A stretch of DNA of 64,000 bases from Kiritimatiellia bacterium (lineage in GTDB: Bacteria; Verrucomicrobiota; Kiritimatiellia; JAAZAB01): assembly GCA_041653875.1 (NCBI GenBank), contig JBAZEM010000006.1, positions 46,585 to 110,584 of the forward strand, written 5' to 3'. The notes beneath the pieces are model-generated. The model was given only the letters and a program-made list of their open reading frames with translations, was not told the origin of the DNA and ran no database searches. This document shows, in pieces, positions 1 through 64,000 of the stretch. How positions within the stretch are numbered: the first letter of the stretch is position 1; each line of letters begins with the position of its first letter. A program made the translations under genes and the position numbers.

Positions 1-55
1 GCCGACGGTATTGAAAGATGCCGACACGGAAAATATTCGTGTTTACGGATAAATA

Positions 56-328
56 ATGTGCCAGATTAAGCGCCGGGCGGTCGGCGTTCTGCTGATGTCG
101 GCCCTCCTGATCGTTCCCGCCGCCGCGGCGCGCAATTTTGCCAGGTCAGCCGGGCACATGTTCTGGTGGGCCATTCTGGTGAGCACGACTTCTGCCATCG
201 CCGGGTTGCTGATCTCGGCCCAGGATTGGGCCCGCACGGCAACCGGTCCTGCCGTTGTCCTTTTTGGTTTTGCCTGGTTTATTGTCAGTTATGCCGTAAC
301 GTCGGCCCGCAGACGGGCTCATAAATGA
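56..328 (+). pseudogene. C-terminal fragment of an ABC-3 (ZnuB/MntB-like) metal permease, an apparent gene remnant
   Basis: The 90-aa ORF aligns by eye to the last two TM helices of ZnuB-type permeases (LLIVPAAAARNFARS...GPAVVLFGFAWFIVS). All three forward frames are closed by stops at about 50-55, so no in-frame upstream portion exists in the window. Confidence 0.4.
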
Positions 329-1500
329 ATGCGCAGGATATGGCGAAAACCAAAAACATCCCGTCTTCCGGCGCAAAGAACAATAATCAGCCCCTGGAAT
401 GGGCCAGAGATATCCGGGTCAATGCCTGGCATGATCCCGTCATGCTGCAACCGGAACCGATGCCGGTTCCTCCGCTGGGCAAGTCGGTGAAGTTTCTGTT
501 GGCGCTGCTTGCCTTGGCTGGGCTTTGTTTTTTTGGTGACCGTCCCGGGGTTCGTTCGTTCTCAATCGTGTTTGTAAGTATTGTTCTGGAAGCGCTTCCT
601 TTCATGCTTGTTGGCGCTTGCGTGGGAGGACTGATAGAGGTGTTCGTCAGCCGCGAGCATTTGACCGCACATCTTCCCCGACGCCCCTGGGCCATGACGT
701 GCCTGGCGGCGGCGATGGGAATTGTGTTTCCGGTGTGCGAGTGCGCCGTGGTTCCCGTGGTTCGGCGCCTGACCGGCAAAGGACTGCCGCTTGCGGCGGC
801 GGTGGCTTACCTGTTGGGCGGGCCGATAGTTAATCCCATTGTCGCGGCGTCAACCATGTTGGCATACAAAATGGACTGGTGGGTGGCTGCCATCCGCTTA
901 CTGTGCGGGTATGCCATTGCCGTATTTGTGGCTCTGGCCATGGGGCGTCTGTTTGCACACCGCTCGGCATTGCTGGTGTCGCCGGGTATGCGCAAACATG
1001 CGCAGGATGATCAAAAAACGGCCGCGCACGGAATCGGGTGCGCGTGTTGCGAGCATGGCGCGCAACTTGTCCCCACGGGCCTGATCGGCAAACTTGTCGG
1101 CGCCTTTCGGCATGCTTCCGACGATTTTATGGCCGTAGCCCACTACCTTGTGATCGGCGCGGCGGTGGCCGCCTTGGCCCAAACGCTTGTGGATCGCCGG
1201 TTGTTTTTGGGATTGTCCGCCTTGCCGATTTTGCCTTCTATTCTGATGATGGGGCTGGCCATCCTGCTGAACCTCTGTTCCGAGGCCGATGCCTTTATCG
1301 CAGCTTCGTTCCGTGGATTTCTATCCTTGCCCGCGCAAATGGCGTTCATGTTGACGGGCCCCATGTTCGATCTCAAACTATTGCTGATGTATCAGACTGT
1401 TTTCTCCAAACGCGCCATCATTGCTCTTTCCGGATTGATTCTGCTGTCTGTGCTTGTTGTCGTGGCAGGGCTGGAGATGCTGGGAATGGGGATGTTATGA
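325..1500 (+). CDS. DUF318-family predicted permease (two CxC/CxxC motifs, multi-TM)
   Basis: Hydrophobic 391-aa ORF with a PVCECAVVPVV motif and a second cysteine cluster (GCACCEHG). Typical of the DUF318 permease family that partners TIGR03943 proteins. The start codon is uncertain. Confidence 0.6.
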   Translation: MNAQDMAKTKNIPSSGAKNNNQPLEWARDIRVNAWHDPVMLQPEPMPVPPLGKSVKFLLALLALAGLCFFGDRPGVRSFSIVFVSIVLEALPFMLVGACVGGLIEVFVSREHLTAHLPRRPWAMTCLAAAMGIVFPVCECAVVPVVRRLTGKGLPLAAAVAYLLGGPIVNPIVAASTMLAYKMDWWVAAIRLLCGYAIAVFVALAMGRLFAHRSALLVSPGMRKHAQDDQKTAAHGIGCACCEHGAQLVPTGLIGKLVGAFRHASDDFMAVAHYLVIGAAVAALAQTLVDRRLFLGLSALPILPSILMMGLAILLNLCSEADAFIAASFRGFLSLPAQMAFMLTGPMFDLKLLLMYQTVFSKRAIIALSGLILLSVLVVVAGLEMLGMGML

Positions 1501-2216
1501 AACTTGTGCGCGATTTGCCTGCCCGCTTCTGGCGTCCGCTTCTGTTGGGAGCTTGGACTTGTGCGCTCGGCAGTTTGTTGCCGGGCCGCGCTTATCTGAA
1601 TTATCTACGCCCGGAATTCGTTGTTTTGCTCGTGCTCGGGCTGCTGGTGCTGCTCGTCTTTATTTTCAGCGCCATCAATGCTCGTCCTAAGGCGTTCGAT
1701 CTTGATCAGGCCACACGGGTATTGATTCTGATCCTGCCGCTGGCATGTCTCTGCATGGCCCGCGGCACGACGCTGGATGCCAATGCGTTTCAACACCGGT
1801 GGACGGGGATGGCCGGAATTAATGGCCGGAGCGATACCGTTATGGATGACGAAACGAGGAATGCCTCCGGATCGGGCGAGGATATTCCTCTGATTAGTCT
1901 ATGCCGGTGGCCCAAAGCCTATGCCGAAAGCACGGTTACAGTCGTTGGCATGCTTCATCGCGATCCGAAAATAGCGGCACAATTCGGGGCCAACACCTGT
2001 GTCCTGTTCCGCTTTGTAATCAACTGCTGTGTTGCCGACGCTGTGCCGGCGGCAATTATTGTTGATAATGGCATTCCGTGCGATTGGCCCGAGAGCACAT
2101 GGGTGCGTGCCAGCGGCCGATTCGCGCCACGCAATGAAAGCGATCGGCTAATTCCTTTTTTACACGCCACACGGGCTAAGCAGGCGCCGAAGCCGCAACA
2201 ACCCTATTTGTACTGA
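1497..2216 (+). CDS. TIGR03943/DUF1980 family membrane protein, partner of the DUF318 permease
   Basis: ATGA overlap with the permease stop. Two N-terminal TM helices, then a C-terminal domain with a FRFVINCCVADAVPAAIIV (CC..AD) motif. The listed ORF 1038..2216 is this gene plus an out-of-context upstream extension. Confidence 0.6.
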   Translation: MKLVRDLPARFWRPLLLGAWTCALGSLLPGRAYLNYLRPEFVVLLVLGLLVLLVFIFSAINARPKAFDLDQATRVLILILPLACLCMARGTTLDANAFQHRWTGMAGINGRSDTVMDDETRNASGSGEDIPLISLCRWPKAYAESTVTVVGMLHRDPKIAAQFGANTCVLFRFVINCCVADAVPAAIIVDNGIPCDWPESTWVRASGRFAPRNESDRLIPFLHATRAKQAPKPQQPYLY

Positions 2217-2533
2217 GCAAAACGGCGTTTACAAAGAGGCGTGGACGTGAATGCAATGGAGAAGAACGGCGCCACGCGTCCATCACGCTTGACGATATCC
2301 GTGAGAATCGGGGGAGCGCTGGCCGCTGTTGTTATAGCGCCAGACTCGACTGCCTGGGCAAGAACGGCGCATGATGCGCGATGGATGTGACGAGTGGCGT
2401 TTCTATTCATGCCGCACCTCCGGATGATATGGTTTGAATTTCGTAATCGTCAAAACAAGTTAAGGCCATAAAAAGGGACTCCGGTCTTTGAGGTCGGAAT
2501 CCCTCTTTATGAAGCTGACAGGAATGGCTATTG

Positions 2534-4276
2534 CTACTTCACCGGGATGCCATCCGAAGCGCCAAAGCCGCCCTCGAGAACGCTGTGGCTCCCCATCAGG
2601 AAGATGCTCCAATCACCGTTATGGAACACGGCCAGGTCGGATTTGCCGTCGCCATCATAGTCCCCTGAAAGCGGGATGCCACCCGGAGCGCCAAAGCCGC
2701 CCTCGAGAACGCTGCCACTGCCCACCAGGAAGATGTTCCAATACCCGTTGCGGAACACGGCCAGGTCGGACTTGCTGTCGCCATCATAATCGCCAGACAC
2801 CGGGATGCCATCCGGAGCGCCAAAGCCGCCCTCGAGAGCGCTGTGGCTACCCATCAGGAAGATGCTCCAATCACCGTTATGGAACACGGCCAGGTCGGAC
2901 TTGCCGTCACCGTCATAGTCGCCTGATACCGGGATGCCATTCGGAGCGCCAAAGCCGCCCTCGAGAATGCTGTGGCTACCCATCAGGAAGATGCTCCAAT
3001 CACCGTTATGGAACACGGCCAGATCGGATTTGCCGTCGCCATCATAGTCACCTGATACCGGGATGCCATTCGGAGCGCCAAAGCCGCCCTCGAGAACGCT
3101 GTGGCTACCCATCAGGAAGATGCTCCAATCACCGTTATGGAACACGGCCAGGTCGGACTTGCCGTCACCATCATAGTCGCCTGATACCGGGATGCTATTC
3201 GGAGCGCCAAAGCCGCCCTCGAGAACGCTGTGGCTACCCATCAGGAAGATGTTCCAATACCCGTTGCGGAACACGGCCAGATCGGATTTGCCGTCGCCGT
3301 CGTAATCATTAATGGGCTGTTTTTCCGCCTGGCTGGGGACAACGGTGAATATACCCTCGGACGAACTTACGTAGATCTTGCCGTCACGAATCCGGACCGT
3401 TTCCATCCGCTCGTCCGAACGGGCCAGCACCGCATATCCCGCGTAGTTGCCATTGGTCACAAACAGACGCTGCAACTCGCTCGCATCGGTGAACGACGTC
3501 GCGGTAATTACCAGGCGTCCCTTATTGTCCACCACCATGCCACTCGCGCCATCTCCCGCGGATAGCGTTGCCCACGCATGGCCGACCGGGCTCAGCGGGG
3601 CGCCCGCGGGATTGGCAATGGCAGCGGAAACTTCCGCGGCGCTCCAGCGGTAAACTGTCGGATTGCCCGAAGAGACGTAGCCTTCCGCGTAGAAGAGATT
3701 GCTGGACGCGTCGAAAGCGATTGGACCGCTTGCGGCGCCGATGGCGCCGAGATTCACCAGCGGGTTGCTCACCAAGTCACCATTCGCGTTCAGGGCGCTG
3801 TAATAGATCGCGGAGTTATATCCCCCCGCGGCCCAGAAATCGGTCCCGTCACGCGTCTCGAGCCCATATATGTCGCTCAGAATTCCTATGTTCGCCGGTG
3901 CGGACGGGTGGGTCGGATCATATCGGTAGTAGTCGCAGGTATAACGGGTGTATGTTCCGCCGTCGTTGAAGTAGATGCGGCCGCCGATTGCGGTCACCCG
4001 ACTGCCGGAGAACGCGTTCGCGTCCGTGTACAGGAGCGATGCATTGACGCCGTTGTAACGGTAAACGGAGATCCCTAAACCATAGTCCGGACGTCCGGTC
4101 GAGTAGTACAGGTTCGAATCTTCGTCCCAGTCGAACGCCACCAACGTCTCTCCCGCATGCGGATTCGCGTAGAACGTTTGCGCCACGTAATTGCTGCTTC
4201 CGATGAACGCAGCGAACGCATGTTCGCCAAGCGCCGCCAGGCACACGCCAATAAACAACCTCAACATTAATTTCAT
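2534..4276 (-). CDS. Secreted FG-GAP/VCBS-type repeat protein (about 7 tandem 42-aa repeats, DYDGDGKSDLAVF...)
   Basis: Signal peptide MKLMLRLFIGVCLAALGEHAFA follows an AAGGAG RBS. The C-terminal half consists of near-identical 42-aa FG-GAP-like repeats encoded by 126-bp DNA tandem repeats. Confidence 0.7.
   Translation of the reverse strand: MKLMLRLFIGVCLAALGEHAFAAFIGSSNYVAQTFYANPHAGETLVAFDWDEDSNLYYSTGRPDYGLGISVYRYNGVNASLLYTDANAFSGSRVTAIGGRIYFNDGGTYTRYTCDYYRYDPTHPSAPANIGILSDIYGLETRDGTDFWAAGGYNSAIYYSALNANGDLVSNPLVNLGAIGAASGPIAFDASSNLFYAEGYVSSGNPTVYRWSAAEVSAAIANPAGAPLSPVGHAWATLSAGDGASGMVVDNKGRLVITATSFTDASELQRLFVTNGNYAGYAVLARSDERMETVRIRDGKIYVSSSEGIFTVVPSQAEKQPINDYDGDGKSDLAVFRNGYWNIFLMGSHSVLEGGFGAPNSIPVSGDYDGDGKSDLAVFHNGDWSIFLMGSHSVLEGGFGAPNGIPVSGDYDGDGKSDLAVFHNGDWSIFLMGSHSILEGGFGAPNGIPVSGDYDGDGKSDLAVFHNGDWSIFLMGSHSALEGGFGAPDGIPVSGDYDGDSKSDLAVFRNGYWNIFLVGSGSVLEGGFGAPGGIPLSGDYDGDGKSDLAVFHNGDWSIFLMGSHSVLEGGFGASDGIPVK
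2545..3300. repeat. 126-bp tandem repeat x about 6-7 (coding; FG-GAP repeats)
   Basis: Recurrence of ccatccgaagcgccaaagccgccctcgagaacgctgtggct... every 126 bp with few substitutions. Confidence 0.8.
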
Positions 4277-4482
4277 TTTCATCGCTCCTTTATCGCAGTT
4301 TTTTCCTTGTTCGCGCCTCATTCCAGTCGGGACAAAGGCGTCGTTGTGTTCACTTCTATGGTTTGCATGCTTCCTGTTTATTGGTCTATGTCACAGCGCC
4401 TCCTTTTCGGTCCAGATCGAATGGCGCGAGGTAATATGGCCATCCTATCCCCGCGCGCGTGCCACGAGAAACTTGAGTCCGG

Positions 4483-6741
4483 TCACTGGCTTTCCACCTT
4501 CTTCATCCATATCGCTGTCACGGCATCGAGATCGAAGCCCGACTTGTTGTTACTCCTTGTCGCGGCTCCCGTCTCCTCGTTGTGATAGACGAGATCACCA
4601 TCGTTATCGATGAGCCAGCGGCTCCCTGTGGACTGGATGCGTACGTAACGGATCCACTCCAGTCCCACCGCCGAGATGTCGAAACTGTCGCCGCCCGACA
4701 CGGCCGGGTCGGTGGGATCCGGGGAATAGCCATCGCTCATGACGGGATTGACGCCGGCAAAACCCGAATTGTAGCAGTAGGGATGACGGAGGTTGAGAGC
4801 GCCGGTGTCGGGATCGTAACGCGGTGAGAAGTCGATCTTGAATTGCCGCCAGTTTATCCCGTCCTGGCTGACAGACACCACGGCCGGCTCCATAAAACGG
4901 GTTTCGGGATCGGGGACTCCGGCCGCGTCGCAAACATAAAAGACGTTCTCGAAGACCGTAAAATCGGCGCCCGGCCCGTCCCACACCACGTTGTCCACAA
5001 ACTCCAGCGTGATCGTGCCGCCGTAGGGGGCTGATGCGCCGCCGTCATCATTGATGGCGGCCCCCAGCGAGACAACATCCGTTGAGCCCCACACGAGACC
5101 CTTCCCGCGGGGAGCGCCGAGGACAATCTGCGGGAGTTCAGCGGACCTGAATGCGTTCGGATGAAGCAGATTCTTGCTCACGACTCTGTCTGCGAACGGT
5201 TCTGTTTCAGGCGGCAGCTTTGCGAAGATCTTAGGCGACGCCGCGGACGTTGCCATCGTTCCGTTACTTTCGAGGAATGCGGCGTAGTAGTGGTTGCCTT
5301 CGCCCACATCGCCGTCAAGATACGAGGTTTCGGGTCCGCAGTATACCGTTGAGCCATCTGACGGCGTCAACGGGGTTCCTGTTGAACTCCGTACAATCCG
5401 GACGCTGAGATCCCCGCTCATCGCTGTCAGAACCCAGCTCAGGGCGACACTGTTGCGGCTCAGCAACGCCTCGAATTTGGATATTGAGGCGGAGAGACGG
5501 GGCAAGACCTCCAGCGCTAATTGCACGTTATCCAGTTGGCCCTCTGCGTCCTGCACCCCGACGCTGATTTCGTAAGTGCCGGATTCTGAGGGCGTTCCCG
5601 AGCAGAGACCAGCTGCGGAGAACTCGATACCAGGTGGGAGAGAACCGCTGATGCCCCAGACGTAGGGCTCCACGCCGCCGGTTGCCTGGAAGGCGAGTTC
5701 GAACGGCTCCGACTCGCGAATGGACGATTGCGGAATATCCAGTATGCTCAGCTCGGTCCTGCAGTGGAGCACGAGTTCCTTCGTAACGTGAAGCTGCGCA
5801 TCGCTCAACCAGAAGACCAGCGGGATATCAACCTTCGGGGAAGAAGCATCGATCTTCCCTTGAAGTTTCCCTGTTTGAGAATCGAGAGCCAGCGCCCCGA
5901 TCTCCTCGAGGTTCCCTGCCGCGCTCCACGCATACGGTGGAACCCCGCCGGCCGCTTGAAGCTGGAAGACGTAATCTTCGCCGGGAAAAGCGGCGGGCAG
6001 ACTCGCGGTCACGATCTCGAGACTTTGCTCCGGCTGAAACGTCAGGACGTATTCCGCCACGTCCTTTGCGCCCCGCCGGTCGGTTACCTGAAGGAAGAAA
6101 TCCACCGTAGTTGGTTCGGTCGGAATTCCGCTGAGTTTGCCGGACTGGCTGTCGAACGAGAGCGACCCCGGCAGTTTGCCGCCCACGACGCTCCACAGGT
6201 AAGGCTGAAAGCCGCTCGTGGCCAGGAATTGGACATCATAGAGTTCGCCAACCCGGCCCGGTGGAAGCGATCCGGTTGTGATATAAACCAGGTTTGTGCC
6301 GCCGCCGGTCGTTGGTATCCATTTCCCTTGCCGATTTATGACGCCGAACTTTTCCCGTATGAGTCTCTCCTTGAGCGCAGCGATATCTTCGGAGGTGACT
6401 TCTTCGTCGGTTAGGTCTTCGGCTTCCTCGTTTTCGTTCAGATTGGCGGCCGCGCCGAAAAGCTCCGGAGCAGAGTTTGTGCTTCCGGGTTTGTCCATAT
6501 GATTGCTATCCGCAAGCCTTTCGCTGTCGCTTATGGCGGCGGCAGATGTCCTGGAGCCATGAGGATAGACGCGCCCGCCGCGGTTGTGGTTACGGGCGCC
6601 CCCTCTCTTGGCGGCAAGGGACCCCGCCTCACGGTTGGACTTTGCTGCGAAAAAACAGACAAGTCCAATTGAACAGGCGATGACCACAAATACTCCCAGA
6701 TAAACCCTTGCCAGGCGTTTTATAAACAGGCCAATCTGCAT
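4483..6741 (-). CDS. Membrane-anchored cell-surface protein with 3 putative Ig (cadherin/dystroglycan-like) domains, an FN3-like region and a C-terminal about 250-aa domain of unknown function
   Basis: Start chosen at ATG 6741 (MQIGLFIKRLARVYLGVFVVIACSIGLVCFF signal anchor). Repeated motifs YLWSVVGGKLPGSLSFDSQSGKLSG, YAWSAAGNLEEIGALALDSQTGKLQG and YVWGISGSLPPGIEFSAAGLCSG. Sits downstream of a cobalamin riboswitch. Confidence 0.65.
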   Translation of the reverse strand: MQIGLFIKRLARVYLGVFVVIACSIGLVCFFAAKSNREAGSLAAKRGGARNHNRGGRVYPHGSRTSAAAISDSERLADSNHMDKPGSTNSAPELFGAAANLNENEEAEDLTDEEVTSEDIAALKERLIREKFGVINRQGKWIPTTGGGTNLVYITTGSLPPGRVGELYDVQFLATSGFQPYLWSVVGGKLPGSLSFDSQSGKLSGIPTEPTTVDFFLQVTDRRGAKDVAEYVLTFQPEQSLEIVTASLPAAFPGEDYVFQLQAAGGVPPYAWSAAGNLEEIGALALDSQTGKLQGKIDASSPKVDIPLVFWLSDAQLHVTKELVLHCRTELSILDIPQSSIRESEPFELAFQATGGVEPYVWGISGSLPPGIEFSAAGLCSGTPSESGTYEISVGVQDAEGQLDNVQLALEVLPRLSASISKFEALLSRNSVALSWVLTAMSGDLSVRIVRSSTGTPLTPSDGSTVYCGPETSYLDGDVGEGNHYYAAFLESNGTMATSAASPKIFAKLPPETEPFADRVVSKNLLHPNAFRSAELPQIVLGAPRGKGLVWGSTDVVSLGAAINDDGGASAPYGGTITLEFVDNVVWDGPGADFTVFENVFYVCDAAGVPDPETRFMEPAVVSVSQDGINWRQFKIDFSPRYDPDTGALNLRHPYCYNSGFAGVNPVMSDGYSPDPTDPAVSGGDSFDISAVGLEWIRYVRIQSTGSRWLIDNDGDLVYHNEETGAATRSNNKSGFDLDAVTAIWMKKVESQ

Positions 6742-6812
6742 CTTTTCGCTCGCAGTCTTATGAAACCGTTGTCTTACAAAAAAATGCCGGCACTTCTCTT
6801 TCACGAGGGCAA

Positions 6813-7062
6813 TAAAAAAGCCTCCAGACTCCCGCCAAAAGAGTCTGAAGGCTTTGAATACAGCACGATCCCTCATTCTCCTTTCAAGCGAAGGAGCCAC
6901 AACGAGCATGAAAAGAAACGTCTCCTGACTTCCGGCTTCAAGCCTACTCCTTCACCTTCCCGTTTGCCTTGCGGCACCCGGTGGTCATTGAAGTTTCGTA
7001 GCCGGTCACAGTGGCGCGACCGTATCCGATTCTCACGGATTTCCGTACTCTCTTCACAAACA
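6813..7062 (-). ncRNA. Cobalamin (B12) riboswitch with intrinsic-terminator expression platform
   Basis: The minus strand reads ...GGAAATCCGTGAGAATCGGATACGGTCGCGCCACTGTGACCGGCTACGAAAC...GGGTGCC...AAACGGGAAGGTGAAGG...CAGGAGACG. This matches remembered RF00174 core blocks (GGUGAGAAUCC, GCC-CUGU-A, GGGAAGG). It is followed by the hairpin GCCTTCAGACTC..GAGTCTGGAGGC plus TTTTTT (6813-6853). A paralogous element lies at 19882-20150. Confidence 0.6.
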
Positions 7063-7379
7063 AACTTTTAATTCCAAAGAACTGACAAGACTAATAACAC
7101 AACCATGCAAGCTGTCAATAAGATTTATAAAGCAATTTTTCAAAAGCGTTGTCTATATTGCCGAGCCATGCTTGTTGACGATATTAAAAAAACACCTTGG
7201 CCAGCTTTAGAATACCCTGGCTCCAATACGCGCAGGGCCAGAATTACCGGGGTCGTTCCGGTAAAGACACGATCCGCTTGCCGTGGCCGGCTTCGTCAAG
7301 CACGGCCTGAAAATCCGAGCGCGGTGTTCCGAATTGCTCTGCGCCGACATTGAACGTGTCGTCCTGAATCCCTGGCGGG

Positions 7380-8021
7380 TCAGGGCAATGTTTTTGCCAA
7401 GAAAGCATAAAAACCTTTTTCGTTCGCGTGGCGGATGATAGTTAATCCAGCCTTGGCAAAAAGCGAGCGCATACCAGTTTCATCCGGCATGCGGTCGTGT
7501 TTGACCGCCATGTGAGAATGCGCATGACGATGGTTCAAAGCTTCCGGCGAATCGAAATGCGCCAGCAGCAGCCAGCCGCCCTTTTTCAGGACGGCGGACA
7601 TGGCGCGCATGGCGCGGAGTTTGTCCTGAAAATGAGGGAAACACGAAAAGCAGAATATTCCGTTGCATGATTTGTCCGGAAGAGGCAGCGCGTTTACATC
7701 GGCCACATGGAACCTGATGCGCGGATCGGGATGCAGGCGGCGGTTGACTTCGATCATTTTATCGGCGCAATCGACTTCATGGATTCTGCCCGCCGGCCCC
7801 AATCGCCGGAGAATGCGCGGCACAAGCACGCCGCTTCCACAGCCGATGTCCAGAATAATGTCGTTTTTTTTAAGGGACGCGAGCGCGAACAAGCGTCGGA
7901 ACTTGCGCTCGAAGCGCCGCCGCCGTTTGGCGCCGGGCGTTTTATACCACATATCCATCCATTTTTCGGCATGGGCGTTGAAAAACGCTTTTTGTCTTTT
8001 AATTGCTGTGTGTTGATGCAT
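7380..8021 (-). CDS. Class I SAM-dependent methyltransferase
   Basis: [11 protein letters not shown] motif I plus downstream MTase motifs. It overlaps the 3' end of the znuB-like gene by 23 nt, so it is in the same operon. Confidence 0.6.
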
Positions 8022-8847
8022 GGTTTTCGACCTTCGGCCGGTTGCGCCGCACCCGGGGCGACAGTAAGAATGCCAGCAGATACATGCCGGACGAAATCAG
8101 CACTACACTGCCGCCGGTGGGAATATCCCAGATATAGGATGCCAACAAACCGGCAAAACAAGCGCCGATGCCGAAGATGGCCGCCAGAATCAGAATAACC
8201 GGCAGACGAAACGACAGTTGGCAGGCGGTATTGGCCGGATTGACCAACAAGGCAAAAATCAGCAGGCCGCCAATCATATCCAGGGAGGCGCCGACCGTCA
8301 TGGCGCCCAGCAAGATGATTCCGTAATAGATCGGCGCTTCCGGAATGCCGCAGGCCGCGGCGAGTTCGCGGTTGAAAAGCGCGGCCACGATTTCTTTGTA
8401 AAACAACGATAGAAAAATCGTCAATCCGAGAAATACTCCGGCCAGAATCCAGACTTGCCCTCCCGTCACCGTGAGCAGACTGCCCCACATCAGATTCAAG
8501 GCGTCCGTTTTTGGCCCGGGTATTTTCGCCATCAGGATGAGCGAAATTCCCATGGTGGCCGAAAATATGATGCTCAGCACAACATTGGACGAAGCCTGCG
8601 CTTTTTCCGCCACCGGTCCCACGGCCAAACCTGCCACGGCGCAGGCAATCATGGCCCAGACCAGCGGGGATTGCCCGGCTAACAACCCTATGATCGCTCC
8701 CAGAAACGCCGCATGGGACATGCATATCCCCAGAAAGGGGATTTGCATCAAAGTCAGAAAGACTCCGATAATCGCTATGCTCCCGCCGCCGAAAACACAG
8801 GCGGCCATTGCATGGCGGAAATATTCCTCGTGCAACAATGCCATCAT
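7999..8847 (-). CDS. Metal ABC transporter permease (ABC-3, ZnuB/MntB-like)
   Basis: Multi-TM protein with the ABC-3 signature. ATGA overlap with the upstream ATPase stop. Confidence 0.75.
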   Translation of the reverse strand: MMALLHEEYFRHAMAACVFGGGSIAIIGVFLTLMQIPFLGICMSHAAFLGAIIGLLAGQSPLVWAMIACAVAGLAVGPVAEKAQASSNVVLSIIFSATMGISLILMAKIPGPKTDALNLMWGSLLTVTGGQVWILAGVFLGLTIFLSLFYKEIVAALFNRELAAACGIPEAPIYYGIILLGAMTVGASLDMIGGLLIFALLVNPANTACQLSFRLPVILILAAIFGIGACFAGLLASYIWDIPTGGSVVLISSGMYLLAFLLSPRVRRNRPKVENHASTHSN

Positions 8848-9599
8848 GGCTGTCCGCCTTTCCGCATTGCCTGCCAATCATGCCGGTCACCGTCAAATTG
8901 TTTTTGTCCGCCGGCCAACACGATTGTCCGTTGGCAGTTGGCGGGCACGGCGGACGCATGATGCGTAATCATCAAAACTGCAAAGCGCTCCTGAAGGTGC
9001 AGTCGCTCAAGTAATTGCAGGCAGTCCTGCCGGGCCGTCGTGGAAAGGTGGGAGGAAAACTCGTCCAGCAGAAGGAGATCAGGCTGCTGACACATGGCCC
9101 GGGCAATTTGAACCTTTTGCCTTTCGCCGCCTGAAAGTTGGCCGATGGGGCGAGCCAGCAAATGAAAAATTCCGGCATCGTGTGCGGCCCGATCCACGAG
9201 GGCCCAGTCGTTGGAATTTAACCGGTGTCCCAGCCCGGCGCGCGCGCAACGGCCGATGGCAATTACATCGCGTACGCTGACCGGCATGGTTTCGTCAAAG
9301 GCAAGCGTCTGGGGCACATAGCCGATCCGCCGCCGCAAGGCGCGCCGGTTCCGCCACGAAGCCTGCTGCCCGAACAGACCAATAATCCCCGAGGTTGCGG
9401 GGATCAGGCCAAGGATGGATCGCAGCAGCGTTGTTTTACCCGCGCCGTTATCGCCCAGAACCACCGCAAATTCCCCGCGATTAACAGCCAGCGATACATT
9501 AGACAATATGCGCCGTCCATGGAGATGAACGGTGAGATTGGAAATATTCAGGCAATTATTCATATGCTCAAATTGCAGTTTAAGGCCGGCTGACGACAT
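8844..9599 (-). CDS. Metal ABC transporter ATP-binding protein (ZnuC-like)
   Basis: Walker A GDNGAGKTTLL, LSGGERQ signature, Walker B LLLLDE. Confidence 0.8.
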   Translation of the reverse strand: MSSAGLKLQFEHMNNCLNISNLTVHLHGRRILSNVSLAVNRGEFAVVLGDNGAGKTTLLRSILGLIPATSGIIGLFGQQASWRNRRALRRRIGYVPQTLAFDETMPVSVRDVIAIGRCARAGLGHRLNSNDWALVDRAAHDAGIFHLLARPIGQLSGGERQKVQIARAMCQQPDLLLLDEFSSHLSTTARQDCLQLLERLHLQERFAVLMITHHASAVPANCQRTIVLAGGQKQFDGDRHDWQAMRKGGQP

Positions 9600-9653
9600 T
9601 CTAACATTCTGCAGAATGTTAGAATGTCATAAAAATAAATTGCCGGTCAATTT

Positions 9654-10496
9654 TCATGGTTCAGGATAATTATAGTTGCACACTGTCATAACATTCTTTT
9701 TTAACGTGGTTTCGTAGCTGATCCGGCCGTTCGCATCGGGTTCCGGAAAGTTGCCGAGCACAACCAGCGGCAATCCCAGTTCGCGCGCCAGAGTCTTGCC
9801 GACTTTGCCGCTGCTTTGCCGATTATCCACGACCAGGCGCGCCCGTGCCCGGCGCGCTTGTTGCATAACCTTCTGAAGATTGCGCAACGAGACATCGTCG
9901 TCACGCTGGAATTCCGCTGCCACGCCGAGTCCCACCCAGGCGACCCAGTCGGCGTTCATGGTTGAACATACTGCCGGCAAAGCCCGGATTTTTTTCGAAG
10001 CCGGCTGCAATTCCGCTTCCAGTGCGTCAATCCGTTTCCAATACGCTGTCAAATTTGCGCGGAATAATGCGGCGTGCTTTGGGAACTTGCTTGTCAGGAT
10101 CGTGGCCATCTGTTCTGCTGCCTGTTTTTGGATTGCTGGAATCATCCAATTGCCTGGGATGACGACGGCGCTCAGCGGCGGGCGGGATCGGTCGTTTTCA
10201 AACACCGCCAGGAATTTTTCCGTGCCGTGGCCAAGGATAAGAACCGCCCCGCGTATTTTTTCGATATTACGGGGGCTGAGCTCAAAATGTCCCGGGCACA
10301 TGCCCCAAGGCACGATCGTTTCTGTCTGGTATAAACCGCCGGCCAGAGTTTCAACCAGCCCGCTTAAATGCGTTGTGGTGCATACCACAATGGGTTGTGT
10401 TGCCGGAACCGGTTCCTTGGCCATGGCCGCCGTTAGACAGGCGGCCATGGTAAGCATGGATAGTCCTGTTTTAGATGCGCATGCGTAAGCCGACAT
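9654..10496 (-). CDS. Metal ABC transporter substrate-binding protein (TroA/ZnuA-like)
   Basis: Signal peptide. TroA-like fold motifs (PGHFELSP, VLILGHG). Confidence 0.65.
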   Translation of the reverse strand: MSAYACASKTGLSMLTMAACLTAAMAKEPVPATQPIVVCTTTHLSGLVETLAGGLYQTETIVPWGMCPGHFELSPRNIEKIRGAVLILGHGTEKFLAVFENDRSRPPLSAVVIPGNWMIPAIQKQAAEQMATILTSKFPKHAALFRANLTAYWKRIDALEAELQPASKKIRALPAVCSTMNADWVAWVGLGVAAEFQRDDDVSLRNLQKVMQQARRARARLVVDNRQSSGKVGKTLARELGLPLVVLGNFPEPDANGRISYETTLKKNVMTVCNYNYPEP

Positions 10497-12441
10497 AACC
10501 TGTTATTCCCGGCATTGGATATCCCGGAATCTGTTCGTAATCCTTGTCGAACAGATTGTCAATACCACCGAAGACTTCCGCATATTTAACGACGGGATAA
10601 GCCGCCTTGAGATTTACCACGTAATAATTGGCCACTTTCCCAATGGCGCCGCCTGCCAGAATGTCGCTGTCATACAAATCGGCAACATACTGGACTTCCG
10701 CCGAAAGACGGAATTTTTTTATAGTGTATTCCGCGATGAAGCTCAACTCATTTTCCGGAACGCCCTGGCGGTTGGTATTCGGATTGCCGGTCTTGGCGTC
10801 GTCAATATCCGTATAGGTGTAGGAAGCGTTCAAACGGCACGGTTCGATCGGCCGGTATTCGACCGCCACTTCGACGCCGCGCGTGTCGAAGGCGCCGGAG
10901 TTCTGGTTGATGGTTTGGGGCGGTGGTGCGGGGTTCGGAACCGTTTGAATCATATTATGCGCCTGCTGATAAAACGGAGCGATTTCCACGCTGGCCACCG
11001 AGCATATTTTCTGGATCAAACCAACGTCGTAACCCCATATATCTTCGGGTTCCAACTTCTCGTCGTGGGCAGGGAAAAGATATAACTCGCTGAACCGCGG
11101 CTGGCGGAAACCGCGCGCCGCTTTGGCGCGCAATATGGTGGACGCGGTCACATGGTTTAACAAGCCGACCGTCGGCAGGAATTCGACGCTGTCACCGCAG
11201 TTGTCGTAATGCCCGCGCAAGCCCAGTGTGTTGACCCACTGGCGCCAGGTCAACTCGTTAAAGACATACACGTCGTTATTCTGCTGAATAAAACTGCCAA
11301 AATCCATGTATTTGGCCGGCATGTTCTTTTTGGCCCAAGCCACCCAGTCATCCTGGGGCCTGGCCCACAAATACTGGTATTCGTAGCCGACCGTGGGCGC
11401 GCATTTCGTGTCGTCGTTTTTAAAAACGGTTCGCGAATACTCGGCTTTGCCCCCGAATGTCTGGTCCTTTGAATGCCAATAATCTGAAATCGTCGGCATG
11501 TTGAACTTGTGGTCCCCGAAAGTGTTATAAGCTATGAACGAAAGCCGCGAATCGTCCCATTGGCCGGTCAGATCGACATTCCACGAGCCGCGCTTGTATA
11601 GCCGGCAATCGTTGTTGGTGTAGAGATTGTTAATTGGCCCCGGATCATGGCCAAGGTCGGCGAAATACTGGCCGGCAGCTTCCAACCGCCAGACATCGGT
11701 TAAATCCTCTCCGAGCCGTAGTGACCCGAAGTCACCGCTGTATTCGCCGTTGGGGCGGTAACCGTCGGTTTGTTTGTGGTCATACGCGGCGTAATAATCG
11801 AAACCTTGGATTTTCCCGCCGTGGCGCGCTAATCCATGCAGAGTGCCGTAACTGCCGTATTGCAGTGAGCCGTCGGTCTCAAAGCCTGGGTCCAGCCTGC
11901 GGCGCGTAATGATGTTAATCACGCCTCCCATGGCGTCCGAGCCGTAAAGCACCGATTCCGGGCCGCGCAACACTTCGATTCTATCCACATTGGCCAAGGG
12001 CAAGGTCTGCGAGACCGTGCAGCCGAAAAGCAACATTTTTTCGGGGCGTCCGTCAATCAGGGTCTGGATTCTGCGCATGTTCGATCCCAGCCCGCGAATA
12101 CTGACATCCTGCCGGCCGTAGATGGCGTCCTTGCGGATATAAACGCTCGGTTCCGCGACGATGGCGTCCATAACGTAGTCGGTGGTCAAAGCTTCGATTT
12201 GATCCCGATCAATCACGCTCACCGCCGAGGTCACGTTTTTCACCTTATTGGTCAGGCGCGAGCCCAGGACTATGATTTCGTCCACCCGCAAGTATGCGGG
12301 AGGTTCTTGCGCTATGCCTGCCGACGAAGCCTCGTTGGTTGCCGCCGGTGAAATGGCGTTGCTCGACACCTGTGCTCCGGCAACGCCGCCGAAGAGCATC
12401 GTGCCCGCGCAGATCAGTGCCCACTGGTTTCTTCTTTGCAT
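10471..12441 (-). CDS. TonB-dependent outer-membrane receptor
   Basis: Signal peptide, TonB box DEIIVLGSR, plug and barrel motifs. Start taken at MQRRNQWALICAG. Confidence 0.75.
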   Translation of the reverse strand: MQRRNQWALICAGTMLFGGVAGAQVSSNAISPAATNEASSAGIAQEPPAYLRVDEIIVLGSRLTNKVKNVTSAVSVIDRDQIEALTTDYVMDAIVAEPSVYIRKDAIYGRQDVSIRGLGSNMRRIQTLIDGRPEKMLLFGCTVSQTLPLANVDRIEVLRGPESVLYGSDAMGGVINIITRRRLDPGFETDGSLQYGSYGTLHGLARHGGKIQGFDYYAAYDHKQTDGYRPNGEYSGDFGSLRLGEDLTDVWRLEAAGQYFADLGHDPGPINNLYTNNDCRLYKRGSWNVDLTGQWDDSRLSFIAYNTFGDHKFNMPTISDYWHSKDQTFGGKAEYSRTVFKNDDTKCAPTVGYEYQYLWARPQDDWVAWAKKNMPAKYMDFGSFIQQNNDVYVFNELTWRQWVNTLGLRGHYDNCGDSVEFLPTVGLLNHVTASTILRAKAARGFRQPRFSELYLFPAHDEKLEPEDIWGYDVGLIQKICSVASVEIAPFYQQAHNMIQTVPNPAPPPQTINQNSGAFDTRGVEVAVEYRPIEPCRLNASYTYTDIDDAKTGNPNTNRQGVPENELSFIAEYTIKKFRLSAEVQYVADLYDSDILAGGAIGKVANYYVVNLKAAYPVVKYAEVFGGIDNLFDKDYEQIPGYPMPGITGYVGLRMRI

Positions 12442-12519
12442 TTTCCGAATTCCTTTCCTGTTGTGTTGTTGAGGCGGCAACCATTGTTTGGCAATATGGC
12501 ATCCGGCCGTCTTGGTCGA

Positions 12520-12552
12520 CGCTATAATACGATATATAAATTAGTATTACCG
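12520..12552. promoter_or_regulatory. Candidate metalloregulator operator: inverted repeat TAATAC-N13-GTATTA in an AT-rich promoter region
   Basis: Lies between the mini-nikR stop and the TBDR start and is the only AT-rich stretch there. Half-sites resemble the NikR/Fur-family GTAT-type dyad. Confidence 0.3.
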
Positions 12553-12587
12553 ATAGACTAAAAAAATACAGCCAACAGAATGGCGTA

Positions 12588-12842
12588 TTATTTCGATGCC
12601 TGGCCGGTAGCGGTGGCAGTCAGGCCGCCGTGCTTGACGCCCCGCAGGGCGATCAGACGATCAGCCAGCGATATGACCCCCACCACGGCGCCTTGCTCGC
12701 TACGCCATTGTTCGTCCACCAGGTTCTTGCGAATCGGGTCGCGCGCGGCTTCCGATCGGTTCTGGCAGCCATGCCGGGTGAGAAACAAGTCGAAGGCGGC
12801 CAGCAGGTCTGACTCCAAGGCGGCGGGAAAACTGGCGATCAC
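12588..12842 (-). CDS. NikR-like ribbon-helix-helix regulator, truncated (84 aa; lacks central metal-binding segment)
   Basis: The N-terminus aligns to the E. coli NikR RHH domain (..DLLAAFDLFLTRHGCQNRSEAARDPIR..). The C-terminus aligns to the NikR end (ADRLIALRGVKHGGL vs ADDVIAQRGVRHGHL). About 50 aa are missing, including the His/Cys nickel ligands. Confidence 0.55.
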   Translation of the reverse strand: MIASFPAALESDLLAAFDLFLTRHGCQNRSEAARDPIRKNLVDEQWRSEQGAVVGVISLADRLIALRGVKHGGLTATATGQASK

Positions 12843-12996
12843 GGTAATACTATTTCTCCTTTCGTGTTAATCTACGATCGAAATACCACCATGTCAAGCA
12901 AGAATATTTTAAAAGCGTATATGCTGTCGATATTTTCATAGACCGAAAGATTTATTCAGATGTCGATCCGCTGTCAAGGCACGGCGCCGAGGTCCA

Positions 12997-13761
12997 TCAG
13001 TTTTTTAGCTGGAAGCGGAAGATAATCAGAGATTCGGATGTTACCGGCTTGCCGTTTCTCCGGCCGGGGCTAAAACGCGCGCGTCTTATGGCTTTGAGAG
13101 CGGCTTGGTCCAGTTCGCGATGGCCGCTGGACTGAACTATATCTGTCCCATCAACCCGTCCATCCGCGCCAACCTGCGCGCGCACCGTAACATTGCCTTG
13201 CTCGCCGCGACGCCGCGCGCCCAACGGATAGACGGGGCGAACACCCGCCGACATCCGGGGCAACCCCTGAATGCCTTTGCTTAATCCATCGGCGTCGGAT
13301 TGCGGCGCGGCGTCATCTCCCGATTGGGTGGAAGACATGCCCGAAGAAGCATTATCCGCCAATTTGGCCTGCGTGAGTTCAGATGGAGTTTCGGCGGTCT
13401 CCTCCGGCTGTTCCGGCGCCGGCCGGGATTCCGAGAGTGCGGCGGATGGATGGGGAAGATCAACCTGAGCCGGCGCTTCTTTTTCCGCCTCAGGCGCCGT
13501 ATAAATCGGCGCTTCAACGGGGGGCGCCGCTTGCGCCTGCATTGCGGCAATCCCGGCGGGAGGCGGAGCGAGGAATGTCATTGCCAGGCTGGATGCGCCC
13601 TGTTGAAAGATTGGTTGCGCCCGGATAGAGCGGCCGCCCCACAGGCCCGCCATGGATAGCAACAGGCCGACATGAAACAACAGCGCGAGCAACAGGCCCG
13701 CGATATAATCGCGCGGATTCGATCCGCATGCGGAACCGTTACACGAATCCCGACGGTTCAT
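12997..13761 (-). CDS. tonB: TonB energy transducer
   Basis: N-terminal TM anchor, Pro/Ala/Glu-rich spacer, C-terminal TonB domain (VRPVYPLGARRRGEQGNVTVRAQVGADGRV...). Start set at MNRRDS (13761). Confidence 0.65.
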   Translation of the reverse strand: MNRRDSCNGSACGSNPRDYIAGLLLALLFHVGLLLSMAGLWGGRSIRAQPIFQQGASSLAMTFLAPPPAGIAAMQAQAAPPVEAPIYTAPEAEKEAPAQVDLPHPSAALSESRPAPEQPEETAETPSELTQAKLADNASSGMSSTQSGDDAAPQSDADGLSKGIQGLPRMSAGVRPVYPLGARRRGEQGNVTVRAQVGADGRVDGTDIVQSSGHRELDQAALKAIRRARFSPGRRNGKPVTSESLIIFRFQLKN

Positions 13762-13826
13762 ATTTAAGGGTGTAGCGGCGGTTCGCAAGAACCGCGCCGG
13801 CTTAAAAAAATTACTGCGCGCTAAAT

Positions 13827-14228
13827 TCACGGTTTTTTCACCTCGAAGGCCACCGCGGCGATGCCGGCCTCCTTCAGCCGCGACAACAGCTCGATGCCGA
13901 CGCCCAGGTCGGCGCCGCGGTCGCCGCCGATCAGCACGGCGCAGGAACCGCTGCGGGCGGCCGCGGCGGTTCTTGCAACGCAAGTTTCCAAGTCGCAGAT
14001 TTCCCGATCCAGGCTGATGGTATTGTCGGCGGCAAGCGTAATACGGATACTGCGTTTTTGACTGCCGGCGTCGGCCACGCCCGCCGGCAAGGCCACTTTC
14101 AGGCCTTTGGAGAGGGTCATGGAAATGGCCGCGTAGATGAAAAACACCAGGATGACGAAGGCAATATCGATCAGATTGACCAACTCAATGCGCGCCTTCT
14201 TGTTTTCGTAGCCGGTGGGTATCCGCAT
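13827..14228 (-). CDS. exbD: ExbD/TolR biopolymer transport protein
   Basis: KKARIELVNLIDIAFVILVFFI motif typical of ExbD. Confidence 0.7.
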   Translation of the reverse strand: MRIPTGYENKKARIELVNLIDIAFVILVFFIYAAISMTLSKGLKVALPAGVADAGSQKRSIRITLAADNTISLDREICDLETCVARTAAAARSGSCAVLIGGDRGADLGVGIELLSRLKEAGIAAVAFEVKKP

Positions 14229-14862
14229 ATTCCAGTCCTTTCTTGTAAGCCACTTCGAACTGGGCGACAAACTGCTCCAATCGCCGCGCTTCGCGCTGGA
14301 TTTTGCTGACCAGCGCGTTATAGGGCACCAGGGTCACCATGGCGATAATAAGTCCGGCGGCCGTGGCTATCAGCGCTTCCGCCAGACCGGCGATTACCGC
14401 GCCCGGATCCTGAATCTCCACGGCGCCCAGAATGCGGAAGGAGCGGATAATCCCCAGCACCGTGCCGAGAATGCCCAGGAGCGGCGCCAGGGTGATGACG
14501 GTATCCAAGGCCGTCAGGCCGTGTTTCATGCGGGCGATTTCATCGCCGGCGGCCACCTCAAGACTGCCTTCCAGGCCGTAGGCATGGTGCTTTAACCCCG
14601 CCGCCAGGATGCGCGTCGCGGCGAAGGGATGGAGGCGCGCTATTCGGATGGCTTGATCGAATTCGCCGCATTCGGTTTCTTGCATAAGCTGGTCCAGCCA
14701 TTCCGCGCGTTGCGCGCTCATGCGCTGGCGCCACCAGAATAGCAGGCGCTCGATCGTGATCGTCGCCGAGAGCAACGAACAGATCATGAGCGGCCACATC
14801 ACCGGGCCGCCCTTGAGAATGACCGACCAGACCGCGCCAGAACCTTCAATGTGCATCATCAT
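14185..14862 (-). CDS. exbB: ExbB/MotA/TolQ proton channel
   Basis: Three TM helices. MotA_ExbB-type sequence. Confidence 0.7.
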   Translation of the reverse strand: MMMHIEGSGAVWSVILKGGPVMWPLMICSLLSATITIERLLFWWRQRMSAQRAEWLDQLMQETECGEFDQAIRIARLHPFAATRILAAGLKHHAYGLEGSLEVAAGDEIARMKHGLTALDTVITLAPLLGILGTVLGIIRSFRILGAVEIQDPGAVIAGLAEALIATAAGLIIAMVTLVPYNALVSKIQREARRLEQFVAQFEVAYKKGLEYADTHRLRKQEGAH

Positions 14863-14865
14863 TTT

Positions 14866-15245
14866 TTAGTCCTTGATACGTAGGAATTTCCCGCCATAGG
14901 CGGATCCGCCTCCGGCAGACAAAACATAGCGGTTCTAACGAACCGCAACTACACCAAAGCGGTGTAGTTGCCGTTCGATAGAACGGCAAAGTCGCGGCCT
15001 TTGGCCGCCTAACTCGATGTTAAGGAAATTCAATCTGATGTAGAGCCGGTTTTATACCGGCTATCCTATGCCGAAGATAGCCGACGTAAAGTCGGCTCTA
15101 CATGAAAAAGCCGCCCCGCTGCGGGGCCTAACTTGATGTATAGGAAATCCAAACCCGCCGGGTCAGGGGACCCGGCCTACAATACTGTAGGCCCGGTGCC
15201 CTCACCGGGCGTTATGAAAAAGCTGCCCCGCTGCGGGGCCTAACT
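14866..15245. repeat. BIME-like mosaic repeat array (hairpin modules separated by conserved linker CTAACTYGATGTAnAGGAAATYCAA)
   Basis: Three linker copies at about 15012, 15135 and 15238. Hairpin modules such as GTAGAGCCGG..CCGGCTCTAC and GCCCCGCTGCGGGGC recur at 32292-32470, 48335-48545 (inverted), 62745-63360 and partly at 30205-30310. Confidence 0.75.
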
Positions 15246-16047
15246 TGTTGTTTCTGCGGTTGGCTTCCTGCGCCGCCTCGGAAATAGCCATGACATAAGG
15301 TTTGCGGGAAACAGGGTTTTTCTCGACCACCACAACCGTTTTGTAAACCTCCTCAATAATCCTGTAATCAAGCACCTCCTCCGGGGCGCCGAATTTGTAA
15401 ATGGCGCCCTTGTCGAACAGCGCCAGGCGATGGCAGTATTCGCCGGCCAGGTTCAAATCGTGCAGCACCATAATCACCGTAAGAGCGAAGTTGATGTTCA
15501 ACCTTCTGATGAGATCGAGGATGCCCATCTGGTGGGTGATGTCGAGATAGGTGGTCGGTTCGTCCAGGAGCAACAACTTCGGTTCCTGGGCCAGCGCGCG
15601 CGCAATCAGGGCTAACTGGCGTTCTCCGCCGCTGATCCGGCTCATGAGCTGGTCCTTGATCCTGAGCGCATCGGTTAACACCATGGCGTTGCAGGCGATC
15701 TGCGCGTCGTTCTTCGTTTCGAGGAAGCGGAAGCGGTCGTAATAGGGTGTCCGGCCCAGGAGCACAAATTCCTCCACGGTCATAAAACCGGATTCGGCGC
15801 TTTGCGAAACAACCGCGATTTTGCGCGCCAGTTCCCGGATTTTCATTCTGCGGATATCTTCGCCCTCCAGACGAATGACGCCGCCCGCCGGTTTCAGCGA
15901 CCGCGTGATGGCCCTCAGCAGGGTTGTTTTCCCGGAGCCGTTCGGGCCGATGATGCCGACGATTTCGCCGGCCGGAACGCGCAGATTGATATTACGGATG
16001 GCGAATCCGGAGTCATAGCCGCAGGTCAGATCGCTTATATCGAGCAT
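15202..16047 (-). CDS. btuD: Iron-siderophore/cobalamin ABC transporter ATP-binding protein (BtuD/FepC-like)
   Basis: Walker A GPNGSGKTTLL, LSGGERQ, LLLLDEPT. Start set at MLDISDL. The C-terminal tail runs into the repeat array. Confidence 0.7.
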   Translation of the reverse strand: MLDISDLTCGYDSGFAIRNINLRVPAGEIVGIIGPNGSGKTTLLRAITRSLKPAGGVIRLEGEDIRRMKIRELARKIAVVSQSAESGFMTVEEFVLLGRTPYYDRFRFLETKNDAQIACNAMVLTDALRIKDQLMSRISGGERQLALIARALAQEPKLLLLDEPTTYLDITHQMGILDLIRRLNINFALTVIMVLHDLNLAGEYCHRLALFDKGAIYKFGAPEEVLDYRIIEEVYKTVVVVEKNPVSRKPYVMAISEAAQEANRRNNKLGPAAGQLFHNAR

Positions 16048-17057
16048 CGGATTTGGCCCTCCCGCCGCCGGCACAATACATAGACAAAAATTATCCCGCC
16101 CAGCAATCCCGTGACGACGCCGACGGGCAATTCCGTCGGGCTGACAACCGTTCGCGCCAATGTGTCGCAGGCGACCAGGAAAACGCCCCCGCAAAGCCAG
16201 GCGGCGGGCAGCAAAATACGGTGGTCGCCGCCCACGAAAAGGCGCATGAAATGCGGAACCACCAGGCCCACGAAGCCGATGATCCCGGCCACAGAAACGC
16301 TCAATCCGGTCATAATTGACGCCAGGATAAAGAGCAGGCGTTTGGCGGTTTCGATGTTGACGCCGAGATGGAAGGCCTCCTCCTCGCCGAGCGCGAGGGC
16401 GTTAAGCTCCAGGCAAAAGAAATAAGAAACCCCCAGGGCGACAACGGAAACAATCACGGCGATTCTTACCAGCAGAGGGTTGGGCTGTTCCAGGGAGCCC
16501 ATGGCCCAAAAGATGATGCCGTGCAAATCCTCCACCTTCGAAATCGCCATGATAAGCGTCATCAACGAAGAGCAGATGAAGCTGATCATTATGCCGATCA
16601 ACAGCAGATTTCGGATGTTAAGGCCGCCTTTGCCGATGCTTAAAAAATACACCGCGAAAATGGCGGCGGCCGCGCCAATCGAGCCGGCCACCGGCAAAGA
16701 CCAGACGCCGCAACTCCGGCCCAGCCTGAAGATGATAGCCAGGCATACGCCCAGCGCCGCGCCGCCGGAAATTCCCATGGTATAAGGCTCAACCAGCGGA
16801 TTGCGGAATAATCCCTGCAAAATGACTCCGGCCAGGCTCAACGCGCCGCCGACCGCAATGCCAAGTAAAATGCGCGGAAGACGAACATCATAGATGATGG
16901 TCCGTTCCATAGTGTCGCCGCTGCGCATTAGCGCCGACAAAAGTCTGGCCGGCGAAATATCGGCCGAACCCAGGCACAGGGAAATGATCCCCACGCCCGC
17001 CAGCAAGCCGCCCAGAATCAGAAGCGCGGCCATCCAATGTGTAAATCTGTTTTTCAA
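16035..17057 (-). CDS. btuC: FecCD-family ABC permease (BtuC-like)
   Basis: About 9 TM helices. FecCD family signature region. Confidence 0.75.
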   Translation of the reverse strand: MKNRFTHWMAALLILGGLLAGVGIISLCLGSADISPARLLSALMRSGDTMERTIIYDVRLPRILLGIAVGGALSLAGVILQGLFRNPLVEPYTMGISGGAALGVCLAIIFRLGRSCGVWSLPVAGSIGAAAAIFAVYFLSIGKGGLNIRNLLLIGIMISFICSSLMTLIMAISKVEDLHGIIFWAMGSLEQPNPLLVRIAVIVSVVALGVSYFFCLELNALALGEEEAFHLGVNIETAKRLLFILASIMTGLSVSVAGIIGFVGLVVPHFMRLFVGGDHRILLPAAWLCGGVFLVACDTLARTVVSPTELPVGVVTGLLGGIIFVYVLCRRREGQIRCSI

Positions 17058-19018
17058 AATGCCGCCTTCACGCCGCCTATCACGCTTGCGCCGGGCATGG
17101 GGTAGCCGTCAAGCAACTGATATTGCTTGTTCAGGATGTTGTCGCCGCGCGCAAATATTTCCACACCCTTGAAAATAGTTTGCGACGCATAAGCGCCCAG
17201 GGTTAAAAAGCCGCCCAATTCCTTGGCATTGGCCCGGTCGGTGTAAACCGAGCCGGTATAGTCGGCGTTCACGTTCAATTTCAGCCCCCATTCGCTCTGA
17301 TAGCCCAGGCGGCCGCCCACTTTATTCTTCGGCCGGTAGGTCAGGGTCTCGCCGTCGTACGCGCCGCTGGTGTCCCGCGCATCAAGCAAGGTGTAGTTCA
17401 GCTCGCCGGAGATTTCTTCGGTGAGCTGCATGCTTAATTCGGTTTCCAACCCCCGCAAGACGGCCTTATTGACATTTTGCGCCGTATATATCCCCTTGCC
17501 GTCGTTATCGTACCAGGCGATCAGGTTTTTCATGCGGCTTTGAAAGAGGGATACTTCCAGCATGCTTTTCGCCCCGAGCTGCTGTTGAATGCCGGCGTCG
17601 CAGCCGATCGATTCCTCGGGCTTCAAATCGGGATTACCCATGGAATAATCGTCCCGCCAATAGAGTTCGTTAACCGTGGGCGCCCTGAATCCGCGGCCGA
17701 TGGAGGCCTTCAAACCGGTGCCTTCGATAATCTTGTAGAGGCCGCTGATCTTCGGGCTGAGTTCAGCGCCCCATTTCGACTGAACGTCGCAGCGCAGGCC
17801 GGGGGTCACGACCAGTTCCTCCAGCAGCGACACCTCGTCCTGCAGGAAACCCGCGCCGGTGAAGAGATCGCGGCCGCCGCCGATGCGCGAGACATCGTTG
17901 GCATCCCTGATATTCACATAGTCGTTTTCCAGGTAAATACCTCCCAGGAGCAGTTGGCGCGCGCCCACCGGCAAAGTCTGCTGAATGTCCAAGCCTGCTT
18001 TCCGGTTCCGGCTGGTGTCGTCGATAAAACTGTCGGGGTCTTTATATTCCTGCCAGTTCTGATTTAAAAAAGCCTTGCTGGTGAGAACCGTGTTTGTTTC
18101 AAATTCGTATTTATGCGTGAGATCGAACCAGTATTGCCGGTCATATTGCTTGGCATTGGGGGTTTCCCAGCTGGTCGAGCCGGGGACGCCTTTGTTCTGC
18201 CGTGAAAAGCCGGAGTTTAGCGTCAGCCGCGATTCCCGGGTCAGGTCATAATCCAGTTTCCCGGCAACATTGTAGCCGTCGCAGGCGCTGTTTTCGCGCC
18301 AGCCGTCGGACGCATTCTGGCTGGCCGTGATCAGGTAGCCGGCGTCGCCTATTTTCGCCCCGTTATTCAATCGGAGAATGCGCGTGTTTTTCGTTCCATA
18401 CGACGCCGCTAAATCGGTTGTAAATTTCTCCGGCGGATCCCGGGTGACGATATTGACCACCCCGGCCATGGCGCCGGCGCCGTAAAGAACCGAGCCGGGT
18501 CCCCGGATCACCTCGATGCGCTCGATCTGGTCAACGGGATACAGGGAAAGATCGGCCATGCCCACCGAGGCAACGTTGACCGGCCGGCCGTCAACCATGA
18601 CCAATACCTGCTGTCCGGAGGAACCACGCAGAGTTATCTTGCTTTCCGCGCCCATGGCGCCGTAGCTGTTGACGCGCGCGTCGGCGACTTCTTCCAGAAC
18701 CTCGCCGACGTTTTGCGCCTGTAATTCCTCGATTCTTTCCCGCGGAACCACCGAAACGCTCACTCCCAAGTCCCGTACCGTCTGGGGAATGCGCGTGGCC
18801 GAAACAACCACGGTATCGGCGTCGACAACCGCCTGGGTGGCAACCGGCGCGGGCTGGGTGGCAGCCGCCACTTGGGTGACAACCGCCACTTGGGCGGAGG
18901 ACTGCTGCGCGGCGTTGGATTCCGCCGCCAAGATATTGGTTGCCATTCCCGCCGCGAGCATGAAATTCATAAGCGTTGTCACCGCCAGCGCGGTTTTGTT
19001 GTCCATGGCTCTATTCAT
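17054..19018 (-). CDS. btuB: TonB-dependent receptor (BtuB-like)
   Basis: TonB box DTVVVSATR, plug domain motifs, beta-barrel. Confidence 0.7.
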   Translation of the reverse strand: MNRAMDNKTALAVTTLMNFMLAAGMATNILAAESNAAQQSSAQVAVVTQVAAATQPAPVATQAVVDADTVVVSATRIPQTVRDLGVSVSVVPRERIEELQAQNVGEVLEEVADARVNSYGAMGAESKITLRGSSGQQVLVMVDGRPVNVASVGMADLSLYPVDQIERIEVIRGPGSVLYGAGAMAGVVNIVTRDPPEKFTTDLAASYGTKNTRILRLNNGAKIGDAGYLITASQNASDGWRENSACDGYNVAGKLDYDLTRESRLTLNSGFSRQNKGVPGSTSWETPNAKQYDRQYWFDLTHKYEFETNTVLTSKAFLNQNWQEYKDPDSFIDDTSRNRKAGLDIQQTLPVGARQLLLGGIYLENDYVNIRDANDVSRIGGGRDLFTGAGFLQDEVSLLEELVVTPGLRCDVQSKWGAELSPKISGLYKIIEGTGLKASIGRGFRAPTVNELYWRDDYSMGNPDLKPEESIGCDAGIQQQLGAKSMLEVSLFQSRMKNLIAWYDNDGKGIYTAQNVNKAVLRGLETELSMQLTEEISGELNYTLLDARDTSGAYDGETLTYRPKNKVGGRLGYQSEWGLKLNVNADYTGSVYTDRANAKELGGFLTLGAYASQTIFKGVEIFARGDNILNKQYQLLDGYPMPGASVIGGVKAAF

Positions 19019-19881
19019 TCTTTGTTTGCTCCTTGTATGATTTCCGGATGGATTCGCTTTAGAAGTTCAGGCAGACCGTATAAAATCAGCCGTGGCGAGG
19101 GGATGGTGATGACTTGGGGGCCTATGTCGTCATAGACGCGGCCGGTTTTGATGGCGGAGATTTTCTCCCATCCTTTTCTTTGCTTTAAGGCCTCTTTGCC
19201 GAAATTTCTGCCCATGTAGGGCAGAATGATCACTTCGGGGTCGCTGTTGATGACAAATTCCGACGATATGCGCGGGAAGGGCTGGGCGATGGCGCCGGCA
19301 ATGTTTTGCCCGCCGGCGGCTTCGATCATTTCGTGGATAAACGACCCCTTGCCGCAAGTGAACAACGGGTCATAGCCGGTTTCCATGTAGACTCGCGGGC
19401 GCGAAGGCAGCGCTGCCGTCAAGCGCCTGGTTGTTGCGACGGTCGCGCGCATGCGTTTGAGCAACGCTGCCGTCCGCGCGGGTTCTTTGAGGATATCCCC
19501 GATCTGCCTGGTTTTGGCAAAAATTTCCGCGATGCCCTGCGTCTCATCCAGAACCACGACGCGCAGACCCAAGGCGGATAATTTTTCGGCGGCGGATTGT
19601 TGCCCCGCAAAACCGGTGGCCAGGATAAGATCGGGCTTGAGCGCGACGATTCTTTCAATGTTGGGTTTGACCCATAAACCGATCCGTTCCGCGCGCCGGA
19701 CTTCTTCCAGGTAATCGGAAGATGTCGTCACGCCGACGATCCGGTCCTGCAATCCCAGTTCGATCAGAATTTCATCGTAGCTGGGAGCAAGGCTCACAAT
19801 TCGTTTGGGCGCGGCGTCTTCGGCAAGGATGCGCGTGCCAATAAAGATCGAAAGACATCCGGCAACGATAAGCTTGGTCAT
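19015..19881 (-). CDS. btuF: Periplasmic binding protein of cobalamin/siderophore ABC transporter (BtuF-like)
   Basis: Signal peptide. PBP type-2 motifs (IVSLAPSYDEILIELG, VKPNIERIVALKPDLIL). The start ATG 19881 directly follows the riboswitch terminator T-tract. Confidence 0.7.
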   Translation of the reverse strand: MTKLIVAGCLSIFIGTRILAEDAAPKRIVSLAPSYDEILIELGLQDRIVGVTTSSDYLEEVRRAERIGLWVKPNIERIVALKPDLILATGFAGQQSAAEKLSALGLRVVVLDETQGIAEIFAKTRQIGDILKEPARTAALLKRMRATVATTRRLTAALPSRPRVYMETGYDPLFTCGKGSFIHEMIEAAGGQNIAGAIAQPFPRISSEFVINSDPEVIILPYMGRNFGKEALKQRKGWEKISAIKTGRVYDDIGPQVITIPSPRLILYGLPELLKRIHPEIIQGANKE

Positions 19882-20150
19882 AAAAAAACCTCCGATACGC
19901 TCGTAGGCGGATATCGAAGGTTTGCGATTGCGGAACCTCATCCTCTCCACCTGCGAGAGAGCGAATCCGGCCTGGCCGGATTCCGATGAGCGTGCAAAGC
20001 AACGTCTTCTGACTTCCGGGTGCTATCCTACTTTCCCCGCCTTCTCCCAACCTGTGCTGGGATGGCTTATGGGATTTCGTCCCCGGTTACAGCGGCGCAA
20101 CCGCGTCCGATTTTCACGGACTTCCGTACGCCTTCCACGCTTGTAAAAAC
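19882..20150 (-). ncRNA. Cobalamin (B12) riboswitch controlling btuF-TBDR-btuCD
   Basis: The minus strand reads GTGAAAATCGGACGCGGTTGCGCCGCTGTAACCGGGGACGAAATCCC...GCCATCCCAGCACAGGTTGGGAGAAGGCGGGG...CAGAAGACG. This is homologous to the element at 6813-7062. It ends in a hairpin plus TTTTTTT abutting the btuF ATG. The context is the classic B12-importer regulon. Confidence 0.7.
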
Positions 20151-20204
20151 TGCGGATCAAAGAACAACGCAATGAGTCAACTATAATCTGCAAGACTTGT
20201 CAAT

Positions 20205-20615
20205 TTATTTGTCGCGGGATTTTATTTGTCTGCCAATTGCGGCAAACTGGTCGCAGGTGTCGGTGGCTTCCACTTCCCGGTTGGATCGGCCGCAGCGTTG
20301 CAGGAAAGGATTGACCACATAATGGGCGCAATGCCGGCAAAGCCGTCCGACGGTTTCGAGCACCTCGCGCTCGCCGAATACCCTGGGCGGCGGCGGCACG
20401 TCCTGGCGCCCGAAGCCCGGCGCGATTTTTTTCGTTTTGAACGGCACTGTGTCTCCGTCGGGAAAAATATGGCCACAGGCGGCGCAGGACAGTTTCTCGC
20501 CTGTGCGTTTGAATCCCTCGTACACAATCTCGCGCTTGAGCAGCGCGTCCTGGCCGCAGGCCGGACAGAGAATTTCAATCGGCCGAACTGGTGTTTTGCG
20601 ATCCGCTTTTTCCAT
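20205..20615 (-). CDS. Zinc-ribbon domain hypothetical protein
   Basis: Two CxxC...CxxC clusters (CPACG..CAACG ; CRHCAH). The strand choice over the antisense ORF 20226..20675 is tentative. Confidence 0.3.
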   Translation of the reverse strand: MEKADRKTPVRPIEILCPACGQDALLKREIVYEGFKRTGEKLSCAACGHIFPDGDTVPFKTKKIAPGFGRQDVPPPPRVFGEREVLETVGRLCRHCAHYVVNPFLQRCGRSNREVEATDTCDQFAAIGRQIKSRDK

Positions 20616-20923
20616 AGGCCATCAGTCTGGGAAAAATGCGTTGTAGTTGTCAAGAATGTAAAATGCGCAGGCTGAGGCGAGCTATTGGCCAACCGTGGCC
20701 GGGCGCGATGGCGCGCGATATTGGCGCGAATTTTTGCGGCGGACGCGCTTCTGCCCTTGACGGCGCCCGTTGTGCCGTCTAAATTATATTCGCGATCGCG
20801 AACGCAACTGTTACGGCTGGCGCGGCGGATCCGCCGCGCGTTCGTGTTTGCATAATCCCGGATATTTCAGCATAATGGGGGCATGGCGCACAATCGGCAA
20901 CCGATGGACGCAAGGAGGAACCA

Positions 20924-21427
20924 ATGGCCAAAATCACGTTCAAAGGCAGTGTGATTCATACGGCGGGGAAATTGCCGGCCCGCGGGACGGTGGCGCCGGA
21001 CTTCAAATTAACGGGCGCGGATCTTGCGGACGTGACGCTGGCCACGTTCGGGCAGAAGACCAAGATTGTCAATATCGTGCCCAGCCTGGATACCCCCGTG
21101 TGCGCCGTATCGGCGCGCAAATTCAACGAGGCGGTCGCGGCGCTGGCGAATACGGCGCTCATTAATATCTCGGCGGACTTGCCCTTTGCCCAAAGCCGGT
21201 TCTGCGAGAGCCAGGGGTTGCGAAATATTGTGACGCTCTCAACCCTGCGCTCGCCGCGCTTCGGCAAGGAATACGGCGTGCAGATCAAGGATGGGCCGCT
21301 GGCCGGATTGATGAGCCGCGCGGTGCTGGTGCTGGACGGCAATAACCGCATTGTCCATGCCCAGCAAGTTCCGGATATCGCCCAGGAGCCGGATTATGAC
21401 GCGGCCCTGGCGGCGGCGAAAGGCTGA
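20924..21427 (+). CDS. tpx: Thiol peroxidase
   Basis: Tpx signature [18 protein letters not shown]. Confidence 0.85.
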
Positions 21428-21592
21428 ATAAGCAAGAGGCGTTCTTTGTTCCTCGTTCTTGGTTCTTCGTCTTTTGGTCGGATTGAAAGCCATTTTTTAT
21501 TGAGCCGATAGCGGGACTGAAGTGCATGTGTTCGTAACGAAGAACGAAGAACGAAGAACCAAGAACAATTTAATTCGAACCAATAAATCCTT

Positions 21593-22207
21593 ATGAAAAC
21601 CCTGGCCTCACTGCTTATTAAAGGGCTGTCGGCGATTTTGCCGATCAGTGTCGTGCTGTTTTTTATTTTTTGGATCGGTTCCACCGCCGAGCATGCGCTG
21701 GGCGGGCTGCTGAAGGCGGTGTTGCCCGAACGCATCTACCTGCCGGGCATGGGCCTGTTGGCCGGATTGATTCTGGCGGTCGGGGTCGGGCTCCTGCTTA
21801 ATCTCTGGCTGTTCCAAAGGCTGGTGGACATGGTCGAAGGCTGGATGGCCCGCGTTCCGCTGGTGAAAACGGTGCTGGGCGGCATCAAGGACTTGATGGC
21901 CTTCCTGGCCAAGGGCAAGAAAATAAATTCCGGCAAAAAATATGTGGTCAAGGCGGACATGGGTAATGACATTCATTTGCTGGGAATTATGACCCGGCAG
22001 GATCTGAATGGGACGGGCTTGGAACCCATGGGCGCGGGGCACTGCGCCGTATATGTTCCAATCAGTTATCAGCTGGGCGGCTATACGATCTATTTGCCGC
22101 GTTCGCGGCTCACGCCGATTAATATGTCGGTCGAGGATGCGCTTCGGTTTGCCATGTCGGCGGGCATGTCCGGCGAGAAGAAAGTGAGCGATTTAGCGAT
22201 TCAGTGA
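21593..22207 (+). CDS. DUF502-family membrane protein
   Basis: N-terminal TM pair plus a conserved DUF502-like core (KxxxGxIKDL..). Confidence 0.6.
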   Translation: MKTLASLLIKGLSAILPISVVLFFIFWIGSTAEHALGGLLKAVLPERIYLPGMGLLAGLILAVGVGLLLNLWLFQRLVDMVEGWMARVPLVKTVLGGIKDLMAFLAKGKKINSGKKYVVKADMGNDIHLLGIMTRQDLNGTGLEPMGAGHCAVYVPISYQLGGYTIYLPRSRLTPINMSVEDALRFAMSAGMSGEKKVSDLAIQ

Positions 22208-22294
22208 ATTAATGATTTAGGAGAAATTGAGATGGTCTATTCTTCAATCGCTAAATCACTTAATCGCTGAATCTCTAAATTTCTTGAGGGTGTT

Positions 22295-22843
22295 ATGATT
22301 AAAATGGGTATTGGCTTCGATGCGCACCGGCTGGTCAAGGGGCGGCGGCTGATTCTGGGGGGTGTGCCTATTGAGCATGTCATGGGTCTGGCGGGACATT
22401 CCGATGCCGACGTGCTTTGCCACGCGCTGGCCGATGCCTTGTTGGGCGCCATTGCCGATGGCGATATCGGCGCGCATTTCCCGGATACCGATCCGCGCTG
22501 GAAAGACGCGGACAGCCTCGATCTGCTGGCGCAGGTGGCGGCGCGTTTGAAGGCCCGCCGGACGCGCATCGTGCATGTGGATGCCACTGTCATGGCCGAA
22601 GCGCCGAAATTGGCGCCCTATCGGCAAGCCATGCGCGAGCGGCTGGCATCCGTGCTGGAAGTGTCGGTGACGGACGTTTCGATCAAGGCCACAACCTTGG
22701 AAGGCATGGGCGCCTTGGGACGCCGGGAAGGCATTGCCGCCATGGCCGTCGCGACGGTGGAGGTGGCAAGACGGACGACAGATGGCAGACGACAGACGCC
22801 AGCCCGGAGAAGAGGGGGGGGACGGACGACAGACGACGGATAA
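22295..22843 (+). CDS. ispF: 2-C-methyl-D-erythritol 2,4-cyclodiphosphate synthase
   Basis: GIGFDAHRL...GHSDADVLCHALADALLGA motifs. The C-terminus is extended about 20 aa by read-through into a GACGACAGACGAC repeat. Confidence 0.85.
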   Translation: MIKMGIGFDAHRLVKGRRLILGGVPIEHVMGLAGHSDADVLCHALADALLGAIADGDIGAHFPDTDPRWKDADSLDLLAQVAARLKARRTRIVHVDATVMAEAPKLAPYRQAMRERLASVLEVSVTDVSIKATTLEGMGALGRREGIAAMAVATVEVARRTTDGRRQTPARRRGGGRTTDDG

Positions 22844-22925
22844 CTGACACCAGTCCTGAAAGGACGAAGGGCGGAAAAACGAAGAACTAAGAACTAAGAA
22901 CGAAGAACCAAGAACGCATTCCCCC

Positions 22926-24410
22926 ATGCCTTTGCACATTTACAATACCCTGACGCGATGCGTGGAAGAGTTCATTCCGCTTCAGGCCCCGCAGGTGCGG
23001 CTTTATACCTGCGGGCCGACGGTCTATGACTTTGCCCATATCGGCAATTTCCGCGCCTATGTGTTCGAGGACCTGCTCCGGCGCACTCTGCGCTTGCGGG
23101 GGTTTCAGGTGACTCAGGTCATGAACCTTACTGACGTGGATGACAAAACCATCCGTGGCGCGCAAGCGGCTAAGGCGGCCTTGCGCGATTATACGCAAAA
23201 GTACAAAGATGCATTTTTTGAGGACCTGCGCGTGTTGGCGGTCGAGCCGGCCGAGCACTATCCGGCCGCCACGGCGCATATCCCCGAAATGATTGCCTTG
23301 ATCGAGACCCTTTTCCAAAAGGGCTATGCCTATCGCTCCGAAGATGGATCCGTGTATTTCAGCATCGCCAAATTCAAGGATTACGGGAAACTCGCGCGCC
23401 TGGATCTTGCCGGCCTCAAGCCGGGCGCGCGTATTGCGCAGGACGAATATCAGAAGGAAAATGCGGCCGATTTTGCTCTGTGGAAAGCCTGGCAAAGCGA
23501 AGACGGCGATGTGGTTTGGGATTCGCCCTGGGGGCGCGGCCGGCCAGGTTGGCACATCGAGTGCTCGGCCATGAGCATGAAATACCTGGGGGCCGGTTTC
23601 GATCTGCACACCGGCGGCGTGGACAATATTTTCCCGCACCACGAGGACGAAATTGCCCAGAGCGAGGCCGCCACCGGCCGGCCTTTCGTCAAGTACTGGA
23701 TGCATTGCGCCCATCTGGTCGTGGATGGACGTAAGATGTCCAAGTCGCTGGGTAATTTTTTCACGCTTCGGGATATAATTGGGCGCGGCTACTCCGGACG
23801 TGAAATCCGCTACGCGCTCATGGCGGTCCATTACCGGCAGGCGCTCAATTTTACCTTTGAGGCGCTCGATGCCGCTCGCGGCGCCCTCGCCCGCCTGGAT
23901 GAGTTCGCGGAACGAATACGATCGCAAAGCGATCGGAAGTCAGAAGTCAGAAGTCAGAAGTCAGAAATCAGCAGTCAGCAGTCGGCAACTAATGCACAAG
24001 CTGATATCGAATCGGCAATCGGCAATCGGCAATCGGAAATCGGAAATTGGACTGCTCCTCACCTGGCGGCTTTCACGCGTGCCCTGGATGACGACCTCAA
24101 TATTTCGCTGGCCCTGGCCGCGCTCTTCGATTTTGTTCATGCCGGCAACAAGCGCTTGGCTGAAGGCGCCTTGAGTCCGGTGGAAGCCGTCCAGGCGCTT
24201 GACGCGCTGGCCCATATCGACTGTGTGCTGGGTGTGCGCGGCGCGGATACCTTGGCCCCGCCGGCGCACGTTGTGCGCCTGGCCCAGGCGCGACTGGAAG
24301 CCCGCCGAAGCAAAAATTGGGCCGAGGCCGACCGCCTGCGCTGTGAGGTCGAGACCCAAGGCTGGATCATTCAGGATGCGGTCGACGGGTTCAAGGTGAA
24401 GCGCAAATGA
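22926..24410 (+). CDS. cysS: Cysteine--tRNA ligase with in-frame low-complexity insertion
   Basis: HIGH motif (AHIGNFRAY), KMSKS (KMSKSLGN). An insertion of about 45 aa is encoded by (CAGAAGT)n and (AATCGGC)n microsatellites at 23930-24050. Confidence 0.85.
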   Translation: MPLHIYNTLTRCVEEFIPLQAPQVRLYTCGPTVYDFAHIGNFRAYVFEDLLRRTLRLRGFQVTQVMNLTDVDDKTIRGAQAAKAALRDYTQKYKDAFFEDLRVLAVEPAEHYPAATAHIPEMIALIETLFQKGYAYRSEDGSVYFSIAKFKDYGKLARLDLAGLKPGARIAQDEYQKENAADFALWKAWQSEDGDVVWDSPWGRGRPGWHIECSAMSMKYLGAGFDLHTGGVDNIFPHHEDEIAQSEAATGRPFVKYWMHCAHLVVDGRKMSKSLGNFFTLRDIIGRGYSGREIRYALMAVHYRQALNFTFEALDAARGALARLDEFAERIRSQSDRKSEVRSQKSEISSQQSATNAQADIESAIGNRQSEIGNWTAPHLAAFTRALDDDLNISLALAALFDFVHAGNKRLAEGALSPVEAVQALDALAHIDCVLGVRGADTLAPPAHVVRLAQARLEARRSKNWAEADRLRCEVETQGWIIQDAVDGFKVKRK

Positions 24411-25054
24411 AACCGCGCGGCAAATTTATCACGTTGGAAGGTCCGGAAGGCAGTGGCAAGTCCACGCATGCCCGCCGGCTGGTTGCGCAACTCCAGGCTG
24501 GGGGTCATTCCGTTCTCGCCACGCGTGAGCCGGGCGGCACGCCCGTGGGTGAAACCGTTCGCCGTTTGCTCCAGCACGATGCCGGCGGCGAGGGCATGTC
24601 CGCGGAAACGGAACTCTTCCTATTCATGGCCAGCCGCGCGCAATTGGTGCGCCAGATCATCGTTCCCGCCCTGGCGGACGGTGTCTGTGTGGTGTGTGAC
24701 CGCTTTGCCGATTCCACGACCGCTTATCAGGGCTATGCGCGCGGGTGTGACGTCGAAAATATCCTGGTTTTGAACGATTTGGCCACCGGCGGCCTGGCGC
24801 CGGATCTCACGATTCTGCTGGATGTGGATGTCAAGGCCGGCTTCGAGCGCCTGCACCATCGCAATTTGCGCCAGGGCGTGGCGAAGGACCGTATTGAACG
24901 GGAAGCACTCTGCTTCCATGAGCGGGTCCGCGCCGGATATCTGGAACTGGCGCGGCGTTGGCCGCAGCGTATCCGGGTTGTGGATGCCGCGCGCGATGAG
25001 GATGCCGTTCAAGCCGATATCTGGGGGTTGGCACTGCATGTCATCGGAATCTGA
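24407..25054 (+). CDS. tmk: Thymidylate kinase
   Basis: P-loop GPEGSGKST, DRF motif. ATGA overlap with cysS. Confidence 0.85.
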   Translation: MKPRGKFITLEGPEGSGKSTHARRLVAQLQAGGHSVLATREPGGTPVGETVRRLLQHDAGGEGMSAETELFLFMASRAQLVRQIIVPALADGVCVVCDRFADSTTAYQGYARGCDVENILVLNDLATGGLAPDLTILLDVDVKAGFERLHHRNLRQGVAKDRIEREALCFHERVRAGYLELARRWPQRIRVVDAARDEDAVQADIWGLALHVIGI

Positions 25055-26084
25055 ACTCGAGCAGGTTTTGGCGTCGCTGCGGCAAAGCATAGCCTCCGGC
25101 CGCCTGGCGCACGCGTATCTGATCGTGGGGGCGCCCCGCGGCGCCGCCGGGGTTCTGGCCGAACGGGTGGTGGAACTGCTCTATTGTACGGCGCCGGGCG
25201 AGCGCCCTTGCGGAGGGTGCGCCAAGTGCCGGCGAATCGCCGCGCATGCCCATCCCGATGTATTGTGGGTGGAACCGCAAAAAAAATCGCGCGGTATTTT
25301 GACGGAGCAAATCGAGGCGGTCCAGGAGCATGTCAATCTGACTTCCTTCGAGGGCGGTTGGAAGGTCGTGGTGTTTATCAATGCCGACCGGCTCAATCCG
25401 CAGGCCGCGAACCGGTTGCTCAAAACGCTTGAGGAGCCGCCGGCCAAATGCCTCTTTTTGCTGGTCACCGATCAGCCCTCGAGGCTCCTGCCAACCGTTG
25501 TTTCGCGATGCCAGCGCGTGACGCTGGCGGCGGGAGATGATGCGTTCGGCGCGGAGTCCAAGGCCATGGTTGTGGATGCGCTGACCGGCATCGAGGAGCG
25601 GAGTGTTGCGGCGGCCGTGGCCCGCTCAAGGCGCGTACTGGCCTTTTTAAAAACGGAGCGCGACAAGATCGCCGAGGCAATCAAGGCCGAGAGCGCGGCG
25701 GACTCCAATCGCGGCGAGCCGGACGCGGAGAAAGTTTCTAAAGACGCGCGGGAGGCCCGGATCGAGGCCCGGTACCGGGAGGTGCGCGCCGAATTGTTGC
25801 GGTGGCTGTTATTGTGGCAGCGCGACGTTTTGCTCCAGGTCTCCGGCGCGGGCGGCCTGATTGAACCGGTGTTTACCGAGAGCAAGGAGCTGATCCGGCG
25901 CTGGGCCGTTGCATTGACTTATCGCCGCGCGTTGGATAACATCCGTACAATTGAAGACATGCGATGGCAGTTGGATCAGTATTTGCCCGAGACCATGGTG
26001 CTGGAACGCGGGTTTATCCGCCTGCTGGCGGCAGGGGCGCCTGCTGGCGGACGCCGGACGACAGACGACAGAATGAACGAGTAA
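25038..26084 (+). CDS. holB: DNA polymerase III delta-prime subunit
   Basis: AAA+ clamp-loader motifs (HAYLIVGAPRG, CxxCxxC zinc module). Classic tmk-holB-PSP1 order. Confidence 0.75.
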   Translation: MSSESELEQVLASLRQSIASGRLAHAYLIVGAPRGAAGVLAERVVELLYCTAPGERPCGGCAKCRRIAAHAHPDVLWVEPQKKSRGILTEQIEAVQEHVNLTSFEGGWKVVVFINADRLNPQAANRLLKTLEEPPAKCLFLLVTDQPSRLLPTVVSRCQRVTLAAGDDAFGAESKAMVVDALTGIEERSVAAAVARSRRVLAFLKTERDKIAEAIKAESAADSNRGEPDAEKVSKDAREARIEARYREVRAELLRWLLLWQRDVLLQVSGAGGLIEPVFTESKELIRRWAVALTYRRALDNIRTIEDMRWQLDQYLPETMVLERGFIRLLAAGAPAGGRRTTDDRMNE

Positions 26085-26130
26085 CGAAGAACGAAGAACT
26101 AAGAACTCGGAACCCCCTGAACACTTAAAC

Positions 26131-26958
26131 ATGCTCCGCTTGCTCCATATTAATTGTGACGATACGCATCCCTGGCGCTGTCTGGCGCCCATGGATTTGG
26201 CTATCGGCATCGGTGACGCCTGTATCGTGGAGGCCGAGCGCGTGTCGGAATACGGGCATGTGATTTCGATCGACGGCGAGACCCCGTCCGCTCCGGAAAA
26301 CCTGCCCCGGCTTCTGCGCCGCGCCACAATGCAGGATCAGGCGATGGCCGGCGAAAATCAGTTGTTTTCCAAGACGGCTTTGCGCTTGTGCCAGGAAAAA
26401 ATCAAGGAGCACCGCCTCGACATGCGGATCGTGCGCGTGCATTATTCCCTCGACCGTTCGCACTTGACCGTCACGTTCACGGCCGATGAGCGCGTGGATT
26501 TTCGGCAACTGATCCATGACTTGGCGGCGGAGACGCATGCGCGCGTGGAGATGCGGCAAATCGGGGCGCGTGACGAGGCCGCCATTTGCGGCGGACTGGC
26601 GACCTGTGGGCGTGTTCTGTGTTGCGCGGGGTGGCTTAAGGAGTTCGACAATGTTCACATTCGCATGGCCAAAAGTCAGGGGCTTTCACTCAATCCGGTG
26701 ACGCTCAACGGCATGTGCGGACGCCTGAAATGCTGCCTGCGCTACGAACAGGCCTGTTATCAGGATATGGCCCGCGGACTGCCGCATGAGGGCTGTCGGG
26801 TGCGATGTCCCGCCGGACAAGGCTGTGTGCTGGAAACGCGGGTGTTGGATCGCAAGGTCAAGGTTGGCCTCGATGACCGGCGGGTTATGGAATTTAACGC
26901 CCAGGATGTATTTGTGCTTGGCAACCAGCCGTCAAACAAGGATAATCGCCAGCCATGA
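26131..26958 (+). CDS. PSP1 C-terminal domain protein (YaaT-like)
   Basis: PSP1 domain. Conserved position after holB. Confidence 0.7.
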   Translation: MLRLLHINCDDTHPWRCLAPMDLAIGIGDACIVEAERVSEYGHVISIDGETPSAPENLPRLLRRATMQDQAMAGENQLFSKTALRLCQEKIKEHRLDMRIVRVHYSLDRSHLTVTFTADERVDFRQLIHDLAAETHARVEMRQIGARDEAAICGGLATCGRVLCCAGWLKEFDNVHIRMAKSQGLSLNPVTLNGMCGRLKCCLRYEQACYQDMARGLPHEGCRVRCPAGQGCVLETRVLDRKVKVGLDDRRVMEFNAQDVFVLGNQPSNKDNRQP

Positions 26959-27407
26959 TAAAGATTCTTGTTTTGAATGGGCCGAACCTGGGTGCGTTGG
27001 GCAAGCGTGAGCCGGCGCTTTATGGCAAGGAGACGCTGGATGATATTATCCGGGGGCTCCGGGATATCTCCGAGACCCTCGGTGTCGAACTGGAACATGT
27101 GCAGAGCAACGAGGAGGGCGCGCTGGTTTCGCAGATTCTGGCCAGCCGGGAAAAGTTCGACGGGATCATTCTGAACCCGGCCGCCTATACGCATACCAGT
27201 TTAGCCTTGCGGGATGCTCTGCAGGCCGTTGCCGTGCCATGCGTGGAAGTGCATCTTACCAATACGGCGGCCCGCGAGGAGTTCCGGCATGTCAGCCTGA
27301 CGGCCGGCGCCTGCCTTGGTCAGATCATGGGATTCGGGGCTTTTGGATATCATTTGGCCCTGACAGGATTGGTTCAATATCTCAAGTCCGGCCGGAGACC
27401 GGGGTAA
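26955..27407 (+). CDS. aroQ: 3-dehydroquinate dehydratase, type II
   Basis: ILVLNGPNLGALGKREPALYG N-terminus characteristic of type II DHQase. Confidence 0.85.
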   Translation: MIKILVLNGPNLGALGKREPALYGKETLDDIIRGLRDISETLGVELEHVQSNEEGALVSQILASREKFDGIILNPAAYTHTSLALRDALQAVAVPCVEVHLTNTAAREEFRHVSLTAGACLGQIMGFGAFGYHLALTGLVQYLKSGRRPG

Positions 27408-27425
27408 CATAATGACGAGGTGACC

Positions 27426-27878
27426 ATGCAACTGGATAAAGTCAAGGAAATCGTTGACCTGATGACCGCCAACGGGCTGGCAGAGTTTGAAATGGAAGAA
27501 AACGGCATGCGTCTGTCCATTAAAAAGGGCGGGGCTGCGCAGATTGTGCAGACGGTGGCCGCTCTGGCGGCGCCCGCGCCCAAGGCCGAGACATTCGCGG
27601 TGCCCGCGCCGGCGGCGCCTGTGGCGGACGATCCGCGCATGGCGTTCGTCAAGGCGCCGTTTGTGGGCACCTTGTACCGCGCGCCGGCGCCGGATGCCGA
27701 GCCGTACGTGACGGTTGGTCAGGAGGTGACGCCGGAGACGGTCTTGTGCATTGTCGAAGCCATGAAGGTCATGAACGAAATCAAGGCCGAAGTCAAGGGC
27801 ATCGTCCGTGAAGTGTTGGTGGAGAACGCCCATGCCGTGCAGTACGGCCAGCCGTTGTTTAAAATCGAAAAAACATAA
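27426..27878 (+). CDS. accB: Biotin carboxyl carrier protein of acetyl-CoA carboxylase
   Basis: Biotinyl-lysine motif EAMKVMNEI. Ala/Pro linker. Confidence 0.85.
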   Translation: MQLDKVKEIVDLMTANGLAEFEMEENGMRLSIKKGGAAQIVQTVAALAAPAPKAETFAVPAPAAPVADDPRMAFVKAPFVGTLYRAPAPDAEPYVTVGQEVTPETVLCIVEAMKVMNEIKAEVKGIVREVLVENAHAVQYGQPLFKIEKT

Positions 27879-28014
27879 GGATGGTTTGACGGTTCACGGT
27901 TGGAAAATTAACCGGGAGAATCGGCTTGCCTGGTCAGAACGCTTCTGGTGGAGCCTGGCAACCGTTGAGCCGTGAACCGCTGAACCTTTTAAACCATCGT
28001 TAATAGGATATGGC

Positions 28015-29388
28015 ATGTTCAACCGTATTTTAATAGCAAATCGCGGGGAAATCGCGTTGCGCATCATCCGCGCCTGCCGCGAGATGGGCGTGAAGACCGT
28101 GGCGGTCTATTCCGACGTGGACGAGCATTCCCTGCATGTCCAATTGGCGGATGAGGCCATTTGCATCGGGCCGGCCCCGGCGCGGGAAAGCTACCTCAAA
28201 ATAGCCAATATTATCAGCGCCGCCGAAGTGGCGGACGTGGATGCCATCCATCCCGGTTATGGTTTCCTGGCGGAAAACGCGCACTTTGTCCAGATTTGCG
28301 AAAGCTGTAACATTACCTTTATCGGGCCCACTCCGGAAAACATCCAGAAGATGGGCGACAAAGCTGTCGCGCGCGAGACCGTGCGCAAGAGCGGCGTGCC
28401 GACAATTCCCGGCAGCGATGGCGTGGTCAAGACCAAGGAAGAGGCGCGCGAGGTGGTGCGCAAGGCCGGCTACCCGGTGCTGATCAAGGCGGCCGCCGGC
28501 GGCGGCGGCAAAGGCATGCGGATTGCCCACAATGACGTAAGCCTGGCGCAGGGATTCATGATGGCCAGTTCCGAGGCGGAGCGGGCCTTCGGCAACGGGG
28601 CGGTCTATATCGAAAAATATGTCGAGAACGCCCGCCACGTGGAAATCCAGATCATGGCCGATCACCACGGCAACGTGGTCCAACTCGGCGAGCGCGATTG
28701 CAGTATCCAGCGCCGGCATCAGAAACTCATGGAGGAGACGCCTTGTCCCGTGCTGACTTCCGATCAGCGCCGGCGAATGGGCAAACTGGCGGTGCGCGCG
28801 GCGGAGGCCATCGGTTACCGCAACGCGGGCACGATCGAGTTCCTGCTTGACCCGGGCGGTCATTTTTATTTCATGGAAATGAATACCCGCATCCAGGTCG
28901 AACACCCGGTCACCGAAATGGCCACCGGTTACGACCTGGTCAAGGAACAGATCAAGATCGCCGCCGGCCAGCGGTTGTCCTTCGAGCAGAAGGAGGTCAA
29001 TCCGCAAGGGCACGTTATCGAGTTCCGCATCAACGCCGAGGATCCGTCCAATAATTTTGCGCCGTCGCCGGGCCGGGTGGAGTGGGTCCATTTCCCGGGC
29101 GGACCGGGCATCCGGGTGGATTCGCATGTTTACAGCGGCTACGATGTCCTGCCGTTTTACGACAGCATGATTGCCAAGCTTGTTGTGCGCGGCGATACCC
29201 GCGAGGAAGCCATTCAGCGCATGTCCGGCGCCCTCGGTGAATTCATGATCGAAGGGGTCAAGACGACCGTGCCCTTGGGGCGCGCGATATTGAACGATGC
29301 CCTCTTCCGCCGCGGGCGCTACCATACGGCCTATCTGGAGCAGTTGTTGAAAGACGGGTTGGGCGGCGTGTCCTTGGCCGGCACTTGA
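28015..29388 (+). CDS. accC: Biotin carboxylase
   Basis: ATP-grasp biotin carboxylase signatures throughout ([14 protein letters not shown]..., [14 protein letters not shown]). Confidence 0.9.
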
Positions 29389-29686
29389 GGCATTGCGCCA
29401 ATAAAATTCCAAATTCCAAATACCAAGTTTCAAATTTCAAGGAAACGCATCAATTACTTATGTAGTCCAGACGTGAAATTGCCGCCGGTTTACACCGGCG
29501 GCTACGTAGCCGCGCCTGTGAAGGCGTGGCTCTTCCAAGACCATGTCCAGTCTATTTCGGGAATGTTAATAAGGCAAAGGAAGGAAACCAAGGTTGATTT
29601 TGTCTTTATTGGGATTTTACTATTCCTTGTAATTTGGAACTTGGAATTTCTTGGATTGCGGGCGCAGCCCGCATAGGAGGAGGGCT

Positions 29687-30130
29687 ATGGAAACGAAACA
29701 ACGGATGTCGGCGGCAAATAACGGAGGCCGCGCCGCCACGGCCGATCAGGACGCCTCGGAGGAACATGGCGAGGACGGCACCGAGCTGGGCGCGGTCCGC
29801 ATTCACAACAGCGTGATTGCCGCGATTGCCCGTCTGGCGGCCCTCAAGGTCCCCGGGGTCGTCGAGATGAGCGGGTCGTTCGCCGAGGGCCTGGCCAGCA
29901 TGGTGGGCAAGGCCTCGTTCGACCGCGGCATCAAGGTGGACATGGATGACCAGAAACTGAATCTGGATCTCCACATTGTGGTCGCCTTCGGCATCCGCAT
30001 CCCCCAGGTGGCCTGGCGTATTCAGAACGACGTGCGCAAGGCCATCGAGGATATGACCGGCAAGAAAATCGGCCTGATCAACATAATCGTGCAAGGCGTC
30101 AAACTGCCGGAACCGGCCGGAAGTGCGTGA
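29687..30130 (+). CDS. Asp23/Gls24 family envelope stress protein
   Basis: Asp23 domain (IHNSVIAAIARLAALKVPGVVEM...). GGAGG RBS. Confidence 0.75.
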   Translation: METKQRMSAANNGGRAATADQDASEEHGEDGTELGAVRIHNSVIAAIARLAALKVPGVVEMSGSFAEGLASMVGKASFDRGIKVDMDDQKLNLDLHIVVAFGIRIPQVAWRIQNDVRKAIEDMTGKKIGLINIIVQGVKLPEPAGSA

Positions 30131-30204
30131 GGCACGGATGATAGACGACGGAGGACGGACGCCAGACCGAGAAGATGGAAGCGGGACGCGGAGTGGCCGG
30201 CGGG

Positions 30205-30310
30205 CCATAACTGTAGCCGCGAGACGATAGGCGCGCGTTTCCGTAGCCGCGCCGATGAGGGCGTGGATTCCTTCGGCGGCCTAATTTGACGGATAGGAAT
30301 TTCAACTTAA
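30205..30310. repeat. Partial copy of BIME-like mosaic repeat (GTAGCCGCGAGACGA module plus linker CTAATTTGACGGATAGGAATTTCAA)
   Basis: Shares the GTAGCCGCGAGACGAC module and the linker with 62745-63360. Confidence 0.5.
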
Positions 30311-30325
30311 CGGAGGGTAAATGGC

Positions 30326-30889
30326 ATGAATCTATTGCATGGTCTGATTAAGAGTGTGCTTTCGGTGGGACTGCTGATCCTGGGCGTTTTGTTGCTGACC
30401 AATCTCGTTGTCGCCTTTCAGACGCCCTTGGGGGTGTTCCTGATCAACGACAAGCTGGGGCAGTTCCTGGTGGGGATTTCCGCCGTTTTCCTCGTGCTCC
30501 TGTACTGGCTGACGGGCGTTCCGATTAAGGACGAGCAGTTCCTCACGTTCGAAAACGAGGGCGGGGCGGTCAGCATCAGCGTGAAGGCGATCGACGATTT
30601 TCTCGCCAAGCTGGCGGACGAATTCGCGGGTATCATCCGGCTGCGCGCCGATGTGGCCGCCTCGCGCGATGGACGCGTCGAGGTGCGCCTGGACGTGAGC
30701 GTCAGGGCCGGCACCAAGGTCCAACAGTTGTCGCAGGTTCTTCAGCAACGGGTTCGGGAAAGCATGCGCGACAATCTCGGCATTGCCGAAATTCATTCCG
30801 TCAAGGTGAACGTGAGCTCCATTGTCGCCGCCGAGAAACCGGCCGCCGGCCATGCCGCCGACCGCGCCGACTGGCAGTCTGACGCCTGA
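30326..30889 (+). CDS. Alkaline shock response membrane anchor protein AmaP-like
   Basis: N-terminal TM helices plus a DUF322-like C-terminus. Paired with the Asp23 gene. Confidence 0.6.
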   Translation: MNLLHGLIKSVLSVGLLILGVLLLTNLVVAFQTPLGVFLINDKLGQFLVGISAVFLVLLYWLTGVPIKDEQFLTFENEGGAVSISVKAIDDFLAKLADEFAGIIRLRADVAASRDGRVEVRLDVSVRAGTKVQQLSQVLQQRVRESMRDNLGIAEIHSVKVNVSSIVAAEKPAAGHAADRADWQSDA

Positions 30890-30992
30890 CGCCTGACGAC
30901 GGACGACGGACGACGGACGACGGACGACGGACGACGGACGACGGACGACGGACGACGGACGACGGACGACGGACGACGGACGACGGACGACA
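30890..30992. repeat. Heptamer tandem array (GACGACG)n, about 13 copies
   Basis: ctgacgcctgacgcctgacgacggacgacggacgacgg... directly after the amaP stop. Related GACGACAGACGAC motifs occur at 22770-22850, 26040-26075, 30140-30190 and 34810-34860. Confidence 0.85.
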
Positions 30993-31064
30993 AGCAGGAG
31001 CGAATGACCGACTAACGAATGTCAAGTTTCTTTCTTCATTCTGCATTCTACATTCTGCATTTCT

Positions 31065-32288
31065 TCAGAACGTATGCACCAATAGGCCGTCGCGGAGTTT
31101 GGGCTCGAACCAGGTGCTCTTGGGCGGCATGCACTGACCGGCGTCGGCAATGGTCATCAATTGGTCCACGGTCGTGGGCGCCATGGAAAAGGCCGCGGCG
31201 GAGCGGCCGGTCTTGACGCGCTCTTCCAGTTCCAGTGTGCCTCGAATGCCGCCGACAAATTCGATGCGCTTGTCCGTGCGCGGATCCGCGATTCCCAGGA
31301 TGGGTGCCAGTAGATCGTTTTGCAGGACGCTGACGTCCAGCGCGGCCACCGGATTAGCCTTCGGATCGGGCTTCCAACTCATTTCGAACCAACGTCCGCC
31401 CAGGAACATGGCGGCATGCGCAGGTCCCGGCGGGACCGGGCAGGCGTTGGCCGTCAGCGCGAAGCGTCGGCGCACGGTCTCCAGGAAGGCGGTTTCCGTC
31501 AAACCGTTCAAGTCCCGCACACAGCGGTTATAGGGCAGGATCTTGAGCTGGCTGGCGGGGAATAACACGGCGGGGAACCAGTTGTAGTCTTCCCGGCCGG
31601 TATGCTTTGGGTTGGCGGCGCGCAGGCGCTCGGCCACGCGCATGGCGGCCGCCGCGCGGTGATGACCGTCGGCGATATAAACGCAAGGCACGCGTTCGAA
31701 TGCCCGGGCTAACGCCGGGCTTTCGGTCACGCGCCAGACAGTGTGGCGGACGCCATCCGCCGCCGTGAAATCATAAAGCGGCGCCTGGGCTTCCGCGATT
31801 TGCACGAGCGCATCTACCGATGATTCGTCACGATAGGTCAGGAACACGAGGCCGGTGTGTGCGCGCAGTTCCAAAATGTGCCGGCAGCGGTCGTCTTCCT
31901 TGTCCGGCCGCGTTTTTTCATGCTTCTTGATCCGGTCGGCCGCATAGTCGTCAACGTGGCAGACGGCCGCAATCCCGCGCTGGGCATGGCCTTCCCGCAC
32001 CTGGCGGTAGATATAAAGCGATGGCGCGCTCTCCTGAATCAGAGCGCTGTTTTGCTTCAACGCCGAAAAATTTGACAGGGCTTTGGCATAGACGGCATCG
32101 GAGTAGGGCGGGGTGGTTTCCGGCAGGTCGATTTCGGAGCGGGTGACATGCAGGAAACTGAGCGGCTGATTGCGGGCCAAGGCGGCGGACTCGGCGCGGT
32201 CCACCACGTCATAAGGCACGCTGGCAAGCTGGGCCGCCGCCGATTCGACCGGCCGCCAGGCCGGGAAGGGATTAATGCGCATACTCAC
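31065..32288 (-). CDS. DUF1015 family protein
   Basis: 407-aa protein with the conserved DUF1015 N-terminal block (...SVPYDVVDRAESAAL...). Confidence 0.65.
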   Translation of the reverse strand: MSMRINPFPAWRPVESAAAQLASVPYDVVDRAESAALARNQPLSFLHVTRSEIDLPETTPPYSDAVYAKALSNFSALKQNSALIQESAPSLYIYRQVREGHAQRGIAAVCHVDDYAADRIKKHEKTRPDKEDDRCRHILELRAHTGLVFLTYRDESSVDALVQIAEAQAPLYDFTAADGVRHTVWRVTESPALARAFERVPCVYIADGHHRAAAAMRVAERLRAANPKHTGREDYNWFPAVLFPASQLKILPYNRCVRDLNGLTETAFLETVRRRFALTANACPVPPGPAHAAMFLGGRWFEMSWKPDPKANPVAALDVSVLQNDLLAPILGIADPRTDKRIEFVGGIRGTLELEERVKTGRSAAAFSMAPTTVDQLMTIADAGQCMPPKSTWFEPKLRDGLLVHTF

Positions 32289-32291
32289 CTC

Positions 32292-32470
32292 GTCGGTTCG
32301 ATTGCTGGTTTAATGTGTAGGAATTTTCCGCCGGAGGCGGTCCCGCCTGCGGTGGACAAAACCAAGCGGTTCTATCGAACCGCAACTACACCGGCTCGTT
32401 GTAGCGCCGTTCGAGAGAACGGCAAAGTCGCGGCCTTTGGCCGCCTAACTTGATGTACAGGAATTCAATA
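32292..32470. repeat. BIME-like mosaic repeat copy
   Basis: TGTAGGAATTTTCCGCC plus GCGGTTCTATCGAACCGCAACTACACC hairpin plus GTCGCGGCCTTTGGCCGCCTAACTTGATGTACAGGAATTCAA. Confidence 0.75.
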
Positions 32471-32577
32471 CCAAATTGGCGCGCGCCTGTCATTTTATTA
32501 ATGCAATCGCCGCGGGTTTGATTATAGTATGGCTCATTTCCAATGAATCGCAGCAACGCGGGCGACGAGAAATTGCC

Positions 32578-35190
32578 ATGAAAGAAAAATATCCGTTCGA
32601 TGAAATCGAGCCGAAGTGGCAGGCCTATTGGCGTGAGCGTGGCTTGTTCAAGGCGGACCTGGACAAGGCCGCTAAAAAATATTATTGCCTGATGATGTTC
32701 CCTTATCCCTCGGCGGCCTTGCACGTTGGGCATGGGCGCAATTACATCATCGGCGACGCCGTGGCGCGTTACAAGAAAATGCGCGGATTCAACGTGTTGA
32801 CGCCGATGGGCTGGGATGCCTTCGGCCTGCCGGCCGAGAACGCCGCCATCAAAACCGGGACCCATCCCCGGATCACGACCCTGGCCAATATCGCCACCAT
32901 GAAGCGGCAGTTGAACGCCTGGGGCTGTTGTTACGACTGGGACCGCGAGGTGACCGCCTGCCTGCCGGACTATTACCGCTGGACGCAATGGCTGTTCCTG
33001 CAGTTTTTCAAGCGCGGCCTGGCCTATAAGGCGTTTGCGCCGGTCAACTGGTGTCCATCCTGCGTGGCCGTGCTGGCCAACGAGCAGGTGATCGACGGCA
33101 AATGCTGGCGGTGCGATTCGCCGGTGCAGGAGAAACGCCTCGAACAGTGGTTTTTCAGGATCACCGACTATGCCCAGCGCCTCTTGGACGATCTGGACAA
33201 GCTGGCCGGCTGGCCGGAACGGGTCAAGTTGATGCAAAAGAACTGGATCGGACGCAGTGAAGGCGCGCGGATCGAGTTCCCGTTGGCGCCGCGCCGCGAC
33301 GGCGGGAAGGATTCCATCTCCGCCGTGGCCTGTTTCACCACGCGGGTGGACACGATCTTCGGTTGCACCTATATGGTGCTGGCCCCGGAATATCCGGAGT
33401 TGCCGGAACTGGTGAAGGGGTTGCCGGAAGAAGCGGCGGTCGCGCAGTTCGCCGCCCAGGCCGTCAAGGTTGCCGCCGTTGACCGCGCCGGCAACACCCT
33501 CGATAAAAACGGCGTGTTCACGGGGCGGTTCGTGGTCAATCCCTATACCGGCGAGAAAATTCCGTTGTGGGTCGGCGATTACGTCATTATGAGTTACGGC
33601 GCCGGCGCCGTGATGGCCGTGCCGGCGCACGACACGCGCGATTGGGCCTTCGCCAAAAAATACGGTTTACCCATCAAGCTTTCCATCCAGAACGCGGAGC
33701 GGACGCTTGTCATTCCCGATCCAATCGGGAATCCAGTTTCAGAAAGCTCGGATCTGGATTCCCGCTTTCGCGGGAATGACACCGCGGGTAAACCGAAATT
33801 CATGACGGATGCTTACGTCGAGGACGGCGTCACGGCAAATTCCGGCCAATTCAGCGGGTTGCCAAGCGGCCAGGCGCGGGCGCGGATGACGGCTTATGCC
33901 GAGGGGCAAAAGTTTGGGGGCGCTTGCGTGACCTACCGCCTGCGCGACTGGCTGATCAGCCGCCAGCGTTATTGGGGCGCGCCGATCCCGGTCGTTTATT
34001 GCAAGACCTGCGGCATTGTGGCGGTGCCGGAAAAGGATTTGCCTGTGCTCCTGCCGGACACCGTGGAGTTCAAGCCCACGGGCGAATCGCCGCTGAAGCG
34101 CGACGCGAACTTCATGAACACGACCTGCCCGAAGTGCGGCGCGAGCGCCCAGCGCGAAAGCGACACCATGGATACGTTCGTCGATTCGAGCTGGTATTAT
34201 CTGCGCTATCTTTCCGCGCGCGACGACCGGCAGGCCATCCGGACCGAGGTGTGCAACCGGTGGCTGCCGGTGGACCAGTATATCGGCGGCATCGAGCACG
34301 CCATCCTGCATCTCATGTACGCGCGGTTTTTCACCAAGGCGCTCTTCGACATGGGTCTGGTGGGCTTCGACGAGCCCTTCGCGAACCTGTTCACGCAGGG
34401 CATGATCTGCAAGCGCAGCGAAAAGGACGGCCAGCTTTACAAGATGTCCAAGTCCAAGGGCAATGTGGTGAGCCCGGACGAACTGATCCGCGAATACGGC
34501 GCCGACACTGTGCGGCTCTATACGCTCTTTATCGGGCCGCCGGAAAAGGATGCCGAGTGGAACGACCAGGGCATCGAGGGCGCCTTCCGGTTTCTCAAGC
34601 GCCTCTGGCGCTTCGTATATGAGCGGCATGACGTTCTGCAAAAGGCCGCAACCTTCGCGCCGGAATTGGCGTCCATGAGCGTTCCGGAGCGCGATCTCTA
34701 TCGCAAGGCCCATGAAACCATCCGGGTCGTTACCGGCGGACTGGATGGCGCCTTCCATTTCAATACGGCCATTGCCCAGATCATGGAGCTGATGAACGAG
34801 GTGGAGCGTTTCTGCCCTCAGTCGTCTGTCGTCTGTCCTCCGTCGTCTGTCCTCCGCCACGCCGTTGAAACGATCGTTCTCCTGCTTTCGCCCCTGGCCC
34901 CGCATATTGCCGAGGAGTTATGGGTGGAGTTGGGGCATGCGCCCGGCGTCTTGCAGGCCGCCTGGCCCGAGGCCGATCCCGCCGCACTGGCGCGCGACTG
35001 CGTGGAAATCGCGCTCCAACTCAACGGCAAGTTTCGCGGCACGATGATGGCGCCGGCCGGGGCCGACCGTAAAAGCCTGGAGGACACGGCGCTGGAGCAG
35101 CCGCAGATTGCCAAGGCGGTCAAGCGCGAGCAGGTGGTCAAGATGGTGGTGGTCCCGGACAAGCTGGTCAATATTGTGTTTAAGGCATGA
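32578..35190 (+). CDS. leuS: Leucine--tRNA ligase
   Basis: Class I aaRS with HVGH and KMSKS motifs, CP1 editing domain, zinc knuckle CxxC. An in-frame hairpin-rich insertion lies at 33711-33800. Confidence 0.9.
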
Positions 35191-35301
35191 GATAAGTCGC
35201 CAAAGGCGGCAACTGTTTCATGTAGCCGCGGGCGTGAGCCAGTGGCCGCCGGAAGAATCCACGCCCTCACGGGCGCGGCTACCCGGATTGAGATTCCGAT
35301 C

Positions 35302-35505
35302 ATGACTATCCCTGAATCATCCGAAAATGAGGGCAGTCTGTGGCGACGCCTGCCGCGGGCCTGGTTTTACCTGACGCCCAACGAGCGGCTTTCCATCGCC
35401 GTGATTCTCGGCTTGCTGTTGTTGGGCCTTGGCGCCCGCTACTGGCGCCTGAGCCATGCAAAATCGGAACTTGTTCCCTCGCCGGCGGTCGCGATTAAAA
35501 AGTAA
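35302..35505 (+). CDS. Small membrane protein, hypothetical
   Basis: 67 aa with a single TM helix (LSIAVILGLLLLGLGA). Confidence 0.3.
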   Translation: MTIPESSENEGSLWRRLPRAWFYLTPNERLSIAVILGLLLLGLGARYWRLSHAKSELVPSPAVAIKK

Positions 35506-35684
35506 ATCAACCATAAGGAACAGTTCCGTTTTTACCGAATCCAAACCTGAAGTGCCTGCTCGGTCCGTCGTCTGCGTCCTTTTATTGCATAACCGGTAAA
35601 TAAAGTTTGGCCGTTGCCATATCTCGCGAAGCTGATACGATAATTGCCTTGAATTCAGCCGGTCAATTTAACCAACGGGAACCC

Positions 35685-36944
35685 ACCATGACGATCGACA
35701 AAGCGTATTCATTGGCTCGCGAACAGTATGCTGTCCATGGGATCGACACAAACAAGGTCCTCAAGCAGTTGGCGGAAATTCGCATTTCGTTGCATTGCTG
35801 GCAGGGTGACGATGTGGCCGGTTTCGAGCCGCCTCGCGGTAATCTTGGCGGCGTATTGCCAACCGGTAATTATCCGGGCCGAGCGCGAACCCCGCAAGAA
35901 CTGCGCGCCGATCTGGCCAAGGCGTTGAGCTTGATTCCCGGGCGGCATCGCGTCAATCTCCATGCCATCTATGCGGAAACCAAGGCCCGGCCGGTCGAGC
36001 GTGACGAACTGGCGCCGGAGCATTTCGCCGATTGGGTGGCCTGGGCGCGCCTGCACAAACTGGGATTGGATTTCAACGGGTCTTTCTTTTCTCACCCGCT
36101 GGCCGAATCCGGGCGCACCTTGTCCCATCCGGATCGGGCCATCCGCCGGTTCTGGATCGACCACGCCCGCGCTTGCCGCCGGATCGGCGCGTTTATGGGA
36201 CGCCAATTGAAAACGCCCTGTGTGACCAACATCTGGATCCCGGATGGCTCCAAAGACACGCCGGCGGACCGCAAGGGGCCGCGCGAGCTGTTACAGCAGT
36301 CGTTGGACACAATCTTCAAAGAGTCATACCGTCCGGCTTATAATCTGGATGCGCTGGAAGGCAAGCTGTTCGGCCTGGGGTCGGAGTCCTATGTTGTCGG
36401 CTCGCACGATTTTTATCTGGCTTACGCGGTGGCGCATCGCAAGCTGTTATGCATGGATATGGGGCATTTCCATCCCACCGAATCGGTCGCCGACAAGTTG
36501 TCGGCCGTGCTCACCCAGTTGGATCGTGTGCTTTTGCATGTCAGCCGCGGTGTGCGTTGGGACAGCGATCATGTGGTGACTCTCACGGACGATCTCCGCG
36601 CCTTGGCGGAAGAAATCGTGCGCGGCGATTATTTGCGGCGTGTCCATATCGGGCTGGACTTTTTCGATGCCAGCATCAATCGGGTTGCCGCCTTAGTAAT
36701 TGGCGCCCGCGCCATGCTCCAAGCCCTGTTGATCGCGCTGTTGGAGCCCTCCGCCGCTCTGCGTCGGATGGAACGCCAGGGGGATTTCACGGCGCGGCTC
36801 GCCTTGATGGAGGAACTGAAAGGTCTGCCGTTTGGCGCCGTCTGGGATTATTACTGTTGCCGCCAGGATGTGCCCGCGAACCAGGCCTGGATGCGGGAAA
36901 TCAAGGCCTACGAAGTCGCGGTGCAATCCAAGCGCTGTCCGTAG
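35685..36944 (+). CDS. rhaA: L-rhamnose isomerase
   Basis: The N-terminus MTIDKAYSLAREQYAVHGIDTNKVLKQLAEIRISLHCWQGDDVAGFE matches the RhaA signature SMHCWQGDDVSGFE. Confidence 0.8.
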   Translation, partial: TMTIDKAYSLAREQYAVHGIDTNKVLKQLAEIRISLHCWQGDDVAGFEPPRGNLGGVLPTGNYPGRARTPQELRADLAKALSLIPGRHRVNLHAIYAETKARPVERDELAPEHFADWVAWARLHKLGLDFNGSFFSHPLAESGRTLSHPDRAIRRFWIDHARACRRIGAFMGRQLKTPCVTNIWIPDGSKDTPADRKGPRELLQQSLDTIFKESYRPAYNLDALEGKLFGLGSESYVVGSHDFYLAYAVAHRKLLCMDMGHFHPTESVADKLSAVLTQLDRVLLHVSRGVRWDSDHVVTLTDDLRALAEEIVRGDYLRRVHIGLDFFDASINRVAALVIGARAMLQALLIALLEPSAALRRMERQGDFTARLALMEELKGLPFGAVWDYYCCRQDVPANQAWMREIKAYEVAVQSKRCP

Positions 36945-37010
36945 CGGGTAACATGCCCGCCCTCCCTTGGGTTGCGGGCGCTTAGCCCGCCTTAAGGCCT
37001 TTTCTTTGTT
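36945..37010 (+). terminator. Terminator-associated inverted-repeat element (GCGGGC-loop-GCCCGC plus T-tract)
   Basis: Follows the rhaA stop. A near-identical inverted copy lies at 62640-62700 and a related core at 44950-44990. Confidence 0.55.
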
Positions 37011-37110
37011 GACACGAGCGCTGAATAAGTCTATTTTTCGCGTCTGTGTCGTTTCACCATAGTTCGGCAACTCTTTCATAAAAGGGGTTGCCCAAGAAAG
37101 GAATGATCGC

Positions 37111-38424
37111 ATGAAGATCGAGTTTTCGAGCAGACTGATCGGGTCGGTTATTGCCGGAGTGCTGTGCCTGGGCGGGATCGTGTCCGCCGCCGATGCCGCC
37201 AAGAAGGTCGAAGCGGCCGAGAAACCCGCTTCCGCCGCCCCGGCGGCCGTTGCGATGCCCATGGTCATGCCGGCCCCGGCGGCGGTCGTTGCCGCCAGTA
37301 ATGCCCCGGCAACCGTCCTGGTCCAGGTCAACGATAAGACCATTACCCAGGGCGATGTTGACGCTGAAATCGGCGAAATTTCCAAAATGATGCAGAGCCG
37401 CGGACGTTCGGGCGACCAGTTTGCCATGATGCTGCCGACCATCAAGCCGCAGATCGTCGACAGTCTCGTGGTGCGCGCGCTGTTGGCTGATGAATTCGCG
37501 AAGAAGAATATCACGGTCGGCGACGACGAGATCAACAAGGAAATCGAGAAAATCAAGACGACCTTGCCCAAAGGCAAAAACCTCGAAGAACTCCTGAAAA
37601 GCAATGGCGTCAGCGACAAATCCTTCCGGGCCGACATCATGGAGCAGCTCAAGTTGAGCAAACTGCTTGGGATCGGCGAGCCGACCGATAAGGATTTGAA
37701 GGATTTTTACGATAAAAACAAGAGCCGGCTTTATGAAATGCCGGAGACCGTGCGGGCGCGCCATATCCTGATTGCCGTGAATGCCACGGACGACGCCGCC
37801 AAGAAGGCCGTCAAGAAGGAGAAAGCCGAAGCCTTGCGCAAGCAGCTGATCGATTCCAAAGGCGCTAATTTCGAGAAACTGGCCCAGGATAACTCGGATT
37901 GTCCGAGCAAAGCCATGGGCGGCGACCTGGGCGAGTTCCGCAAGGGCCAGATGGTGCCCGCCTTCGAAGTCGTGGCCTTTGGCCTGAAGACCAATGAAAT
38001 CAGCGCGGTGGTCGAAACGGATTTCGGTTACCACGTGATCCAAATGACCGAGCACAATCTTCCGCGCACCGTTGCGTTCGATGAAGTTAAGTCCCAGATT
38101 ACCGCGCAATACAAGGGCCGCCAGTTGCAGGAAAAGGCGGGTCCCTTCATTCAGGAACTGCGCGACAAGGCCAAAATTTCTTACCAGAATGGCGCGGAGC
38201 CGGTCAAGCCGATGATGATGCCCCCCATGGGCGGCGCGCCGGATGAAGAATCGGGTGTGACAACCAAGCCGGCGGATAAGAAGGCTGATAAAGAAGGCGT
38301 GCAAACACCCCCGGCGGAAAAAGCGCCGGCCAAAGATGCCGGCAGCGCCACGAATAAAGCCGTGGACAAAGCCACAGACAAAACTGCCGACAAAGCCCCG
38401 GCCAAGGAAGAGCCTAAGAAGTAA
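37111..38424 (+). CDS. PpiC-type peptidyl-prolyl cis-trans isomerase (SurA/PrsA-like) with Lys/Ala-rich C-terminal tail
   Basis: Signal peptide, SurA-like N-domain, parvulin domain (GGDLGEFRKGQMVPAFE...FGYHVIQ). Confidence 0.75.
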   Translation: MKIEFSSRLIGSVIAGVLCLGGIVSAADAAKKVEAAEKPASAAPAAVAMPMVMPAPAAVVAASNAPATVLVQVNDKTITQGDVDAEIGEISKMMQSRGRSGDQFAMMLPTIKPQIVDSLVVRALLADEFAKKNITVGDDEINKEIEKIKTTLPKGKNLEELLKSNGVSDKSFRADIMEQLKLSKLLGIGEPTDKDLKDFYDKNKSRLYEMPETVRARHILIAVNATDDAAKKAVKKEKAEALRKQLIDSKGANFEKLAQDNSDCPSKAMGGDLGEFRKGQMVPAFEVVAFGLKTNEISAVVETDFGYHVIQMTEHNLPRTVAFDEVKSQITAQYKGRQLQEKAGPFIQELRDKAKISYQNGAEPVKPMMMPPMGGAPDEESGVTTKPADKKADKEGVQTPPAEKAPAKDAGSATNKAVDKATDKTADKAPAKEEPKK

Positions 38425-38442
38425 CAATTCAATCGCTAATGC

Positions 38443-38492
38443 GAAGGCGCAAAGACGCGCAGGGAACCCTCGCGTTTTTGCGCCTTTTTTGC
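38443..38492. terminator. Bidirectional intrinsic terminator between convergent ppiC-like and ychF genes
   Basis: GGCGCAAAGACGCGCAGGGAACCCTCGCGTTTTTGCGCC hairpin flanked by T/A tracts. Confidence 0.5.
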
Positions 38493-38513
38493 ATTGTCAG
38501 ACTAATTTGACGT

Positions 38514-39563
38514 TTACACATTGAACCGGAAGTGGCAGATGTCGCCATCCTCGATCACGTAATCCCGGCCCTTGACCTGCGCTTTGCCGTGGGCCTTGGC
38601 TTCCGCTTCGCCGCCGGCGGCGACAAGGTCGTCGAACTTGATGACTTCCACGCGGATGAAACCCCGCTCGATGTCGCTATGCACCTTGCCGGCCGCCGTG
38701 GGCGCCGTGGAGCCCTTGCGGATGGTCCAGGCGCGCACCTCGTCTTTGCCCACAGTGTAGAACGACATAAGCCCCAAGGCGTCGTAAGCCGCCTGGTTCA
38801 GGCGGTCCAGGCCGGAAGCCGCGAGCCCCAAGTCTTTGAGATACGCGTCGCGCTCGGCCGGCGCCAGGTCCATGATTTCCTGCTCAATGCGGCAGGAGAC
38901 CGTGAACACCGCGTCGCCGGCGTGGCCCATGACTTGGTTCAAGCGTTCCTCGTCCATATTAAAAACCCAGAGCACCGGTTTGAGGATCAGCAGGTTGAGA
39001 TTTCGGATGGGCTCGAGTTCGTGGGGTGGGAGCGCCAGGGGCGTCCATTTCATTTCGGTTTCGATCGTGGTTTTGAGTTTGGCGAGCGTCTGTTCTTCCT
39101 GGGCTTGTTGGGTTGTTTGCCCGGCGCGTTTTTCCTTGGTCAACCGCTCAAGGCGCTTTTCGATCAGTTCCAGGTCGGCCAGGAGCAACTCCGCTTCCAG
39201 CGTCAGGCGGTCGCGTTCCGAATCCACGGACCCGGCGGGGTGATAGACTTGGTCCGACGTGAAAGCGCGGACAACCACGCATAATAAATCGCAGCGCCGG
39301 GCCGCCTCCAGCCATTCCCGTTTGGCGTCGCCCGGCGCCATATCCGGACAAAGCGCGATAAGATTTTCGGCGTACTTTGTTTTTTCCGGCTTGAAAATCG
39401 CGGAGAGCGCATCCACGCGCGCGTCGTGGATGAGGGCGATGCCTTCCAGTGTTTCACCCGGCTTGAGCGCCGGGAATCCGGCCGGCCCGCGCCCGCGTCC
39501 GGTCAACAGCTTGAAAAAAGTTTTTTTCCCGGATTGGGGAAGGCCAAGCAATGCTACTTTCAT
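38514..39563 (-). CDS. ychF: Ribosome-binding ATPase YchF
   Basis: G1 motif GLPQSGKKTFF. TGS domain at the C-terminus. Confidence 0.9.
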   Translation of the reverse strand: MKVALLGLPQSGKKTFFKLLTGRGRGPAGFPALKPGETLEGIALIHDARVDALSAIFKPEKTKYAENLIALCPDMAPGDAKREWLEAARRCDLLCVVVRAFTSDQVYHPAGSVDSERDRLTLEAELLLADLELIEKRLERLTKEKRAGQTTQQAQEEQTLAKLKTTIETEMKWTPLALPPHELEPIRNLNLLILKPVLWVFNMDEERLNQVMGHAGDAVFTVSCRIEQEIMDLAPAERDAYLKDLGLAASGLDRLNQAAYDALGLMSFYTVGKDEVRAWTIRKGSTAPTAAGKVHSDIERGFIRVEVIKFDDLVAAGGEAEAKAHGKAQVKGRDYVIEDGDICHFRFNV

Positions 39564-39663
39564 AAGGATCTCCGATCTATTAAGTATGGGAGTATGGGAG
39601 TATCGGAGTAAAGCATTGGCTCTGCACTCCTATACGCCGTTACACTCATACGCCGTTACGCCC

Positions 39664-41292
39664 TTACTTTTTCCTGTAAATCTTCAGCGTTGTGCCGGCC
39701 TGCCCAAAAGAGGGCACGTTGGTCATGGGCGTATAGCGGTCTGTCACAATCTCGGTGAACAAAGCCATGTCTTCCTCCGTCAGGGGTGTCACTTCCGGAG
39801 ATTGGATGGCCAGCGCATAACCGCTCAGGGCGGCTATGGGCGCCTCCGTTGTCCGGAGCAGGCGCTCGAAGCCGGCGCGATTGAACACGTGCAATTTGGC
39901 GGCCTGATCGTCGCTGAGGGCTGGGAAATAACTGAACTGCCCCATTTCCAGGCCGCGCGGAACTTGCCGGTTGGCTTCCACGGCTATGTAAGGGTCTTGT
40001 GTCAGCAACAAATCGACCGGTTGGGTTTCCTGCCGGATCAGGGCGGCAGTATCGCGCAGTTTCTGGAGCGGCGAACGGTCCTTGATCAGCCACCAGATGC
40101 GGTCGCGTCCCTGGATGAACCAGTCCTGGTTTAGCGGCGAAGATCCCGCGGCGCCCAGTGATGCGATCAGTATGGCGAGCGTCAACCACAAGGCGCCGCG
40201 CCGGCCGACAAGTCGAATAGCCGCATTGGCGATGGCGACGGCCAGGAGCGGGAAAACGAACACCTGATAATCGTCGTACGGGAATGGCGCCAGGAAATGA
40301 ATCAGTGTAATGGCGGCGATGCTCAACCATAGGATTCGCATCAAAACAGGTGTGATCGTCGCCGTTGGAGCGGCCATCGCCGTTGGAGCGGCCATCGCCG
40401 CTGGAGCGGCCATCGCCGCTGGTGTGGCCATTGTCGCAGGGGCGCGGGCTTGAGCCCATTTGGCGAAGACAATAAAGATGCCGACAATGAATGCGACAAA
40501 ATAAGCCTGAAGCAGGCGCGATAAAAAGCCGATCTTAAAAGCAAGCGTCATCAGGCCGTCGCCGGAATGACGCAGGGCATGATATTGCATAATGCAATAC
40601 AGGAAGGATTCCGGCGCCAGGATCAGGAACGGCAGAAAAACCAGTCCGGCCATGGTCGCTGCGCCCAGCCCGAAATAGAGCCAGGCCAGGGATGGCGCGC
40701 TTCGGCGGGACGCCAGCAGGCATAGACAAACGATCGGCAGGATGACGCCGGCGGAGACGCGTGTGCCGGCGGCCAGCGCCATGAACGCGCCGGCTATAAG
40801 CATCAGTCCTGCGCGGCGGCGCGTCCAGCCCCCGGCCAGCGCCAGGAATCCCAGCATTAAGAGCAGGGCCGTGAGCGAATAGGTTTTAACGACTGTGCAG
40901 AAATAACTTTGATAAACATTGACGACGATGAGAATGAACGTGGTGAGCGCCGCGCCGGCGCGCAATTCCGGATTTACCAGTCGGGCCGCCAGCCGGGCGG
41001 CCAGAACGGCGGCCACGAGGCCCAGCAGGGCGGTTATCAGCCGGCCGCCGGCCAGCCCTCCCACGGCGATGACCGGCGCGAACAGGGCATACACCAGCGG
41101 CATCACCGGTCCCTGGGTGAAGGCGAAATCGATGTACGGCCATTGGCCTGCGGCAACCAGCCGGGCGGCGTACAGGTACCAGCCTTCATCCTGATTCAAA
41201 TCGCCCAGGTACAGGTTGGCGGCCGAAAGGACGATGGCGATCAGGAAAGCTACAATGCTTGTGCCGATATAAGCGCGTTTATACGATGTCAT
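39664..41292 (-). CDS. Polytopic membrane protein, GT-C-type glycosyltransferase-like (ArnT/PMT/DUF2029-like), with in-frame (MAAPAA)n repeat
   Basis: More than 10 TM helices. 21-bp tandem repeat at 40370-40450. Confidence 0.5.
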   Translation of the reverse strand: MTSYKRAYIGTSIVAFLIAIVLSAANLYLGDLNQDEGWYLYAARLVAAGQWPYIDFAFTQGPVMPLVYALFAPVIAVGGLAGGRLITALLGLVAAVLAARLAARLVNPELRAGAALTTFILIVVNVYQSYFCTVVKTYSLTALLLMLGFLALAGGWTRRRAGLMLIAGAFMALAAGTRVSAGVILPIVCLCLLASRRSAPSLAWLYFGLGAATMAGLVFLPFLILAPESFLYCIMQYHALRHSGDGLMTLAFKIGFLSRLLQAYFVAFIVGIFIVFAKWAQARAPATMATPAAMAAPAAMAAPTAMAAPTATITPVLMRILWLSIAAITLIHFLAPFPYDDYQVFVFPLLAVAIANAAIRLVGRRGALWLTLAILIASLGAAGSSPLNQDWFIQGRDRIWWLIKDRSPLQKLRDTAALIRQETQPVDLLLTQDPYIAVEANRQVPRGLEMGQFSYFPALSDDQAAKLHVFNRAGFERLLRTTEAPIAALSGYALAIQSPEVTPLTEEDMALFTEIVTDRYTPMTNVPSFGQAGTTLKIYRKK

Positions 41293-41405
41293 GGCGTTCG
41301 ACCAAGATCGGGAGGGTCGCGCTTTTGCGCGACCGTTTTTCGATTGGTTTTGAAATTAGCCCATTCAGCTTTGTGCCTCTGGGCCTGTGTGCCTTTGTGC
41401 CTTCA

Positions 41406-42659
41406 TCATGGTCTTTTCGACTCCGGCTTTCCGAATAACTCGCCCAGGGTGTTTTTGATGTCAAGAGGATGTTCCGGTTTTACCATGCCGGCGCTCTCCG
41501 CGTTCGGCGCATTGCTCTTGGCCTGAGAATCGGTGGACTTGTCTTGCATGTCCCTGACCGCTTGGGATGTCGCGGCGGAACGGTTCTGGGCATCCAGGAC
41601 GCCGTTGATGATCGCGTCGAACGTGTCCTTGCTGGCCATGGTTTGCGTCAAGGCTTCCCGGATATCGATTTCCGGATTGGTCAGGGTGCCTTTGATGGGC
41701 ACGAGCGCCTTGAACGCTTCGGGGAACGGAATGCCGCCGAATTGTTCCTGTTGTTTGCGGGTGAGTTTGACCTTGTCGAATGTCAGATGCAGAACGGATT
41801 TTTCCGGGTCGAACACGCCTTGCTGGCAGTAAAGCGTCATGGTTCCGGAGATCCGGCCTTCTTCAAACCCGCACCGCGCCGCCAGCTCCCGGAAATTTTT
41901 AAAATCGACCGTCTGAATGGACCCGGTCAGGTCGAAGCTCAGCAGGGTGGGGTCGTTGATCGGGGCGATCCGGCCGTTCAGGTCGAACGCGCATTTGCGG
42001 TCGGTGGTCAGAATGTGGCCCAGCAGGTTGATCGTTCCGGACATTACGTCGTTTCGCCCGTGATTGGCGATATCTTTCAGGCGCGCCTGCATATCGAGGC
42101 CCAGCCGGAAAGGAGGCTCGCTGATTTTGTGATCGACATACTGCGCCGAGGTCGTGATCTCCATTTGTTGGATTGCGAAGTCGGGAATTTTTTTAACGCG
42201 CACCCGGGGGTCGCCGGGGGCGGGCGGTCCCGCCTCGCCGGGCGGCGTGTTCGACATGGCGGCATGAATGGCCGCAAGGGCCGGCTCGATGTTAAGTGCG
42301 CCTTCCCGGTTGCGAACCACGCTGAGCGCCGCATCCCGGATCGTGGCTTTCTCGATTTTGGCAATGCCTCCGCGGAATAACGCCGGCAGGCCGATCGTCA
42401 ATTTGAACCGTTTCATGGCGATCATGCTCTTGGTGTCGAAGTCCGGCGGGTTGATTACCTGTATGCCGTGAACGGAGAGCGATCCGCCCAGCAAATTGAC
42501 GCTGACGCGCTCCAGGGTGACATCCAGGTTCCAGCGTTCCTTGGCCATTGGCAGGACCCATTGACGCAGGGAATCCGTCAGCCCATAGGCCAGGAACAAT
42601 TGCAACCCGATCACCCCGGCCAGAATGAGAGCAAGAACGACGATAGCGGCTTTTTTCAT
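41406..42659 (-). CDS. AsmA-like/DUF748 outer-membrane biogenesis protein
   Basis: N-terminal TM anchor followed by an extended beta-rich periplasmic domain. Confidence 0.45.
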   Translation of the reverse strand: MKKAAIVVLALILAGVIGLQLFLAYGLTDSLRQWVLPMAKERWNLDVTLERVSVNLLGGSLSVHGIQVINPPDFDTKSMIAMKRFKLTIGLPALFRGGIAKIEKATIRDAALSVVRNREGALNIEPALAAIHAAMSNTPPGEAGPPAPGDPRVRVKKIPDFAIQQMEITTSAQYVDHKISEPPFRLGLDMQARLKDIANHGRNDVMSGTINLLGHILTTDRKCAFDLNGRIAPINDPTLLSFDLTGSIQTVDFKNFRELAARCGFEEGRISGTMTLYCQQGVFDPEKSVLHLTFDKVKLTRKQQEQFGGIPFPEAFKALVPIKGTLTNPEIDIREALTQTMASKDTFDAIINGVLDAQNRSAATSQAVRDMQDKSTDSQAKSNAPNAESAGMVKPEHPLDIKNTLGELFGKPESKRP

Positions 42660-42772
42660 GGCAAAAGTCTCCTCTTTGCAAAAGTATGGGAGTATGGGCG
42701 TATGGGGGTGAGGGTGTCCCGCATAAATTTTTCACGCCCCTACACCCATACTCCTACACACCCATACGCTTC

Positions 42773-44056
42773 CTACATCTCCGCCAGTATGGTTTTAAAA
42801 CGCTCGCCGTCCTTGGCGGTTGTTCCCGGCGAGAGCCAGGCCATGCTGACCGTGCGCTCGCGGAAAATGGTGTCCGCCAGTTTTTGGATGTCCTCGGCCT
42901 GCACGGCCTGGATTGCCGCGATGGCCTCTTCGGGCGCCATGACCGAGCCGTAATTCAGGATGTGATCGCCCATCCACATCATATGGCCCGTCGGGTTTTC
43001 CAATCCCAGGCGCATGTGGCCGATGACGTATTCCTTGGCGCGCGCCAGTTCCTGCGGGTTGACTGTCTCCTGTTTCAGGCGCTTGACTTCGCGCGCGATC
43101 AGCTCCAGCGCCTTTTCATGGCGTTTGCGATCCAGGCCGGCGCCGATTACCAGGGCGCCGGTTTCGGCGAACAATTGCATGCCGGAATGAATGGCATACG
43201 CCAGTCCATGTTTTTCGCGCACGACCTGAAAGAGGCGCGAACTCATGTTTTCGCCCAGGATCACGTTCAGCAGTTTCAGCGCGTAGCGCCGCTTGTCGAA
43301 CCGTCCGAATATTCGGAAGCCCAGCGCCATCTGGGTCTGCTCGATGTCCTTGGCTCTCAGGTTGAGGCGCTCCTGGGGCACCGCCGGTGTGACCAGCGGG
43401 TAGGTGGGCTCGCGCGCGCCCGCGATTCCGCGGGTCAGTTTGGCCACATGGCGGACACACTCCTCGTGGCGCACGTGGCCGGCGAAAATAAAAACGGTGT
43501 TTTCCGGCACGTACTTCTTTTTTTTGAACGTCAGAATATGGTCGCGCGTCAGTTCGCGCAGAGTTTCGGGATAGCCGATCAGCGGGCGTCCGAGTTCGTG
43601 GTCCTGCCATAAGGCCGCGCTGAGCATTTCCTGCACCACCTGTTCCGGCTGGTCGCGGTACATCATGATTTCCTCGATGATGACGCCGCGTTCCTTCTCG
43701 ATATCCGCGGGCGCGAAGCGCGGATGGCGGTACATTTCCGTCAGAATGTCCAGCGCTTTCCAGGTGTGGTCATCGCCGGTGCGCGCGTAGTAGCAGGTCA
43801 GCTCCTCCTGGGTGAATGCGTTGCAGAATCCGCCGCGGCCCTCGATGGCCTGCGAAATGTCGCGCGCCGACAGGCGCTCGCTGCCCTTGAACAACAGGTG
43901 TTCGATGAAGTGACTGATGCCCGCCAAGGCGCGTGTTTCGTAGCGCGCGCCGACGCCCACCCAGACGCCGAGCGCCACGCTCTGCAAGTGTTCCATGGCG
44001 GAGGTCGCCACGCGCATGCCGTTGGCCAGGCGCGATTCGTGAATTGCCATCATCAT
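42773..44056 (-). CDS. M16 family zinc peptidase (pitrilysin-like)
   Basis: Inverted zinc motif HFIEHLLF...E. Confidence 0.8.
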   Translation of the reverse strand: MMMAIHESRLANGMRVATSAMEHLQSVALGVWVGVGARYETRALAGISHFIEHLLFKGSERLSARDISQAIEGRGGFCNAFTQEELTCYYARTGDDHTWKALDILTEMYRHPRFAPADIEKERGVIIEEIMMYRDQPEQVVQEMLSAALWQDHELGRPLIGYPETLRELTRDHILTFKKKKYVPENTVFIFAGHVRHEECVRHVAKLTRGIAGAREPTYPLVTPAVPQERLNLRAKDIEQTQMALGFRIFGRFDKRRYALKLLNVILGENMSSRLFQVVREKHGLAYAIHSGMQLFAETGALVIGAGLDRKRHEKALELIAREVKRLKQETVNPQELARAKEYVIGHMRLGLENPTGHMMWMGDHILNYGSVMAPEEAIAAIQAVQAEDIQKLADTIFRERTVSMAWLSPGTTAKDGERFKTILAEM

Positions 44057-44143
44057 TATGTCTTGCTCTCCAATGCGGGCTGTGCTCGCAACCCAATCCG
44101 GCCCGGCTGGAGGCCGAGCCCTACCGTTACCTGCTTCTGTTTT

Positions 44144-44902
44144 TCACAGGTAGGGGCCAGCCTCCGGCTGGCCCGTCCTTTGCCTTCCTGATTGCAATTC
44201 GGCCAACGATACCGTGCCTTCATACAGGGCTTTGCCCACGATCACGCCCGCCAAATTCGGTTTGCCCATGGCCGCCAGGGCGGCCACATGCGCGGCCGAG
44301 GCCACGCCCCCGGAGGCGATCACCCGGCAGGCCACCCGGTCGCAAAGCGCCGCGACCGCCTTCGTGTTCGGCCCCGTCAGCATGCCGTCCTGGGCGATGT
44401 CCGTATAAATCATAGTCCGGACGCCCAGAGTCTCCAGGCGCGCGGCCAACGTCAGGGCATCCGTCCCGGTCGTTTCGGTCCAGCCCTTGATCGAGACCCG
44501 GCCGTTGCGCGCGTCGAGTCCGACCGCCACGCGTTCGCCGAAACGTTCCACCAGGCGCGCGAGCGTTTCCGGCGAGGTCCAGGCCCGCGTGCCGAGCACG
44601 GCGCGCTCCACGCCCCGCGCCAGCAAGTCCGCCACCTGGTCATCCGTGCGCAGTCCGCCGCCCACCTCGACTGGAATCCGTATGGCCCGCGCGATTTTTT
44701 CGATCAACTCCGTGTGTACGGGCAAGCCTTGAAAGGCGCCATCCAAGTCCACAACGTGCAGCCAGGCGGCGCCGGCCTTTTCCCAGAACCTGGCCATTTG
44801 CACGGGATCATCCGAATAGACCGTTTCATCGGAGGCAATTCCCTGGCGCAGGCGCACACAGCGCCCGCCCTTCAAATCAATCGCCGGAATAATGGTTATC
44901 AT
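44144..44902 (-). CDS. hisA: 1-(5-phosphoribosyl)-5-[(5-phosphoribosylamino)methylideneamino]imidazole-4-carboxamide isomerase
   Basis: MITIIPAIDLKGGRCVRLRQG N-terminus and (beta/alpha)8 motifs. Confidence 0.85.
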   Translation of the reverse strand: MITIIPAIDLKGGRCVRLRQGIASDETVYSDDPVQMARFWEKAGAAWLHVVDLDGAFQGLPVHTELIEKIARAIRIPVEVGGGLRTDDQVADLLARGVERAVLGTRAWTSPETLARLVERFGERVAVGLDARNGRVSIKGWTETTGTDALTLAARLETLGVRTMIYTDIAQDGMLTGPNTKAVAALCDRVACRVIASGGVASAAHVAALAAMGKPNLAGVIVGKALYEGTVSLAELQSGRQRTGQPEAGPYL

Positions 44903-44919
44903 ATATAAAACGTTCTTGG

Positions 44920-45030
44920 TTCCTGGTTCTTAGTTCTTTGTTTAGCGGGCAAATTCTTTGGGTTGCGGGCATCGCCCGCCTTAGATTAACGAAGAACCAA
45001 GAACCAAGAACGAAGAACCAAGAACAGTTT
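44920..45030. repeat. Long hairpin with (GAACNAA)n arms flanking a GGGTTGCGGGC..GCCCGCCTTA core
   Basis: Arms gttcttggttcctggttcttagttctttg / cgaagaaccaagaaccaagaacgaagaaccaagaac. A similar structure lies at 21440-21590. The motif recurs at 22870-22920 and 26080-26110. Confidence 0.7.
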
Positions 45031-45635
45031 CAGAGCGTTCCCTTGCTGGACGGGATGCCCGTCTCGCGCGCATCCCGCGCCACAGCCTCCCGCAATGCGC
45101 GCGCCAGGGCCTTGAATATCGATTCATAGGCATGATGCGGCTCCCGTCCGTAAAATTGCTCCACGTGCAGGTTCATCCGCGCCTGGACGCAGAAAGCCTG
45201 TAAAAACTCCTCGATCAGGCTCACATCGAAGGCCATGATTTTGCGCCGTTTGTTGGCGACCGCATAGACGAGATAAGGGCGCCCGCCCAGGTCCACGACC
45301 ACGCGGCTCAAAGCATCGTCCATGGGAATGGTGGCGCAGCCGTAACGCCGGATGCCGCGCCGGTCGCCCAGGGCCTGATCCAGCGCCCGGCCCAGGCACA
45401 GGCCCAGGTCCTCCACGGTGTGATGATAATCCACGGCCAGGTCGCCGCGGGCGCGCAGACGCAGGTCCATCAGCGCATGCCGCGCAAAAAGCTCCAGCAT
45501 GTGATTTAGAAACGGCAGGCCGGTGTCCACGTCGAAACGGCCGCGGCCATCCAGCGTGAGCGTAAGCTCAATCTGCGTTTCACGGGTGGCGCGCTTGATG
45601 CAGGCGGTTCTTGGTTTCATAATGCGCCCGATCAT
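45030..45635 (-). CDS. hisB: Imidazoleglycerol-phosphate dehydratase
   Basis: IGPD motifs (RETQIEL, HHTVEDLG). Confidence 0.85.
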   Translation of the reverse strand: MIGRIMKPRTACIKRATRETQIELTLTLDGRGRFDVDTGLPFLNHMLELFARHALMDLRLRARGDLAVDYHHTVEDLGLCLGRALDQALGDRRGIRRYGCATIPMDDALSRVVVDLGGRPYLVYAVANKRRKIMAFDVSLIEEFLQAFCVQARMNLHVEQFYGREPHHAYESIFKALARALREAVARDARETGIPSSKGTL

Positions 45636-45859
45636 AACAAAATTATCGGCGGGTGCGAGCGCATTTTATAACGAACTTTTCAGCGATGGAGCAATTTTGC
45701 GTTTTGCTCAACCAACGAACACGGTATAGCAATCTAACGAGTTGTTACGTGATTTCAAGGAAAGATCGGCGTGAAAACATGGGCGTGTAGCGCACAAGGA
45801 GCGCGAGAATCACGGCGGACGGAACTGAATATTGGCGCAAAACGACAATTCGGGCGCGT

Positions 45860-46525
45860 ATGGCCAGACCCGTATTGTCCGGCCTCGGCAGGCAACAAGC
45901 GATGAGCGATGAAAATAAATCAAAGTTTTTTTGTCATAATGCGTCTAATATGATAAAGAACACTCTTATGATAACGTCCGATTCCAGCGACGAGGAACTT
46001 ATTGCCGACTTCAAGCAAGGGGGCGACCGGGCTTGCTTGGAGGCGGTGATTAAACGACATGTCGGGAAAGTAAGGGCCATGATCTATCATATGGTTCTGA
46101 ATGACGCCGATGCCGACGATCTGACGCAGGATGTTTTCATTCGTATGGTCAATGCAATCTGCGGATTTCGGGAGGCATCCAGTTTTTCTACCTGGCTGTA
46201 TCGCATTGCCATGAATACGACGGTCGGTTTTCTTAGGAAGAAACAACGGATGCCTGTGGCAACCGAATCTGATTTGACGGTTTTGGTGGATGGCGCGGCT
46301 TTGCCGCACGATAAAGTGTCGGCCGATGAAACCGATGGCTTGATCGCCAAAGCTCTGGCGTCGCTCAGTCCCCGCCTAAGGGCGGCGATCAGTCTGACGG
46401 CGATTCAAGGCTTGGAAGCGGCGGAGGCGGCGCGGATCGAAGGTTGCGCTTTGGCCACGATGTACTGGCGCATTCATCACGCCAGGCGTCTGCTAAGGAA
46501 GAAGTTGGAGGGCCTGCAAAAATGA
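45860..46525 (+). CDS. ECF-type RNA polymerase sigma-70 factor
   Basis: Region 2 (DADADDLTQDVFIRM..FSTWLYRIAMN) and region 4 (LEAAEAARIEGCALATMYWRIHHARRLL). The true start is probably internal (at about 45902-45970). Confidence 0.7.
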   Translation: MARPVLSGLGRQQAMSDENKSKFFCHNASNMIKNTLMITSDSSDEELIADFKQGGDRACLEAVIKRHVGKVRAMIYHMVLNDADADDLTQDVFIRMVNAICGFREASSFSTWLYRIAMNTTVGFLRKKQRMPVATESDLTVLVDGAALPHDKVSADETDGLIAKALASLSPRLRAAISLTAIQGLEAAEAARIEGCALATMYWRIHHARRLLRKKLEGLQK

Positions 46526-47289
46526 AAAAAAACCAGCTTAATGAAACCCTGCGTGCATGGGCGCGCCGGCGGGAATGCGGCGAGCAACGCTTGCAGGCAT
46601 TGACGGACGCCATCATGCAGTCGCTGCCCCGCCATCCATGCGTTTTTGAACCGGAGGATGCTCCGGCCATGCGGCGCCTTAACTTGTGGCCCAGCGTTAC
46701 ATATATCGCAATGGGAGCGGCGGCCATGCTGGCGATCGTTCTGGGGATCAACCTGGCGCGGCCTCATACGGCATTGCCGATTTCCTCGTCCCTTGGATTG
46801 CCCGCGAATTATGCCGTGTCCAAAGCCGTGGTTATAAGGGAAATGAGCCGCCTGTTTTCCGGGCAATTGCGCTGGGTGGCGGAAAACAACGGCGACATTA
46901 AAGTCGGCATAGATTCCGAGACGAGCGCGCGCGAAGGCGATTCGACATCCGCCTGGATCCAAACGGTGGTTGTCACCCGGCGGGCCGGCGAATCGACCTG
47001 GCGTCCGGTTTGGAGCACGGCGGTCCAAGTTCACAACGATGAACAGGTCGAATTGACCTTGCCCGCTGATTCCGAGGGGCGCTTAATGCTCTGGGCCTAT
47101 GCCGTGGACAAGGACAAGTGGGCCGTCGATTCCTTGTGCGCTTGGACCACCCCGGTGCGGCTGTCTTCCGAAAGCAGTGAAATCATCGAAACCGGCAAAT
47201 ACCAGGAGATCGCCGCGCTGAAGACCGATAACCGGGAATATCGAGTGTTTCAAACGGTGCTCAATATGAAACCTGACCGGAATTCGTGA
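46522..47289 (+). CDS. Putative anti-sigma factor (single-pass membrane protein)
   Basis: ATGA-coupled to the sigma gene. Central TM helix VTYIAMGAAAMLAIVLGI. Confidence 0.5.
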   Translation: MKKNQLNETLRAWARRRECGEQRLQALTDAIMQSLPRHPCVFEPEDAPAMRRLNLWPSVTYIAMGAAAMLAIVLGINLARPHTALPISSSLGLPANYAVSKAVVIREMSRLFSGQLRWVAENNGDIKVGIDSETSAREGDSTSAWIQTVVVTRRAGESTWRPVWSTAVQVHNDEQVELTLPADSEGRLMLWAYAVDKDKWAVDSLCAWTTPVRLSSESSEIIETGKYQEIAALKTDNREYRVFQTVLNMKPDRNS

Positions 47290-47290
47290 C

Positions 47291-48283
47291 ATGAGAACGA
47301 TCGGCCTTATGCTGGGATTCTTGCTGGTATGCACCGCGGCACAAGCCGCGCCCAAGCTTGCGATAGTCGTGCAAGAATCTTGGAACGATGTGTTTGGCGG
47401 CAAGGAGGCGGTTTTTCATGTCCTGGTCGGCGCCCGGGAAACCACTCGGGGACGTCTGGCATGGCGCTACGCGGCGGGGGATAAGACCATTGCCCGGCAG
47501 GAACGCGAGATCGATGTGGCGCCCGGCCGATCGCAGAACGTGGAAATCCGCCTGCCCGTGCCGGAGGTGAAAGCGGGGGTTATTCTAAACACAACGCTGT
47601 CAGTTGCGGTGAATGAAAATGGCGCCGCGCAGGCAACGGCAACCCTGGAAAAGACCCTCTGGGTTTTTCCGCCGGATCCGTTTGCCGGCCGCGCGGAATG
47701 GCTCAAGGAGCAAAACTTCTGGCTGTTCGATCCGGAGCGGAAAACGGCGGAGCGATTCGAAAAGTCCCATATCCCGTTTAAACGCATATCGGATGTAGGC
47801 GCTTTTCAGGATGTTCGAAATGGCGTCGTGGTCATAGGCGAGGGGGTCTCGTTCAAGGTCTATCGGGGGCTTTGGGATCAATTGATGGCGGTGGCATCGA
47901 GCGGTGTTCCCGTCCTGTGCCTTGCCCCCGCGGAGGGCAGTGTCCCACTGCTGGCGCCGGATGAATCGGCCTTTCCCGCGCCGGCAAGTCTGAAACTTGA
48001 AAAGGCCGCCATCATTCGAAAACTTGACAAGCGCTTGGATGCCGAGGCGTGGCCGCCGGACGGCCTGATCTGCTTGCGGACATTGACCGTTCGCGGCGAA
48101 CGAGGCGCTGTGATTGGCGAAATGGCGCCGCCCGCGGCGGGCGGCTGGCCTTGGATCGAAATGAGCGGCGGGTTGCCTCGCGGACGGTTGATTGTCTGTT
48201 GTTTTGCCGTTATCAAGAAGTGGGAGACCGGTCCCGCGCCGCGATTCCTGCTGGAGCGTGTTCTGCAATATATGTCCGAGTAA
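47291..48283 (+). CDS. Secreted hypothetical protein
   Basis: Signal peptide MRTIGLMLGFLLVCTAAQA. Abuts the anti-sigma gene. Confidence 0.5.
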   Translation: MRTIGLMLGFLLVCTAAQAAPKLAIVVQESWNDVFGGKEAVFHVLVGARETTRGRLAWRYAAGDKTIARQEREIDVAPGRSQNVEIRLPVPEVKAGVILNTTLSVAVNENGAAQATATLEKTLWVFPPDPFAGRAEWLKEQNFWLFDPERKTAERFEKSHIPFKRISDVGAFQDVRNGVVVIGEGVSFKVYRGLWDQLMAVASSGVPVLCLAPAEGSVPLLAPDESAFPAPASLKLEKAAIIRKLDKRLDAEAWPPDGLICLRTLTVRGERGAVIGEMAPPAAGGWPWIEMSGGLPRGRLIVCCFAVIKKWETGPAPRFLLERVLQYMSE

Positions 48284-48334
48284 AACAAGATCGCGTCACA
48301 CCATGACGCGCTGCAAAAGTCCGCGCCGGTCATG

Positions 48335-48545
48335 TTCGAGTTGGGCCTTCGGCAACTATGCCGTTCTATCGAACGGCCTCTACACCGGACGGCCTGTCTG
48401 AACTCGACCAGGGGTGTAGTTGCGGTTCGATAGAACCGCTGTGTTTTAAATTTCCTATGCATTAAATTAAGCGCCGAAACGGGGCGACTTTTTTCCATGT
48501 AGAGCCGACTTTATGTCGGCTATCATAGCCGGTGTTCCGCCGTCG
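48335..48545. repeat. BIME-like mosaic repeat copy (inverted orientation)
   Basis: Reverse complement carries TAGGAAAT plus the GCGGTTCTATCGAACCGCAACTACACC hairpin. The plus strand carries the CATGTAGAGCCGACTTTATGTCGGCTATCATAGCCGGTGTTCCGCC module. Confidence 0.75.
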
Positions 48546-48596
48546 GTGCTGGGTTGCGGGTTCCCGCGTCGGACAATCATTATAGGAGGAGTGAGA

Positions 48597-49016
48597 ATGA
48601 AAACAATCGCAGTCGCTCTTGGATCGATCGTTGCCTTTGCTCTGTGCGCCATCGGCCAAGACGCCAATGAAACATCCGTTGCAGGAATGCCGCCCGGAAT
48701 GTCGGGATCTTACGGAACCGAACAGGCAATCGTCCTCAAAGTTTTCGCGGCCGAAGATGGCGAGGCGCGTTTCCGGGCCTATCAGGTGAAATGGAAGGAT
48801 CAAGACGTAATTGTGTCGGATATGATGGGCGCAACTAACTTCAAGGAAGGGGACAAGATTACATTTATGGTCCAAAACATCCAGATGCCGGTGGGCGGAA
48901 AGAAACTGAGAATGCTGCAATTCATGATCATGGACTTCAGTTCTTTCATGCCGAAACAAGGCGGGTCGAACCAGGCGGCGGAAGGTATCGGCGCGGAAAC
49001 CATGCCGCAGCCTTAA
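48597..49016 (+). CDS. Small secreted hypothetical protein
   Basis: Signal peptide MKTIAVALGSIVAFALCA. GGAGGAG RBS. Confidence 0.45.
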   Translation: MKTIAVALGSIVAFALCAIGQDANETSVAGMPPGMSGSYGTEQAIVLKVFAAEDGEARFRAYQVKWKDQDVIVSDMMGATNFKEGDKITFMVQNIQMPVGGKKLRMLQFMIMDFSSFMPKQGGSNQAAEGIGAETMPQP

Positions 49017-49055
49017 CGCGGGCCTTAACCAAACCAAGAAAAGGAGATCGAAACC

Positions 49056-50027
49056 ATGAAGACGATAACGAGCGTACTTATGAGCGGCATGATGTGGCTG
49101 GGCGCGGCCGGATTATCGATCGGCGCTGAAACCGGTGAGACGGTCAAGCCGGAAAAGACGCCGATAGTCTATCCGACGGCCATCTTTGCGTTCCAGGAGC
49201 GCGGTTCGGGCGTCAAGGACTATGGCGCCAAGGCGGCGGACATTCTCTTCGCGTCCCTGGCGGCGAATCCGGCCTTGTGCCTGGTGGACCGGGCGGACCT
49301 GCATAAATCGCTCCAGGAGCATGAACTGAACCTTTCCGGGATCGTGACTCCGGATCAGGCCGTGCAGATCGGCAAATTGACCGGTGCCCGGATCCTGGTG
49401 ACCGGCTCCGTGGTGGACGCGGATAAGACCATCTATGTGATCGCCAAGATCATCGGCACGGAGACCAGCCGCGTGTTGGGCGAGTCCGTGAAGGGCAAAT
49501 CGAGCGACGATCTCGCGCCCTTAATCGAGCAATTGGCGAAACAGGTGGCGGACACCATTGTCAAGAAAGCCGATCAATTGGTGGCCAAAGAAGTCAAGTT
49601 GGAAGACCGGATTGCCGCATTGAAAACCAAGTTGGGCGATGCCAAGCGACCGGTGGTTGCGATTAACGTCCAGGAGCGCCATGTCGGCCATATCACCATC
49701 GACCCGGCCGCCGAGACGGAATTGACGTTATTCTGCAAGGAAACGGGCTTTGAAGTTTTGGATAAGTCCGGGGACGCCAAAAAAGCCGACATCAGGCTGG
49801 AAGGCGAAGGGTTCAGCGAGTTTGCCATGCGCCACGGGAACTTGGTCAGCGTCAAGGCGCGCCTGGAGGTCAAGGCCATCGACCGCCAGACCGACAAAGT
49901 GATTGCCACGGACCGCCAGACCGCCGTGGTGGTGGACTTGACCGAAGAGATTGCCGGCAAATCCGCGCTCCAAAAAGCCGCGTCCGAGATCGCCGAACGT
50001 TTGTTGCCCAAGATCGTCAATAAGTGA
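49056..50027 (+). CDS. Secreted protein with CsgG/TolB-N-like alpha/beta domain and coiled coil
   Basis: Signal peptide. Motif ...LVDRADLHKSLQEHELNLSGIV...AVQIGKLTGARILVTGSV resembles the CsgG/LpoB/TolB-N fold signature. Paralogs at 56510 and 63691. Confidence 0.45.
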   Translation: MKTITSVLMSGMMWLGAAGLSIGAETGETVKPEKTPIVYPTAIFAFQERGSGVKDYGAKAADILFASLAANPALCLVDRADLHKSLQEHELNLSGIVTPDQAVQIGKLTGARILVTGSVVDADKTIYVIAKIIGTETSRVLGESVKGKSSDDLAPLIEQLAKQVADTIVKKADQLVAKEVKLEDRIAALKTKLGDAKRPVVAINVQERHVGHITIDPAAETELTLFCKETGFEVLDKSGDAKKADIRLEGEGFSEFAMRHGNLVSVKARLEVKAIDRQTDKVIATDRQTAVVVDLTEEIAGKSALQKAASEIAERLLPKIVNK

Positions 50028-50053
50028 GAAGACAGGGCTGACGGGAGGCATCT

Positions 50054-51946
50054 ATGGCCTATATCTATTTCAAATGCTCGTGCGGCAAATCGCTGGCCAT
50101 CGATGAGCGCGGTGTTGGCCGAATTATCGAGTGCGTCGATTGCGGCAAGCGGGTGACGGTCCCGGAATGGGAATATGCGTTTACCTGTTCGGAGTGCGAC
50201 GCAACGTTTGGCGCCGCTTCCGGCATCGCCGATGATTGCGCGCGGTGCGTTATTTGCGGGGACAAGTTTATCGTTCCCAGGAATAACGCTCCGTCGCAAA
50301 ACGATCTTGAAGGCGCTTCGATCGGCGAACAAACCGATCGTCCCGTAAACGAAGTCAAACTCCCGGCTTCGGGCGCTGCGCCGAATTCTCCGTTGCCGCC
50401 GGCGGCTTCATCCCGGAAATTGGTTTTCCCCGCGATCGACTGGGCGCGCCTTCAAGTCATGCTCTATCGCTTAACGTCCGTGGTTGTCGTGGTATTCATT
50501 GGGGTGACAGGGTTAAGCTGGTTTGTTTCCAAAGTCTTCCAATCGAACGAAGGACTATCCCGTGAAATCGAACGCAGTTCGAAACAAGGCGACGTGGCGG
50601 CGTCCGTTGCCGTTCTGGAGTCGGCCATCAAGCAATACCCGTTGGCGTTCGCCGGCGGGCGCCGCGCCAGGAAGTTGTTGGCGGATAACAAGACGATCGT
50701 TCAGGATACGACCAACTTGTCCGCCGCGCTCGTGCTGGCCAGGAAAGATACGAATGGCGAGTCCGCCGCCGAGCGCCTGGCCAAAGCCATAAAGAAATAT
50801 CGTCGGGCAGCCAACCGCGCCGAAGCCGAAACACTGGAAAAGAATATCCAGGCCCAGCTGAACGATTCGTGGGTGCTTTCCCTGGCGCTGAGAAACGGCC
50901 GGGCGACGGCCGATGTTCCCGCCCGGATCGAATTATTGAAAAAGGCCCTGACGGAGTGTCCTTGCGCCACCAACCGCGCCGACGCGGAAGCGATGATTGC
51001 CGCCGCCGGACAGCAATTACGGGAAACTGCCGGACTTGACCAGGCCATCCAACACGCCCGGAAGGAAGGCGATCCCTCTGAGAACGCCAAACTGCTTGCC
51101 GATGCGCTGGCCAAATATCCCCAAGCGACAAATCGGGAAGCCGCGTTGGGATTGTTGAAAAATTTACAGACGCAGGCAGGTGGGCAAGTCAAGGATCCCC
51201 TCTTGCAGGCGATTGTCAGCGCCAGGGCGCAAGACACCTTTGCCGCCGCCATCCGGGTGCTCACCGAGGCTTTGAAAATCAACAAAGATTCTCCCTATCG
51301 GGTCGAGGCGGAGCAGGTGTTGGCCGTTTATCAGAAACAATCGCTCGAAAGGACGACGGAACAAAAATCGGCCGTGACGGATTACATCGAAGAAGCCACG
51401 GATGCGTTGGCAAGCAGCGGATATGTCTTCCTGCCGCCGAACAAGGCCTTGGCCGGCGCCGGCGGAGTGTTGAGCTTATACGATAGTCCCTTGGCCAATA
51501 AAATTATCGCGATGAATTATGGCGTTGAGGTCAGACTTCGTAAAATCGCGGGCAAAAAAAATAAAGACGGCGCCGGCGGTCCGCCCCCGGCGGATTCCCT
51601 GCATTATGTTCCACGCCTGATTCTTTCGGCGAAAAACGGGGAAATTCCTCGGGGAAATATCGTTGTCATCGAGTATTACCTCGCCGATTATCAGGACAAG
51701 GCCGCCGGGCAAAGAGCGAAGGTCGAGCGCATCACGTTCCCGAAGATATCCAAAGGGCAGGCCCTGGCGGTGGATTGTCGGGGGATTGAGTGCAGTCCGC
51801 CGGTCAAAGGCGCCGCGTCAAAAAAAGAGGCCGGCAATAAATTGTACGGCATCATTGTCAGCGTGTACGGCAAAGGCAGTGAATTGCTCCTGCAGAAATG
51901 TTCAATGGCCAAACTGGTCAAGGAATGCAGTGTGCAGACCTATTGA
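50054..51946 (+). CDS. Zinc-ribbon (two CxxC pairs x2) transmembrane protein with about 45-aa helical repeats (KYPxATNR motif)
   Basis: N-terminus CSCG..CVDCG and CSEC..CVICG. One TM helix. Four repeats containing K(K)YxxA(T/A)NRxEA. Confidence 0.5.
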   Translation: MAYIYFKCSCGKSLAIDERGVGRIIECVDCGKRVTVPEWEYAFTCSECDATFGAASGIADDCARCVICGDKFIVPRNNAPSQNDLEGASIGEQTDRPVNEVKLPASGAAPNSPLPPAASSRKLVFPAIDWARLQVMLYRLTSVVVVVFIGVTGLSWFVSKVFQSNEGLSREIERSSKQGDVAASVAVLESAIKQYPLAFAGGRRARKLLADNKTIVQDTTNLSAALVLARKDTNGESAAERLAKAIKKYRRAANRAEAETLEKNIQAQLNDSWVLSLALRNGRATADVPARIELLKKALTECPCATNRADAEAMIAAAGQQLRETAGLDQAIQHARKEGDPSENAKLLADALAKYPQATNREAALGLLKNLQTQAGGQVKDPLLQAIVSARAQDTFAAAIRVLTEALKINKDSPYRVEAEQVLAVYQKQSLERTTEQKSAVTDYIEEATDALASSGYVFLPPNKALAGAGGVLSLYDSPLANKIIAMNYGVEVRLRKIAGKKNKDGAGGPPPADSLHYVPRLILSAKNGEIPRGNIVVIEYYLADYQDKAAGQRAKVERITFPKISKGQALAVDCRGIECSPPVKGAASKKEAGNKLYGIIVSVYGKGSELLLQKCSMAKLVKECSVQTY

Positions 51947-52014
51947 ACCGGCAAATGAATGGGCCATTCGTTTGTGAAATATGCGGACATTTTGGAATAT
52001 ACGAGGAGACAACG

Positions 52015-55000
52015 ATGAGTAGGCTGATCGTCAGGATGTTATACTCAACGGTTCATCGTTGGAACTGTGCCATGCGCGTCACCTTGCATTTTTCACTCGC
52101 ATTCACTTGGCGGCATTGCGTTGTCCTTGTCTGTATTATGGCCGTTGTGGCGGTTGTCGCCAAGGCCGATACGCACTATGTGTCCCTCGCGGGAACGTCA
52201 GCCTCCCCTTATACGAACTGGGCGGAGGCGGCTAATTCGATCCAGGCGGCCGTGAACGTTGCCGGCGACGGGGACGAAGTTGTGGTGGCTGACGGGGACT
52301 ACATCCTTTCCGAACAAATCGTCATCGCCAAGGGAATCACGGTCCGGAGCGATCTCGGGCGTTCGATGTGTCGGATTGACGGCGACAATGTGTGCCGATG
52401 TATTTGGCTTGCCCACAGTAACGCCGTAGTCAGCGGGTTTACCATTACGCGGGGCTTGGCCGGCCAAGGGGGCCAATCTGACGGCGGTGGGGGGATTTAT
52501 GTTGACCGGGCCGGCACGGTGCGCGACTGCAGCATTGCCGATAATATTTGCTCCAATATCTACGGCGTAATGTGTGGCGGAGGAATATATCTTTCGGGTG
52601 GAGGGACAATCCAAAATTGCCTTGTGTCAGGCAATATAGCCGACAGTAGCGTAGCATCCGAGGGCGGCGGCATTTACATGTCTGGCGGTCTTGTCGAAAA
52701 TTGCCTTGTTATCGGCAATATTAATCGGCCGACAGGTTCGGGATGGGGCGGCGGCATTTATCTTGAAACGGGCATCGCGAATCATTGCACGATCGTGAAT
52801 AACAGCGGCGTATATTCGGGTGGCGGCGTATATCTGAAGTCCGGCGTCGTCGTCAATTCCATCGTTCTTTACAACCAGGCGACAGGATATCAGGAGTGTC
52901 GTATAGTTGGCGGCGGGTCGGTTTCATTCACCTGTTGCACCTGGTATGATGGAATGTCATACGATGCCGGCAATGTGTATAATAAAGACCCGCTTTTTGT
53001 CGATTATACGAACGGCGACTTCCATCTGCAGGAGGGCTCCCCATGCATCGATGCTGGGGCGACAACGGATGTTGTGACGGTGGACTACGAGTATGCGACC
53101 CGTCCTTTGGACGGCAATGTGGACGGGAATTTTCGCGTGGATATGGGCGCATTCGAATACCGTGTGACAGACCTGCGTTGCAGTGTGGCGGTGAACACCA
53201 ACCAGGGCTTCGATCCATTGCCGGTGCGATGCGAGTGCTTTACGGGCGGGACAAATCTCGATGGCCTGTATTACCGGTGGGACTTCGATAACGACGGCCA
53301 TATCGATCTTGCCGGCCCGGATTTGGCGGTGGTGACGAATACCTACACCAATTGGGGCTGGAAGACGATCACGGTGATGGTGAGCAATGTGGCGGGAGAA
53401 GCAGCGTCAGCGGCATTGACGAATGCTGTCAAGGTCGGTCATCCGTTGGTCTATGTCTCCCCCTCCGGCTCGAGTGTGTTTCCTTATACGAACTGGACGA
53501 TGGCCGCAACGAACCTGAATTCGATTGACGATCTGTTGGTGGATGGAACTGAGGTTGTCGTAACGAACGGCCATTATGACCTTTCTCAGGAATTTTCCCT
53601 GAATTTTGCCGTCACTTTAAGGAGCGTGAACGGCTGGAGGCAAACGACCTTGGATGGCAACGATATAACCCGTTGCGTTCGGCTTGCGCACTCTGGCGCC
53701 GTGGTTGACGGATTTACGCTGACCCGCGGTTCCGCTTTAAGTGGCGGCGGCGCCTATCTCAACGGCGGTACGGTGCGGAACTGCTGGATTCACGGCAATC
53801 GCGCTCGCAACGGTGGAATTTCCGGCGGCGGCGGCGTCTGTATGTACGGCGGAAGATTGGCAAACTCTTTGATTACCGGCAACAGTGCGGCCTCAAGTCC
53901 GGTCAACGAAGCCAATACGCGCGGCGGCGGCGTTTGGCTGAATAATGGCGGCATTGTCGAGTTCTGCACTATTATGGCTAATTCCATTTCATCCGGGCGA
54001 GGAGGTGGCGGGTTGTACGGAGGCGGTTCAGCATCCTCCGGGGGCACCCTCTACAATTGCATAATCTGGGGAAACACGGCGCCGACCGGCGCGAACATCG
54101 GTCAATGGAATAACTGCATCGGCGCTTATTACACGTGTTCGACTCTGACAGGTTATATGGCGAGCATGGAGGGGAATATCACAAACAATCCGTGCCTGAG
54201 CGCCGACTGGCATCTTCTGGCCGGGTCGCCGTGCATCAATGCGGGAACGAACCTTTCCACTGCGCCTATGGACATGGAAGGGATATCGAGGGACCTGGCC
54301 GGAAATCCGGACATGGGTTCCTTTGAATACAACGGAACGACCTATCCGCCAATGATTACGGATCATCCTCTGTCGCAGGCCAAAAACCCGGGGTCAACGG
54401 CAACCTTCAGTGTGGCGGTGGTGGGGATCGCGCCGCTGTATTACCAATGGCAGAAAAACGGCGTGAACATTGCATCGGCGAACAGCACGAACTATATGAT
54501 CAATCCGGTAATGGACTGGAGTGCGGGGGGATACCGTTGTCTGGTAAGCAACGCGGCAGGTGTTGTGGAGAGCGCGGTGGCGGTGCTGAACGTGAACGCG
54601 CCGGTGGCGATCGCGACTCAGCCGCAATCGCGCGCGAACAATCCGGGTTCGTCGGCGAGCTTCACTGTGGCGGCGACGGGGACCGCGCCGCTGTGTTACC
54701 AGTGGCAGAAAAACGGCGCGAACATTGAATTGGCGAGCAATACGATCTACATGATCGATTCGGTGGCGGCTGGTGACGCGGGGGCGTACCTTTGCCTGGT
54801 AAGCAACGTAGTCGGGGTGGTGGCAAGCGCGGTGGCGGTGCTGAGCGTAAACGCGCCGGTGGCGATCGCGACTCAGCCGCAATCGCGCGCGAACAATCCG
54901 GGTTCGTCGGCAACCTTCACTGTGGCGGCGACGGGGACCGCGCCGCTGTATTACCAGTGGCAGAAAAACGGCACGAACATCGAATCGGCAAGCAATACGA

Positions 55001-56415
55001 TCTACACGATCGATCCGGTAACGCTCGGCGACGTGGGGACATACCGTTGCCTGATAAGCAACGTGGTCGGTGTTGTGGAGAGCGACGCGGCCCTGTTGGG
55101 CGTAAATAATCCGGTGGCAATCACAACTCAGCCGGAATCGCAAACGATCAATCCGGGCGCATCCGCGAGCTTTACGGTGGTGGCGACGGGGACCGCGCCG
55201 CTGTGTTACCAATGGCAGAAAAATGGAGTGAACATTGGTTCGGCTAACAGTGCGACCTATATGATTGCTTCGGTAACGGATGGTGACGCGGGGGAGTACC
55301 GTTGCATAGTGAGCAACATGGCCGGCTCGGCCACAAGCGCCGTGGCAGTTCTGACCGTGCAAAAGGCGCTGCCGCCTCTTGCCCCCACGGGCGTGTTCGC
55401 CAGTGACGGAGAATACACCGACAAGGTGCGCGTAACCTGGAATGCGGTAGGCGAGGCAACCGGCTACCAGGTCTGGCGGAGTGCAAGCAATAACATCGCG
55501 ATCGCCTCCAACCTGGCAACCACCGCAACGACAACCTACGACGATCTGAACGCCGCCACGATGCCCGGAACTGTTTTTTATTACTGGGTGAGGGCCGTAA
55601 ACGCCGCGGGCGCCGGCGGTTTCAGCACAAACGATCCCGGCTATGTGAGACCCGCCATCGGGCCGACCATCAAGGCCAATGGCACGGTGGGGGATGTCGC
55701 CGTCAATTATCCGGACGCTATGGAAATCACCATCGAAATTAACGAGATCAACAATGAGGGGGCGCCTGCTGATTGGTGGGTTCTTTCGCTGGCCGGATCG
55801 TCCTGGTACTACTTGAATAATGCAGTTGAGTGGACGCCGTTCGATGGCGACCTTTCTAATTGTCATCCGCTGTACCAGGGCGGTTTATTCAATCTGCCGT
55901 CCACGCTGTTGCCGGTGTTGAATATACCCGGCTTGCCGGTTAGTTCATATTCGTTCTGGTTCGCGGTCGATGCGCAGATGGATGGAATTCTGAACGTGGA
56001 TGGGCAGATCCTGGTTGATTCAGTGAATGTCACCATGCTTTCGACGTTGCCCGCGCCCCGTATTAAGGCCAATGGCGCAACTGGTATTGTCAACGTCAAT
56101 TATCCCGATACTGTGTCAATCGCCGTGGATCTGACTGCCAGGGCTTATGCCGGTGTACCTGTCGATTGGTGGGTGCTTCTTTGTGCCGGCTCGTCTTGGT
56201 TTTATATGGATGGCACGGTGGGCTGGACGCAGGCTGGTGTTTTGCGGCCGGTGTACCAGGGTGCTTTGGGCAATCTGCCGGCCGTTGAAGTGTTGAATGT
56301 TCCCGGTTTAGGAATTGGCTCATATACGTTCTATTTTGCTGTCGATCTGCCGATGAATGGGATTCTGGATTTGGAACAGGTTTGGGTAGATTCGGTGACG
56401 GTAAACGTTCGGTAA
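52015..56415 (+). CDS. Giant surface protein: two right-handed beta-helix (pectate-lyase-like) modules, PKD domain, 5 tandem Ig-like domains, FN3-like and C-terminal repeats
   Basis: GGAGAC RBS. NxxGGGIY beta-helix rungs. PKD motif YRWDFDNDGH. Five 83-aa Ig repeats encoded by 249-bp DNA repeats at about 54360-55360. Confidence 0.75.
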   Translation: MSRLIVRMLYSTVHRWNCAMRVTLHFSLAFTWRHCVVLVCIMAVVAVVAKADTHYVSLAGTSASPYTNWAEAANSIQAAVNVAGDGDEVVVADGDYILSEQIVIAKGITVRSDLGRSMCRIDGDNVCRCIWLAHSNAVVSGFTITRGLAGQGGQSDGGGGIYVDRAGTVRDCSIADNICSNIYGVMCGGGIYLSGGGTIQNCLVSGNIADSSVASEGGGIYMSGGLVENCLVIGNINRPTGSGWGGGIYLETGIANHCTIVNNSGVYSGGGVYLKSGVVVNSIVLYNQATGYQECRIVGGGSVSFTCCTWYDGMSYDAGNVYNKDPLFVDYTNGDFHLQEGSPCIDAGATTDVVTVDYEYATRPLDGNVDGNFRVDMGAFEYRVTDLRCSVAVNTNQGFDPLPVRCECFTGGTNLDGLYYRWDFDNDGHIDLAGPDLAVVTNTYTNWGWKTITVMVSNVAGEAASAALTNAVKVGHPLVYVSPSGSSVFPYTNWTMAATNLNSIDDLLVDGTEVVVTNGHYDLSQEFSLNFAVTLRSVNGWRQTTLDGNDITRCVRLAHSGAVVDGFTLTRGSALSGGGAYLNGGTVRNCWIHGNRARNGGISGGGGVCMYGGRLANSLITGNSAASSPVNEANTRGGGVWLNNGGIVEFCTIMANSISSGRGGGGLYGGGSASSGGTLYNCIIWGNTAPTGANIGQWNNCIGAYYTCSTLTGYMASMEGNITNNPCLSADWHLLAGSPCINAGTNLSTAPMDMEGISRDLAGNPDMGSFEYNGTTYPPMITDHPLSQAKNPGSTATFSVAVVGIAPLYYQWQKNGVNIASANSTNYMINPVMDWSAGGYRCLVSNAAGVVESAVAVLNVNAPVAIATQPQSRANNPGSSASFTVAATGTAPLCYQWQKNGANIELASNTIYMIDSVAAGDAGAYLCLVSNVVGVVASAVAVLSVNAPVAIATQPQSRANNPGSSATFTVAATGTAPLYYQWQKNGTNIESASNTIYTIDPVTLGDVGTYRCLISNVVGVVESDAALLGVNNPVAITTQPESQTINPGASASFTVVATGTAPLCYQWQKNGVNIGSANSATYMIASVTDGDAGEYRCIVSNMAGSATSAVAVLTVQKALPPLAPTGVFASDGEYTDKVRVTWNAVGEATGYQVWRSASNNIAIASNLATTATTTYDDLNAATMPGTVFYYWVRAVNAAGAGGFSTNDPGYVRPAIGPTIKANGTVGDVAVNYPDAMEITIEINEINNEGAPADWWVLSLAGSSWYYLNNAVEWTPFDGDLSNCHPLYQGGLFNLPSTLLPVLNIPGLPVSSYSFWFAVDAQMDGILNVDGQILVDSVNVTMLSTLPAPRIKANGATGIVNVNYPDTVSIAVDLTARAYAGVPVDWWVLLCAGSSWFYMDGTVGWTQAGVLRPVYQGALGNLPAVEVLNVPGLGIGSYTFYFAVDLPMNGILDLEQVWVDSVTVNVR

Positions 56416-56509
56416 TTTGGGATGGAATCCTGACAACAAATACAGCAGTTTCGGGGGCGGCAACGTTGACATGGTTGTCCCGGCTCTCTCGCTTGAGTAT
56501 GGATCAATC

Positions 56510-57517
56510 ATGAAGTCTCGAAACCAAAAGCTTTTCGCCCTGTTACTGATCCTTGCCGGAATTGGAATGGGGTATCTATGGCCGGCCGAAGCCGGCGCGG
56601 CGGGGACGGCGCAGATCAGTCTGAGCGGGGCGGTCTATCATGGCAATGAGCCGGATTTGGGGTTGACTGACTTTTGGTTGGCCACTTTGTCGAAACAGGC
56701 AACCATTAAAGTGCTTGAGCGCGCAGATATGCGCGCCATTCTGGGAGAGCTTTCCCTGGCGGGGGTGAGCGACGACTCAGCGCGCCAGGTCCGGTTGGGC
56801 CGATTGCTGGGGGTCGAATATTTTGCATGGATTAAAGCGTCGGACGAACAGGCCCTTTTGGAAGTTGTCGAGGCGGCGACCGGCCGGGGTGTCACGGTCG
56901 TTCCTGTGCGCTTCGCCAAGGGGCATTTCGCCGATATCCTGCCAAAATTAGCGGAGCAAGCGGCTCAGGCGGTTAGCAAGCCACCGCCAGCTCCATCGCA
57001 GGTCGCGCCATCGCTTGCGTTTTCGAACCCCCGCTTTTCCACTTCCAACGAGACTGTGCAAGCGGCGGTGGAAAAAGTCATGGCCGATTTATCGGGCGCC
57101 TGGGCCGGTTCCGGCATTACGATGCTGCCGCGCCGTTTTGCGGCGGATGCGGTACAGGAACGCTGGCGGCAGGAAAAGGGACTGGTGGAAGACACCTCGC
57201 AAGGCCAGGCATTCCTGGGCGCCGATTACATTCTGGGCGTTGCCGTTGACGCCACGAATCGGATCGAATTGATCATGGTCGAAACGGTAACTGGGCGCCG
57301 GCTCGGGAAAAAGGAAATGCCTCTTGAGGTGGCGCGGACGACTGAAGGATTGAAAACCATGAAGGAATGGGGGTTGGACCGATTGAAGCCGCTCATGAAG
57401 ACTCCTTCCATCCTTCCTCCTGCCGCAGTATGCATTAGCCGATCTGGGACCGGAAATCCTCGCTCCTTTAACAAACGGCGACGCGGAAGCCATGCGGCGA
57501 ATAGAGGATCGCGTTAG
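56510..57517 (+). CDS. Secreted CsgG/TolB-N-like domain protein (possibly N-terminal part of a frameshifted fusion with the Sel1 gene)
   Basis: Signal peptide. Motif LERADMRAILGELSLAGV...VRLGRLLGVEYFAWIKAS. The last about 35 aa in this frame look non-proteinaceous, while the +1 frame reads through cleanly into the next ORF. Confidence 0.45.
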   Translation: MKSRNQKLFALLLILAGIGMGYLWPAEAGAAGTAQISLSGAVYHGNEPDLGLTDFWLATLSKQATIKVLERADMRAILGELSLAGVSDDSARQVRLGRLLGVEYFAWIKASDEQALLEVVEAATGRGVTVVPVRFAKGHFADILPKLAEQAAQAVSKPPPAPSQVAPSLAFSNPRFSTSNETVQAAVEKVMADLSGAWAGSGITMLPRRFAADAVQERWRQEKGLVEDTSQGQAFLGADYILGVAVDATNRIELIMVETVTGRRLGKKEMPLEVARTTEGLKTMKEWGLDRLKPLMKTPSILPPAAVCISRSGTGNPRSFNKRRRGSHAANRGSR

Positions 57518-58382
57518 TCTGGCTGCTCAGGAATACAATCGCGTTGCCCTAACCATTGTTCGCGAAGCTAAAATAGCGCTGGGACAGGATATCGGCATTA
57601 TCAAATCCCCCCCGAGAGACCTTTACGAAGACACGGAGAAGGATTGGGTGATGGCTGTGGAAAAAAAGGCTGTGGACGGCGACCTATTCTTTATAGTGAT
57701 CGCGGGGGTGCTTTGTTACAATGGATACGCTAATGTCCCTGTTGATCGACAGAGGGGCATAGCATTGTGGCAAAAGGCCGCAAACTCAAACTGCGGGCTG
57801 GCCAAGTTGCGGATGGGGCAATGCTATGTAAATGGGGAGGTGCTCCCTCATGATTTAAAGAAGGCGGCGGTGTATTTTCGCGAAGCCGGCGAATTGGGAG
57901 TGCCAATTGGGTGGGATAACCTCGGATGTCTTTATAATGGCTGGCAGGGATGGTCTCCACGTGACCTTAATAAAGCCATGGATTACTGGGCAAAGTCCGC
58001 TCAAATGGGTTATGCCAAGTCGCAATTCAATCTCGGTTTTTATTACTGCAATGGAGATGAGGCTTTTCCTGTCAACAAGGAACTGGGGATTCAATGGATG
58101 CGGGCCGCGGCCTCCAATGGGCACACGCGCGCCATATCGTATCTTGCCGACTATGTCGATAAAAAACCTGCCCCAAGAACATTGCCGTCCGTCATTGAGG
58201 ATAAAAGCGCCGAGGTCGTTTCAACCTTCATTGAGTTCGATAAAATCAAGGAAAACGTTGCGGGAACGAAGGTTTCTGCGGTGTGTTTTGTGGATTCCTA
58301 CGATCCAGCTAAACCCGGCGGAAGTAGTACCCCGTCCCAAATGTCGCGGCCGGTCAAAAACGGACGATTTTCGCCGGTTTGA
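57492..58382 (+). CDS. Sel1-like repeat (SLR) protein
   Basis: Repeats of A..W..KAA.QG...AQ..LG..Y..G type (GIALWQKAANSNCGLAKLRMGQCYVNG; AMDYWAKSAQMGYAKSQFNLGFYYCNG). Confidence 0.6.
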   Translation: MRRIEDRVSLAAQEYNRVALTIVREAKIALGQDIGIIKSPPRDLYEDTEKDWVMAVEKKAVDGDLFFIVIAGVLCYNGYANVPVDRQRGIALWQKAANSNCGLAKLRMGQCYVNGEVLPHDLKKAAVYFREAGELGVPIGWDNLGCLYNGWQGWSPRDLNKAMDYWAKSAQMGYAKSQFNLGFYYCNGDEAFPVNKELGIQWMRAAASNGHTRAISYLADYVDKKPAPRTLPSVIEDKSAEVVSTFIEFDKIKENVAGTKVSAVCFVDSYDPAKPGGSSTPSQMSRPVKNGRFSPV

Positions 58383-58384
58383 AA

Positions 58385-58930
58385 ATGGATCAAAAATATG
58401 ATTATGTTGCCGTCAAAGGCGATAACATTTTCACAGGTAGGGCGAACCCTCCGGGTGAGCCGTTCTTCATCAAACGGCTCGGCAGGGACGCCTCGCCCTA
58501 CCATTTCGGCAATCCTATAAGAAAGCCATACCGAGCAAACCAGATAAGAATATCTTTTAAAAAAGGTTCCGAACTATATCCATTTTCAAACCGGCCATTT
58601 CAGGTAGAATTAGAACGGCGTTTGCACCAAATGCTGGACATTTACCTGGCCAGGCTCAGGACGCTCAAGCGCCGGCCGACGGAGACTGCCGGCGTCAATA
58701 CGGTGAACCCCGCAGACGTGAAAATATTCATCGTTGAGGGCCGGGAGGACACGCGCGCCAAAGTGCGGGAATTCGACAACCAATATCAACTGAAAACATA
58801 CGACGGCTCTATCCCGGTCATATATGTTTTTAATTCGGGACGATGGGTTAAAACCTACACCTACAGCCGCGATCCCGGCCCGAATGGCCTGGAGTTGAAG
58901 GCGCTGGTGGAAAGCTTGCTGGCAAAATGA
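58385..58930 (+). CDS. Hypothetical protein
   Basis: ATG at 58385 immediately after the upstream stop. No recognisable motif. Confidence 0.4.
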   Translation: MDQKYDYVAVKGDNIFTGRANPPGEPFFIKRLGRDASPYHFGNPIRKPYRANQIRISFKKGSELYPFSNRPFQVELERRLHQMLDIYLARLRTLKRRPTETAGVNTVNPADVKIFIVEGREDTRAKVREFDNQYQLKTYDGSIPVIYVFNSGRWVKTYTYSRDPGPNGLELKALVESLLAK

Positions 58931-59115
58931 AGCAATGGCTTGTTTATATTGGCATCTTGCTGGTGACAGCGGCGGTCACATATGCCGGTGACGATTCGGC
59001 TATCCGGATTGCCGTACTGGCCGAGGATGTGTCGCCGGAAAGTCGCGCCTTGACCGACCTGCTAACGGCCGACCTCTTCCAAGTCAAATACGTTTTGAAA
59101 ACATTCGGAGATTAA
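58927..59115 (+). CDS. Small secreted hypothetical protein
   Basis: ATGA-coupled. Signal-peptide-like N-terminus. Confidence 0.3.
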   Translation: MKQWLVYIGILLVTAAVTYAGDDSAIRIAVLAEDVSPESRALTDLLTADLFQVKYVLKTFGD

Positions 59116-59119
59116 ATTC

Positions 59120-62100
59120 GTGAAGTTACAAAATCCATCTCTTTTTGGACTGCTTTCGATCCTTTTGGGACTGGGCATGGCCGCAGGGTGTTTCCCTCCA
59201 AGGAACGCAAATTCCAAGACCACCGAACAACCGGACGTGCCGCGCCCCTTGGTGATTGTCGAGCGCGGCGAGATGGATCCTTCCGGAAGTGAAGGGATTT
59301 TGCTCCGTGAATTGGGACGCCAGGCGGTGATGATCGCCGCCCGCGAGGGGTTGGGCGCCCGCACGTGGGACATGACGCTCATGGATACGGCGCCAAGTCC
59401 GGCGGCCACCAACGCGTTAACGGTTCGGCTGTGGATGTCGGCCACAACCAACGGTTTCAAAATCGGCCTAAAGTCGGTCGGCGCCAATGGCGCGACCGCT
59501 CAGTTGCTGGAGCGAACGATCGAGACTCCGGCGCGGCAGTTCCTGGACTATGAAACGCTCATTGCCAACCTTGAAGCCATGTCGCGCTCCACGTTTGTCG
59601 ATGCATTGAAATCGGCGGGCATTGCGCCGGTCGTGATCCCACAGTCAACAGGTCATGTGCGGACGGCATCATCCGGAAATGACGCTTTATGGGGCAGTAT
59701 GGACGTCTTTACTCACTGGGCGGCTCTGCGTGCGCTTCATAATGAGATTCGCATTCAGGGGGAATCGTCCGCCAATCTGGCGGAACTGGCGCGGGGTTAC
59801 GCCAATATGGCGCAGATGACCCGTTTTTGCTGGAACTCGATGGATAAGGCGTGCATGGCGCGAGCCTTGCTCTATGCCCAGCGCCTGATGGCTACCCGGC
59901 CGGAAATGTCCATGGCCAGGGCTTATCGCGCTTATGTTCGGGCATTGTGTGAAAGGCATGGGCCGGCCTTGGAAGATATCGACGCTGTGCGCAAAGCCTG
60001 TGGCGGCCGGACGAATGACCTTCCGGCATGGTTGGACATCCTGGCGTCCTATTGCCGATATCGAACGGCAGTCCTCAATGACCGGGCCGAGAAGGAGCCG
60101 AATAATCAACTCTTGTCGTTACTCCGGGTCATGGCTGTTCGCAACGCGAGGAGCGAGACAGTCCGGTTAAACATAATCCAGGATGCCCTGAAGAAGGCGC
60201 CGTTGTGTTCTGTCCTGTATGACGACTGGTGCGCCGTGCCGGGGGTATCGGTGGGGCACCAGGCGACAACCATGTCGCCCGTCGCATTTGCTTCGACCCT
60301 GTGCCAAATAATTAGCAGAATGAAAATCCTGCCGAATGAGATACGCGAGCTGGCGCTGCAGGGCGAAAAACAGCGACATGATCGGCGAGGCTCTGCGGGG
60401 TCGGACGTGGACGCTAAACTGCCTGGTTTTCAGGACGCGGCGATCCGAACCAACCTGGTCCATAACTTGTATGCCATCGGCGAGAAAGACTCGCGGGAAC
60501 CCTCCGTAGCCATGTTAGGAGCGCTGATCGAGAGTGCCTCGTTCGTTCAAATCCAACGCCGTTTTTATTTTATGGCTGATGTGTGGGGTCTTCCTTCGGA
60601 AGAAATAAAGACGCTTATGCCCGCCGTCAAGCCTTACATTGCCTCCCATCCCTATCGGGCGTTCATCGAAAGCTATGCGTTAAATCCGCAACGCGACAAG
60701 TCGGTCTATACCCAATCGATGGCTGGGTTGGTCGTGATGGATATGAAGCCCGCCATGGCGCCCATCGTCAAAGTCCGCCCCCCTCTCGACATCAACGCTC
60801 AGTCCGATCAAATCGCCGGCGACCTGGAATCCCGGATTTTAAAACAAGCGTCCCGGAAGGAACCGGACAATGCCAGGGAGTTGCAGCGGGATGTCGCCGA
60901 ACTGGAATTGATCAGTCCGTTTTCTCCGGTGGCCGTGACCGCCCGCATCAAGATCGATTGGGACCAGTCGGCGAATCGCGTGGCGGCGTGGGAAGCGTGC
61001 GCTTCGGAACAGCCGGATATTGCCCGCGCCCTGGCTTTGAAGTACCGCGAACTTGAGCGCTATCGAGAGGCGGAACGTTTTTTGCATTTCTGGGCAGATC
61101 AGACGCGGGACTACTCAGCCTATTATGCGTTGGCGAATAACTTTTCGCGGCAAGGACAGACTAACGAGTGGTTGGCCACGATGGAAGACGCTCTGAAAAA
61201 TGTCCGGGATACCGGTCTCGATCATGCCGATATTCGGATAAAAATCGCCCTTTATTATATGCGGCTCGGGCAATGGTTAAAAGCCGTTCCTTATGCCGAA
61301 ACAGCCGCCAAAACATGGGCCGCTCGGGCCATGACCTGCGCCGCGCAATGTTATGAAGGCGCGGGCCAATGGGCGCAGGCCGAGCAGTGGGTCCGCCGAA
61401 ATGCGGAGCGCTATGACGGGGAGCGCCTGAAATGGTATTGCTGGTGCCGGCGCACGGGGCAGGGGAACGCGTCCGCCGCGCTGGCCTTTGCGAACAAGTA
61501 TGCGGCAACATTCGAGGCCAGCGAACAGACCAAGGATCGATATTGGGCGGCGGCTTTCTATCAATTAAGCGGCGACACAAACAAAGCGCTTGAAATATGG
61601 TCGAAAGCTTACACGCAACATCGCCATCCTTATCCCGGTCTCCACGCCGTATTGTTGCTGTCCCAACTGAATCGGTCCCATGAACGGGATGCTTTGCTTA
61701 AAAAAATAGTGAAGCGCGCCGATTCGCGCACAAGTCAGCGAAGCGATTTGCCCGCCCTGAATGCAATGGCCGTGTTGTTCCAGCAATATTTGGGCGGGGC
61801 CGACCGTCTGGATTTCGATGAAAAGGCGGCGGATATCGTCGCTTATAGCGACGATGCCGATGAGCGCGAATATTTGTGCTATTTTGCCGGATATTTCTAC
61901 GAATTAATGGGCGAGCCGGAATTGTCGGTTGCATACTACGAACGCGCCGACGATCTTTTTTTGCCGTATATGCAGCCGGTCTATCTGGCCGGCGCCGCCC
62001 GGCAACGACTTAAGGCCGGCGGCAAAATGGCGGGACGGCCGGGCGCGAACCTAAATCGCCCAGGCAAATACGACAGCGCCATAGAGTTTGCCCGGAAGAA

Positions 62101-62635
62101 GATATCCATGATGGAATCCGAGTTCGGCACGAACCATCTCGATGTGGGGGATGCGGTGTATGAACTGGGCAATCTCTATTACAAGCAAGGCCAATACGCG
62201 GCGGCCGGGCCGCTCTACCAACGTGCGCTGACGATCTGGGAGAAGGCGCTCGGCGCCGGCAATCGCGATTTGGCCGTTCCATTAAGGGCTTTGGGATTGG
62301 TCTATTATAAACAAGGCCGGTATGCTGTGGCTGAACCGTTCTTCCAACGTGCCTTGGCGATCCGGGAGAAAGCCTTGGATCCCAACCACGTCGATGCGGC
62401 CGAGTCGTTGCGTGACCTTGCCCGTCTATATTACAGGCAAAAGCGATACGCGGCGGCCGAGCCGCTCTACCGCCGCGCCTTGGCGATTTTGGAAAAAGCC
62501 CGCGGCCCTGACCATCCCGATGTGGCAAGGGTTATGGAAGACATGGCGCATCTCTATGGCAAGACCGGCGACAAAACGAAGGAACTCGAGTACAAAGAAC
62601 GTGCCGCCAAAATCCGTGAAAAATCGCGTAAATGA
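59120..62635 (+). CDS. Large lipoprotein with C-terminal TPR (TPR_10/12, kinesin-light-chain-like) repeats
   Basis: GTG start. Lipobox LGLGMAAGC. C-terminal repeats LGNLYYKQGQYAAAGPLYQRALTIWEKALG x4. Confidence 0.65.
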   Translation: MKLQNPSLFGLLSILLGLGMAAGCFPPRNANSKTTEQPDVPRPLVIVERGEMDPSGSEGILLRELGRQAVMIAAREGLGARTWDMTLMDTAPSPAATNALTVRLWMSATTNGFKIGLKSVGANGATAQLLERTIETPARQFLDYETLIANLEAMSRSTFVDALKSAGIAPVVIPQSTGHVRTASSGNDALWGSMDVFTHWAALRALHNEIRIQGESSANLAELARGYANMAQMTRFCWNSMDKACMARALLYAQRLMATRPEMSMARAYRAYVRALCERHGPALEDIDAVRKACGGRTNDLPAWLDILASYCRYRTAVLNDRAEKEPNNQLLSLLRVMAVRNARSETVRLNIIQDALKKAPLCSVLYDDWCAVPGVSVGHQATTMSPVAFASTLCQIISRMKILPNEIRELALQGEKQRHDRRGSAGSDVDAKLPGFQDAAIRTNLVHNLYAIGEKDSREPSVAMLGALIESASFVQIQRRFYFMADVWGLPSEEIKTLMPAVKPYIASHPYRAFIESYALNPQRDKSVYTQSMAGLVVMDMKPAMAPIVKVRPPLDINAQSDQIAGDLESRILKQASRKEPDNARELQRDVAELELISPFSPVAVTARIKIDWDQSANRVAAWEACASEQPDIARALALKYRELERYREAERFLHFWADQTRDYSAYYALANNFSRQGQTNEWLATMEDALKNVRDTGLDHADIRIKIALYYMRLGQWLKAVPYAETAAKTWAARAMTCAAQCYEGAGQWAQAEQWVRRNAERYDGERLKWYCWCRRTGQGNASAALAFANKYAATFEASEQTKDRYWAAAFYQLSGDTNKALEIWSKAYTQHRHPYPGLHAVLLLSQLNRSHERDALLKKIVKRADSRTSQRSDLPALNAMAVLFQQYLGGADRLDFDEKAADIVAYSDDADEREYLCYFAGYFYELMGEPELSVAYYERADDLFLPYMQPVYLAGAARQRLKAGGKMAGRPGANLNRPGKYDSAIEFARKKISMMESEFGTNHLDVGDAVYELGNLYYKQGQYAAAGPLYQRALTIWEKALGAGNRDLAVPLRALGLVYYKQGRYAVAEPFFQRALAIREKALDPNHVDAAESLRDLARLYYRQKRYAAAEPLYRRALAILEKARGPDHPDVARVMEDMAHLYGKTGDKTKELEYKERAAKIREKSRK

Positions 62636-62639
62636 TACG

Positions 62640-62700
62640 CCTTATCTTTAAGGCGGGCTAAGCGCCCGCAACCCAAGGGAGGGCGGGCATGTTGCCCGCT
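62640..62700. terminator. Inverted copy of the terminator-associated repeat found after rhaA
   Basis: Reverse complement of 36946-37000 with 2-3 mismatches. Directly follows the stop of the TPR gene. Confidence 0.55.
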
Positions 62701-62744
62701 ACGGACAGCGACACGCTGTCCCTCCCAAAAACATACACGCAAAA

Positions 62745-63360
62745 ACGTGTATCTTTACGGAAAAGGTGCTAAGGGAACAACTCGGGTAGTCAGGAGTCGG
62801 AATAACTTGATCTACAGGAATTTTCCGCCATTGGCGTATCCCTGGCCGAGCTCGGGCAGGACGCCTCCGGCGGACAAAGTTGTAGCCGCGAGACGACCCG
62901 CCTGCAACGCTTCGCGTAGCGATGCGGGCAGGTAGGCTCGCGCAATTAGCCGAAAACGCCAGGCTTCGCCGGAGCGCTTCGCCCAGGCGAGTCGGCCTAA
63001 ACGTCCGACGGCCTGCCCGCAATGCTACGCATAGCGTTGCAGGCGGGCTACAGTTACAGTAACAGTCGCGGCCTTCGGCCGCCTACCTTGATGTTAAGGA
63101 AATTCAACCCAGGTAGAGCCGGTTTTTCCTCCATAGGCGGATCCGCCTCCGGCGGAACACCGGCTATAATAGCCGACATAAAGTCGGCTCTACATGGAAC
63201 AGTTGCGGCCTTTGGCCGCCTAACTCGATGCATAGGAAATCCAAACCCGCCGGGTCAGGGGACCCGGCCTACAATACTGTAGGCCCGGTGCCCTCACCGG
63301 GCGTTATGAAAAGCCGCCCCGCTGCGGGGCCTAACTCGATCTAATAGGAAATTGTATTTT
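62745..63360. repeat. BIME-like mosaic repeat array (largest copy; at least 4 linker motifs)
   Basis: Linkers at about 62800, 63095, 63215 and 63330 with 115-120 bp spacing. Modules shared with 14866-15245 and 48335-48545. Confidence 0.8.
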
Positions 63361-63690
63361 TTGAGAATTTGCGTCTGGACTAAGAAAAATGATTTATTGG
63401 TAGGGCTCGGTTGCCTGCCCGCCATAGCCCCGGGCGACGGCGGGTCCCTGCCGAGCCGTTTGTGGAAGAACGGCCCACCCGGCCGTCGTCGCGCCGAAGT
63501 GACGCTATGCCGGGCCGCGAAGGCGGAAGGGTGGTCCCTACCTTGCGGAAGTCCGCGGAGCGCGGTTTTACGCGCTCTGCGATAAGTGCACCATTTTGAT
63601 GAGTGAAAGCTCTGTAAATACGGGGCGCGGCGATATGGTATATGAAATTATTCATTTACGAGCCCTAAGCATAAATATGTCCGGACAATT

Positions 63691-64000
63691 ATGATCTCTT
63701 TAGTACACCGCCGTCGATCATTTCTGCCTCGGCCTTGGCGCTGGGCCGTTCCGGCGTTTTTCTTGCCGCTGGCCCTGATGCTGACCTGCATTCCGGCCGG
63801 CGGGGTTGAAACAACGGTGGCCGTCCTTAATTTCGCCAATACGCATGCCGGCGCTGAAAAAGACCAACAGCGCTGGTTATCCAAAGGGCTGGCCGACCTG
63901 TTAATCGGCGACCTCTCGCTTTCCAAGCAACTCCGCGTCGTCACGCGGGAGGACATGCAGGTGCTTATGCAGGAAGCCGAACTCATCGACAAAGCGATCG
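63691..64000 (+). CDS. Partial (5' end) secreted CsgG/TolB-N-like domain protein, third paralog
   Basis: Manual translation: signal peptide then VAVLNFANTHAG...LSKGLADLLIGDLSLSKQLRVVTREDMQVLMQEAELID. It runs off the window end. Confidence 0.45.
   Translation, partial: MISLVHRRRSFLPRPWRWAVPAFFLPLALMLTCIPAGGVETTVAVLNFANTHAGAEKDQQRWLSKGLADLLIGDLSLSKQLRVVTREDMQVLMQEAELIDKAI

Follow-up and report, generated by a model that had tools for sequence, protein, structure and literature searches.

A 16-kb gene block of a Kiritimatiellia bacterium combines a predicted, widely conserved ECF sigma operon with lineage-specific genes

The 16-kb block of plus-strand genes at positions 45860-62635 of a 64,000-nucleotide stretch of Kiritimatiellia bacterium DNA (the window) is a composite of two layers and not one machine. 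Our explanation, which we hold with slightly better than even confidence, is that a conserved sigma operon is followed by a plastic, lineage-specific tail in which genes are decaying. The first layer (45921-48283 and 49056-50027) appears to be a widely conserved ECF sigma/single-pass anti-sigma operon of the PVC superphylum that is probably autoregulated. The second layer (48335-49016 and from 50054 onward) seems to occur in this lineage only. It would have been formed by insertion of REP-like repeats and the small gene g4, and by insertion of g6 and g7 between g5 and its usual large partner. Decay would have reduced this partner to its head (g8), and the Sel1 gene next to it would have lost its signal peptide and been interrupted by a MITE. 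The remainder would consist of g11, a stub of a head, g12, an orphan lipoprotein with TPRs, and g13, one more gene that carries a head.

The initial annotation had read the block as a single, sigma-regulated module of envelope proteins. Its plus-strand ORFs are all present, identical metagenome contigs that were called independently give the same genes, and the Sel1 and TPR assignments stand in Pfam profile searches. The sigma factor, the anti-sigma factor, g3 and g5 are co-conserved in four PVC phyla, which supports an evolutionary link of the sigma/anti-sigma pair with envelope proteins. The greater part of the block is not co-conserved: in 80 related genome loci, nothing corresponding to g4, g6, g7 or g9-g12 was found within 10 kb of g5. 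Genes g8 to g11 are all truncated or split, and the block continues past 62635, with another gene for a CsgG-like domain beginning at 63691. Scans for tRNAs and Rfam families gave no match within the block.

The 80 loci compared are from Kiritimatiellae, Lentisphaerae, Verrucomicrobiota and Planctomycetota. Gene g3 adjoins g5 in all 71 informative loci (loci with room for both), with g3 first in 69 of these. The sigma gene was found upstream of the pair in 42 of 62 informative loci, and a g2-type gene is kept in 43 of the 62, at 22-38% identity. The remaining 20 of 62 informative loci, among which the three closest genome relatives (L009-L011), carry g3-g5 without adjacent sigma gene and without the promoter motif described below; because of these loci, it appears that g3-g5 can function apart from this sigma factor, or under a distant copy of it. 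Across the loci, g5 proteins share 53-84% identity with that of the window, and median identity is higher for g5 (64%) than for the sigma factor (45%) and the anti-sigma factor (28%). The g3 and g5 trees have several small groups of loci in common and place the window in the same clade. This agreement between the trees is consistent with co-inheritance of the two genes. A hybrid origin of the window, from a sigma-linked and a sigma-less module, was rejected as its g3 and g5 both cluster with L009-L011. The gap between g3 and g5 measures 772 nt in the window, compared to a median of 36 nt elsewhere.

The first gene, g1 (45969-46525), encodes an ECF sigma factor of 185 amino acids with sigma regions 2 and 4 only. 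Its calling as a sigma gene was confirmed by Pfam matches to Sigma70_r2 (PF04542, 58.9 bits) and Sigma70_r4_2 (PF08281, 35.4 bits) and by a score of 82.2 bits against TIGR02937 of NCBIfam (cut-off 42.9); none of the NCBIfam equivalogs matched g1 at its own cut-off. The ORF had been drawn from 45860 and then includes the predicted promoter. Its start was moved to the ATG at 45969, located 20 nt past the conserved -10 element, the same position as in orthologues of 182-189 amino acids. An ATGA overlap couples g1 to g2 (46522-47289), encoding a putative single-pass anti-sigma factor of 255 amino acids with one transmembrane segment (residues 55-80), preceded by approximately 54 residues. No recognisable anti-sigma domain was found in g2, and neither g2 alone nor a 32-sequence profile matched Pfam families or PDB sequences. 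A role as anti-sigma factor is suggested by gene position, membrane topology, ATGA coupling and co-conservation. Many genes of the block had been noted to be translationally coupled in this way. The overlaps of g1/g2 and g10/g11 are genuine; that of g8/g9 is a by-product of a deletion and that of g9/g10 of an insertion.

Directly upstream of g1 lies a motif resembling the -35 and -10 elements of an ECF-type promoter, CAAAGT-N16-GTCTAA (45921-45948, plus strand), which is conserved upstream of orthologous sigma genes. There, GTCTAA occurs in 33 of 42 regions (2 expected), with CAAAGA 16 nt upstream of it. The window site has a position weight matrix score of 24.2 and is the sole strong site in the 64 kb, compared to a maximum of 15.5 in 20 shuffles. 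The exact pattern is expected 0.00 times by chance in the window, and 18 other loci have a plus-strand copy. Since the model was trained on sites upstream of sigma genes, only the window site and three further copies outside the training set are independent of it; these three precede genes of the large-protein family described below (L038, L039 and L083). The consensus is common to Kiritimatiellae through Planctomycetota. CAAAGA-N16-GTCTAA is probably an autoregulatory promoter of the sigma operon, as judged from its conservation. It differs from usual ECF promoters in having no AAC-type -35 element. Scanning with the same matrix yielded no copy 5' of any gene after g3 in the window. The promoter proposed earlier, GGAAC-N17-CGAC at 45821, was rejected: the window has two matches where 0.57 are expected, 11 of 100 shuffles gave at least two, and the pattern is missing upstream of orthologous sigma genes. 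A literature search on ECF factors with a CsgG/TolB module in PVC bacteria retrieved nothing relevant, and the main text of the ECF classification paper does not mention a CsgG or TolB context.

The next gene, g3 (47291-48283), encodes a secreted protein of 330 amino acids that belongs to no Pfam family. Its structure was predicted with confidence and would comprise an Ig-like sandwich (residues 23-126) and an alpha/beta domain (residues 135-330), for which fold comparison yielded no solved full-length analogue. A match of g3 to MS2 coat protein (E 3e-4), limited to the tandem-dimer chain, was treated as chance, and kinship of its alpha/beta domain with the ThuA/DUF4350 domains of the large proteins was discarded as no profile match was obtained. 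Gene g5 (49056-50027), the best-conserved gene of the module, encodes a periplasmic protein of 323 amino acids with two tandem domains of the TolB-N/CsgG fold, matching TolB-N, CsgG, PelC and LpoB. The CsgG/TolB-N-like similarity reported before holds in both profile and fold tests. Sequence profiles of g2, g3 and g5 found no relatives among solved structures.

Relatives of g5 are labelled "CsgG/HfaB family protein" by NCBI, and g5 itself scores 33.5 bits against CsgG (PF03783), above the gathering cut-off of 20.8. This family includes the secretion proteins of curli and the Caulobacter holdfast anchor. However, the match covers positions 34-102 of the 210 of the model only, that is, its N-terminal periplasmic alpha/beta part, the fold is duplicated in tandem in g5, and there is no sign of membrane hairpins. 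Unlike the CsgG/HfaB outer-membrane lipoproteins, g5 has a type I signal peptide without lipobox, and 41 of 42 members of the g5 family are without lipobox-like motif, suggesting that g5 is a soluble periplasmic protein and not a lipoprotein. Pfam searches revealed no curlin, CsgE/F, HfaA or HfaD families among the block proteins. A CsgG-type secretion channel for the adhesin is unsupported, given the missing lipobox, the partial CsgG match and the lack of such partners. From TolB, g5 differs by the absence of the C-terminal six-bladed beta-propeller. Other modules compared with g5 were TolB-N, PelC, LpoB, LptE and FlgT, all periplasmic or outer-membrane-proximal alpha/beta domains. As in PelC/PelB, the fold is linked with TPR-rich partners, and both are fused in the large-protein family. 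No pel, lpt or flagellar genes are located nearby, however, and g5 appears soluble, not lipid-anchored like the PelC ring lipoprotein, and is not part of a pel operon.

In related genomes the operon usually runs on into at least one "big" protein of 900-1700 amino acids, and 42 of 66 loci have a large same-strand ORF with a CsgG-like domain no more than 6 kb downstream. Singulisphaera sp. Ch08 (NZ_CP155447), for instance, has g3, g5 and a gene of this big family but no sigma gene next to them. These proteins share a TolB-N/CsgG-like head followed by a variable tail (TPR, WD40, DUF1080 or ThuA/DUF4350). In the window this family is represented by a head-only truncation, g8 (56510-57517), consisting of two TolB-N/CsgG-like domains and 29 out-of-frame residues. 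It is 63-71% identical to residues 1-301 of proteins of 894-1070 amino acids encoded directly 3' of g5 in L006 and L007. The initial annotation had called g8 a second CsgG/TolB-N-like protein; its Pfam CsgG match is weak and below cut-off (E 0.0067, 16.2 bits), and the big-family profile identifies it clearly as a paralogue (E 1e-34). A deletion junction near 57430-57441 removes a g8 tail of approximately 770 amino acids together with the signal peptide of the Sel1 protein. With its complete head and signal peptide, g8 could still be functional. Two further heads were detected. The 62-aa ORF g11 (58927-59115) is present as drawn but is a stub, with a signal peptide and the first elements of a TolB-N/CsgG-like head of the big-family type only; it matches positions 8-50 of a hidden Markov model (HMM) made from 62 big-family N-termini (22 bits). 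Gene g13 (63691-64000, running off the window end) begins with a TolB-N/CsgG-like head (E 6e-7 with the big-family head HMM, E 8e-4 with that of g5 domain 1), in sequence confirmed up to 63822 by an NCBI contig (L093).

The lineage-specific genes are of mixed nature. The small secreted protein g4 (48597-49016, 139 amino acids) has a ribosome-binding site and an ATG at 48597 as well as an independent gene call, and matches nothing in Pfam and NCBIfam. Protein g6 (50054-51946, 630 amino acids) is a mosaic, and its architecture was confirmed: CxC/CxxC and CxxC/CxxC zinc ribbons, one transmembrane segment (131-163), four to five TPR-like repeats of approximately 53 amino acids containing YPxATNR, and a C-terminal domain. 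It has three full-length relatives only. Such a relative adjoins g5 in L089, but its surroundings in L090 are unrelated; other proteins carry the N-terminal ribbons (1-80) or the C-terminal domain (approximately 470-626) separately. The surface or adhesin-like protein g7 (52015-56415, 1466 amino acids) indeed carries adhesin-like domains, with two choice-of-anchor-Q beta-helix regions, four Ig I-set domains and one fn3 domain in Pfam and NCBIfam, and furthermore two C-terminal repeats; 255-nt repeats lie at 54354-55418. The TPR protein g12 (59120-62635, 1171 amino acids; TPR_12 and related families) has a lipoprotein-like signal, with a hydrophobic segment at residues 6-27 and a GC lipobox-like motif read from the translation. 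A pattern scan of metagenomes returned no relatives of g12, one weak TPR match being the only hit. Two readings of g12, as a big-family protein that has diverged and as the tail lost from g8, were rejected because BLAST, tblastn and HMM searches gave no similarity, big-family tails included. A three-frame view did not support g11 and g12 being parts of a single gene broken by a frameshift either.

The Sel1 ORF and the 183-aa ORF following it (g10, 58379-58930) are present but turned out to be two halves of one gene, split by an insertion. The 5' part, g9 (57492-58343), is colinear with residues 38-331 of a 429-aa protein in L007, the first 24 residues of which form a signal peptide that has no equivalent in g9. 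The 3' part (58634-58930) is the homologous portion of the 183-aa ORF and shares 63% identity with the end of the L007 protein (residues 325-429). Between them lies a MITE-like element of 283 nt (58344-58626), flanked by a 7-bp target duplication (CCAAATG at 58337-58343 and 58627-58633) and containing 18-nt perfect inverted repeats (58373-58390 and 58578-58595). Removal of the element and one copy of the duplication yields an uninterrupted ORF that aligns end to end with the L007 protein. Inverted termini and target duplication are as in MITEs, and related copies occur elsewhere. No autonomous parent or transposase was found, however, and further copies in the available sequence are partial only (an internal stretch of 39 nt at 63444-63482, and 73 nt in L012).

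It appears very improbable that the truncation, split and stub of g8-g11 are metagenome assembly artefacts hiding intact genes in the real genome. Short-read assemblies do break inside the MITE-like element and in the REP region, and one metagenome contig follows an alternative assembly path after 63010. However, one independent assembly (L001) spans the 57430 junction and reaches into the element's left half at 100% identity, three other assemblies begin in its right half or just beyond and are joined to the 3' half of the Sel1 gene, and an assembly error would not yield a clean 7-bp duplication, inverted repeats and an exactly restored frame. The fragmentary state of g8-g11 in turn argues against the view that the sigma factor controls the whole 16 kb as a single machine for adhesion or secretion, with the 1466-aa adhesin exported through CsgG-like channels and the Sel1 and TPR proteins assisting. 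Genes on one strand with short gaps, the Pfam CsgG matches, the adhesin-like domains of g7 and a g7-like beta-helix gene 3' of g5 in one other locus only (L023) speak for such a machine. It is nevertheless improbable in view of the absence of g6, g7 and g9-g12 near g5 in the 80 related loci, the lack of curlin, CsgE/F and Hfa genes in the block, the terminator-like hairpin 3' of g3, and the lack of further promoter copies beyond this gene. Read-through from the sigma promoter into g4, g6, g7 and g12 could occur in this organism.

In rpoE-rseA-rseB-rseC of Escherichia coli and algU-mucA-mucB, an autoregulated ECF sigma factor and a membrane anti-sigma factor are co-transcribed with periplasmic modulators. 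The operon studied here resembles these in its ECF sigma factor, translationally coupled single-pass membrane protein and subsequent exported proteins, and in the conserved promoter directly 5' of the sigma gene; it departs from them in that RseA, RseB, RseC and the Muc proteins resemble g2, g3 and g5 neither in sequence nor in fold. By analogy, g3 and g5 might be no outputs but periplasmic anti-sigma co-regulators like RseB/MucB, which attach to the periplasmic domain of the anti-sigma factor and set the threshold of sigma release, with the big proteins as sensed clients or true effectors. We regard this as possible and doubtful. The fixed order of sigma, anti-sigma, g3 and g5 with minimal gaps fits it, as does the conservation of g5 above that of sigma and anti-sigma, expected for a part with many contacts, and a profile match between the Ig-like part of g3 and the periplasmic portion of an anti-sigma factor (L020). 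This match is the only one of its kind and is weak and marginal (E 0.007), g3-g5 lack an adjacent sigma/anti-sigma pair in 20 of 62 loci, and a fold similar to RseB or MucB is not seen. Incidental linkage, with the sigma/anti-sigma pair controlling genes elsewhere and g3-g5 an independent envelope operon tending to sit downstream, would also account for the loci missing sigma and for the repeat-filled 772-nt gap with its terminator-like hairpin. It is hardly plausible given that the linkage is retained in 42 of 62 loci and four phyla, that g2/g3 and g3/g5 almost abut without a second promoter motif, and that the extra motif copies precede paralogues from the same protein family.

[quoted passage not shown] The mechanism that we propose as part of our main explanation is as follows. 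The anti-sigma factor would hold sigma at the membrane, and an envelope signal sensed by its periplasmic domain, perhaps together with g3 and g5, would cause release. Freed sigma would transcribe its own operon and some big-family genes from CAAAGA-N16-GTCTAA. The TolB-N/CsgG-fold heads would serve as periplasmic docking or oligomerisation modules and the tails as partner-binding modules, so that the system would be one of envelope sensing and scaffolding, not a curli-type pore. The core of this scheme, i.e. promoter function, binding of anti-sigma to sigma and the roles of g3 and g5, we infer from sequence. At present the module is a well-supported comparative-genomics lead, its mechanism a proposal. 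If the proposal of an envelope sensing or scaffolding system is true, it would provide a genetic handle on the poorly understood periplasm and outer membrane of PVC bacteria, and cultivable Planctomycetes carrying the module allow testing. A promoter consensus shared across phyla, a g3 family without Pfam entry and a g5 better conserved than the sigma factor make the operon noteworthy. Annotation of the block is corrected for the sigma start, the promoter, three to four fragment ORFs, a MITE and repeats that form no boundary, setting apart a small conserved, uncharacterised operon from lineage-specific material.

The repeats had been taken to bracket the block. REP/BIME-like hairpin repeats between g3 and g4 (48335-48545) lie inside it, and they include the terminator-like hairpin (48422-48439, followed by a T-run; a consensus match only). 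Like REP/BIME elements, these hairpin repeats are dispersed over several intergenic regions. The repeats at 62648-63360 belong to the same families, copies of which were also found at 14873-15250, 32310-32460 and 36933-36995, and because these families occur at other sites in the window the repeats are not block boundaries.

The 16-kb block that begins with the ECF sigma gene combines a four-gene core, conserved along with a promoter-like motif of its own, with a recurrent family of large partner proteins and a window-specific tail of added and broken genes. All ORFs listed in the initial annotation are present on the plus strand between 45.8 and 62.6 kb, and the same gene calls (207, 255, 330, 139, 323, 630, 1466, 335 and 296 aa) were found on identical metagenome contigs (ENA ERZ27247358, JGI 3300029288 and others). 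The sigma factor (g1) carries Sigma70_r2 and r4_2 domains and scores above the TIGR02937 cut-off. The g5 protein (49056-50027, plus strand) matches the Pfam CsgG model at 33.5 bits versus 20.8, over model positions 34-102 of 210 only. The second CsgG-like protein, g8, gave a weak Pfam CsgG match and shares 29 % identity with g5 across 106 residues. The adhesin-like g7 has two choice-of-anchor-Q regions, four Ig I-set domains and one fn3 domain, g9 a Sel1 domain and g12 a TPR domain. No match to family models was obtained for g2, the secreted proteins g3 and g4 or the small ORF g10. The cluster of genes bearing a TolB-N/CsgG-like head extends beyond the end first assigned to the block, because g13, encoding a signal sequence followed by such a head, starts at 63691 and runs off the window (63691-64000, plus strand).

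More than 2500 relatives of g5 were scored, the best 120 of which are all at least 63 % identical; these 120 carry the names CsgG/HfaB family or TolB-like and derive from Kiritimatiellae, Lentisphaerae and Verrucomicrobia MAGs. With one genome scanned per species, 80 loci were obtained; they cover Kiritimatiellae, Lentisphaerae, Verrucomicrobiota and Planctomycetota, and the complete Singulisphaera sp. Ch08 genome is among the sources. Their g5 proteins are 53-84 % identical to that of the window. To count co-occurrence, each protein of the window was compared by BLAST with the full ORF set of these loci. The g3 gene adjoins g5 in all 71 loci with enough upstream sequence (median gap 36 nt), in 69 of them in the order g3-g5, while sigma lies upstream in 42 of 62 loci and anti-sigma in 43 of 62. 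Median identities were 64 % for g5, 45 % for sigma, 38 % for g3 and 28 % for anti-sigma. Neighbour-joining trees of g3 and g5 have several small locus groups in common, and the window clusters with the same three loci (L009-L011) in both, which indicates that the g3-g5 pair has been inherited together. One MAG, MJ-time_bin-3222, harbours two g3-g5 pairs on two contigs: one pair is accompanied by sigma/anti-sigma, and its g5 shares 73 % identity with the window protein, while the other lacks them and has a g5 at 64 %.

The GGAAC-N17-CGAC promoter proposed initially could not be upheld: it occurs twice in the window, with 0.57 occurrences expected, and is missing from the regions that precede orthologous sigma genes. 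k-mer enrichment in 42 upstream regions revealed GTCTAA in 33 of them, where 2 were expected, and CAAAGA in 21; the spacer is fixed at 16 nt. When the 64 kb were scored with a matrix derived from the remaining loci, one strong site emerged, CAAAGT-N16-GTCTAA at 45921-45948 (plus strand), with a score of 24.2; the best of 20 shuffles reached 15.5, and the expected count of the exact pattern is 0.00. The motif sits within the sigma ORF as first drawn. An ATG at 45969, 20 nt downstream, gives a sigma factor of 185 aa, and the orthologues have 182-189 aa. In 1.1 Mb of related loci almost all sites scoring at least 17 precede a sigma gene. The four exceptions (L038, L039, L049 and L083) score 25-28 or 18.6, and three of them, CAAAGA-N16-GTCTAA copies at 4065-4092 in L038, 55-82 in L039 and 2613-2640 in L083, lie directly upstream of genes for large head-bearing proteins of 1099-1347 aa, themselves located just upstream of the sigma operon. 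Because these three sites are outside the training set, they lend independent support to the suggestion that sigma drives the large-protein family. In the window, the matrix scan revealed no copy before g4, g5, g6, g7, g12 or g13; a terminator-like hairpin with T-run is present at 48422-48439, in the repeat-filled gap after g3.

At least one ORF with a CsgG-like domain, mostly of 900-1700 aa, follows g5 on the same strand in 42 of 66 loci. The tails of these large proteins vary, with Pfam matches to WD40, DUF1080, DUF4350, ThuA and TPR. In the sigma-less locus L007, one such gene is preceded by a 153-aa protein (4477-4938) whose match to g3 is confined to the Ig-like N-terminal half (E 3e-11).

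The resemblance of g5 to CsgG and TolB-N survives, as a likeness to a shared periplasmic fold; searches with sequence profiles of g2, g3 and g5 did not identify solved structural relatives. Reading the whole block as a single machine, or as an apparatus for adhesin export, is disfavoured, since co-conservation is lacking, the lipobox is missing in 41 of 42 members of the g5 family, which have type I signal peptides, and curli or holdfast partners are absent. The four-gene core may constitute an autoregulated envelope signalling operon, with g3, g5 and the large proteins either as its outputs or as periplasmic co-sensors. By analogy with TolB, PelC, LpoB and CsgG, the heads could serve in docking or oligomerisation, and the variable tails could bind partners. 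ECF sigma/anti-sigma operons with periplasmic partners are a known type of system, and the core fits it, with g2 as the presumed anti-sigma factor on the grounds of position, topology and co-conservation only. Arguing against envelope signalling, 20 of 62 loci, the closest relatives included, have no sigma gene beside g3-g5; such loci are scattered across the tree. No description of these partners or of the promoter consensus was found in the searchable literature, coverage of which is incomplete.

The 16-kb arrangement in the window is largely mosaic and partly decayed. BLAST gave zero matches to g4, g6, g9, g10, g11 and g12 in the ORFs of the 80 loci, and g7-like and g8-like proteins were found in two and four loci, respectively. 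In the related loci L006 and L007, g5 is immediately followed by a gene for a protein of 894-1070 aa that shares 63-71 % identity with g8 over its first 300 residues. This homology ends at ~57430 in the window, and ~10 nt further homology to the next gene, a 429-aa Sel1 protein with signal peptide in L007, starts in another frame from residue 24 onward. The break and the shifted frame indicate a loss of ~2.4 kb, which has left g8 with its head, followed by 29 out-of-frame residues, and has deprived the Sel1 gene of its signal peptide. The latter gene is split by a 283-nt MITE-like element (58344-58626) with 18-nt perfect inverted repeats; the 7-bp target sequence CCAAATG is duplicated. Removal of the element and one duplication copy restores a continuous ORF aligning end to end with its L007 counterpart; the Sel1 ORF and the first small ORF, previously listed separately, are therefore one interrupted gene. 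The second small ORF (g11), a plus-strand reading frame of 62 aa, is a stub matching the first 50 positions of the N-terminus profile of the large-protein family. The ~57430 junction is 100 % identical in one independent assembly, and the MITE halves are joined to their respective Sel1 gene halves in independent assemblies. Partial MITE copies occur at 63444-63482 in the window and at 20175-20246 in L012, a different Verrucomicrobiota MAG with a related stretch of 73 nt.

For g6, with two zinc ribbons, one TM segment and four to five ~53-aa repeats containing YPxATNR (weakly TPR_6/TPR_14-like), three full-length relatives were found among 5.8 billion proteins, and exhaustive HMMER search gave three relatives with E <1e-30. 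Its N-terminal ribbons and C-terminal domain are found separately in many other proteins. A g6 homologue follows g5 in a close relative (L089), and another is flanked by a dehydrogenase and a thioredoxin-like gene (L090). Relatives of g12 are absent from the 80 loci and from a metagenome pattern scan.

The mosaic repeats thought to bracket the block are dispersed: the same REP/BIME-like hairpin families occupy intergenic positions at 14873-15250, 32310-32460, 36933-36995, 48335-48545 and 62648-63360. Short-read assemblies break or branch at these repeats; contigs break inside the MITE and within the REP region, and one diverges after 63010. In the latter (L092, a contig of ENA ERZ27247358; 4148-7000), pseudopilin-like genes (N_methyl, T2SSG) and a further ECF sigma gene on the opposite strand take the place of g13 downstream of g12; either the assembly followed a different route through the REP repeats or the strains differ. 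Several intergenic spacers of the window carry period-7 tandem arrays (21536-21566, 22874-22916, 23936-23983, 24010-24047, 30895-30991, 44911-44942 and 44988-45025; units AACGAAG, GAAGAAC, GAAGTCA, AATCGGC, GACGACG x14 and AACCAAG), at times as inverted pairs on either side of the spacer. Two minus-strand ORFs contain internal repeats, a 129-nt tandem repeat at 2541-3298 (5.9 copies, 90 % matches) within ORF 2534-4321 and four copies of an 18-nt repeat at 40359-40431 within ORF 39664-41292. Two cobalamin riboswitches, well above the Rfam gathering score, are located at 6898-7083 and 19982-20149, both on the minus strand.

Follow-up and report, generated by a model that had tools for sequence, protein, structure and literature searches.

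Three exported proteins encoded in the window (the whole stretch of 64,000 nucleotides of Kiritimatiellia DNA analyzed here) share a homologous α/β domain and are non-lipidated, non-pore members of the CsgG/PelC/LpoB/TolB-N/LptE fold superfamily. Their genes appear to belong to an ancient cluster, specific to PVC bacteria and conserved as one unit, that has been rearranged in the present genome. The fold assignment itself is not new, since these proteins already carry the labels “CsgG/HfaB family” or “TolB-like” in public annotation. The novelty lies in the context, in which a soluble non-pore protein, termed A, is always paired with a second secreted protein, X, in most cases downstream of an ECF sigma/anti-sigma gene pair preceded by a promoter-like motif. 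Neither a description of this module or its arrangement nor experimental data on it were found in the searchable literature.

A Common Domain in Three Exported Proteins

49056–50027, + strand: ORF1 (protein A), 323 amino acids; signal peptide, first domain (about residues 39–170), helical linker, second α/β domain (about residues 200–322)
56510–57517, + strand: ORF2 (D'), 335 amino acids; 5' remnant of the gene for a CsgG-like/TPR protein of ~1070 amino acids
63691–64000, + strand: ORF3 (protein B), first 103 of 965 codons; signal peptide and start of the CsgG-like domain

All three reading frames were confirmed, with ORF3 cut by the window end; its full-length sequence (965 amino acids) comes from the metagenome contig L008. 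As an earlier sequence-only reading of this DNA had proposed, each carries an N-terminal signal peptide, which on visual inspection is plausibly of Sec type I (ORF1, MKTITSVLMSGMMWLGAAGLSIGA/ETG; ORF2, MKSRNQKLFALLLILAGIGMGYLWPAEAGAAG; ORF3, MISLVHRRRSFLPRPWRWAVPAFFLPLALMLTCIPAGG), with cleavage sites of the AxA type in all three families. Of the motif pair described in that reading, the first, a β strand followed by ...D.L...L......L.V(V/L)(E/D)R..(L/M)..(L)..E.(E)L, is found in all three proteins. The second, LG..LGA..LV.GSV, is clear only in ORF1 (IGKLTGARILVTGSV) and loose in ORF2 (RLGRLLGVEYFAWIKAS); in full-length ORF3, of which the window holds only those first 103 codons, it reads LKVDQLIFGSYTV.

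Profile searches place the three proteins in one Pfam family, CsgG (PF03783, curated gathering score 20.8 bits), rather than in unrelated ones, and all match the same part of the model, positions about 10–102 of 210. ORF1 scores 33.5 bits and ORF3 28.8 bits in the window and 30.5 at full length; ORF2 lies under the cutoff (16.4 bits, E = 0.0056), with two distant members of its family, P0159 and P0163, exceeding it at the same match position (23.3 and 23.5 bits). BLASTP relates ORF1 to ORF2 (E = 6e-6) and to ORF3 (E = 0.002) and gives no match between ORF2 and ORF3. Comparison of the family alignments by hhalign returns probabilities of 95–97% for ORF1 and ORF3, 81–89% for ORF2 and ORF1, and 74–88% for ORF2 and ORF3, against 1.7 and 0.4% for negative controls using the neighboring protein X. 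Judged from these alignments, the similarity among the three is beyond chance, and the shared domain claimed for them is borne out. A search of the rest of the window turned up no further copies; a fourth lies just past its end, at positions 3482–4303 of contig L008.

Structure prediction is consistent with this placement. In structure comparison, the core α/β fold of the CsgG/PelC/LptE/LpoB/TolB-N superfamily is recognized in the ORF1 model, which matches CsgG, TolB, PelC, LpoB, and LptE, so that the first domain is of the CsgG/LpoB/TolB-N-like α/β type; the ORF3 model (residues 39–179) has the same predicted order of elements, β-α-β-α-α-β-β-β-α. At the sequence level, the second domains of ORF1 and ORF2 cannot be related to the first domains, and that of ORF1 gives a weak LptE-like signal under every threshold. 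A C-terminal coiled coil had been proposed for ORF1; with its helical linker and second α/β domain, the region is not coiled coil alone.

Absence of Channel and Lipoprotein Features

In the CsgG channel, two transmembrane β-hairpins per domain build a 36-stranded barrel, and the ring formers of the fold assemble as a 9-mer (CsgG), a 12-mer (PelC), or an 8-mer (PqiC-like). Neither the CsgG match, which is confined to the N-terminal half of the model, nor the ORF1 model contains sequence corresponding to the two hairpins. The three C-terminal strands of the domain in the ORF1 model (residues 113–122, 125–134, and 140–147) are linked by turns of only 2–5 residues and followed directly by a helix, and these turns leave no space for transmembrane hairpins. 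A conserved lipobox is likewise missing, with lipobox-like motifs in 1 of 54 ORF1-, 3 of 24 ORF3-, and 0 of 6 ORF2-family members. Pfam scans of the cluster genes of the window and of the related loci L005, L007, and L012 found neither curli (csgA/B/E/F) nor holdfast (hfaA/D) genes, and CsgG was not among the PDB sequences retrieved with the family profile.

The other named relatives fare no better as family assignments. ORF1 scores 15.2 bits (E = 0.016) against LpoB (TIGR02722), compared with an equivalog cutoff of 110.55 bits, and this does not make it an LpoB. Nor are these proteins TolB: Pfam gives no TolB_N or PD40 match at E ≤ 1 for ORF1, ORF2, or the window part of ORF3, or at E ≤ 0.01 for full-length ORF3, and no tol or pal genes lie next to the ORFs. 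Pfam scans found no tol, pal, or PBP genes in the cluster.

A Conserved Cluster behind an ECF Sigma Factor

45920–45949, + strand: ECF-type promoter-like motif, CAAAGTTTT-N12-CGTCTAAT, shortly upstream of the sigma gene
45968–46525, + strand: ECF sigma factor, 185 amino acids from the likely ATG at 45968 (mechanical ORF from 45860)
46522–47289, + strand: putative single-pass anti-sigma factor, 255 amino acids; 4-nucleotide overlap between its start and the sigma stop codon
47291–48283, + strand: protein X, 330-amino acid secreted protein and invariant neighbor of ORF1

Orthologues of ORF1 occur in Kiritimatiellia, Lentisphaerae, Verrucomicrobiota, and Planctomycetota, and protein A is among the most conserved exported proteins common to these groups. 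Its identity across phyla (53–84%) exceeds that of the sigma factor (about 40–51%), X (30–58%), and the anti-sigma factor (23–38%), a difference that fits a hub with many interfaces; the strong conservation could equally stem from binding of a conserved envelope molecule. In synteny counts drawn from 80 species genomes, X, for which there is no significant Pfam or PDB sequence match, lies directly upstream of the ORF1 orthologue in 67 of 69 loci and directly downstream of it in the two Singulisphaera loci. A sigma gene lies upstream in 41 of 55 loci, and a large CsgG-like ORF follows A in at least 37 of 57.

Typically, the genes run ECF sigma, anti-sigma, X, and A, followed by those for one or several large proteins with an A-like N-domain (B, which is ORF3; C; and D, which is ORF2-like), often with a Sel1 protein. 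The fullest form is exemplified by L012 (sigma, anti-sigma, X, A, B, C, D, Sel1, D, D), where genes overlap or are closely spaced; other loci show X-A-B-C (L013), X-A-D-Sel1 (L005), or sigma, anti-sigma, X, A, and a CsgG-domain protein (L007). Behind the constant N-domain the C-terminal modules vary, with FGE-sulfatase-like, WD40, or HEAT domains also present in relatives. The local expansion suggested by the sequence-only reading does not survive this comparison: ORF1, ORF2, and ORF3 are ancient paralogues, each with its own orthologue family, in an arrangement kept across PVC phyla.

The features expected of an ECF operon are present. The sigma factor matches Pfam Sigma70_r2 (58.9 bits) and Sigma70_r4_2 (35.4 bits) and NCBIfam sigma70-ECF (82.2 bits; cutoff 42.9), and the likely start at 45968 gives it a length in the range of its orthologues (182–185 amino acids). 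The adjacent putative membrane anti-sigma factor matches nothing in Pfam or NCBIfam, so that its role is proposed from position and topology only: it directly follows the sigma gene in related loci and contains one hydrophobic segment. The third element, a two-block, –35/–10-like motif, occurs at 26 sites under stringent matching across 2.1 Mb from related loci, compared with 2 in shuffled sequence; 22 of the 26 mark the 5' end of an orthologous sigma gene, where the promoter-like motif is conserved across phyla, and the site at 45920–45949 is the sole strict match in the window. Control by the sigma factor is not universal, since 14 of 55 X-A loci have no nearby sigma gene, and the motif was not seen upstream of X in such loci.

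Rearrangement in the Present Genome

50054–56415, + strand: lineage-specific insert encoding a 630-amino acid zinc-ribbon membrane protein (50054–51946) and a secreted β-helix/Ig-repeat protein of ~1467 amino acids (52012–56415)
57414–58930, + strand: damaged Sel1-repeat gene (E'), 5' end and signal peptide lost; Pfam Sel1, 75.7 bits
59120–62635, + strand: TPR protein, 1171 amino acids; Pfam TPR_12, 187 bits; lipobox-like LGMAAGC read from the sequence
62648–63312, no strand assigned: short REP/MITE-like repeats, clustered in the interval from the TPR gene to ORF3 (repeat families D5, D6, I1, and I2)

The cluster has been altered here by insertion, truncation, and gene breakage. The insert, with Pfam Ig_3/I-set and NCBIfam choice-of-anchor Q matches, separates A from its downstream partners; neither of its genes lies at this place in L005, L012, or L013, and a tblastn search of 80 related loci with the 630-amino acid protein, the only insert protein queried, yielded no counterpart. 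In ORF2, a D gene has been truncated: 20 of 29 representatives of its family (E ≤ 1e-10) are 1061–1577 amino acids long, and the P0122 homologue and the L005 and L012 proteins (1070–1075 amino acids) extend beyond ‘LPPAAV,’ while ORF2 past about residue 307 is the Sel1 gene read out of frame. Its dN/dS of 0.22 equals that of intact pairs. In tblastn, residues 13–331 of the 429-amino acid Sel1 protein of L005 correspond to window positions 57414–58343 and residues 325–416 to 58613–58888 in another frame, the gene being split by an insertion of ~270 nucleotides (58344–58612) that contains a REP-like element of repeat family D9 (58428–58467). A deletion of about 2.3 kb fused the truncated ORF2, out of frame, to the decapitated Sel1 gene. 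The Sel1 repeats earlier read as the C-terminal partner of ORF2 are a separate gene, which in relatives encodes its own signal peptide.

Genes B and C are placed downstream of an unrelated TPR lipoprotein, the 1171-amino acid protein, which apart from its TPR_12 units is not orthologous to the D, F, or G proteins of L012. Contigs of other assemblies end or diverge at 63010–63822. Beyond its N-domain, ORF3 comprises TPR repeats, β-sandwiches, and a six-bladed, sialidase-like propeller whose nearest likeness is to GH93 and sialidases and in which Asp-boxes are seen only in degenerate form.

Proposed Function and Alternatives

Our best guess is that the ORF1–3 proteins dock, through the shared domain, into a sigma-controlled envelope assembly. 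An envelope signal would free the sigma factor from its membrane anti-sigma factor, and the sigma factor would then drive transcription of its own operon through the conserved CAAAGATTT-N12-CGTCTAAT promoter. Once exported by Sec, the products would use the α/β domain as a docking or oligomerization module, with the hub protein A and X gathering paralogous adaptors that bear variable modules (TPR, Sel1, and sialidase-like BNR propeller; in relatives the further domains named above) into a periplasmic complex close to the outer membrane. By analogy, such a complex could resemble the rings of CsgG, PelC, the PqiC-like lipoproteins, TraT, and the flagellar ring protein matched in the LPHT-ring structure (8z5n). 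Yet all known ring-forming relatives of the fold are outer-membrane lipoproteins (PMC13631591), so that, with no lipid anchor in the present proteins, an outer-membrane location is unsupported. With these qualifications, an ECF-controlled PVC cluster in which A and X assemble paralogous adaptors through a non-pore domain is the best explanation, and we hold it with moderate confidence.

A different use of the same operon is conceivable, if rather unlikely, in which A, with X, would be an RseB-like periplasmic co-regulator and the cluster a PVC envelope-stress sensor instead of a structural assembly, A binding the periplasmic domain of the anti-sigma factor and letting go on capturing an envelope ligand such as a mislocalized glycolipid or LPS. 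The LptE signal is sub-threshold, however; X-A lacks a linked sigma/anti-sigma pair in a quarter of loci, the poorly conserved periplasmic part of the anti-sigma factor fits badly with so conserved a partner, and the repeated A-like domains of the large downstream proteins are left unexplained.

The ranking of LpoB and the TolB N-domain among the strongest structural matches, the joining of a TolB-N-like domain to a six-bladed propeller in ORF3, and the TPR regions of ORF3 and protein C, whose best NCBIfam match is YbgF/CpoB (31.9 and 28.4 bits; cutoff 90.1), recall the Lpo/Tol-Pal/CpoB network of periplasmic adaptors regulating peptidoglycan synthases or outer-membrane tethering in growth and division. 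That the cluster encodes PVC analogues of this network is nevertheless improbable, as every sequence match is far under its family cutoff, the propeller is BNR/sialidase-like and not of the PD40 type of TolB, no LpoB-like lipid anchor or long linker is present, and tol, pal, and PBP genes are missing. Similarly slim is the chance of a glycan handling or export apparatus like PelBC or AlgK/E, with the α/β domains as funnel, TPR/Sel1 proteins as scaffolds, and the ORF3 propeller trimming polysaccharide; the conserved cluster has no glycosyltransferase, polymerase, outer-membrane β-barrel, or inner-membrane exporter, and the degenerate Asp-boxes argue against the trimming role. Finally, the database name ‘CsgG/HfaB family protein’ implies genuine secretion channels of the CsgG/HfaB type in the outer membrane, with an amyloid or holdfast-anchor substrate; this reading is very improbable and already largely refuted by the half-model alignment, the missing hairpins, lipobox, and partner genes, and the PDB search that misses CsgG. 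A “CsgG family” annotation is by itself no evidence for curli-type secretion.

Returning to the assembly around A and X, a more far-reaching version, which we regard as speculative and unlikely, is that X-A and the B/C/D adaptors form an undescribed ECF-controlled periplasmic machine of PVC bacteria, either a soluble CsgG-fold ring or scaffold or a sensor of envelope integrity, taking on roles that in Proteobacteria fall to lipoproteins of this fold (functions of the Lpo, Tol, Pel, or Lpt type). If true, this would account for the retention of about 60% identity in A between Kiritimatiellia and Planctomycetota. Little is understood of PVC envelopes, and a conserved, multi-protein, apparently regulated periplasmic module with a promoter motif would offer a genetic handle in tractable planctomycetes.

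Comparison with Known Systems

Relative to CsgG, the curli secretion channel (PF03783/COG1462), and to HfaB, the proteins described here are without transmembrane β-hairpins, lipobox, or curli or holdfast partner genes and have gained extra domains, namely the second α/β domain, TPR repeats, and a BNR propeller. With LpoB, the activator of PBP1B, they share fold similarity alone, without its lipid anchor or disordered linker. In contrast to TolB, ORF3 has a propeller of the BNR/sialidase type and places TPR and β-sandwich domains between the N-domain and the propeller; unlike the genes for LpoB and TolB, those described here lie outside a tol-pal or PBP context. PelC, PqiC-like proteins, and LptE are outer-membrane lipoproteins, ring or plug formers with the α/β core in common (PMC13631591), but they work with a β-barrel or MCE tube, and here there is neither such a partner nor a lipobox. 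Although neither X nor the CsgG-fold A, its accessory proteins, is related to RseB, the cluster is like ECF operons of the rpoE-rseA-rseB type in its overlapping sigma and anti-sigma genes, the exported proteins that follow them, and the conserved two-block motif that precedes them.

A remote α/β domain shared by three secreted proteins

Three open reading frames of the window, in which every gene between 45860 and the window end is on the plus strand, share an α/β domain.

49056-50027, plus strand: ORF1 (protein A), 323 aa
56510-57517, plus strand: ORF2 (D′, what is left of a D-type gene), 335 aa
from 63691, plus strand: ORF3 (protein B), 103 codons before it is cut by the window end

As the homologues of ORF2 begin at the same MKSR, its start is placed at the ATG at 56510 and not at an upstream TTG. 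The N-termini of all three proteins, in which a basic N-region leads into a hydrophobic core and then a cleavage site of small residues, look like Sec type I signal peptides, in keeping with the sequence-only reading, which had assigned signal peptides to them.

That reading had also described a pattern common to the three proteins, which proves to be real but to reflect remote homology. Against the Pfam CsgG model (PF03783, gathering score 20.8 bits), ORF1 scores 33.5 bits and ORF3 28.8 bits over its window part or 30.5 bits at full length; ORF2, at 16.4 bits (E = 0.0056), falls below the gathering score, and distant members of its family, which score 23.3 and 23.5 bits at the same position, exceed it. 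One N-terminal part of the model is matched by all three alike. By BLASTP, similarity is weak between ORF1 and ORF2 (29% over 106 aa, E = 6e-6) and between ORF1 and ORF3 (E = 0.002), and no match is returned between ORF2 and ORF3. Family alignments of 54 ORF1 homologues, 24 ORF3 homologues and six ORF2-like N-termini, compared by hhalign, relate ORF1 to ORF3 (95.2%, E = 2.6e-8, 131 columns), ORF2 to ORF1 (88.8%, E = 2.5e-6) and ORF2 to ORF3 (73.7%, E = 2.9e-5, 130 columns); the domains alone give 96.8, 80.9 and 87.6% for the same pairs, and with the unrelated neighbour X as a control the values are 1.7% and 0.4%. A second shared motif, LGA..LV.GSV, is clear in ORF1 only, the equivalent in ORF3 falling beyond the window. 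A search with an HMM of the ORF1 domain found no further copy in the window, and by sequence the second domains of ORF1 and ORF2 could be related neither to the first domains nor to each other.

Fold comparison was required because the ORF1 family profile retrieved nothing meaningful among PDB sequences. The AlphaFold2 model of ORF1 (pLDDT 76.4) consists of three parts, an α/β domain (residues 39-170) with the element order βαβααβββα, a helical linker (residues 172-193) and a second α/β domain (residues 200-322). Foldseek with this model ranks LpoB first (E = 1.2e-6, target-normalised TM-score 0.72), followed by the CsgG pre-pore, TolB, LptE, PelC and Chlamydia CT253. The element order of the ORF1 domain is repeated at residues 39-179 of the ORF3 model (pLDDT 80.6, pTM 0.78), so that, with the Foldseek agreement, the earlier assignment of a CsgG/LpoB/TolB-N-like fold is correct. 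PqiC-, LptE-, PelC- and CsgG-like proteins have been described as outer-membrane lipoproteins with one common α/β core (PMC13631591, 2026). The fold call is already known from public annotation, the ORF1 family being labelled "CsgG/HfaB family protein" or "TolB-like protein" at source.

An old operon, rearranged in the window

The ORF1 family is large and strongly conserved, with 2519 matches, the best 120 at 63-84% identity. With the ORF1 alignment as query, species-representative genomes yielded 192 relatives. The best 80 of them, at 53-84% identity, belong to Kiritimatiellia, Lentisphaerae/Victivallales, Verrucomicrobiota and Planctomycetota, the complete genome of Singulisphaera sp. Ch08 (NZ_CP155447.1) among them. 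Around these best 80, the gene for X, a 330-aa secreted protein (47291-48283 in the window) with no significant relatives in Pfam or among PDB sequences, directly precedes A in 67 of 69 informative loci and directly follows it in the remaining two. The 4.5 kb upstream include an ECF sigma gene in 41 of 55 loci, and a large ORF with a CsgG-like domain lies just downstream of A in at least 37 of 57. One related locus, L012, has the order ECF sigma, anti-sigma, X, A (ORF1-like), B (ORF3-like), C, D (ORF2-like), Sel1, D, D, with stop and start codons overlapping or closely spaced; its close relative L013 has X-A-B-C, the locus L005 has X-A-D-Sel1, and a Lentisphaerae MAG has sigma, anti-sigma, X and A followed by a 923-aa CsgG-domain protein. 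Given such conserved synteny in the 80 loci, the three ORFs are ancient paralogues and not the local expansion originally proposed, and the cluster is one old operon that has been rearranged in the window. GC content is even across the window, at about 55-60%, and the homologue families of ORF1 and ORF3 carry Kiritimatiellia annotation.

A and the D remnant are kept apart in the window by two lineage-specific genes, which appear to be an insertion into the conserved cluster, and B and C come after a putative TPR lipoprotein, itself unrelated, and a stretch of REP-like repeats.

50054-51946, plus strand: zinc-ribbon membrane protein (double zinc-ribbon), 630 aa, lineage-specific
52012-56415, plus strand: secreted β-helix/Ig protein, about 1467 aa, lineage-specific
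59120-62635, plus strand: TPR_12 protein, 1171 aa, with a lipobox-like LGMAAGC and 126-nt tandem repeats at 62132-62526

The second of these contains two "choice-of-anchor Q" β-helix modules (NCBIfam, 74.5 bits), an FN3 domain and four tandem I-set Ig domains, with a 255-nt DNA period at 54354-55418. Among the proteins of the cluster only the TPR_12 protein is a candidate lipoprotein, and it is no orthologue of the D, F or G proteins of L012. At its upstream border the cluster adjoins minus-strand housekeeping genes (41406-45635) for a hisF-like protein, imidazoleglycerol-phosphate dehydratase, an M16 peptidase and an AsmA/DUF748 protein.

Regions upstream of the sigma genes have in common a two-block, promoter-like motif, CAAAGATTT-N12-CGTCTAAT. 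In a stringent scan, related loci totalling 2.1 Mb contain 26 sites and shuffled sequence 2, and 22 of the 26 are located at the 5′ end of the sigma gene. The single strict site in the window, at 45920-45949, points to a sigma start at the ATG at 45968 (185 aa, as in relatives) and not at 45860. No such motif was found upstream of ORF1, ORF2 or ORF3, nor, save for one possible site in the locus L035, upstream of X in loci without sigma. On the simplest reading, X, A and the genes after them would belong to an ECF operon that regulates itself.

Truncation of ORF2 and completion of ORF3

Comparison with its relatives indicates that ORF2 is the remnant of a longer gene. Its closest relative (P0122, 79% identity) and the 1070-1075-aa proteins of L005 and L012 run on past "LPPAAV" into TPR-like and further domains, and an exhaustive search places the ORF2-like module at the N-termini of mostly long proteins, 20 of the 29 representatives with E ≤ 1e-10 having 1061-1577 aa. 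Loci and exhaustive search together give the family at least 56 representative clusters, the mere two matches of a word-indexed homologue search being an artefact of candidate selection. Because likeness to the long D-type gene ends at 57430 and, from 57414, another frame of the DNA encodes the counterpart of residues 13-331 of the Sel1 protein next door in L005, a deletion of about 2.3 kb has taken roughly 770 codons of the long gene together with the Sel1 signal peptide; the Arg-rich tail of ORF2 is an out-of-frame read. An insertion of about 270 nt (58344-58612), which carries a REP-like element, interrupts the Sel1 gene as well. An independent assembly (L011) has the same truncated ORF2/Sel1 arrangement. 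With dN/dS of 0.22 in the surviving part of ORF2 against 0.23 in an intact pair, this measure gives no sign of relaxed selection, so that the remaining N-terminal part cannot be claimed as a decaying pseudogene and the truncation is either recent or tolerated.

The window end has no exact match in the species-representative genomes searched; the complete ORF3, of 965 aa, comes from a metagenome contig (L008) that matches it exactly. The protein runs from the α/β domain through TPR-like helices to β-sandwiches, with a BNR propeller among its C-terminal modules. Directly after ORF3, just past the window end, lies a fourth CsgG-like gene, conserved in L012, L013, L019 and L057.

L008 3482-4303: protein C, CsgG-like with TPR repeats, 273 aa, Pfam CsgG 26.7 bits

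A contig extending from the 1171-aa gene (L001, ENA ERZ27247358) was dropped for completing ORF3, as it diverges after window position 63010 in a repeat cluster. Its positions 4522-14147, set against the window from 63011 onwards, hold, in place of ORF3, a further ECF sigma gene and genes that resemble those for type II secretion pseudopilins. The divergence stems either from rearrangement at the level of strains or from a chimeric join within the repeats. A contig of GCA_041649685.1 agrees with window 58700-63822 at every position.

Repeats and riboswitches recur elsewhere in the window.

58428-58467, 44141-44180, 62648-62710, 63044-63312, 14873-15220, 32310-32463, 36933-36995 and 48493-48542: short REP/MITE-like intergenic repeat families, direct and inverted
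19982-20149 and 6898-7083, minus strand: two cobalamin riboswitches preceding minus-strand genes (Rfam RF00174, 69.2 and 67.3 bits)
30853-31019: tandem array of a 7-nt unit (GACGGAC/GACGACG), roughly 20 copies
2541-3356: at least five tandem 129-nt repeats (82-91% identity), inside a 595-aa minus-strand ORF (2534-4321)

The repeat at 58428-58467 sits within the insertion splitting the Sel1 gene, and it is around the patch at 62648-63312 that contigs in other assemblies of this organism end or diverge. A weaker stretch like the 7-nt array occurs at 22746-22872, about 8 kb upstream of it.

Proposed role and comparison with known systems

The operon structure is tight, A is much more conserved than sigma, anti-sigma or X, and a constant N-terminal module is accompanied by variable C-terminal modules (TPR, Sel1 neighbours, BNR propeller), to which relatives add FGE-sulfatase-like, WD40 or HEAT domains. 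Upon activation of sigma, the products of the cluster would be exported; the shared domain would then act as a docking or oligomerisation module, through which A, as a hub, may with X gather adaptor proteins into an envelope complex. We give this reading about an even chance of being right. The module of sigma, anti-sigma, X and A, for which the searchable literature (CsgG with Kiritimatiellia, Planctomycetes or ECF) yielded no description, is less a surprise than a solid lead, open to test, in the biology of the PVC envelope.

A and X might instead exert an RseB-like control of the anti-sigma, whose putative gene lies at 46522-47289 and whose periplasmic part would span about residues 90-255; such control seems unlikely. 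A part in wall or outer-membrane coordination resembling that of Lpo, Tol or CpoB is harder still to favor. LpoB leads the structural matches and YbgF/CpoB is the best NCBIfam match of the ORF3 helices, though its 31.9 bits fall well short of the cutoff of 90; LpoB and TolB orthologues were both rejected on profile score, lipidation and context. Lipobox-like motifs are not conserved in the families of ORF1 (1 of 54), ORF3 (3 of 24) or ORF2 (0 of 6), and the LMLTC of ORF3 is missing from an 84%-identical relative. The chances of a PelBC-like glycan apparatus are similarly slim.

A true CsgG/HfaB channel, for all the family's annotation, is barely credible, as the curli-type channel fails on its defining features and Pfam scans of the cluster genes revealed no curli or holdfast genes. 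The α/β domain common to the three ORFs is non-pore and non-lipidated. The ORFs match only the N-terminal half of the Pfam CsgG model, and whereas CsgG has two transmembrane hairpins, the three C-terminal strands of the modelled ORF1 domain are joined by short turns that would leave no room for them.

Follow-up and report, generated by a model that had tools for sequence, protein, structure and literature searches.

Three co-oriented hairpin modules joined by a recurrent junction form a mosaic repeat cluster in a Kiritimatiellia genome

Results

Organization of the intergenic region at 62745-63360

The window analysed here, a 64,000-nt stretch of the genome of a Kiritimatiellia bacterium, closes with two genes on the + strand, one coding for a TPR-repeat protein of 1171 aa (59120..62635) and the other represented by the N-terminus of a CsgG-family lipoprotein-like ORF (63691..64000), which runs off the window end. 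The spacer between them is rich in repeats. Hairpin repeats of other kinds (62636..62760, without assigned strand) fill the interval between the stop codon of the TPR gene and the array studied here, and part of them (62648-62710) has a 98% copy at 36933-36995 on the − strand; a further GTAGGG...CCCTAC compound palindrome (63401..63545, +; z = −3.3) separates the array from the CsgG-like gene. The original prediction had placed such a gene 3′ of the array, and the ORF indeed starts about 335 bp downstream (Pfam CsgG, E = 9.5e-7). Small ORFs that overlap the array gave no Pfam match.

Four copies of a linker had been described in the array, and four were found, all on the + strand, as matches to the motif CTAACTYGAT-N4/5-AGGAAWT (62802-62822, 63083-63103, 63220-63240 and 63331-63352). 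In its 4-N form, and with up to three mismatches allowed, the motif has six matches in the window against 0.14 expected, and none of 100 shuffles reached six. Each unit of the array opens with a left end of about 16-19 unpaired nt (NNNN-AGGAAWTYCAA). Its core varies and consists of GTAG-tagged REP palindromes, in most cases an inverted pair, and its right end comprises an A-rich stretch, AGTC or AGTT, a small GC hairpin and exactly 10 unpaired nt (CTAACTYGAT, ending in T(T/C)GAT). The 'linker' is therefore no element in its own right: it arises where the right end of a module meets the left end of its successor, and across this boundary the right-end hairpin is followed by CTAACTTGAT|GTATAGGAATTTCAA.

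Junction 1 (ATAACTTGAT|CTACAGGAATT; 62802..62822, +) matches the motif only at three mismatches and has no hairpin upstream; its left half is flanking sequence and its right half is the left end of module A′ (62812..63092, +; 281 nt). Past this left end, A′ carries a 'head' of two hairpins in which an additional one is nested, then a long compound palindrome (GTAGCCGCG..., +) whose 36-nt arms (62897-62932 and 63012-63047) are 89% complementary, and a right end (63068..63092, +) formed by the hairpin GCGGCC-TTC-GGCCGC and the 10 nt CTACCTTGAT. Module B′ (63093..63229, +; 137 nt) has the unpaired left end GTTAAGGAAATTCAA, a GTAG...CTAC palindrome (GTAGAGCCGG..CCGGCTCTAC) and a right end, and contains an 'A-head' (63124-63156) within a hairpin loop. 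Module C (63230..63340, +; 111 nt) begins with the left end GCATAGGAAATCCAAAC, has a core of two GTAG-tagged REPs placed head-to-head (63249-63272 and 63279-63303) and ends with the hairpin 63316-63330 plus CTAACTCGAT. After this last TTGAT-type end lies an orphan left end (CTAATAGGAAATTGTAT; 63341..63357, +), which together with 63331-63340 constitutes junction 4, and the TAGGAAWTTGTATTYT extension of which is also present in loci L005, L012, L042 and L066.

The intervals between the motif copies, originally described as hairpin 'spacers', are indeed rich in hairpins. Folded as single-stranded DNA, the whole array reaches −160.7 kcal/mol (z = −10.3), and in every module the predicted fold leaves the left end unpaired and places hairpins in the core and at the right end, ahead of 10 terminal nt that are again unpaired (z of −4 to −6.7). 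Modules A, B and C each include an inverted REP pair (a tagged example, GTAGGCCCGGTGCCCTCACCGGGCG, is found at 63279-63303), and the REP stems show compensatory swaps, column pair 12/25 being CG in three sequences and GC in three. GTAG or CTAC stands at the foot in 28 of the 98 perfect-hairpin entries of the window, some hairpins being counted under several stem/loop settings, against a background of about 1% per 10-mer.

The junctions are irregularly spaced and the units differ

The spacing of the linkers had been given as about 118 bp (115-120 bp). The start-to-start distances measured here are 281, 137 and 111 bp, and the three units between the junctions are different sequences of correspondingly different lengths. 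Distances of 141, 119 and 112 bp, and of 140 bp, were measured in the other arrays of the window, and of 61-316 bp in other genomes, where the arrays also lie on one strand. Tandem Repeats Finder returned no array at 62745-63360 and no row between 57421 and 64000; head-to-tail copies of one unit, as in a true tandem repeat with an amplified unit, were thus not detected here. Only the right end plus the junction, about 50 nt (families D2 and D4), is repeated inside the array. The rough clustering of distances at 110-140 bp is accounted for by the typical size of one module, a REP dimer with its conserved ends, and the spacing between junctions is module length and nothing more. The four linkers and the hairpins of the original prediction stand and its regular spacing does not. 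The description of a 'mosaic array' of different hairpin units with a recurring linker was correct, and the units are not arranged at random: they share one strand, run head-to-tail and meet at a specific junction.

Related clusters in the window

Two of the 'spacers' had been said to recur in the window, which holds for modules B′ and C: B′ (63093-63229) shares 87% identity with 15019-15137 and has a further match at 48460-48575 on the − strand, and C (63230-63340) shares 96% identity with 15138-15249. Between homologous modules the identity is 85-96%; their internal insertions differ and right-end hairpins have been swapped. Six clusters, five of them besides the array at 63 kb, are present in the window, on both strands and all intergenic, with about 17 tagged hairpins. 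The sister array A-B-C (14873..15249, +), with junctions at 14873, 15009, 15128 and 15240, lies between exbB-like and ABC-ATPase genes that are both on the − strand. Single modules are found at 30200..30306 (+), with REPs of the GTAGCCGCG type and terminating in CTAATTTGAC|GGATAGGAATTTCAAC; at 32310..32470 (+), where a module A lies in the spacer of the divergent genes DUF1015 and leuS, with TTAAT before it and the orphan left end GTACAGGAATTCAA after it; and at 35189..35300 (−), with degenerate ends and abutting the leuS stop codon. The sixth cluster is a two-module array (48335..48575, −) in which a partial B is followed by an A core across the junction TTAATTTAAT|GCATAGGAAATTT. Relative to their neighbours the arrays at 15 and 48 kb are antisense and that at 63 kb is sense.

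The left flanks of the modules read TTGAT (14873, 62807), TTAAT (32310) or TCAAT (L125), so that the pentamer is relaxed, and no target duplication is seen. Arrays terminate exactly at ...TTGAT in the sister array at 15 kb and in L090, L117 and L125; an orphan left end closes three arrays of the window. A simple rule of insertion after TTGAT does not predict orphan left ends, which suggests that a full junction-like site is the target.

Independent assemblies and close relatives

Independent assemblies are identical to the window in this region: L118 over 58700-63822, and L119 to 63212, both at 100%, and L120 up to its own end at 62677. The array, being 100% identical in the three, thus gives no sign of current activity at this locus. 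L117 matches the array to about 63010 and diverges beyond, and four of the contigs examined end inside such modules. Hairpin modules thus break metagenome assemblies and may also give rise to mis-joins, of which L117 may be an example.

In the orthologous leuS-DUF1015 spacer, no module is present in L122 (83% aa identity), whose site is empty, module A is present in the window and a different one in L125; the spacer itself has diverged between the relatives, which qualifies the empty-site comparison for a junction-bounded module. The modules of the window and of L125 both begin exactly after GGTT(T/C)AAT, at the same point 3′ of GGTTNAAT, and the same spacer holds other repeats in further relatives. 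A clean indel of a 105-nt palindrome distinguishes L048 from L002.

The junction in other genomes

The same junction was found in bacteria of at least eight phyla, including Desulfobacterota, anammox Planctomycetota, Nitrospinota and Elusimicrobiota, in a scan of genomes other than the source genome; the complete genome of Ca. Brocadia pituitae (AP021856.1) also carries it. Of at least 112 genome matches, 74 have features that the search pattern did not demand (P = 1e-39); among the matches listed, TCC or TTC follows the motif in 39 of 60, and TCAA is present in 10 of 14. Same-strand arrays occur at about a dozen loci in other phyla, again among the matches listed, and most matches there are solitary junctions. 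The junction varies in its left half (TTGAT, TCGAT, TTAAT, TTCAAT and others), for which no covarying partner was found. At the 74 loci, the orientation of the junction relative to the flanking genes is unbiased (16 −−, 14 ++, 14 +− and 6 −+). For the 5-N subtype a universal right-end hairpin was rejected (5/59 against 0-6/59 in controls). By eye we also rejected an IHF consensus, a dif/Xer-like symmetry and a sigma-70 promoter in either orientation, because the positions that these require are not conserved. In viral contigs a loose pattern gave 120 matches, none with the CTAAC extension, and the specific pattern gave none; a BLAST of the junction consensus against plasmids gave no significant match (best E = 0.5). 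A search of the literature for the junction sequence brought up nothing but primers.

Search for a partner enzyme and for RNA families

Neither the window nor the surroundings of the 74 junctions of other genomes yielded a transposase or nuclease gene. All-against-all clustering of 1042 ORFs near junctions revealed no recurrent family, and Pfam searches of the 120 nearest ORFs, of 10 directly downstream and of seven between junction pairs identified housekeeping genes only. RAYT (Y1 HUH) is not among the 25 most frequent of the 52 Pfam families of window ORFs, a tblastn search with the E. coli RayT against 1.4 Mb of loci gave no relevant match, and a scan of window ORFs for the GIY-YIG motif gave none. 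Rfam, at gathering and E-value thresholds, matched nothing on the arrays of the window and of 12 loci of other phyla; off the arrays it matched only cobalamin and c-di-GMP riboswitches and one tRNA, and the best sub-threshold score was that of Pseudomon-groES, at 23.9 bits against a cutoff of 50.

Discussion

We think that the region is probably a BIME/REPIN-type mosaic cluster in which three non-identical, non-coding hairpin modules stand head-to-tail, having moved as single-stranded DNA to positions 3′ of TTNAT; taken together with this reading, and at the same level of confidence, the modules would be non-autonomous mobile DNA that close relatives gain, lose and exchange and whose orientation is always the same. 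The point of entry would lie directly 3′ of a TTNAT-type pentamer, the TTGAT at the end of a module already in place would be one such target, so that arrays build up, and smaller palindromes would nest in the loops of existing hairpins to produce the mosaic. Movement would presumably depend on a Y1 HUH enzyme of the RAYT or IS200/IS605-TnpA kind that acts in trans and is encoded elsewhere. We favour a role at the level of DNA rather than RNA because there is no orientation bias, no Rfam family and no Pfam match on the overlapping ORFs.

The hairpins resemble those of the BIME/GTAG-tagged REP superfamily, intergenic clusters of short GC-rich GTAG-tagged palindromes; such REPs are substrates of RAYT cleavage and cluster together with flanking DNA (Di Nocera et al. 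2013, PMC3733652). The superfamily is defined by GC-rich stem-loops of 20-40 bp with an unpaired GTAG or close variant at one end, mostly extragenic and often in inverted dimers and clusters, and the hairpins described here agree with it in their tag, their intergenic position and their arrangement as clustered inverted dimers. Its members number tens to thousands per genome; the 64 kb of the window contain the six clusters and about 17 tagged hairpins mentioned above. As in the BIMEs and REP clusters of Enterobacteria and Pseudomonas, mostly inverted pairs and conserved non-palindromic linkers make up variable mosaics, on either strand and preferentially after genes; the alternation of REP orientation with conserved linkers makes the region a BIME in the structural sense only; it has neither the REP types Y and Z nor the linkers S, L, l and r of E. 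coli. In contrast to BIMEs, each REP dimer is packed between an oriented left end and an oriented right end, the units of an array are co-oriented, the junction is common to several phyla whereas BIME linkers (S, L, l, r) are species-specific, and the host belongs to the Kiritimatiellia. The modules share with REPINs the long hairpin formed by two inverted REPs, a probably non-autonomous nature and a presence in several copies, presumably many genome-wide; for both, the presumed agent of movement is a single-copy Y1 HUH enzyme acting in trans and cleaving at GTAG in single-stranded DNA (Bertels & Rainey 2011, PMC3116915; Ton-Hoang 2012, PMC3333891). Here, however, no RAYT gene, which in the REPIN system is flanked by the same REPs, was located among the window families listed or in the 1.4 Mb of loci searched, the conserved ends lie outside the REPs and the apparent insertion point is the TTNAT pentamer, not the REP itself.

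The insertion point recalls the IS200/IS605 family and especially ISDra2, which inserts as single-stranded DNA 3′ of TTGAT (about 90% TTGAT|G) without duplication and has subterminal hairpins (PMC2806898, PMC5934647, PMC8612924). Common to both are the position 3′ of TTGAT, the lack of target duplication and of terminal inverted repeats, the subterminal hairpins, the unpaired nucleotides between hairpin and end, and a strict orientation, and an element with a right end that recreates the target would be expected to stack head-to-tail. As in PATE-like elements, the left end lies 3′ of a fixed penta- or tetranucleotide without duplication, although the pentamer is relaxed, and the orthologous site in L122 is empty. 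In IS200/IS605 elements the two ends carry similar hairpins, both bound by TnpA, and the target has to be matched by a guide that lies 5′ of the left hairpin. In the modules, by contrast, the first hairpin after the left end differs from one module to another and from the right-end hairpin, a point against the HUH model, and no conserved guide tetranucleotide is visible 5′ of the left hairpin; TCGAT and TTGAT ends alike have AAGTC before the hairpin, so that there is no guide covariation. No tnpA/tnpB is present with the modules, and no autonomous relative carrying these genes between the same ends was seen among the ORFs of the limited sample of 74 loci.

Two further systems offer partial parallels. 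In Neisseria, the short dRS3/NTS repeat separates different units (RS) of 50-150 bp, and is oriented and conserved across distant bacteria because a small dedicated enzyme acting on single-stranded DNA, the GIY-YIG nuclease Ssn, recognises it (PMC1797815, PMC11893778). In L082 and L065, an NTS-like hairpin stands exactly at the right-end position, abutting CTAACTTGAT. However, dRS3/NTS is a palindrome (ATTCCC-N8-GGGAAT) and the junction is non-palindromic, no ssn gene was seen, and the right-end hairpins fail the published SRM pattern (searched as HGTCWYN(0-2)YYVSBRHN(0-5)WNVSBRGN(0-2)RNCYNB): (A)GTC, a stem and C are present and the W position fails, and the single match in the window (33754, −) is inside leuS, with none in the arrays. 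The junction is also reminiscent of the double-strand origins of pC194/pUB110-type plasmids, the nick site of which is CTTGATA; this sequence occurs upstream of the pUB110 rep gene, where it runs on as ..TATAG.AAT, like the 5-N junction, and at two sites in pC194, one of which shares the likeness. The likeness is short and gapped, junctions vary in the hexamer, and the elements are chromosomal and non-coding, with no Rep gene.

In an alternative that we regard as possible but unlikely, the junction, of about 25-30 nt, would be the recognition and crossover site of a site-specific enzyme, either a rolling-circle Rep or IS91-type HUH protein nicking CTTG|AT or a tyrosine or serine recombinase, and modules would leave as circles with one junction and re-enter other junctions, solitary ones included. 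Several features are consistent with such an exchange of cassettes: the array at 63 kb has N+1 full junctions for N modules, those at 32 and 30 kb close with the right half of a junction, array-initial left halves resemble CTAACTTGAT without an upstream module (ATAACTTGAT at 62802; L010, L003 and L008), the terminal right half in L061 is of the canonical solitary type and not the module's own left end, solitary junctions are the majority of matches in other phyla, and the 5-N junction CTTGATAG-TATAGGAAT resembles the pUB110 nick region CTTGATACATATAGAAAT, CTTGATA being common with pC194. Yet the resemblance to pUB110 needs a gap and came from the inspection of only two plasmids, the presumed nick hexamer is not strictly conserved, the junction lacks the dyad symmetry expected of a tyrosine-recombinase core, arrays at 15 and 48 kb and in L090, L117 and L125 stop at TTGAT without a right half, no Rep or recombinase gene lies nearby, and neither viral contigs nor plasmids gave a match of the kind sought. 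A reading at the RNA level appears improbable to us; in it the array would be a string of structured units that stabilise mRNA, act as terminators or are processed to small RNAs, and the junction would serve for processing or for ribosome binding. The strong predicted structure would suit it, as would the resemblance of the right end, on the opposite strand, to an intrinsic terminator (a GC hairpin and then GGCTTTTCAT), the position of several junctions of other genomes a few nt past a stop codon, with the TAA of CTAAC sometimes the stop itself, and AGGAATTTCC in L003, followed directly by the ATG of an ORF; REPs have also been proposed as RNA elements (PMC3733652). But orientation shows no preference with respect to flanking genes in the window or at the 74 loci, Rfam is silent, the cores are interchangeable and variable between close relatives, and the conservation of an oriented junction across phyla is left unexplained.

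The original prediction had read the regularity of the array as templated amplification, with irregular spacing genome-wide as its refutation. In such a case one unit would have been copied in tandem by slippage, rolling-circle copying or unequal crossing-over, with regular spacing as the outcome. Irregular spacing is what was found, both in the window and in other genomes, and templated amplification is therefore refuted for the array at 63 kb; the unrelated cores of the units, which share no more than some 50 nt of end sequence, the empty Tandem Repeats Finder result and the swapped right-end hairpins also speak against it, and as a general account we hold it to be very improbable. Its mosaic component survives. 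Module sizes do cluster at 111-141 bp, L061 has two near-identical tandem units, and the arrays at 15 and 63 kb share the order A-B-C together with a 144-nt block (B-tail, junction and C) that is 90% identical, so that a multi-module block was probably duplicated at least once. The repeat-spacer-repeat look, with N+1 repeats, also invites comparison with CRISPR- or TIGR-like guide arrays, with the linker as repeat and the hairpins as spacers, a reading to which we give almost no credence: the 'spacers' are 85-260 nt long, highly structured and recur in the same genome, the arrays are tiny (1-3 units) and scattered, no Cas/Tas domain is among the 25 most frequent of the 52 Pfam families of the window, and no CRISPR family reached the Rfam threshold. 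With irregular repeats, and spacers neither unique nor uniform in length, a CRISPR array is excluded in practice.

For the locus alone, the mobile mosaic cluster that we favour is a deflationary answer: a REP-type repeat cluster in a long intergenic spacer, and no regularly templated array. The wider point is that one oriented sequence bounds hairpin modules in phyla as distant as Kiritimatiellota and Desulfobacterota, whereas the linkers of REPs and BIMEs are normally species-specific. If an enzyme that recognises this sequence exists, it would be the third pairing of a small single-stranded DNA enzyme with a genome-wide repeat, after RAYT/REP and Ssn/NTS, and could also serve as a sequence-specific single-stranded DNA tool. 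As a speculation, to which we attach a rather low probability, a single-strand DNA enzyme that shuffles hairpin 'cassettes' between junctions may recognise the oriented 25-30-nt sequence (CTAAYTTNAT | N4-5 AGGAAWTYC) and carry out the joining there. The enzyme may be an HUH protein of the Rep or transposase kind or a small nuclease of the Ssn kind, and the system may have spread horizontally through at least eight or nine phyla, among them Kiritimatiellota, Lentisphaerota, Planctomycetota (anammox bacteria included), Verrucomicrobiota, Desulfobacterota, Nitrospinota, Nitrospirota, Elusimicrobiota, Latescibacterota and some Bacillota. If so, the modules would represent an undescribed family of non-autonomous mobile DNA, very widely distributed and cassette-like in its logic, and not lineage-specific REPs.

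The linker is a junction of module ends

The array at 62745-63360 occupies part of a 1,055-bp intergenic spacer, with a TPR-repeat gene (59120-62635) on its 5' side and, on its 3' side, a CsgG-family ORF (Pfam CsgG, E = 9.5e-7) that begins at 63691 and runs off the end of the window; a CsgG-like gene 3' of the array had been part of the original prediction. The sequence CTAACTYGAT-N4/5-AGGAAWT is found four times on one strand of this spacer, at 62802, 63083, 63220 and 63331, so that the four predicted linker copies are indeed present, the first being the weakest (three mismatches and no upstream hairpin) and the fourth having a 5-nt gap. Across the window, the form with a 4-nt gap gave six matches at up to three mismatches (0.14 expected, with none of the shuffles reaching six). 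The start-to-start distances, however, are 281, 137 and 111 bp, not the regular 115-120 bp (about 118 bp) first proposed; Tandem Repeats Finder reported no tandem array at 62745-63360, and the stretch repeated within the array spans only about 50 nt, comprising a small hairpin, the junction and the opening nucleotides of the unit that follows. The array sequence is genuine and not an assembly artefact, since an NCBI MAG contig (L118) is 100% identical to the window over 58700-63822 and a second contig (L119) is identical up to 63212. In database records, the window proteins carry the name Kiritimatiellia bacterium.

Read from the array together with its relatives, the 'linker' is the junction of two module ends. 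The left end is an unpaired NNNN-AGGAAWTYCAA; the right end consists, in order, of an A-rich stretch, AGTC or AGTT, a small GC hairpin of one of two types (GCGGCC-TTY-GGCCGC or GCCCCG-CTG-CGGGGC) and exactly 10 unpaired nucleotides, CTAACTYGAT. All modules are predicted to fold alike as single strands (z of -4.0 to -6.7), and a predicted energy of -160.7 kcal/mol (z = -10.3) was obtained for the entire single-stranded array.

The module cores are REP-type palindromes with a GTAG tag. Module C (63230-63340) carries GTAGGCC(G/C)GGT(C/G)CCCT(G/C)ACC(C/G)GGCG twice, head-to-head and with compensatory stem changes; the core of module B' (63093-63229) includes GTAGAGCCGG...CCGGCTCTAC, and that of module A' (62812-63092) a long compound palindrome beginning GTAGCCGCG. 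The module cores conform to the published definition of GTAG-tagged REPs, for which head-to-head dimers and clusters have been described (PMC3733652). Among the 98 perfect-hairpin entries across the window, 28 carry GTAG or CTAC at the foot, where about 1% would be expected per 10-mer, and in a small alignment of REP units one stem position is CG in three sequences and GC in three.

Sister clusters and mosaic composition

A search with an HMM built on the right end and junction identified further copies on the plus strand at 14.87-15.25 kb (a sister array, modules A-B-C), 30.2 kb (a cluster) and 32.3 kb (a single module A), and on the minus strand at 35.2 kb (a cluster) and 48.3-48.6 kb (an array, modules B-A). 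The predicted recurrence of spacers elsewhere in the window was borne out: pairwise, module C at 15 kb and its 63-kb copy are 96% identical, B and B' 87% over aligned columns, and the A modules at 15 and 32 kb 85%. A 33-nt double hairpin, the 'A-head', sits in one loop of B', the right-end hairpin of B' is of the other type than in B, and A' shares with A the head and tail alone; ends, heads and cores are thus recombined between modules, with no single template amplified. Junction spacing across the window arrays is 141, 119, 112, 140, 281, 137 and 111 bp, and about 125 bp in the 48-kb array. Irregular spacing, which the original prediction had named as telling against templated amplification, is therefore what was found, at 111-281 bp in the window and 61-316 bp in other genomes. 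The mosaic of hairpins with a recurring linker stands, whereas its regular, templated spacing does not; the earlier observation is partly confirmed and its interpretation only partly supported.

A 63-nt hairpin-rich repeat lies directly 3' of the TPR gene stop codon (62648-62710), with an inverted copy 26 kb away (36933-36995, minus strand; 98% identical); it is without the junction motif and is a member of another repeat family.

Gain and loss of modules in relatives

The leuS-DUF1015 spacer could be aligned, with conserved flanks, to relatives taken from metagenomes by their DUF1015 protein. Where the window has module A, one relative (L122; 83% amino acid identity) has 11-12 unrelated nucleotides and another (L125; 82%) a different module with ends of like type (GCATAGGAATTTCAATCC ... 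GCCCCGCTGCGGAGC-CTGATTGAT); the modules of the window and L125 both begin directly 3' of GGTT(T/C)AAT. Four more relatives (L121, L123, L124 and L127) have still other repeats in this position. Moreover, in two Desulfobacterales MAGs with flanks about 92% identical, a 105-nt palindrome is cleanly present in one (L048, 2615-2720) and missing from the other (L002, about 450), the insertion point being within a small hairpin, GCGGYGAAGCC^GC; this parallels the nested insertions of A' and B'. The arms of the L048 palindrome, CCCGCCCGC...GCGTTGCGGGCAG, are similar to those of A', CCCGCCTGCAACGC...GCGTTGCAGGCGGG, and to palindromes in four other compared loci (L027, L039, L073 and L074).

The 15-kb array and those in three compared contigs (L117, at position 5554, L125 and L090) stop precisely at ...TTGAT, beyond which the flank is unrelated; in the 30-, 32- and 63-kb clusters an orphan left end follows. 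L117, from the same sample as contig L113, is 99.8% identical to the window through the TPR gene; SNPs pile up inside the module A' palindrome (L117 4440-4560, window 62925-63010), and from about 63010 pilin-like (N_methyl/T2SSG) genes replace the remainder of the array, which reflects either rearrangement at the repeat or a chimeric assembly via a paralogous copy. Four independent metagenome contigs stop inside or at the edge of hairpin arrays (L115 at 48373, L116 at 48366, L119 at 63212 and L120 at 62677), so the modules fragment short-read assemblies.

Other features of the window

Short intergenic tandem runs, with units of 7 bp and in some cases 8 bp, are frequently arranged as inverted pairs around a spacer, as in (CGTTCTT)n ... 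(AACGAAG)n. Heptamer runs occur at 21440-21474/21536-21566, 22770-22916, 23936-24047, 26057-26106, 29404-29440, 30879-30991, 31032-31061, 34811-34858 and 44912-45025, one of them a perfect (GACGACG)x14, and octamer runs at 39583 and 42683. Similar heptamer runs are present in relatives L123 and L127, and in Scalindua, Nitrospinae and Desulfobacteraceae loci CACAGAT and CACGGAT runs come after the junction motif. Cobalamin riboswitches at 6898-7083 (69 bits) and 19982-20149 (67 bits), both on the minus strand, precede TonB-dependent receptor and ABC/FecCD-type transport genes. Three CsgG-like ORFs, at 49056-50027 (backed by the Pfam annotation of L113), 56417-57517 (weakly, E = 0.0067) and 63691-64000 (E = 9.5e-7), alternate within 15 kb with a 1505-aa Ig-repeat protein and Sel1/TPR proteins, and the array-adjacent gene therefore belongs to a paralogous set. 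Coding tandem repeats lie at 2541-3298 (129 bp x 5.9, 90% identity; ORF 2534-4321) and, as the Ig-domain repeats of the 1505-aa protein, at 54398-55325 (255 bp x 3.6, 81%). GC skew is slightly negative over 1-20 kb and positive over 20-64 kb, and long ORFs are mostly on the minus strand before 20 kb and mixed to mostly plus thereafter; about 16-20 kb may be a replication-related switch point.

How the modules may move

The modules are oriented, have conserved ends, stack head-to-tail and enter on the 3' side of a TTNAT pentamer with no duplication; one site holds different modules in close relatives and is empty in another, palindromes are inserted in a nested manner, the cores are of GTAG REP type, and placement is independent of gene strand. 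The locus is, with high probability, a mosaic built from mobile REP-like modules. By analogy, the modules would move as single-stranded DNA through a trans-acting Y1 HUH enzyme; because the right end itself finishes in TTGAT, insertion would recreate the target, and same-orientation stacking would follow. ISDra2, of the IS200/IS605 family, has subterminal hairpins and inserts as single-stranded DNA 3' of TTGAT without duplication, about 90% at TTGAT|G (PMC2806898, PMC5934647, PMC8612924), and RAYTs, which are Y1 HUH enzymes, have GTAG REPs as their substrates (PMC3733652, PMC3333891). Unlike IS200/IS605 elements, however, the modules have unrelated left and right hairpins, no visible covariation of guide and cleavage site, a relaxed target pentamer and no autonomous copy that we could find. 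A Y1 HUH mover acting at TTNAT is a tentative proposal, and mosaic and mover taken as one are moderately probable. In structure the locus is a cluster of BIME/REP type; the closest organisational analogy is the Neisseria intergenic mosaic element, in which a short oriented repeat (dRS3/NTS) stands between different units and is the site of a small single-strand DNA nuclease conserved across phyla (PMC11893778). In a pattern test the module right ends did not match the published SRM pattern; an NTS-like hairpin occupies exactly the right-end position in one uncultured genome (L082, L065). Palindromes containing TATAGGAnTnnnATTTGATT enclose GTAG REP dimers in Anabaena variabilis (PMC3733652) and may be related.

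The main competing explanation is that the complete junction is itself the site, modules being excised and re-inserted in the manner of cassettes. Such a process would account for the N+1 full junctions of the 63-kb array, for orphan left ends and for the numerous junctions that stand alone in other phyla. It draws some encouragement from the similarity of the 5-N junction to the pUB110 nick region (CTTGATAcaTATAGaAAT vs CTTGATAG-TATAGGAAT), a lead and not a test. An RNA-level role for the array is disfavoured by junctions that show no orientation bias to neighbouring genes (16 --, 14 ++, 14 convergent and 6 divergent).

A CRISPR-like reading of the array was excluded. An inverted dRS3/NTS-like pair lies at 33707-33781 inside the leuS ORF (32476-35190), TTGTCATTCCCGATCCAATCGGGAATCCAG on the plus and TGTCATTCCCGCGAAAGCGGGAATCCAG on the minus strand; the latter differs little from the NTS consensus of Neisseria and is the sole match in the window to the published Ssn-related motif, and the same 28-mer was found in a Sedimentisphaerales MAG (L068).

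The junction in other phyla

A scan of species-representative genomes found the junction pattern in at least 112 loci, of which some are expected by chance from the pattern length alone. The gap ends in AT or AC in 74 of the 112 listed, although the pattern did not demand it (binomial P = 1e-39). The matches listed fall into two clear subtypes: CTAACTTGAT-nGTAT-AGGAATT-TCCATTTT, in which the motif is followed by TCC or TTC in 39/60 (about 2 expected), and CTAACTTGAT-GTAT-AGGAATT-TCAA, in which it is followed by TCAA in 10/14 (0.05 expected); copies anchored on the right half only conserve the left half too, more loosely, as yTAAyTTnAT. Listed hosts include Desulfobacterales and other Thermodesulfobacteriota, Brocadiaceae, Scalindua, Anammoxibacter, Phycisphaerae, Pirellulales, Nitrospinota, Thermodesulfovibrionia, Elusimicrobiota, Verrucomicrobiota, Lentisphaerae, Victivallales, Latescibacterota and two Bacillota. 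Same-strand arrays occur in about 12 loci of other genomes (spacing 61-316 bp), and in PVC genomes GTAG-tagged palindromes come after the 4-N junction, as in the window (for example, GTAGAGCGACC...GGTCGCTCTAC in Brocadia).

The junctions are intergenic, beside ordinary housekeeping genes, and no recurrent transposase, Rep, recombinase or nuclease was found among the neighbouring ORFs examined. A pattern search did not find the motif in viral contigs, the plasmid collection gave no significant match (best E = 0.5), Rfam searches returned no family covering the arrays, and we found no description of the junction sequence in the literature. The locus is otherwise an ordinary-looking REP-type mosaic cluster; the junction shared across phyla is its sole non-ordinary property and a worthwhile lead.
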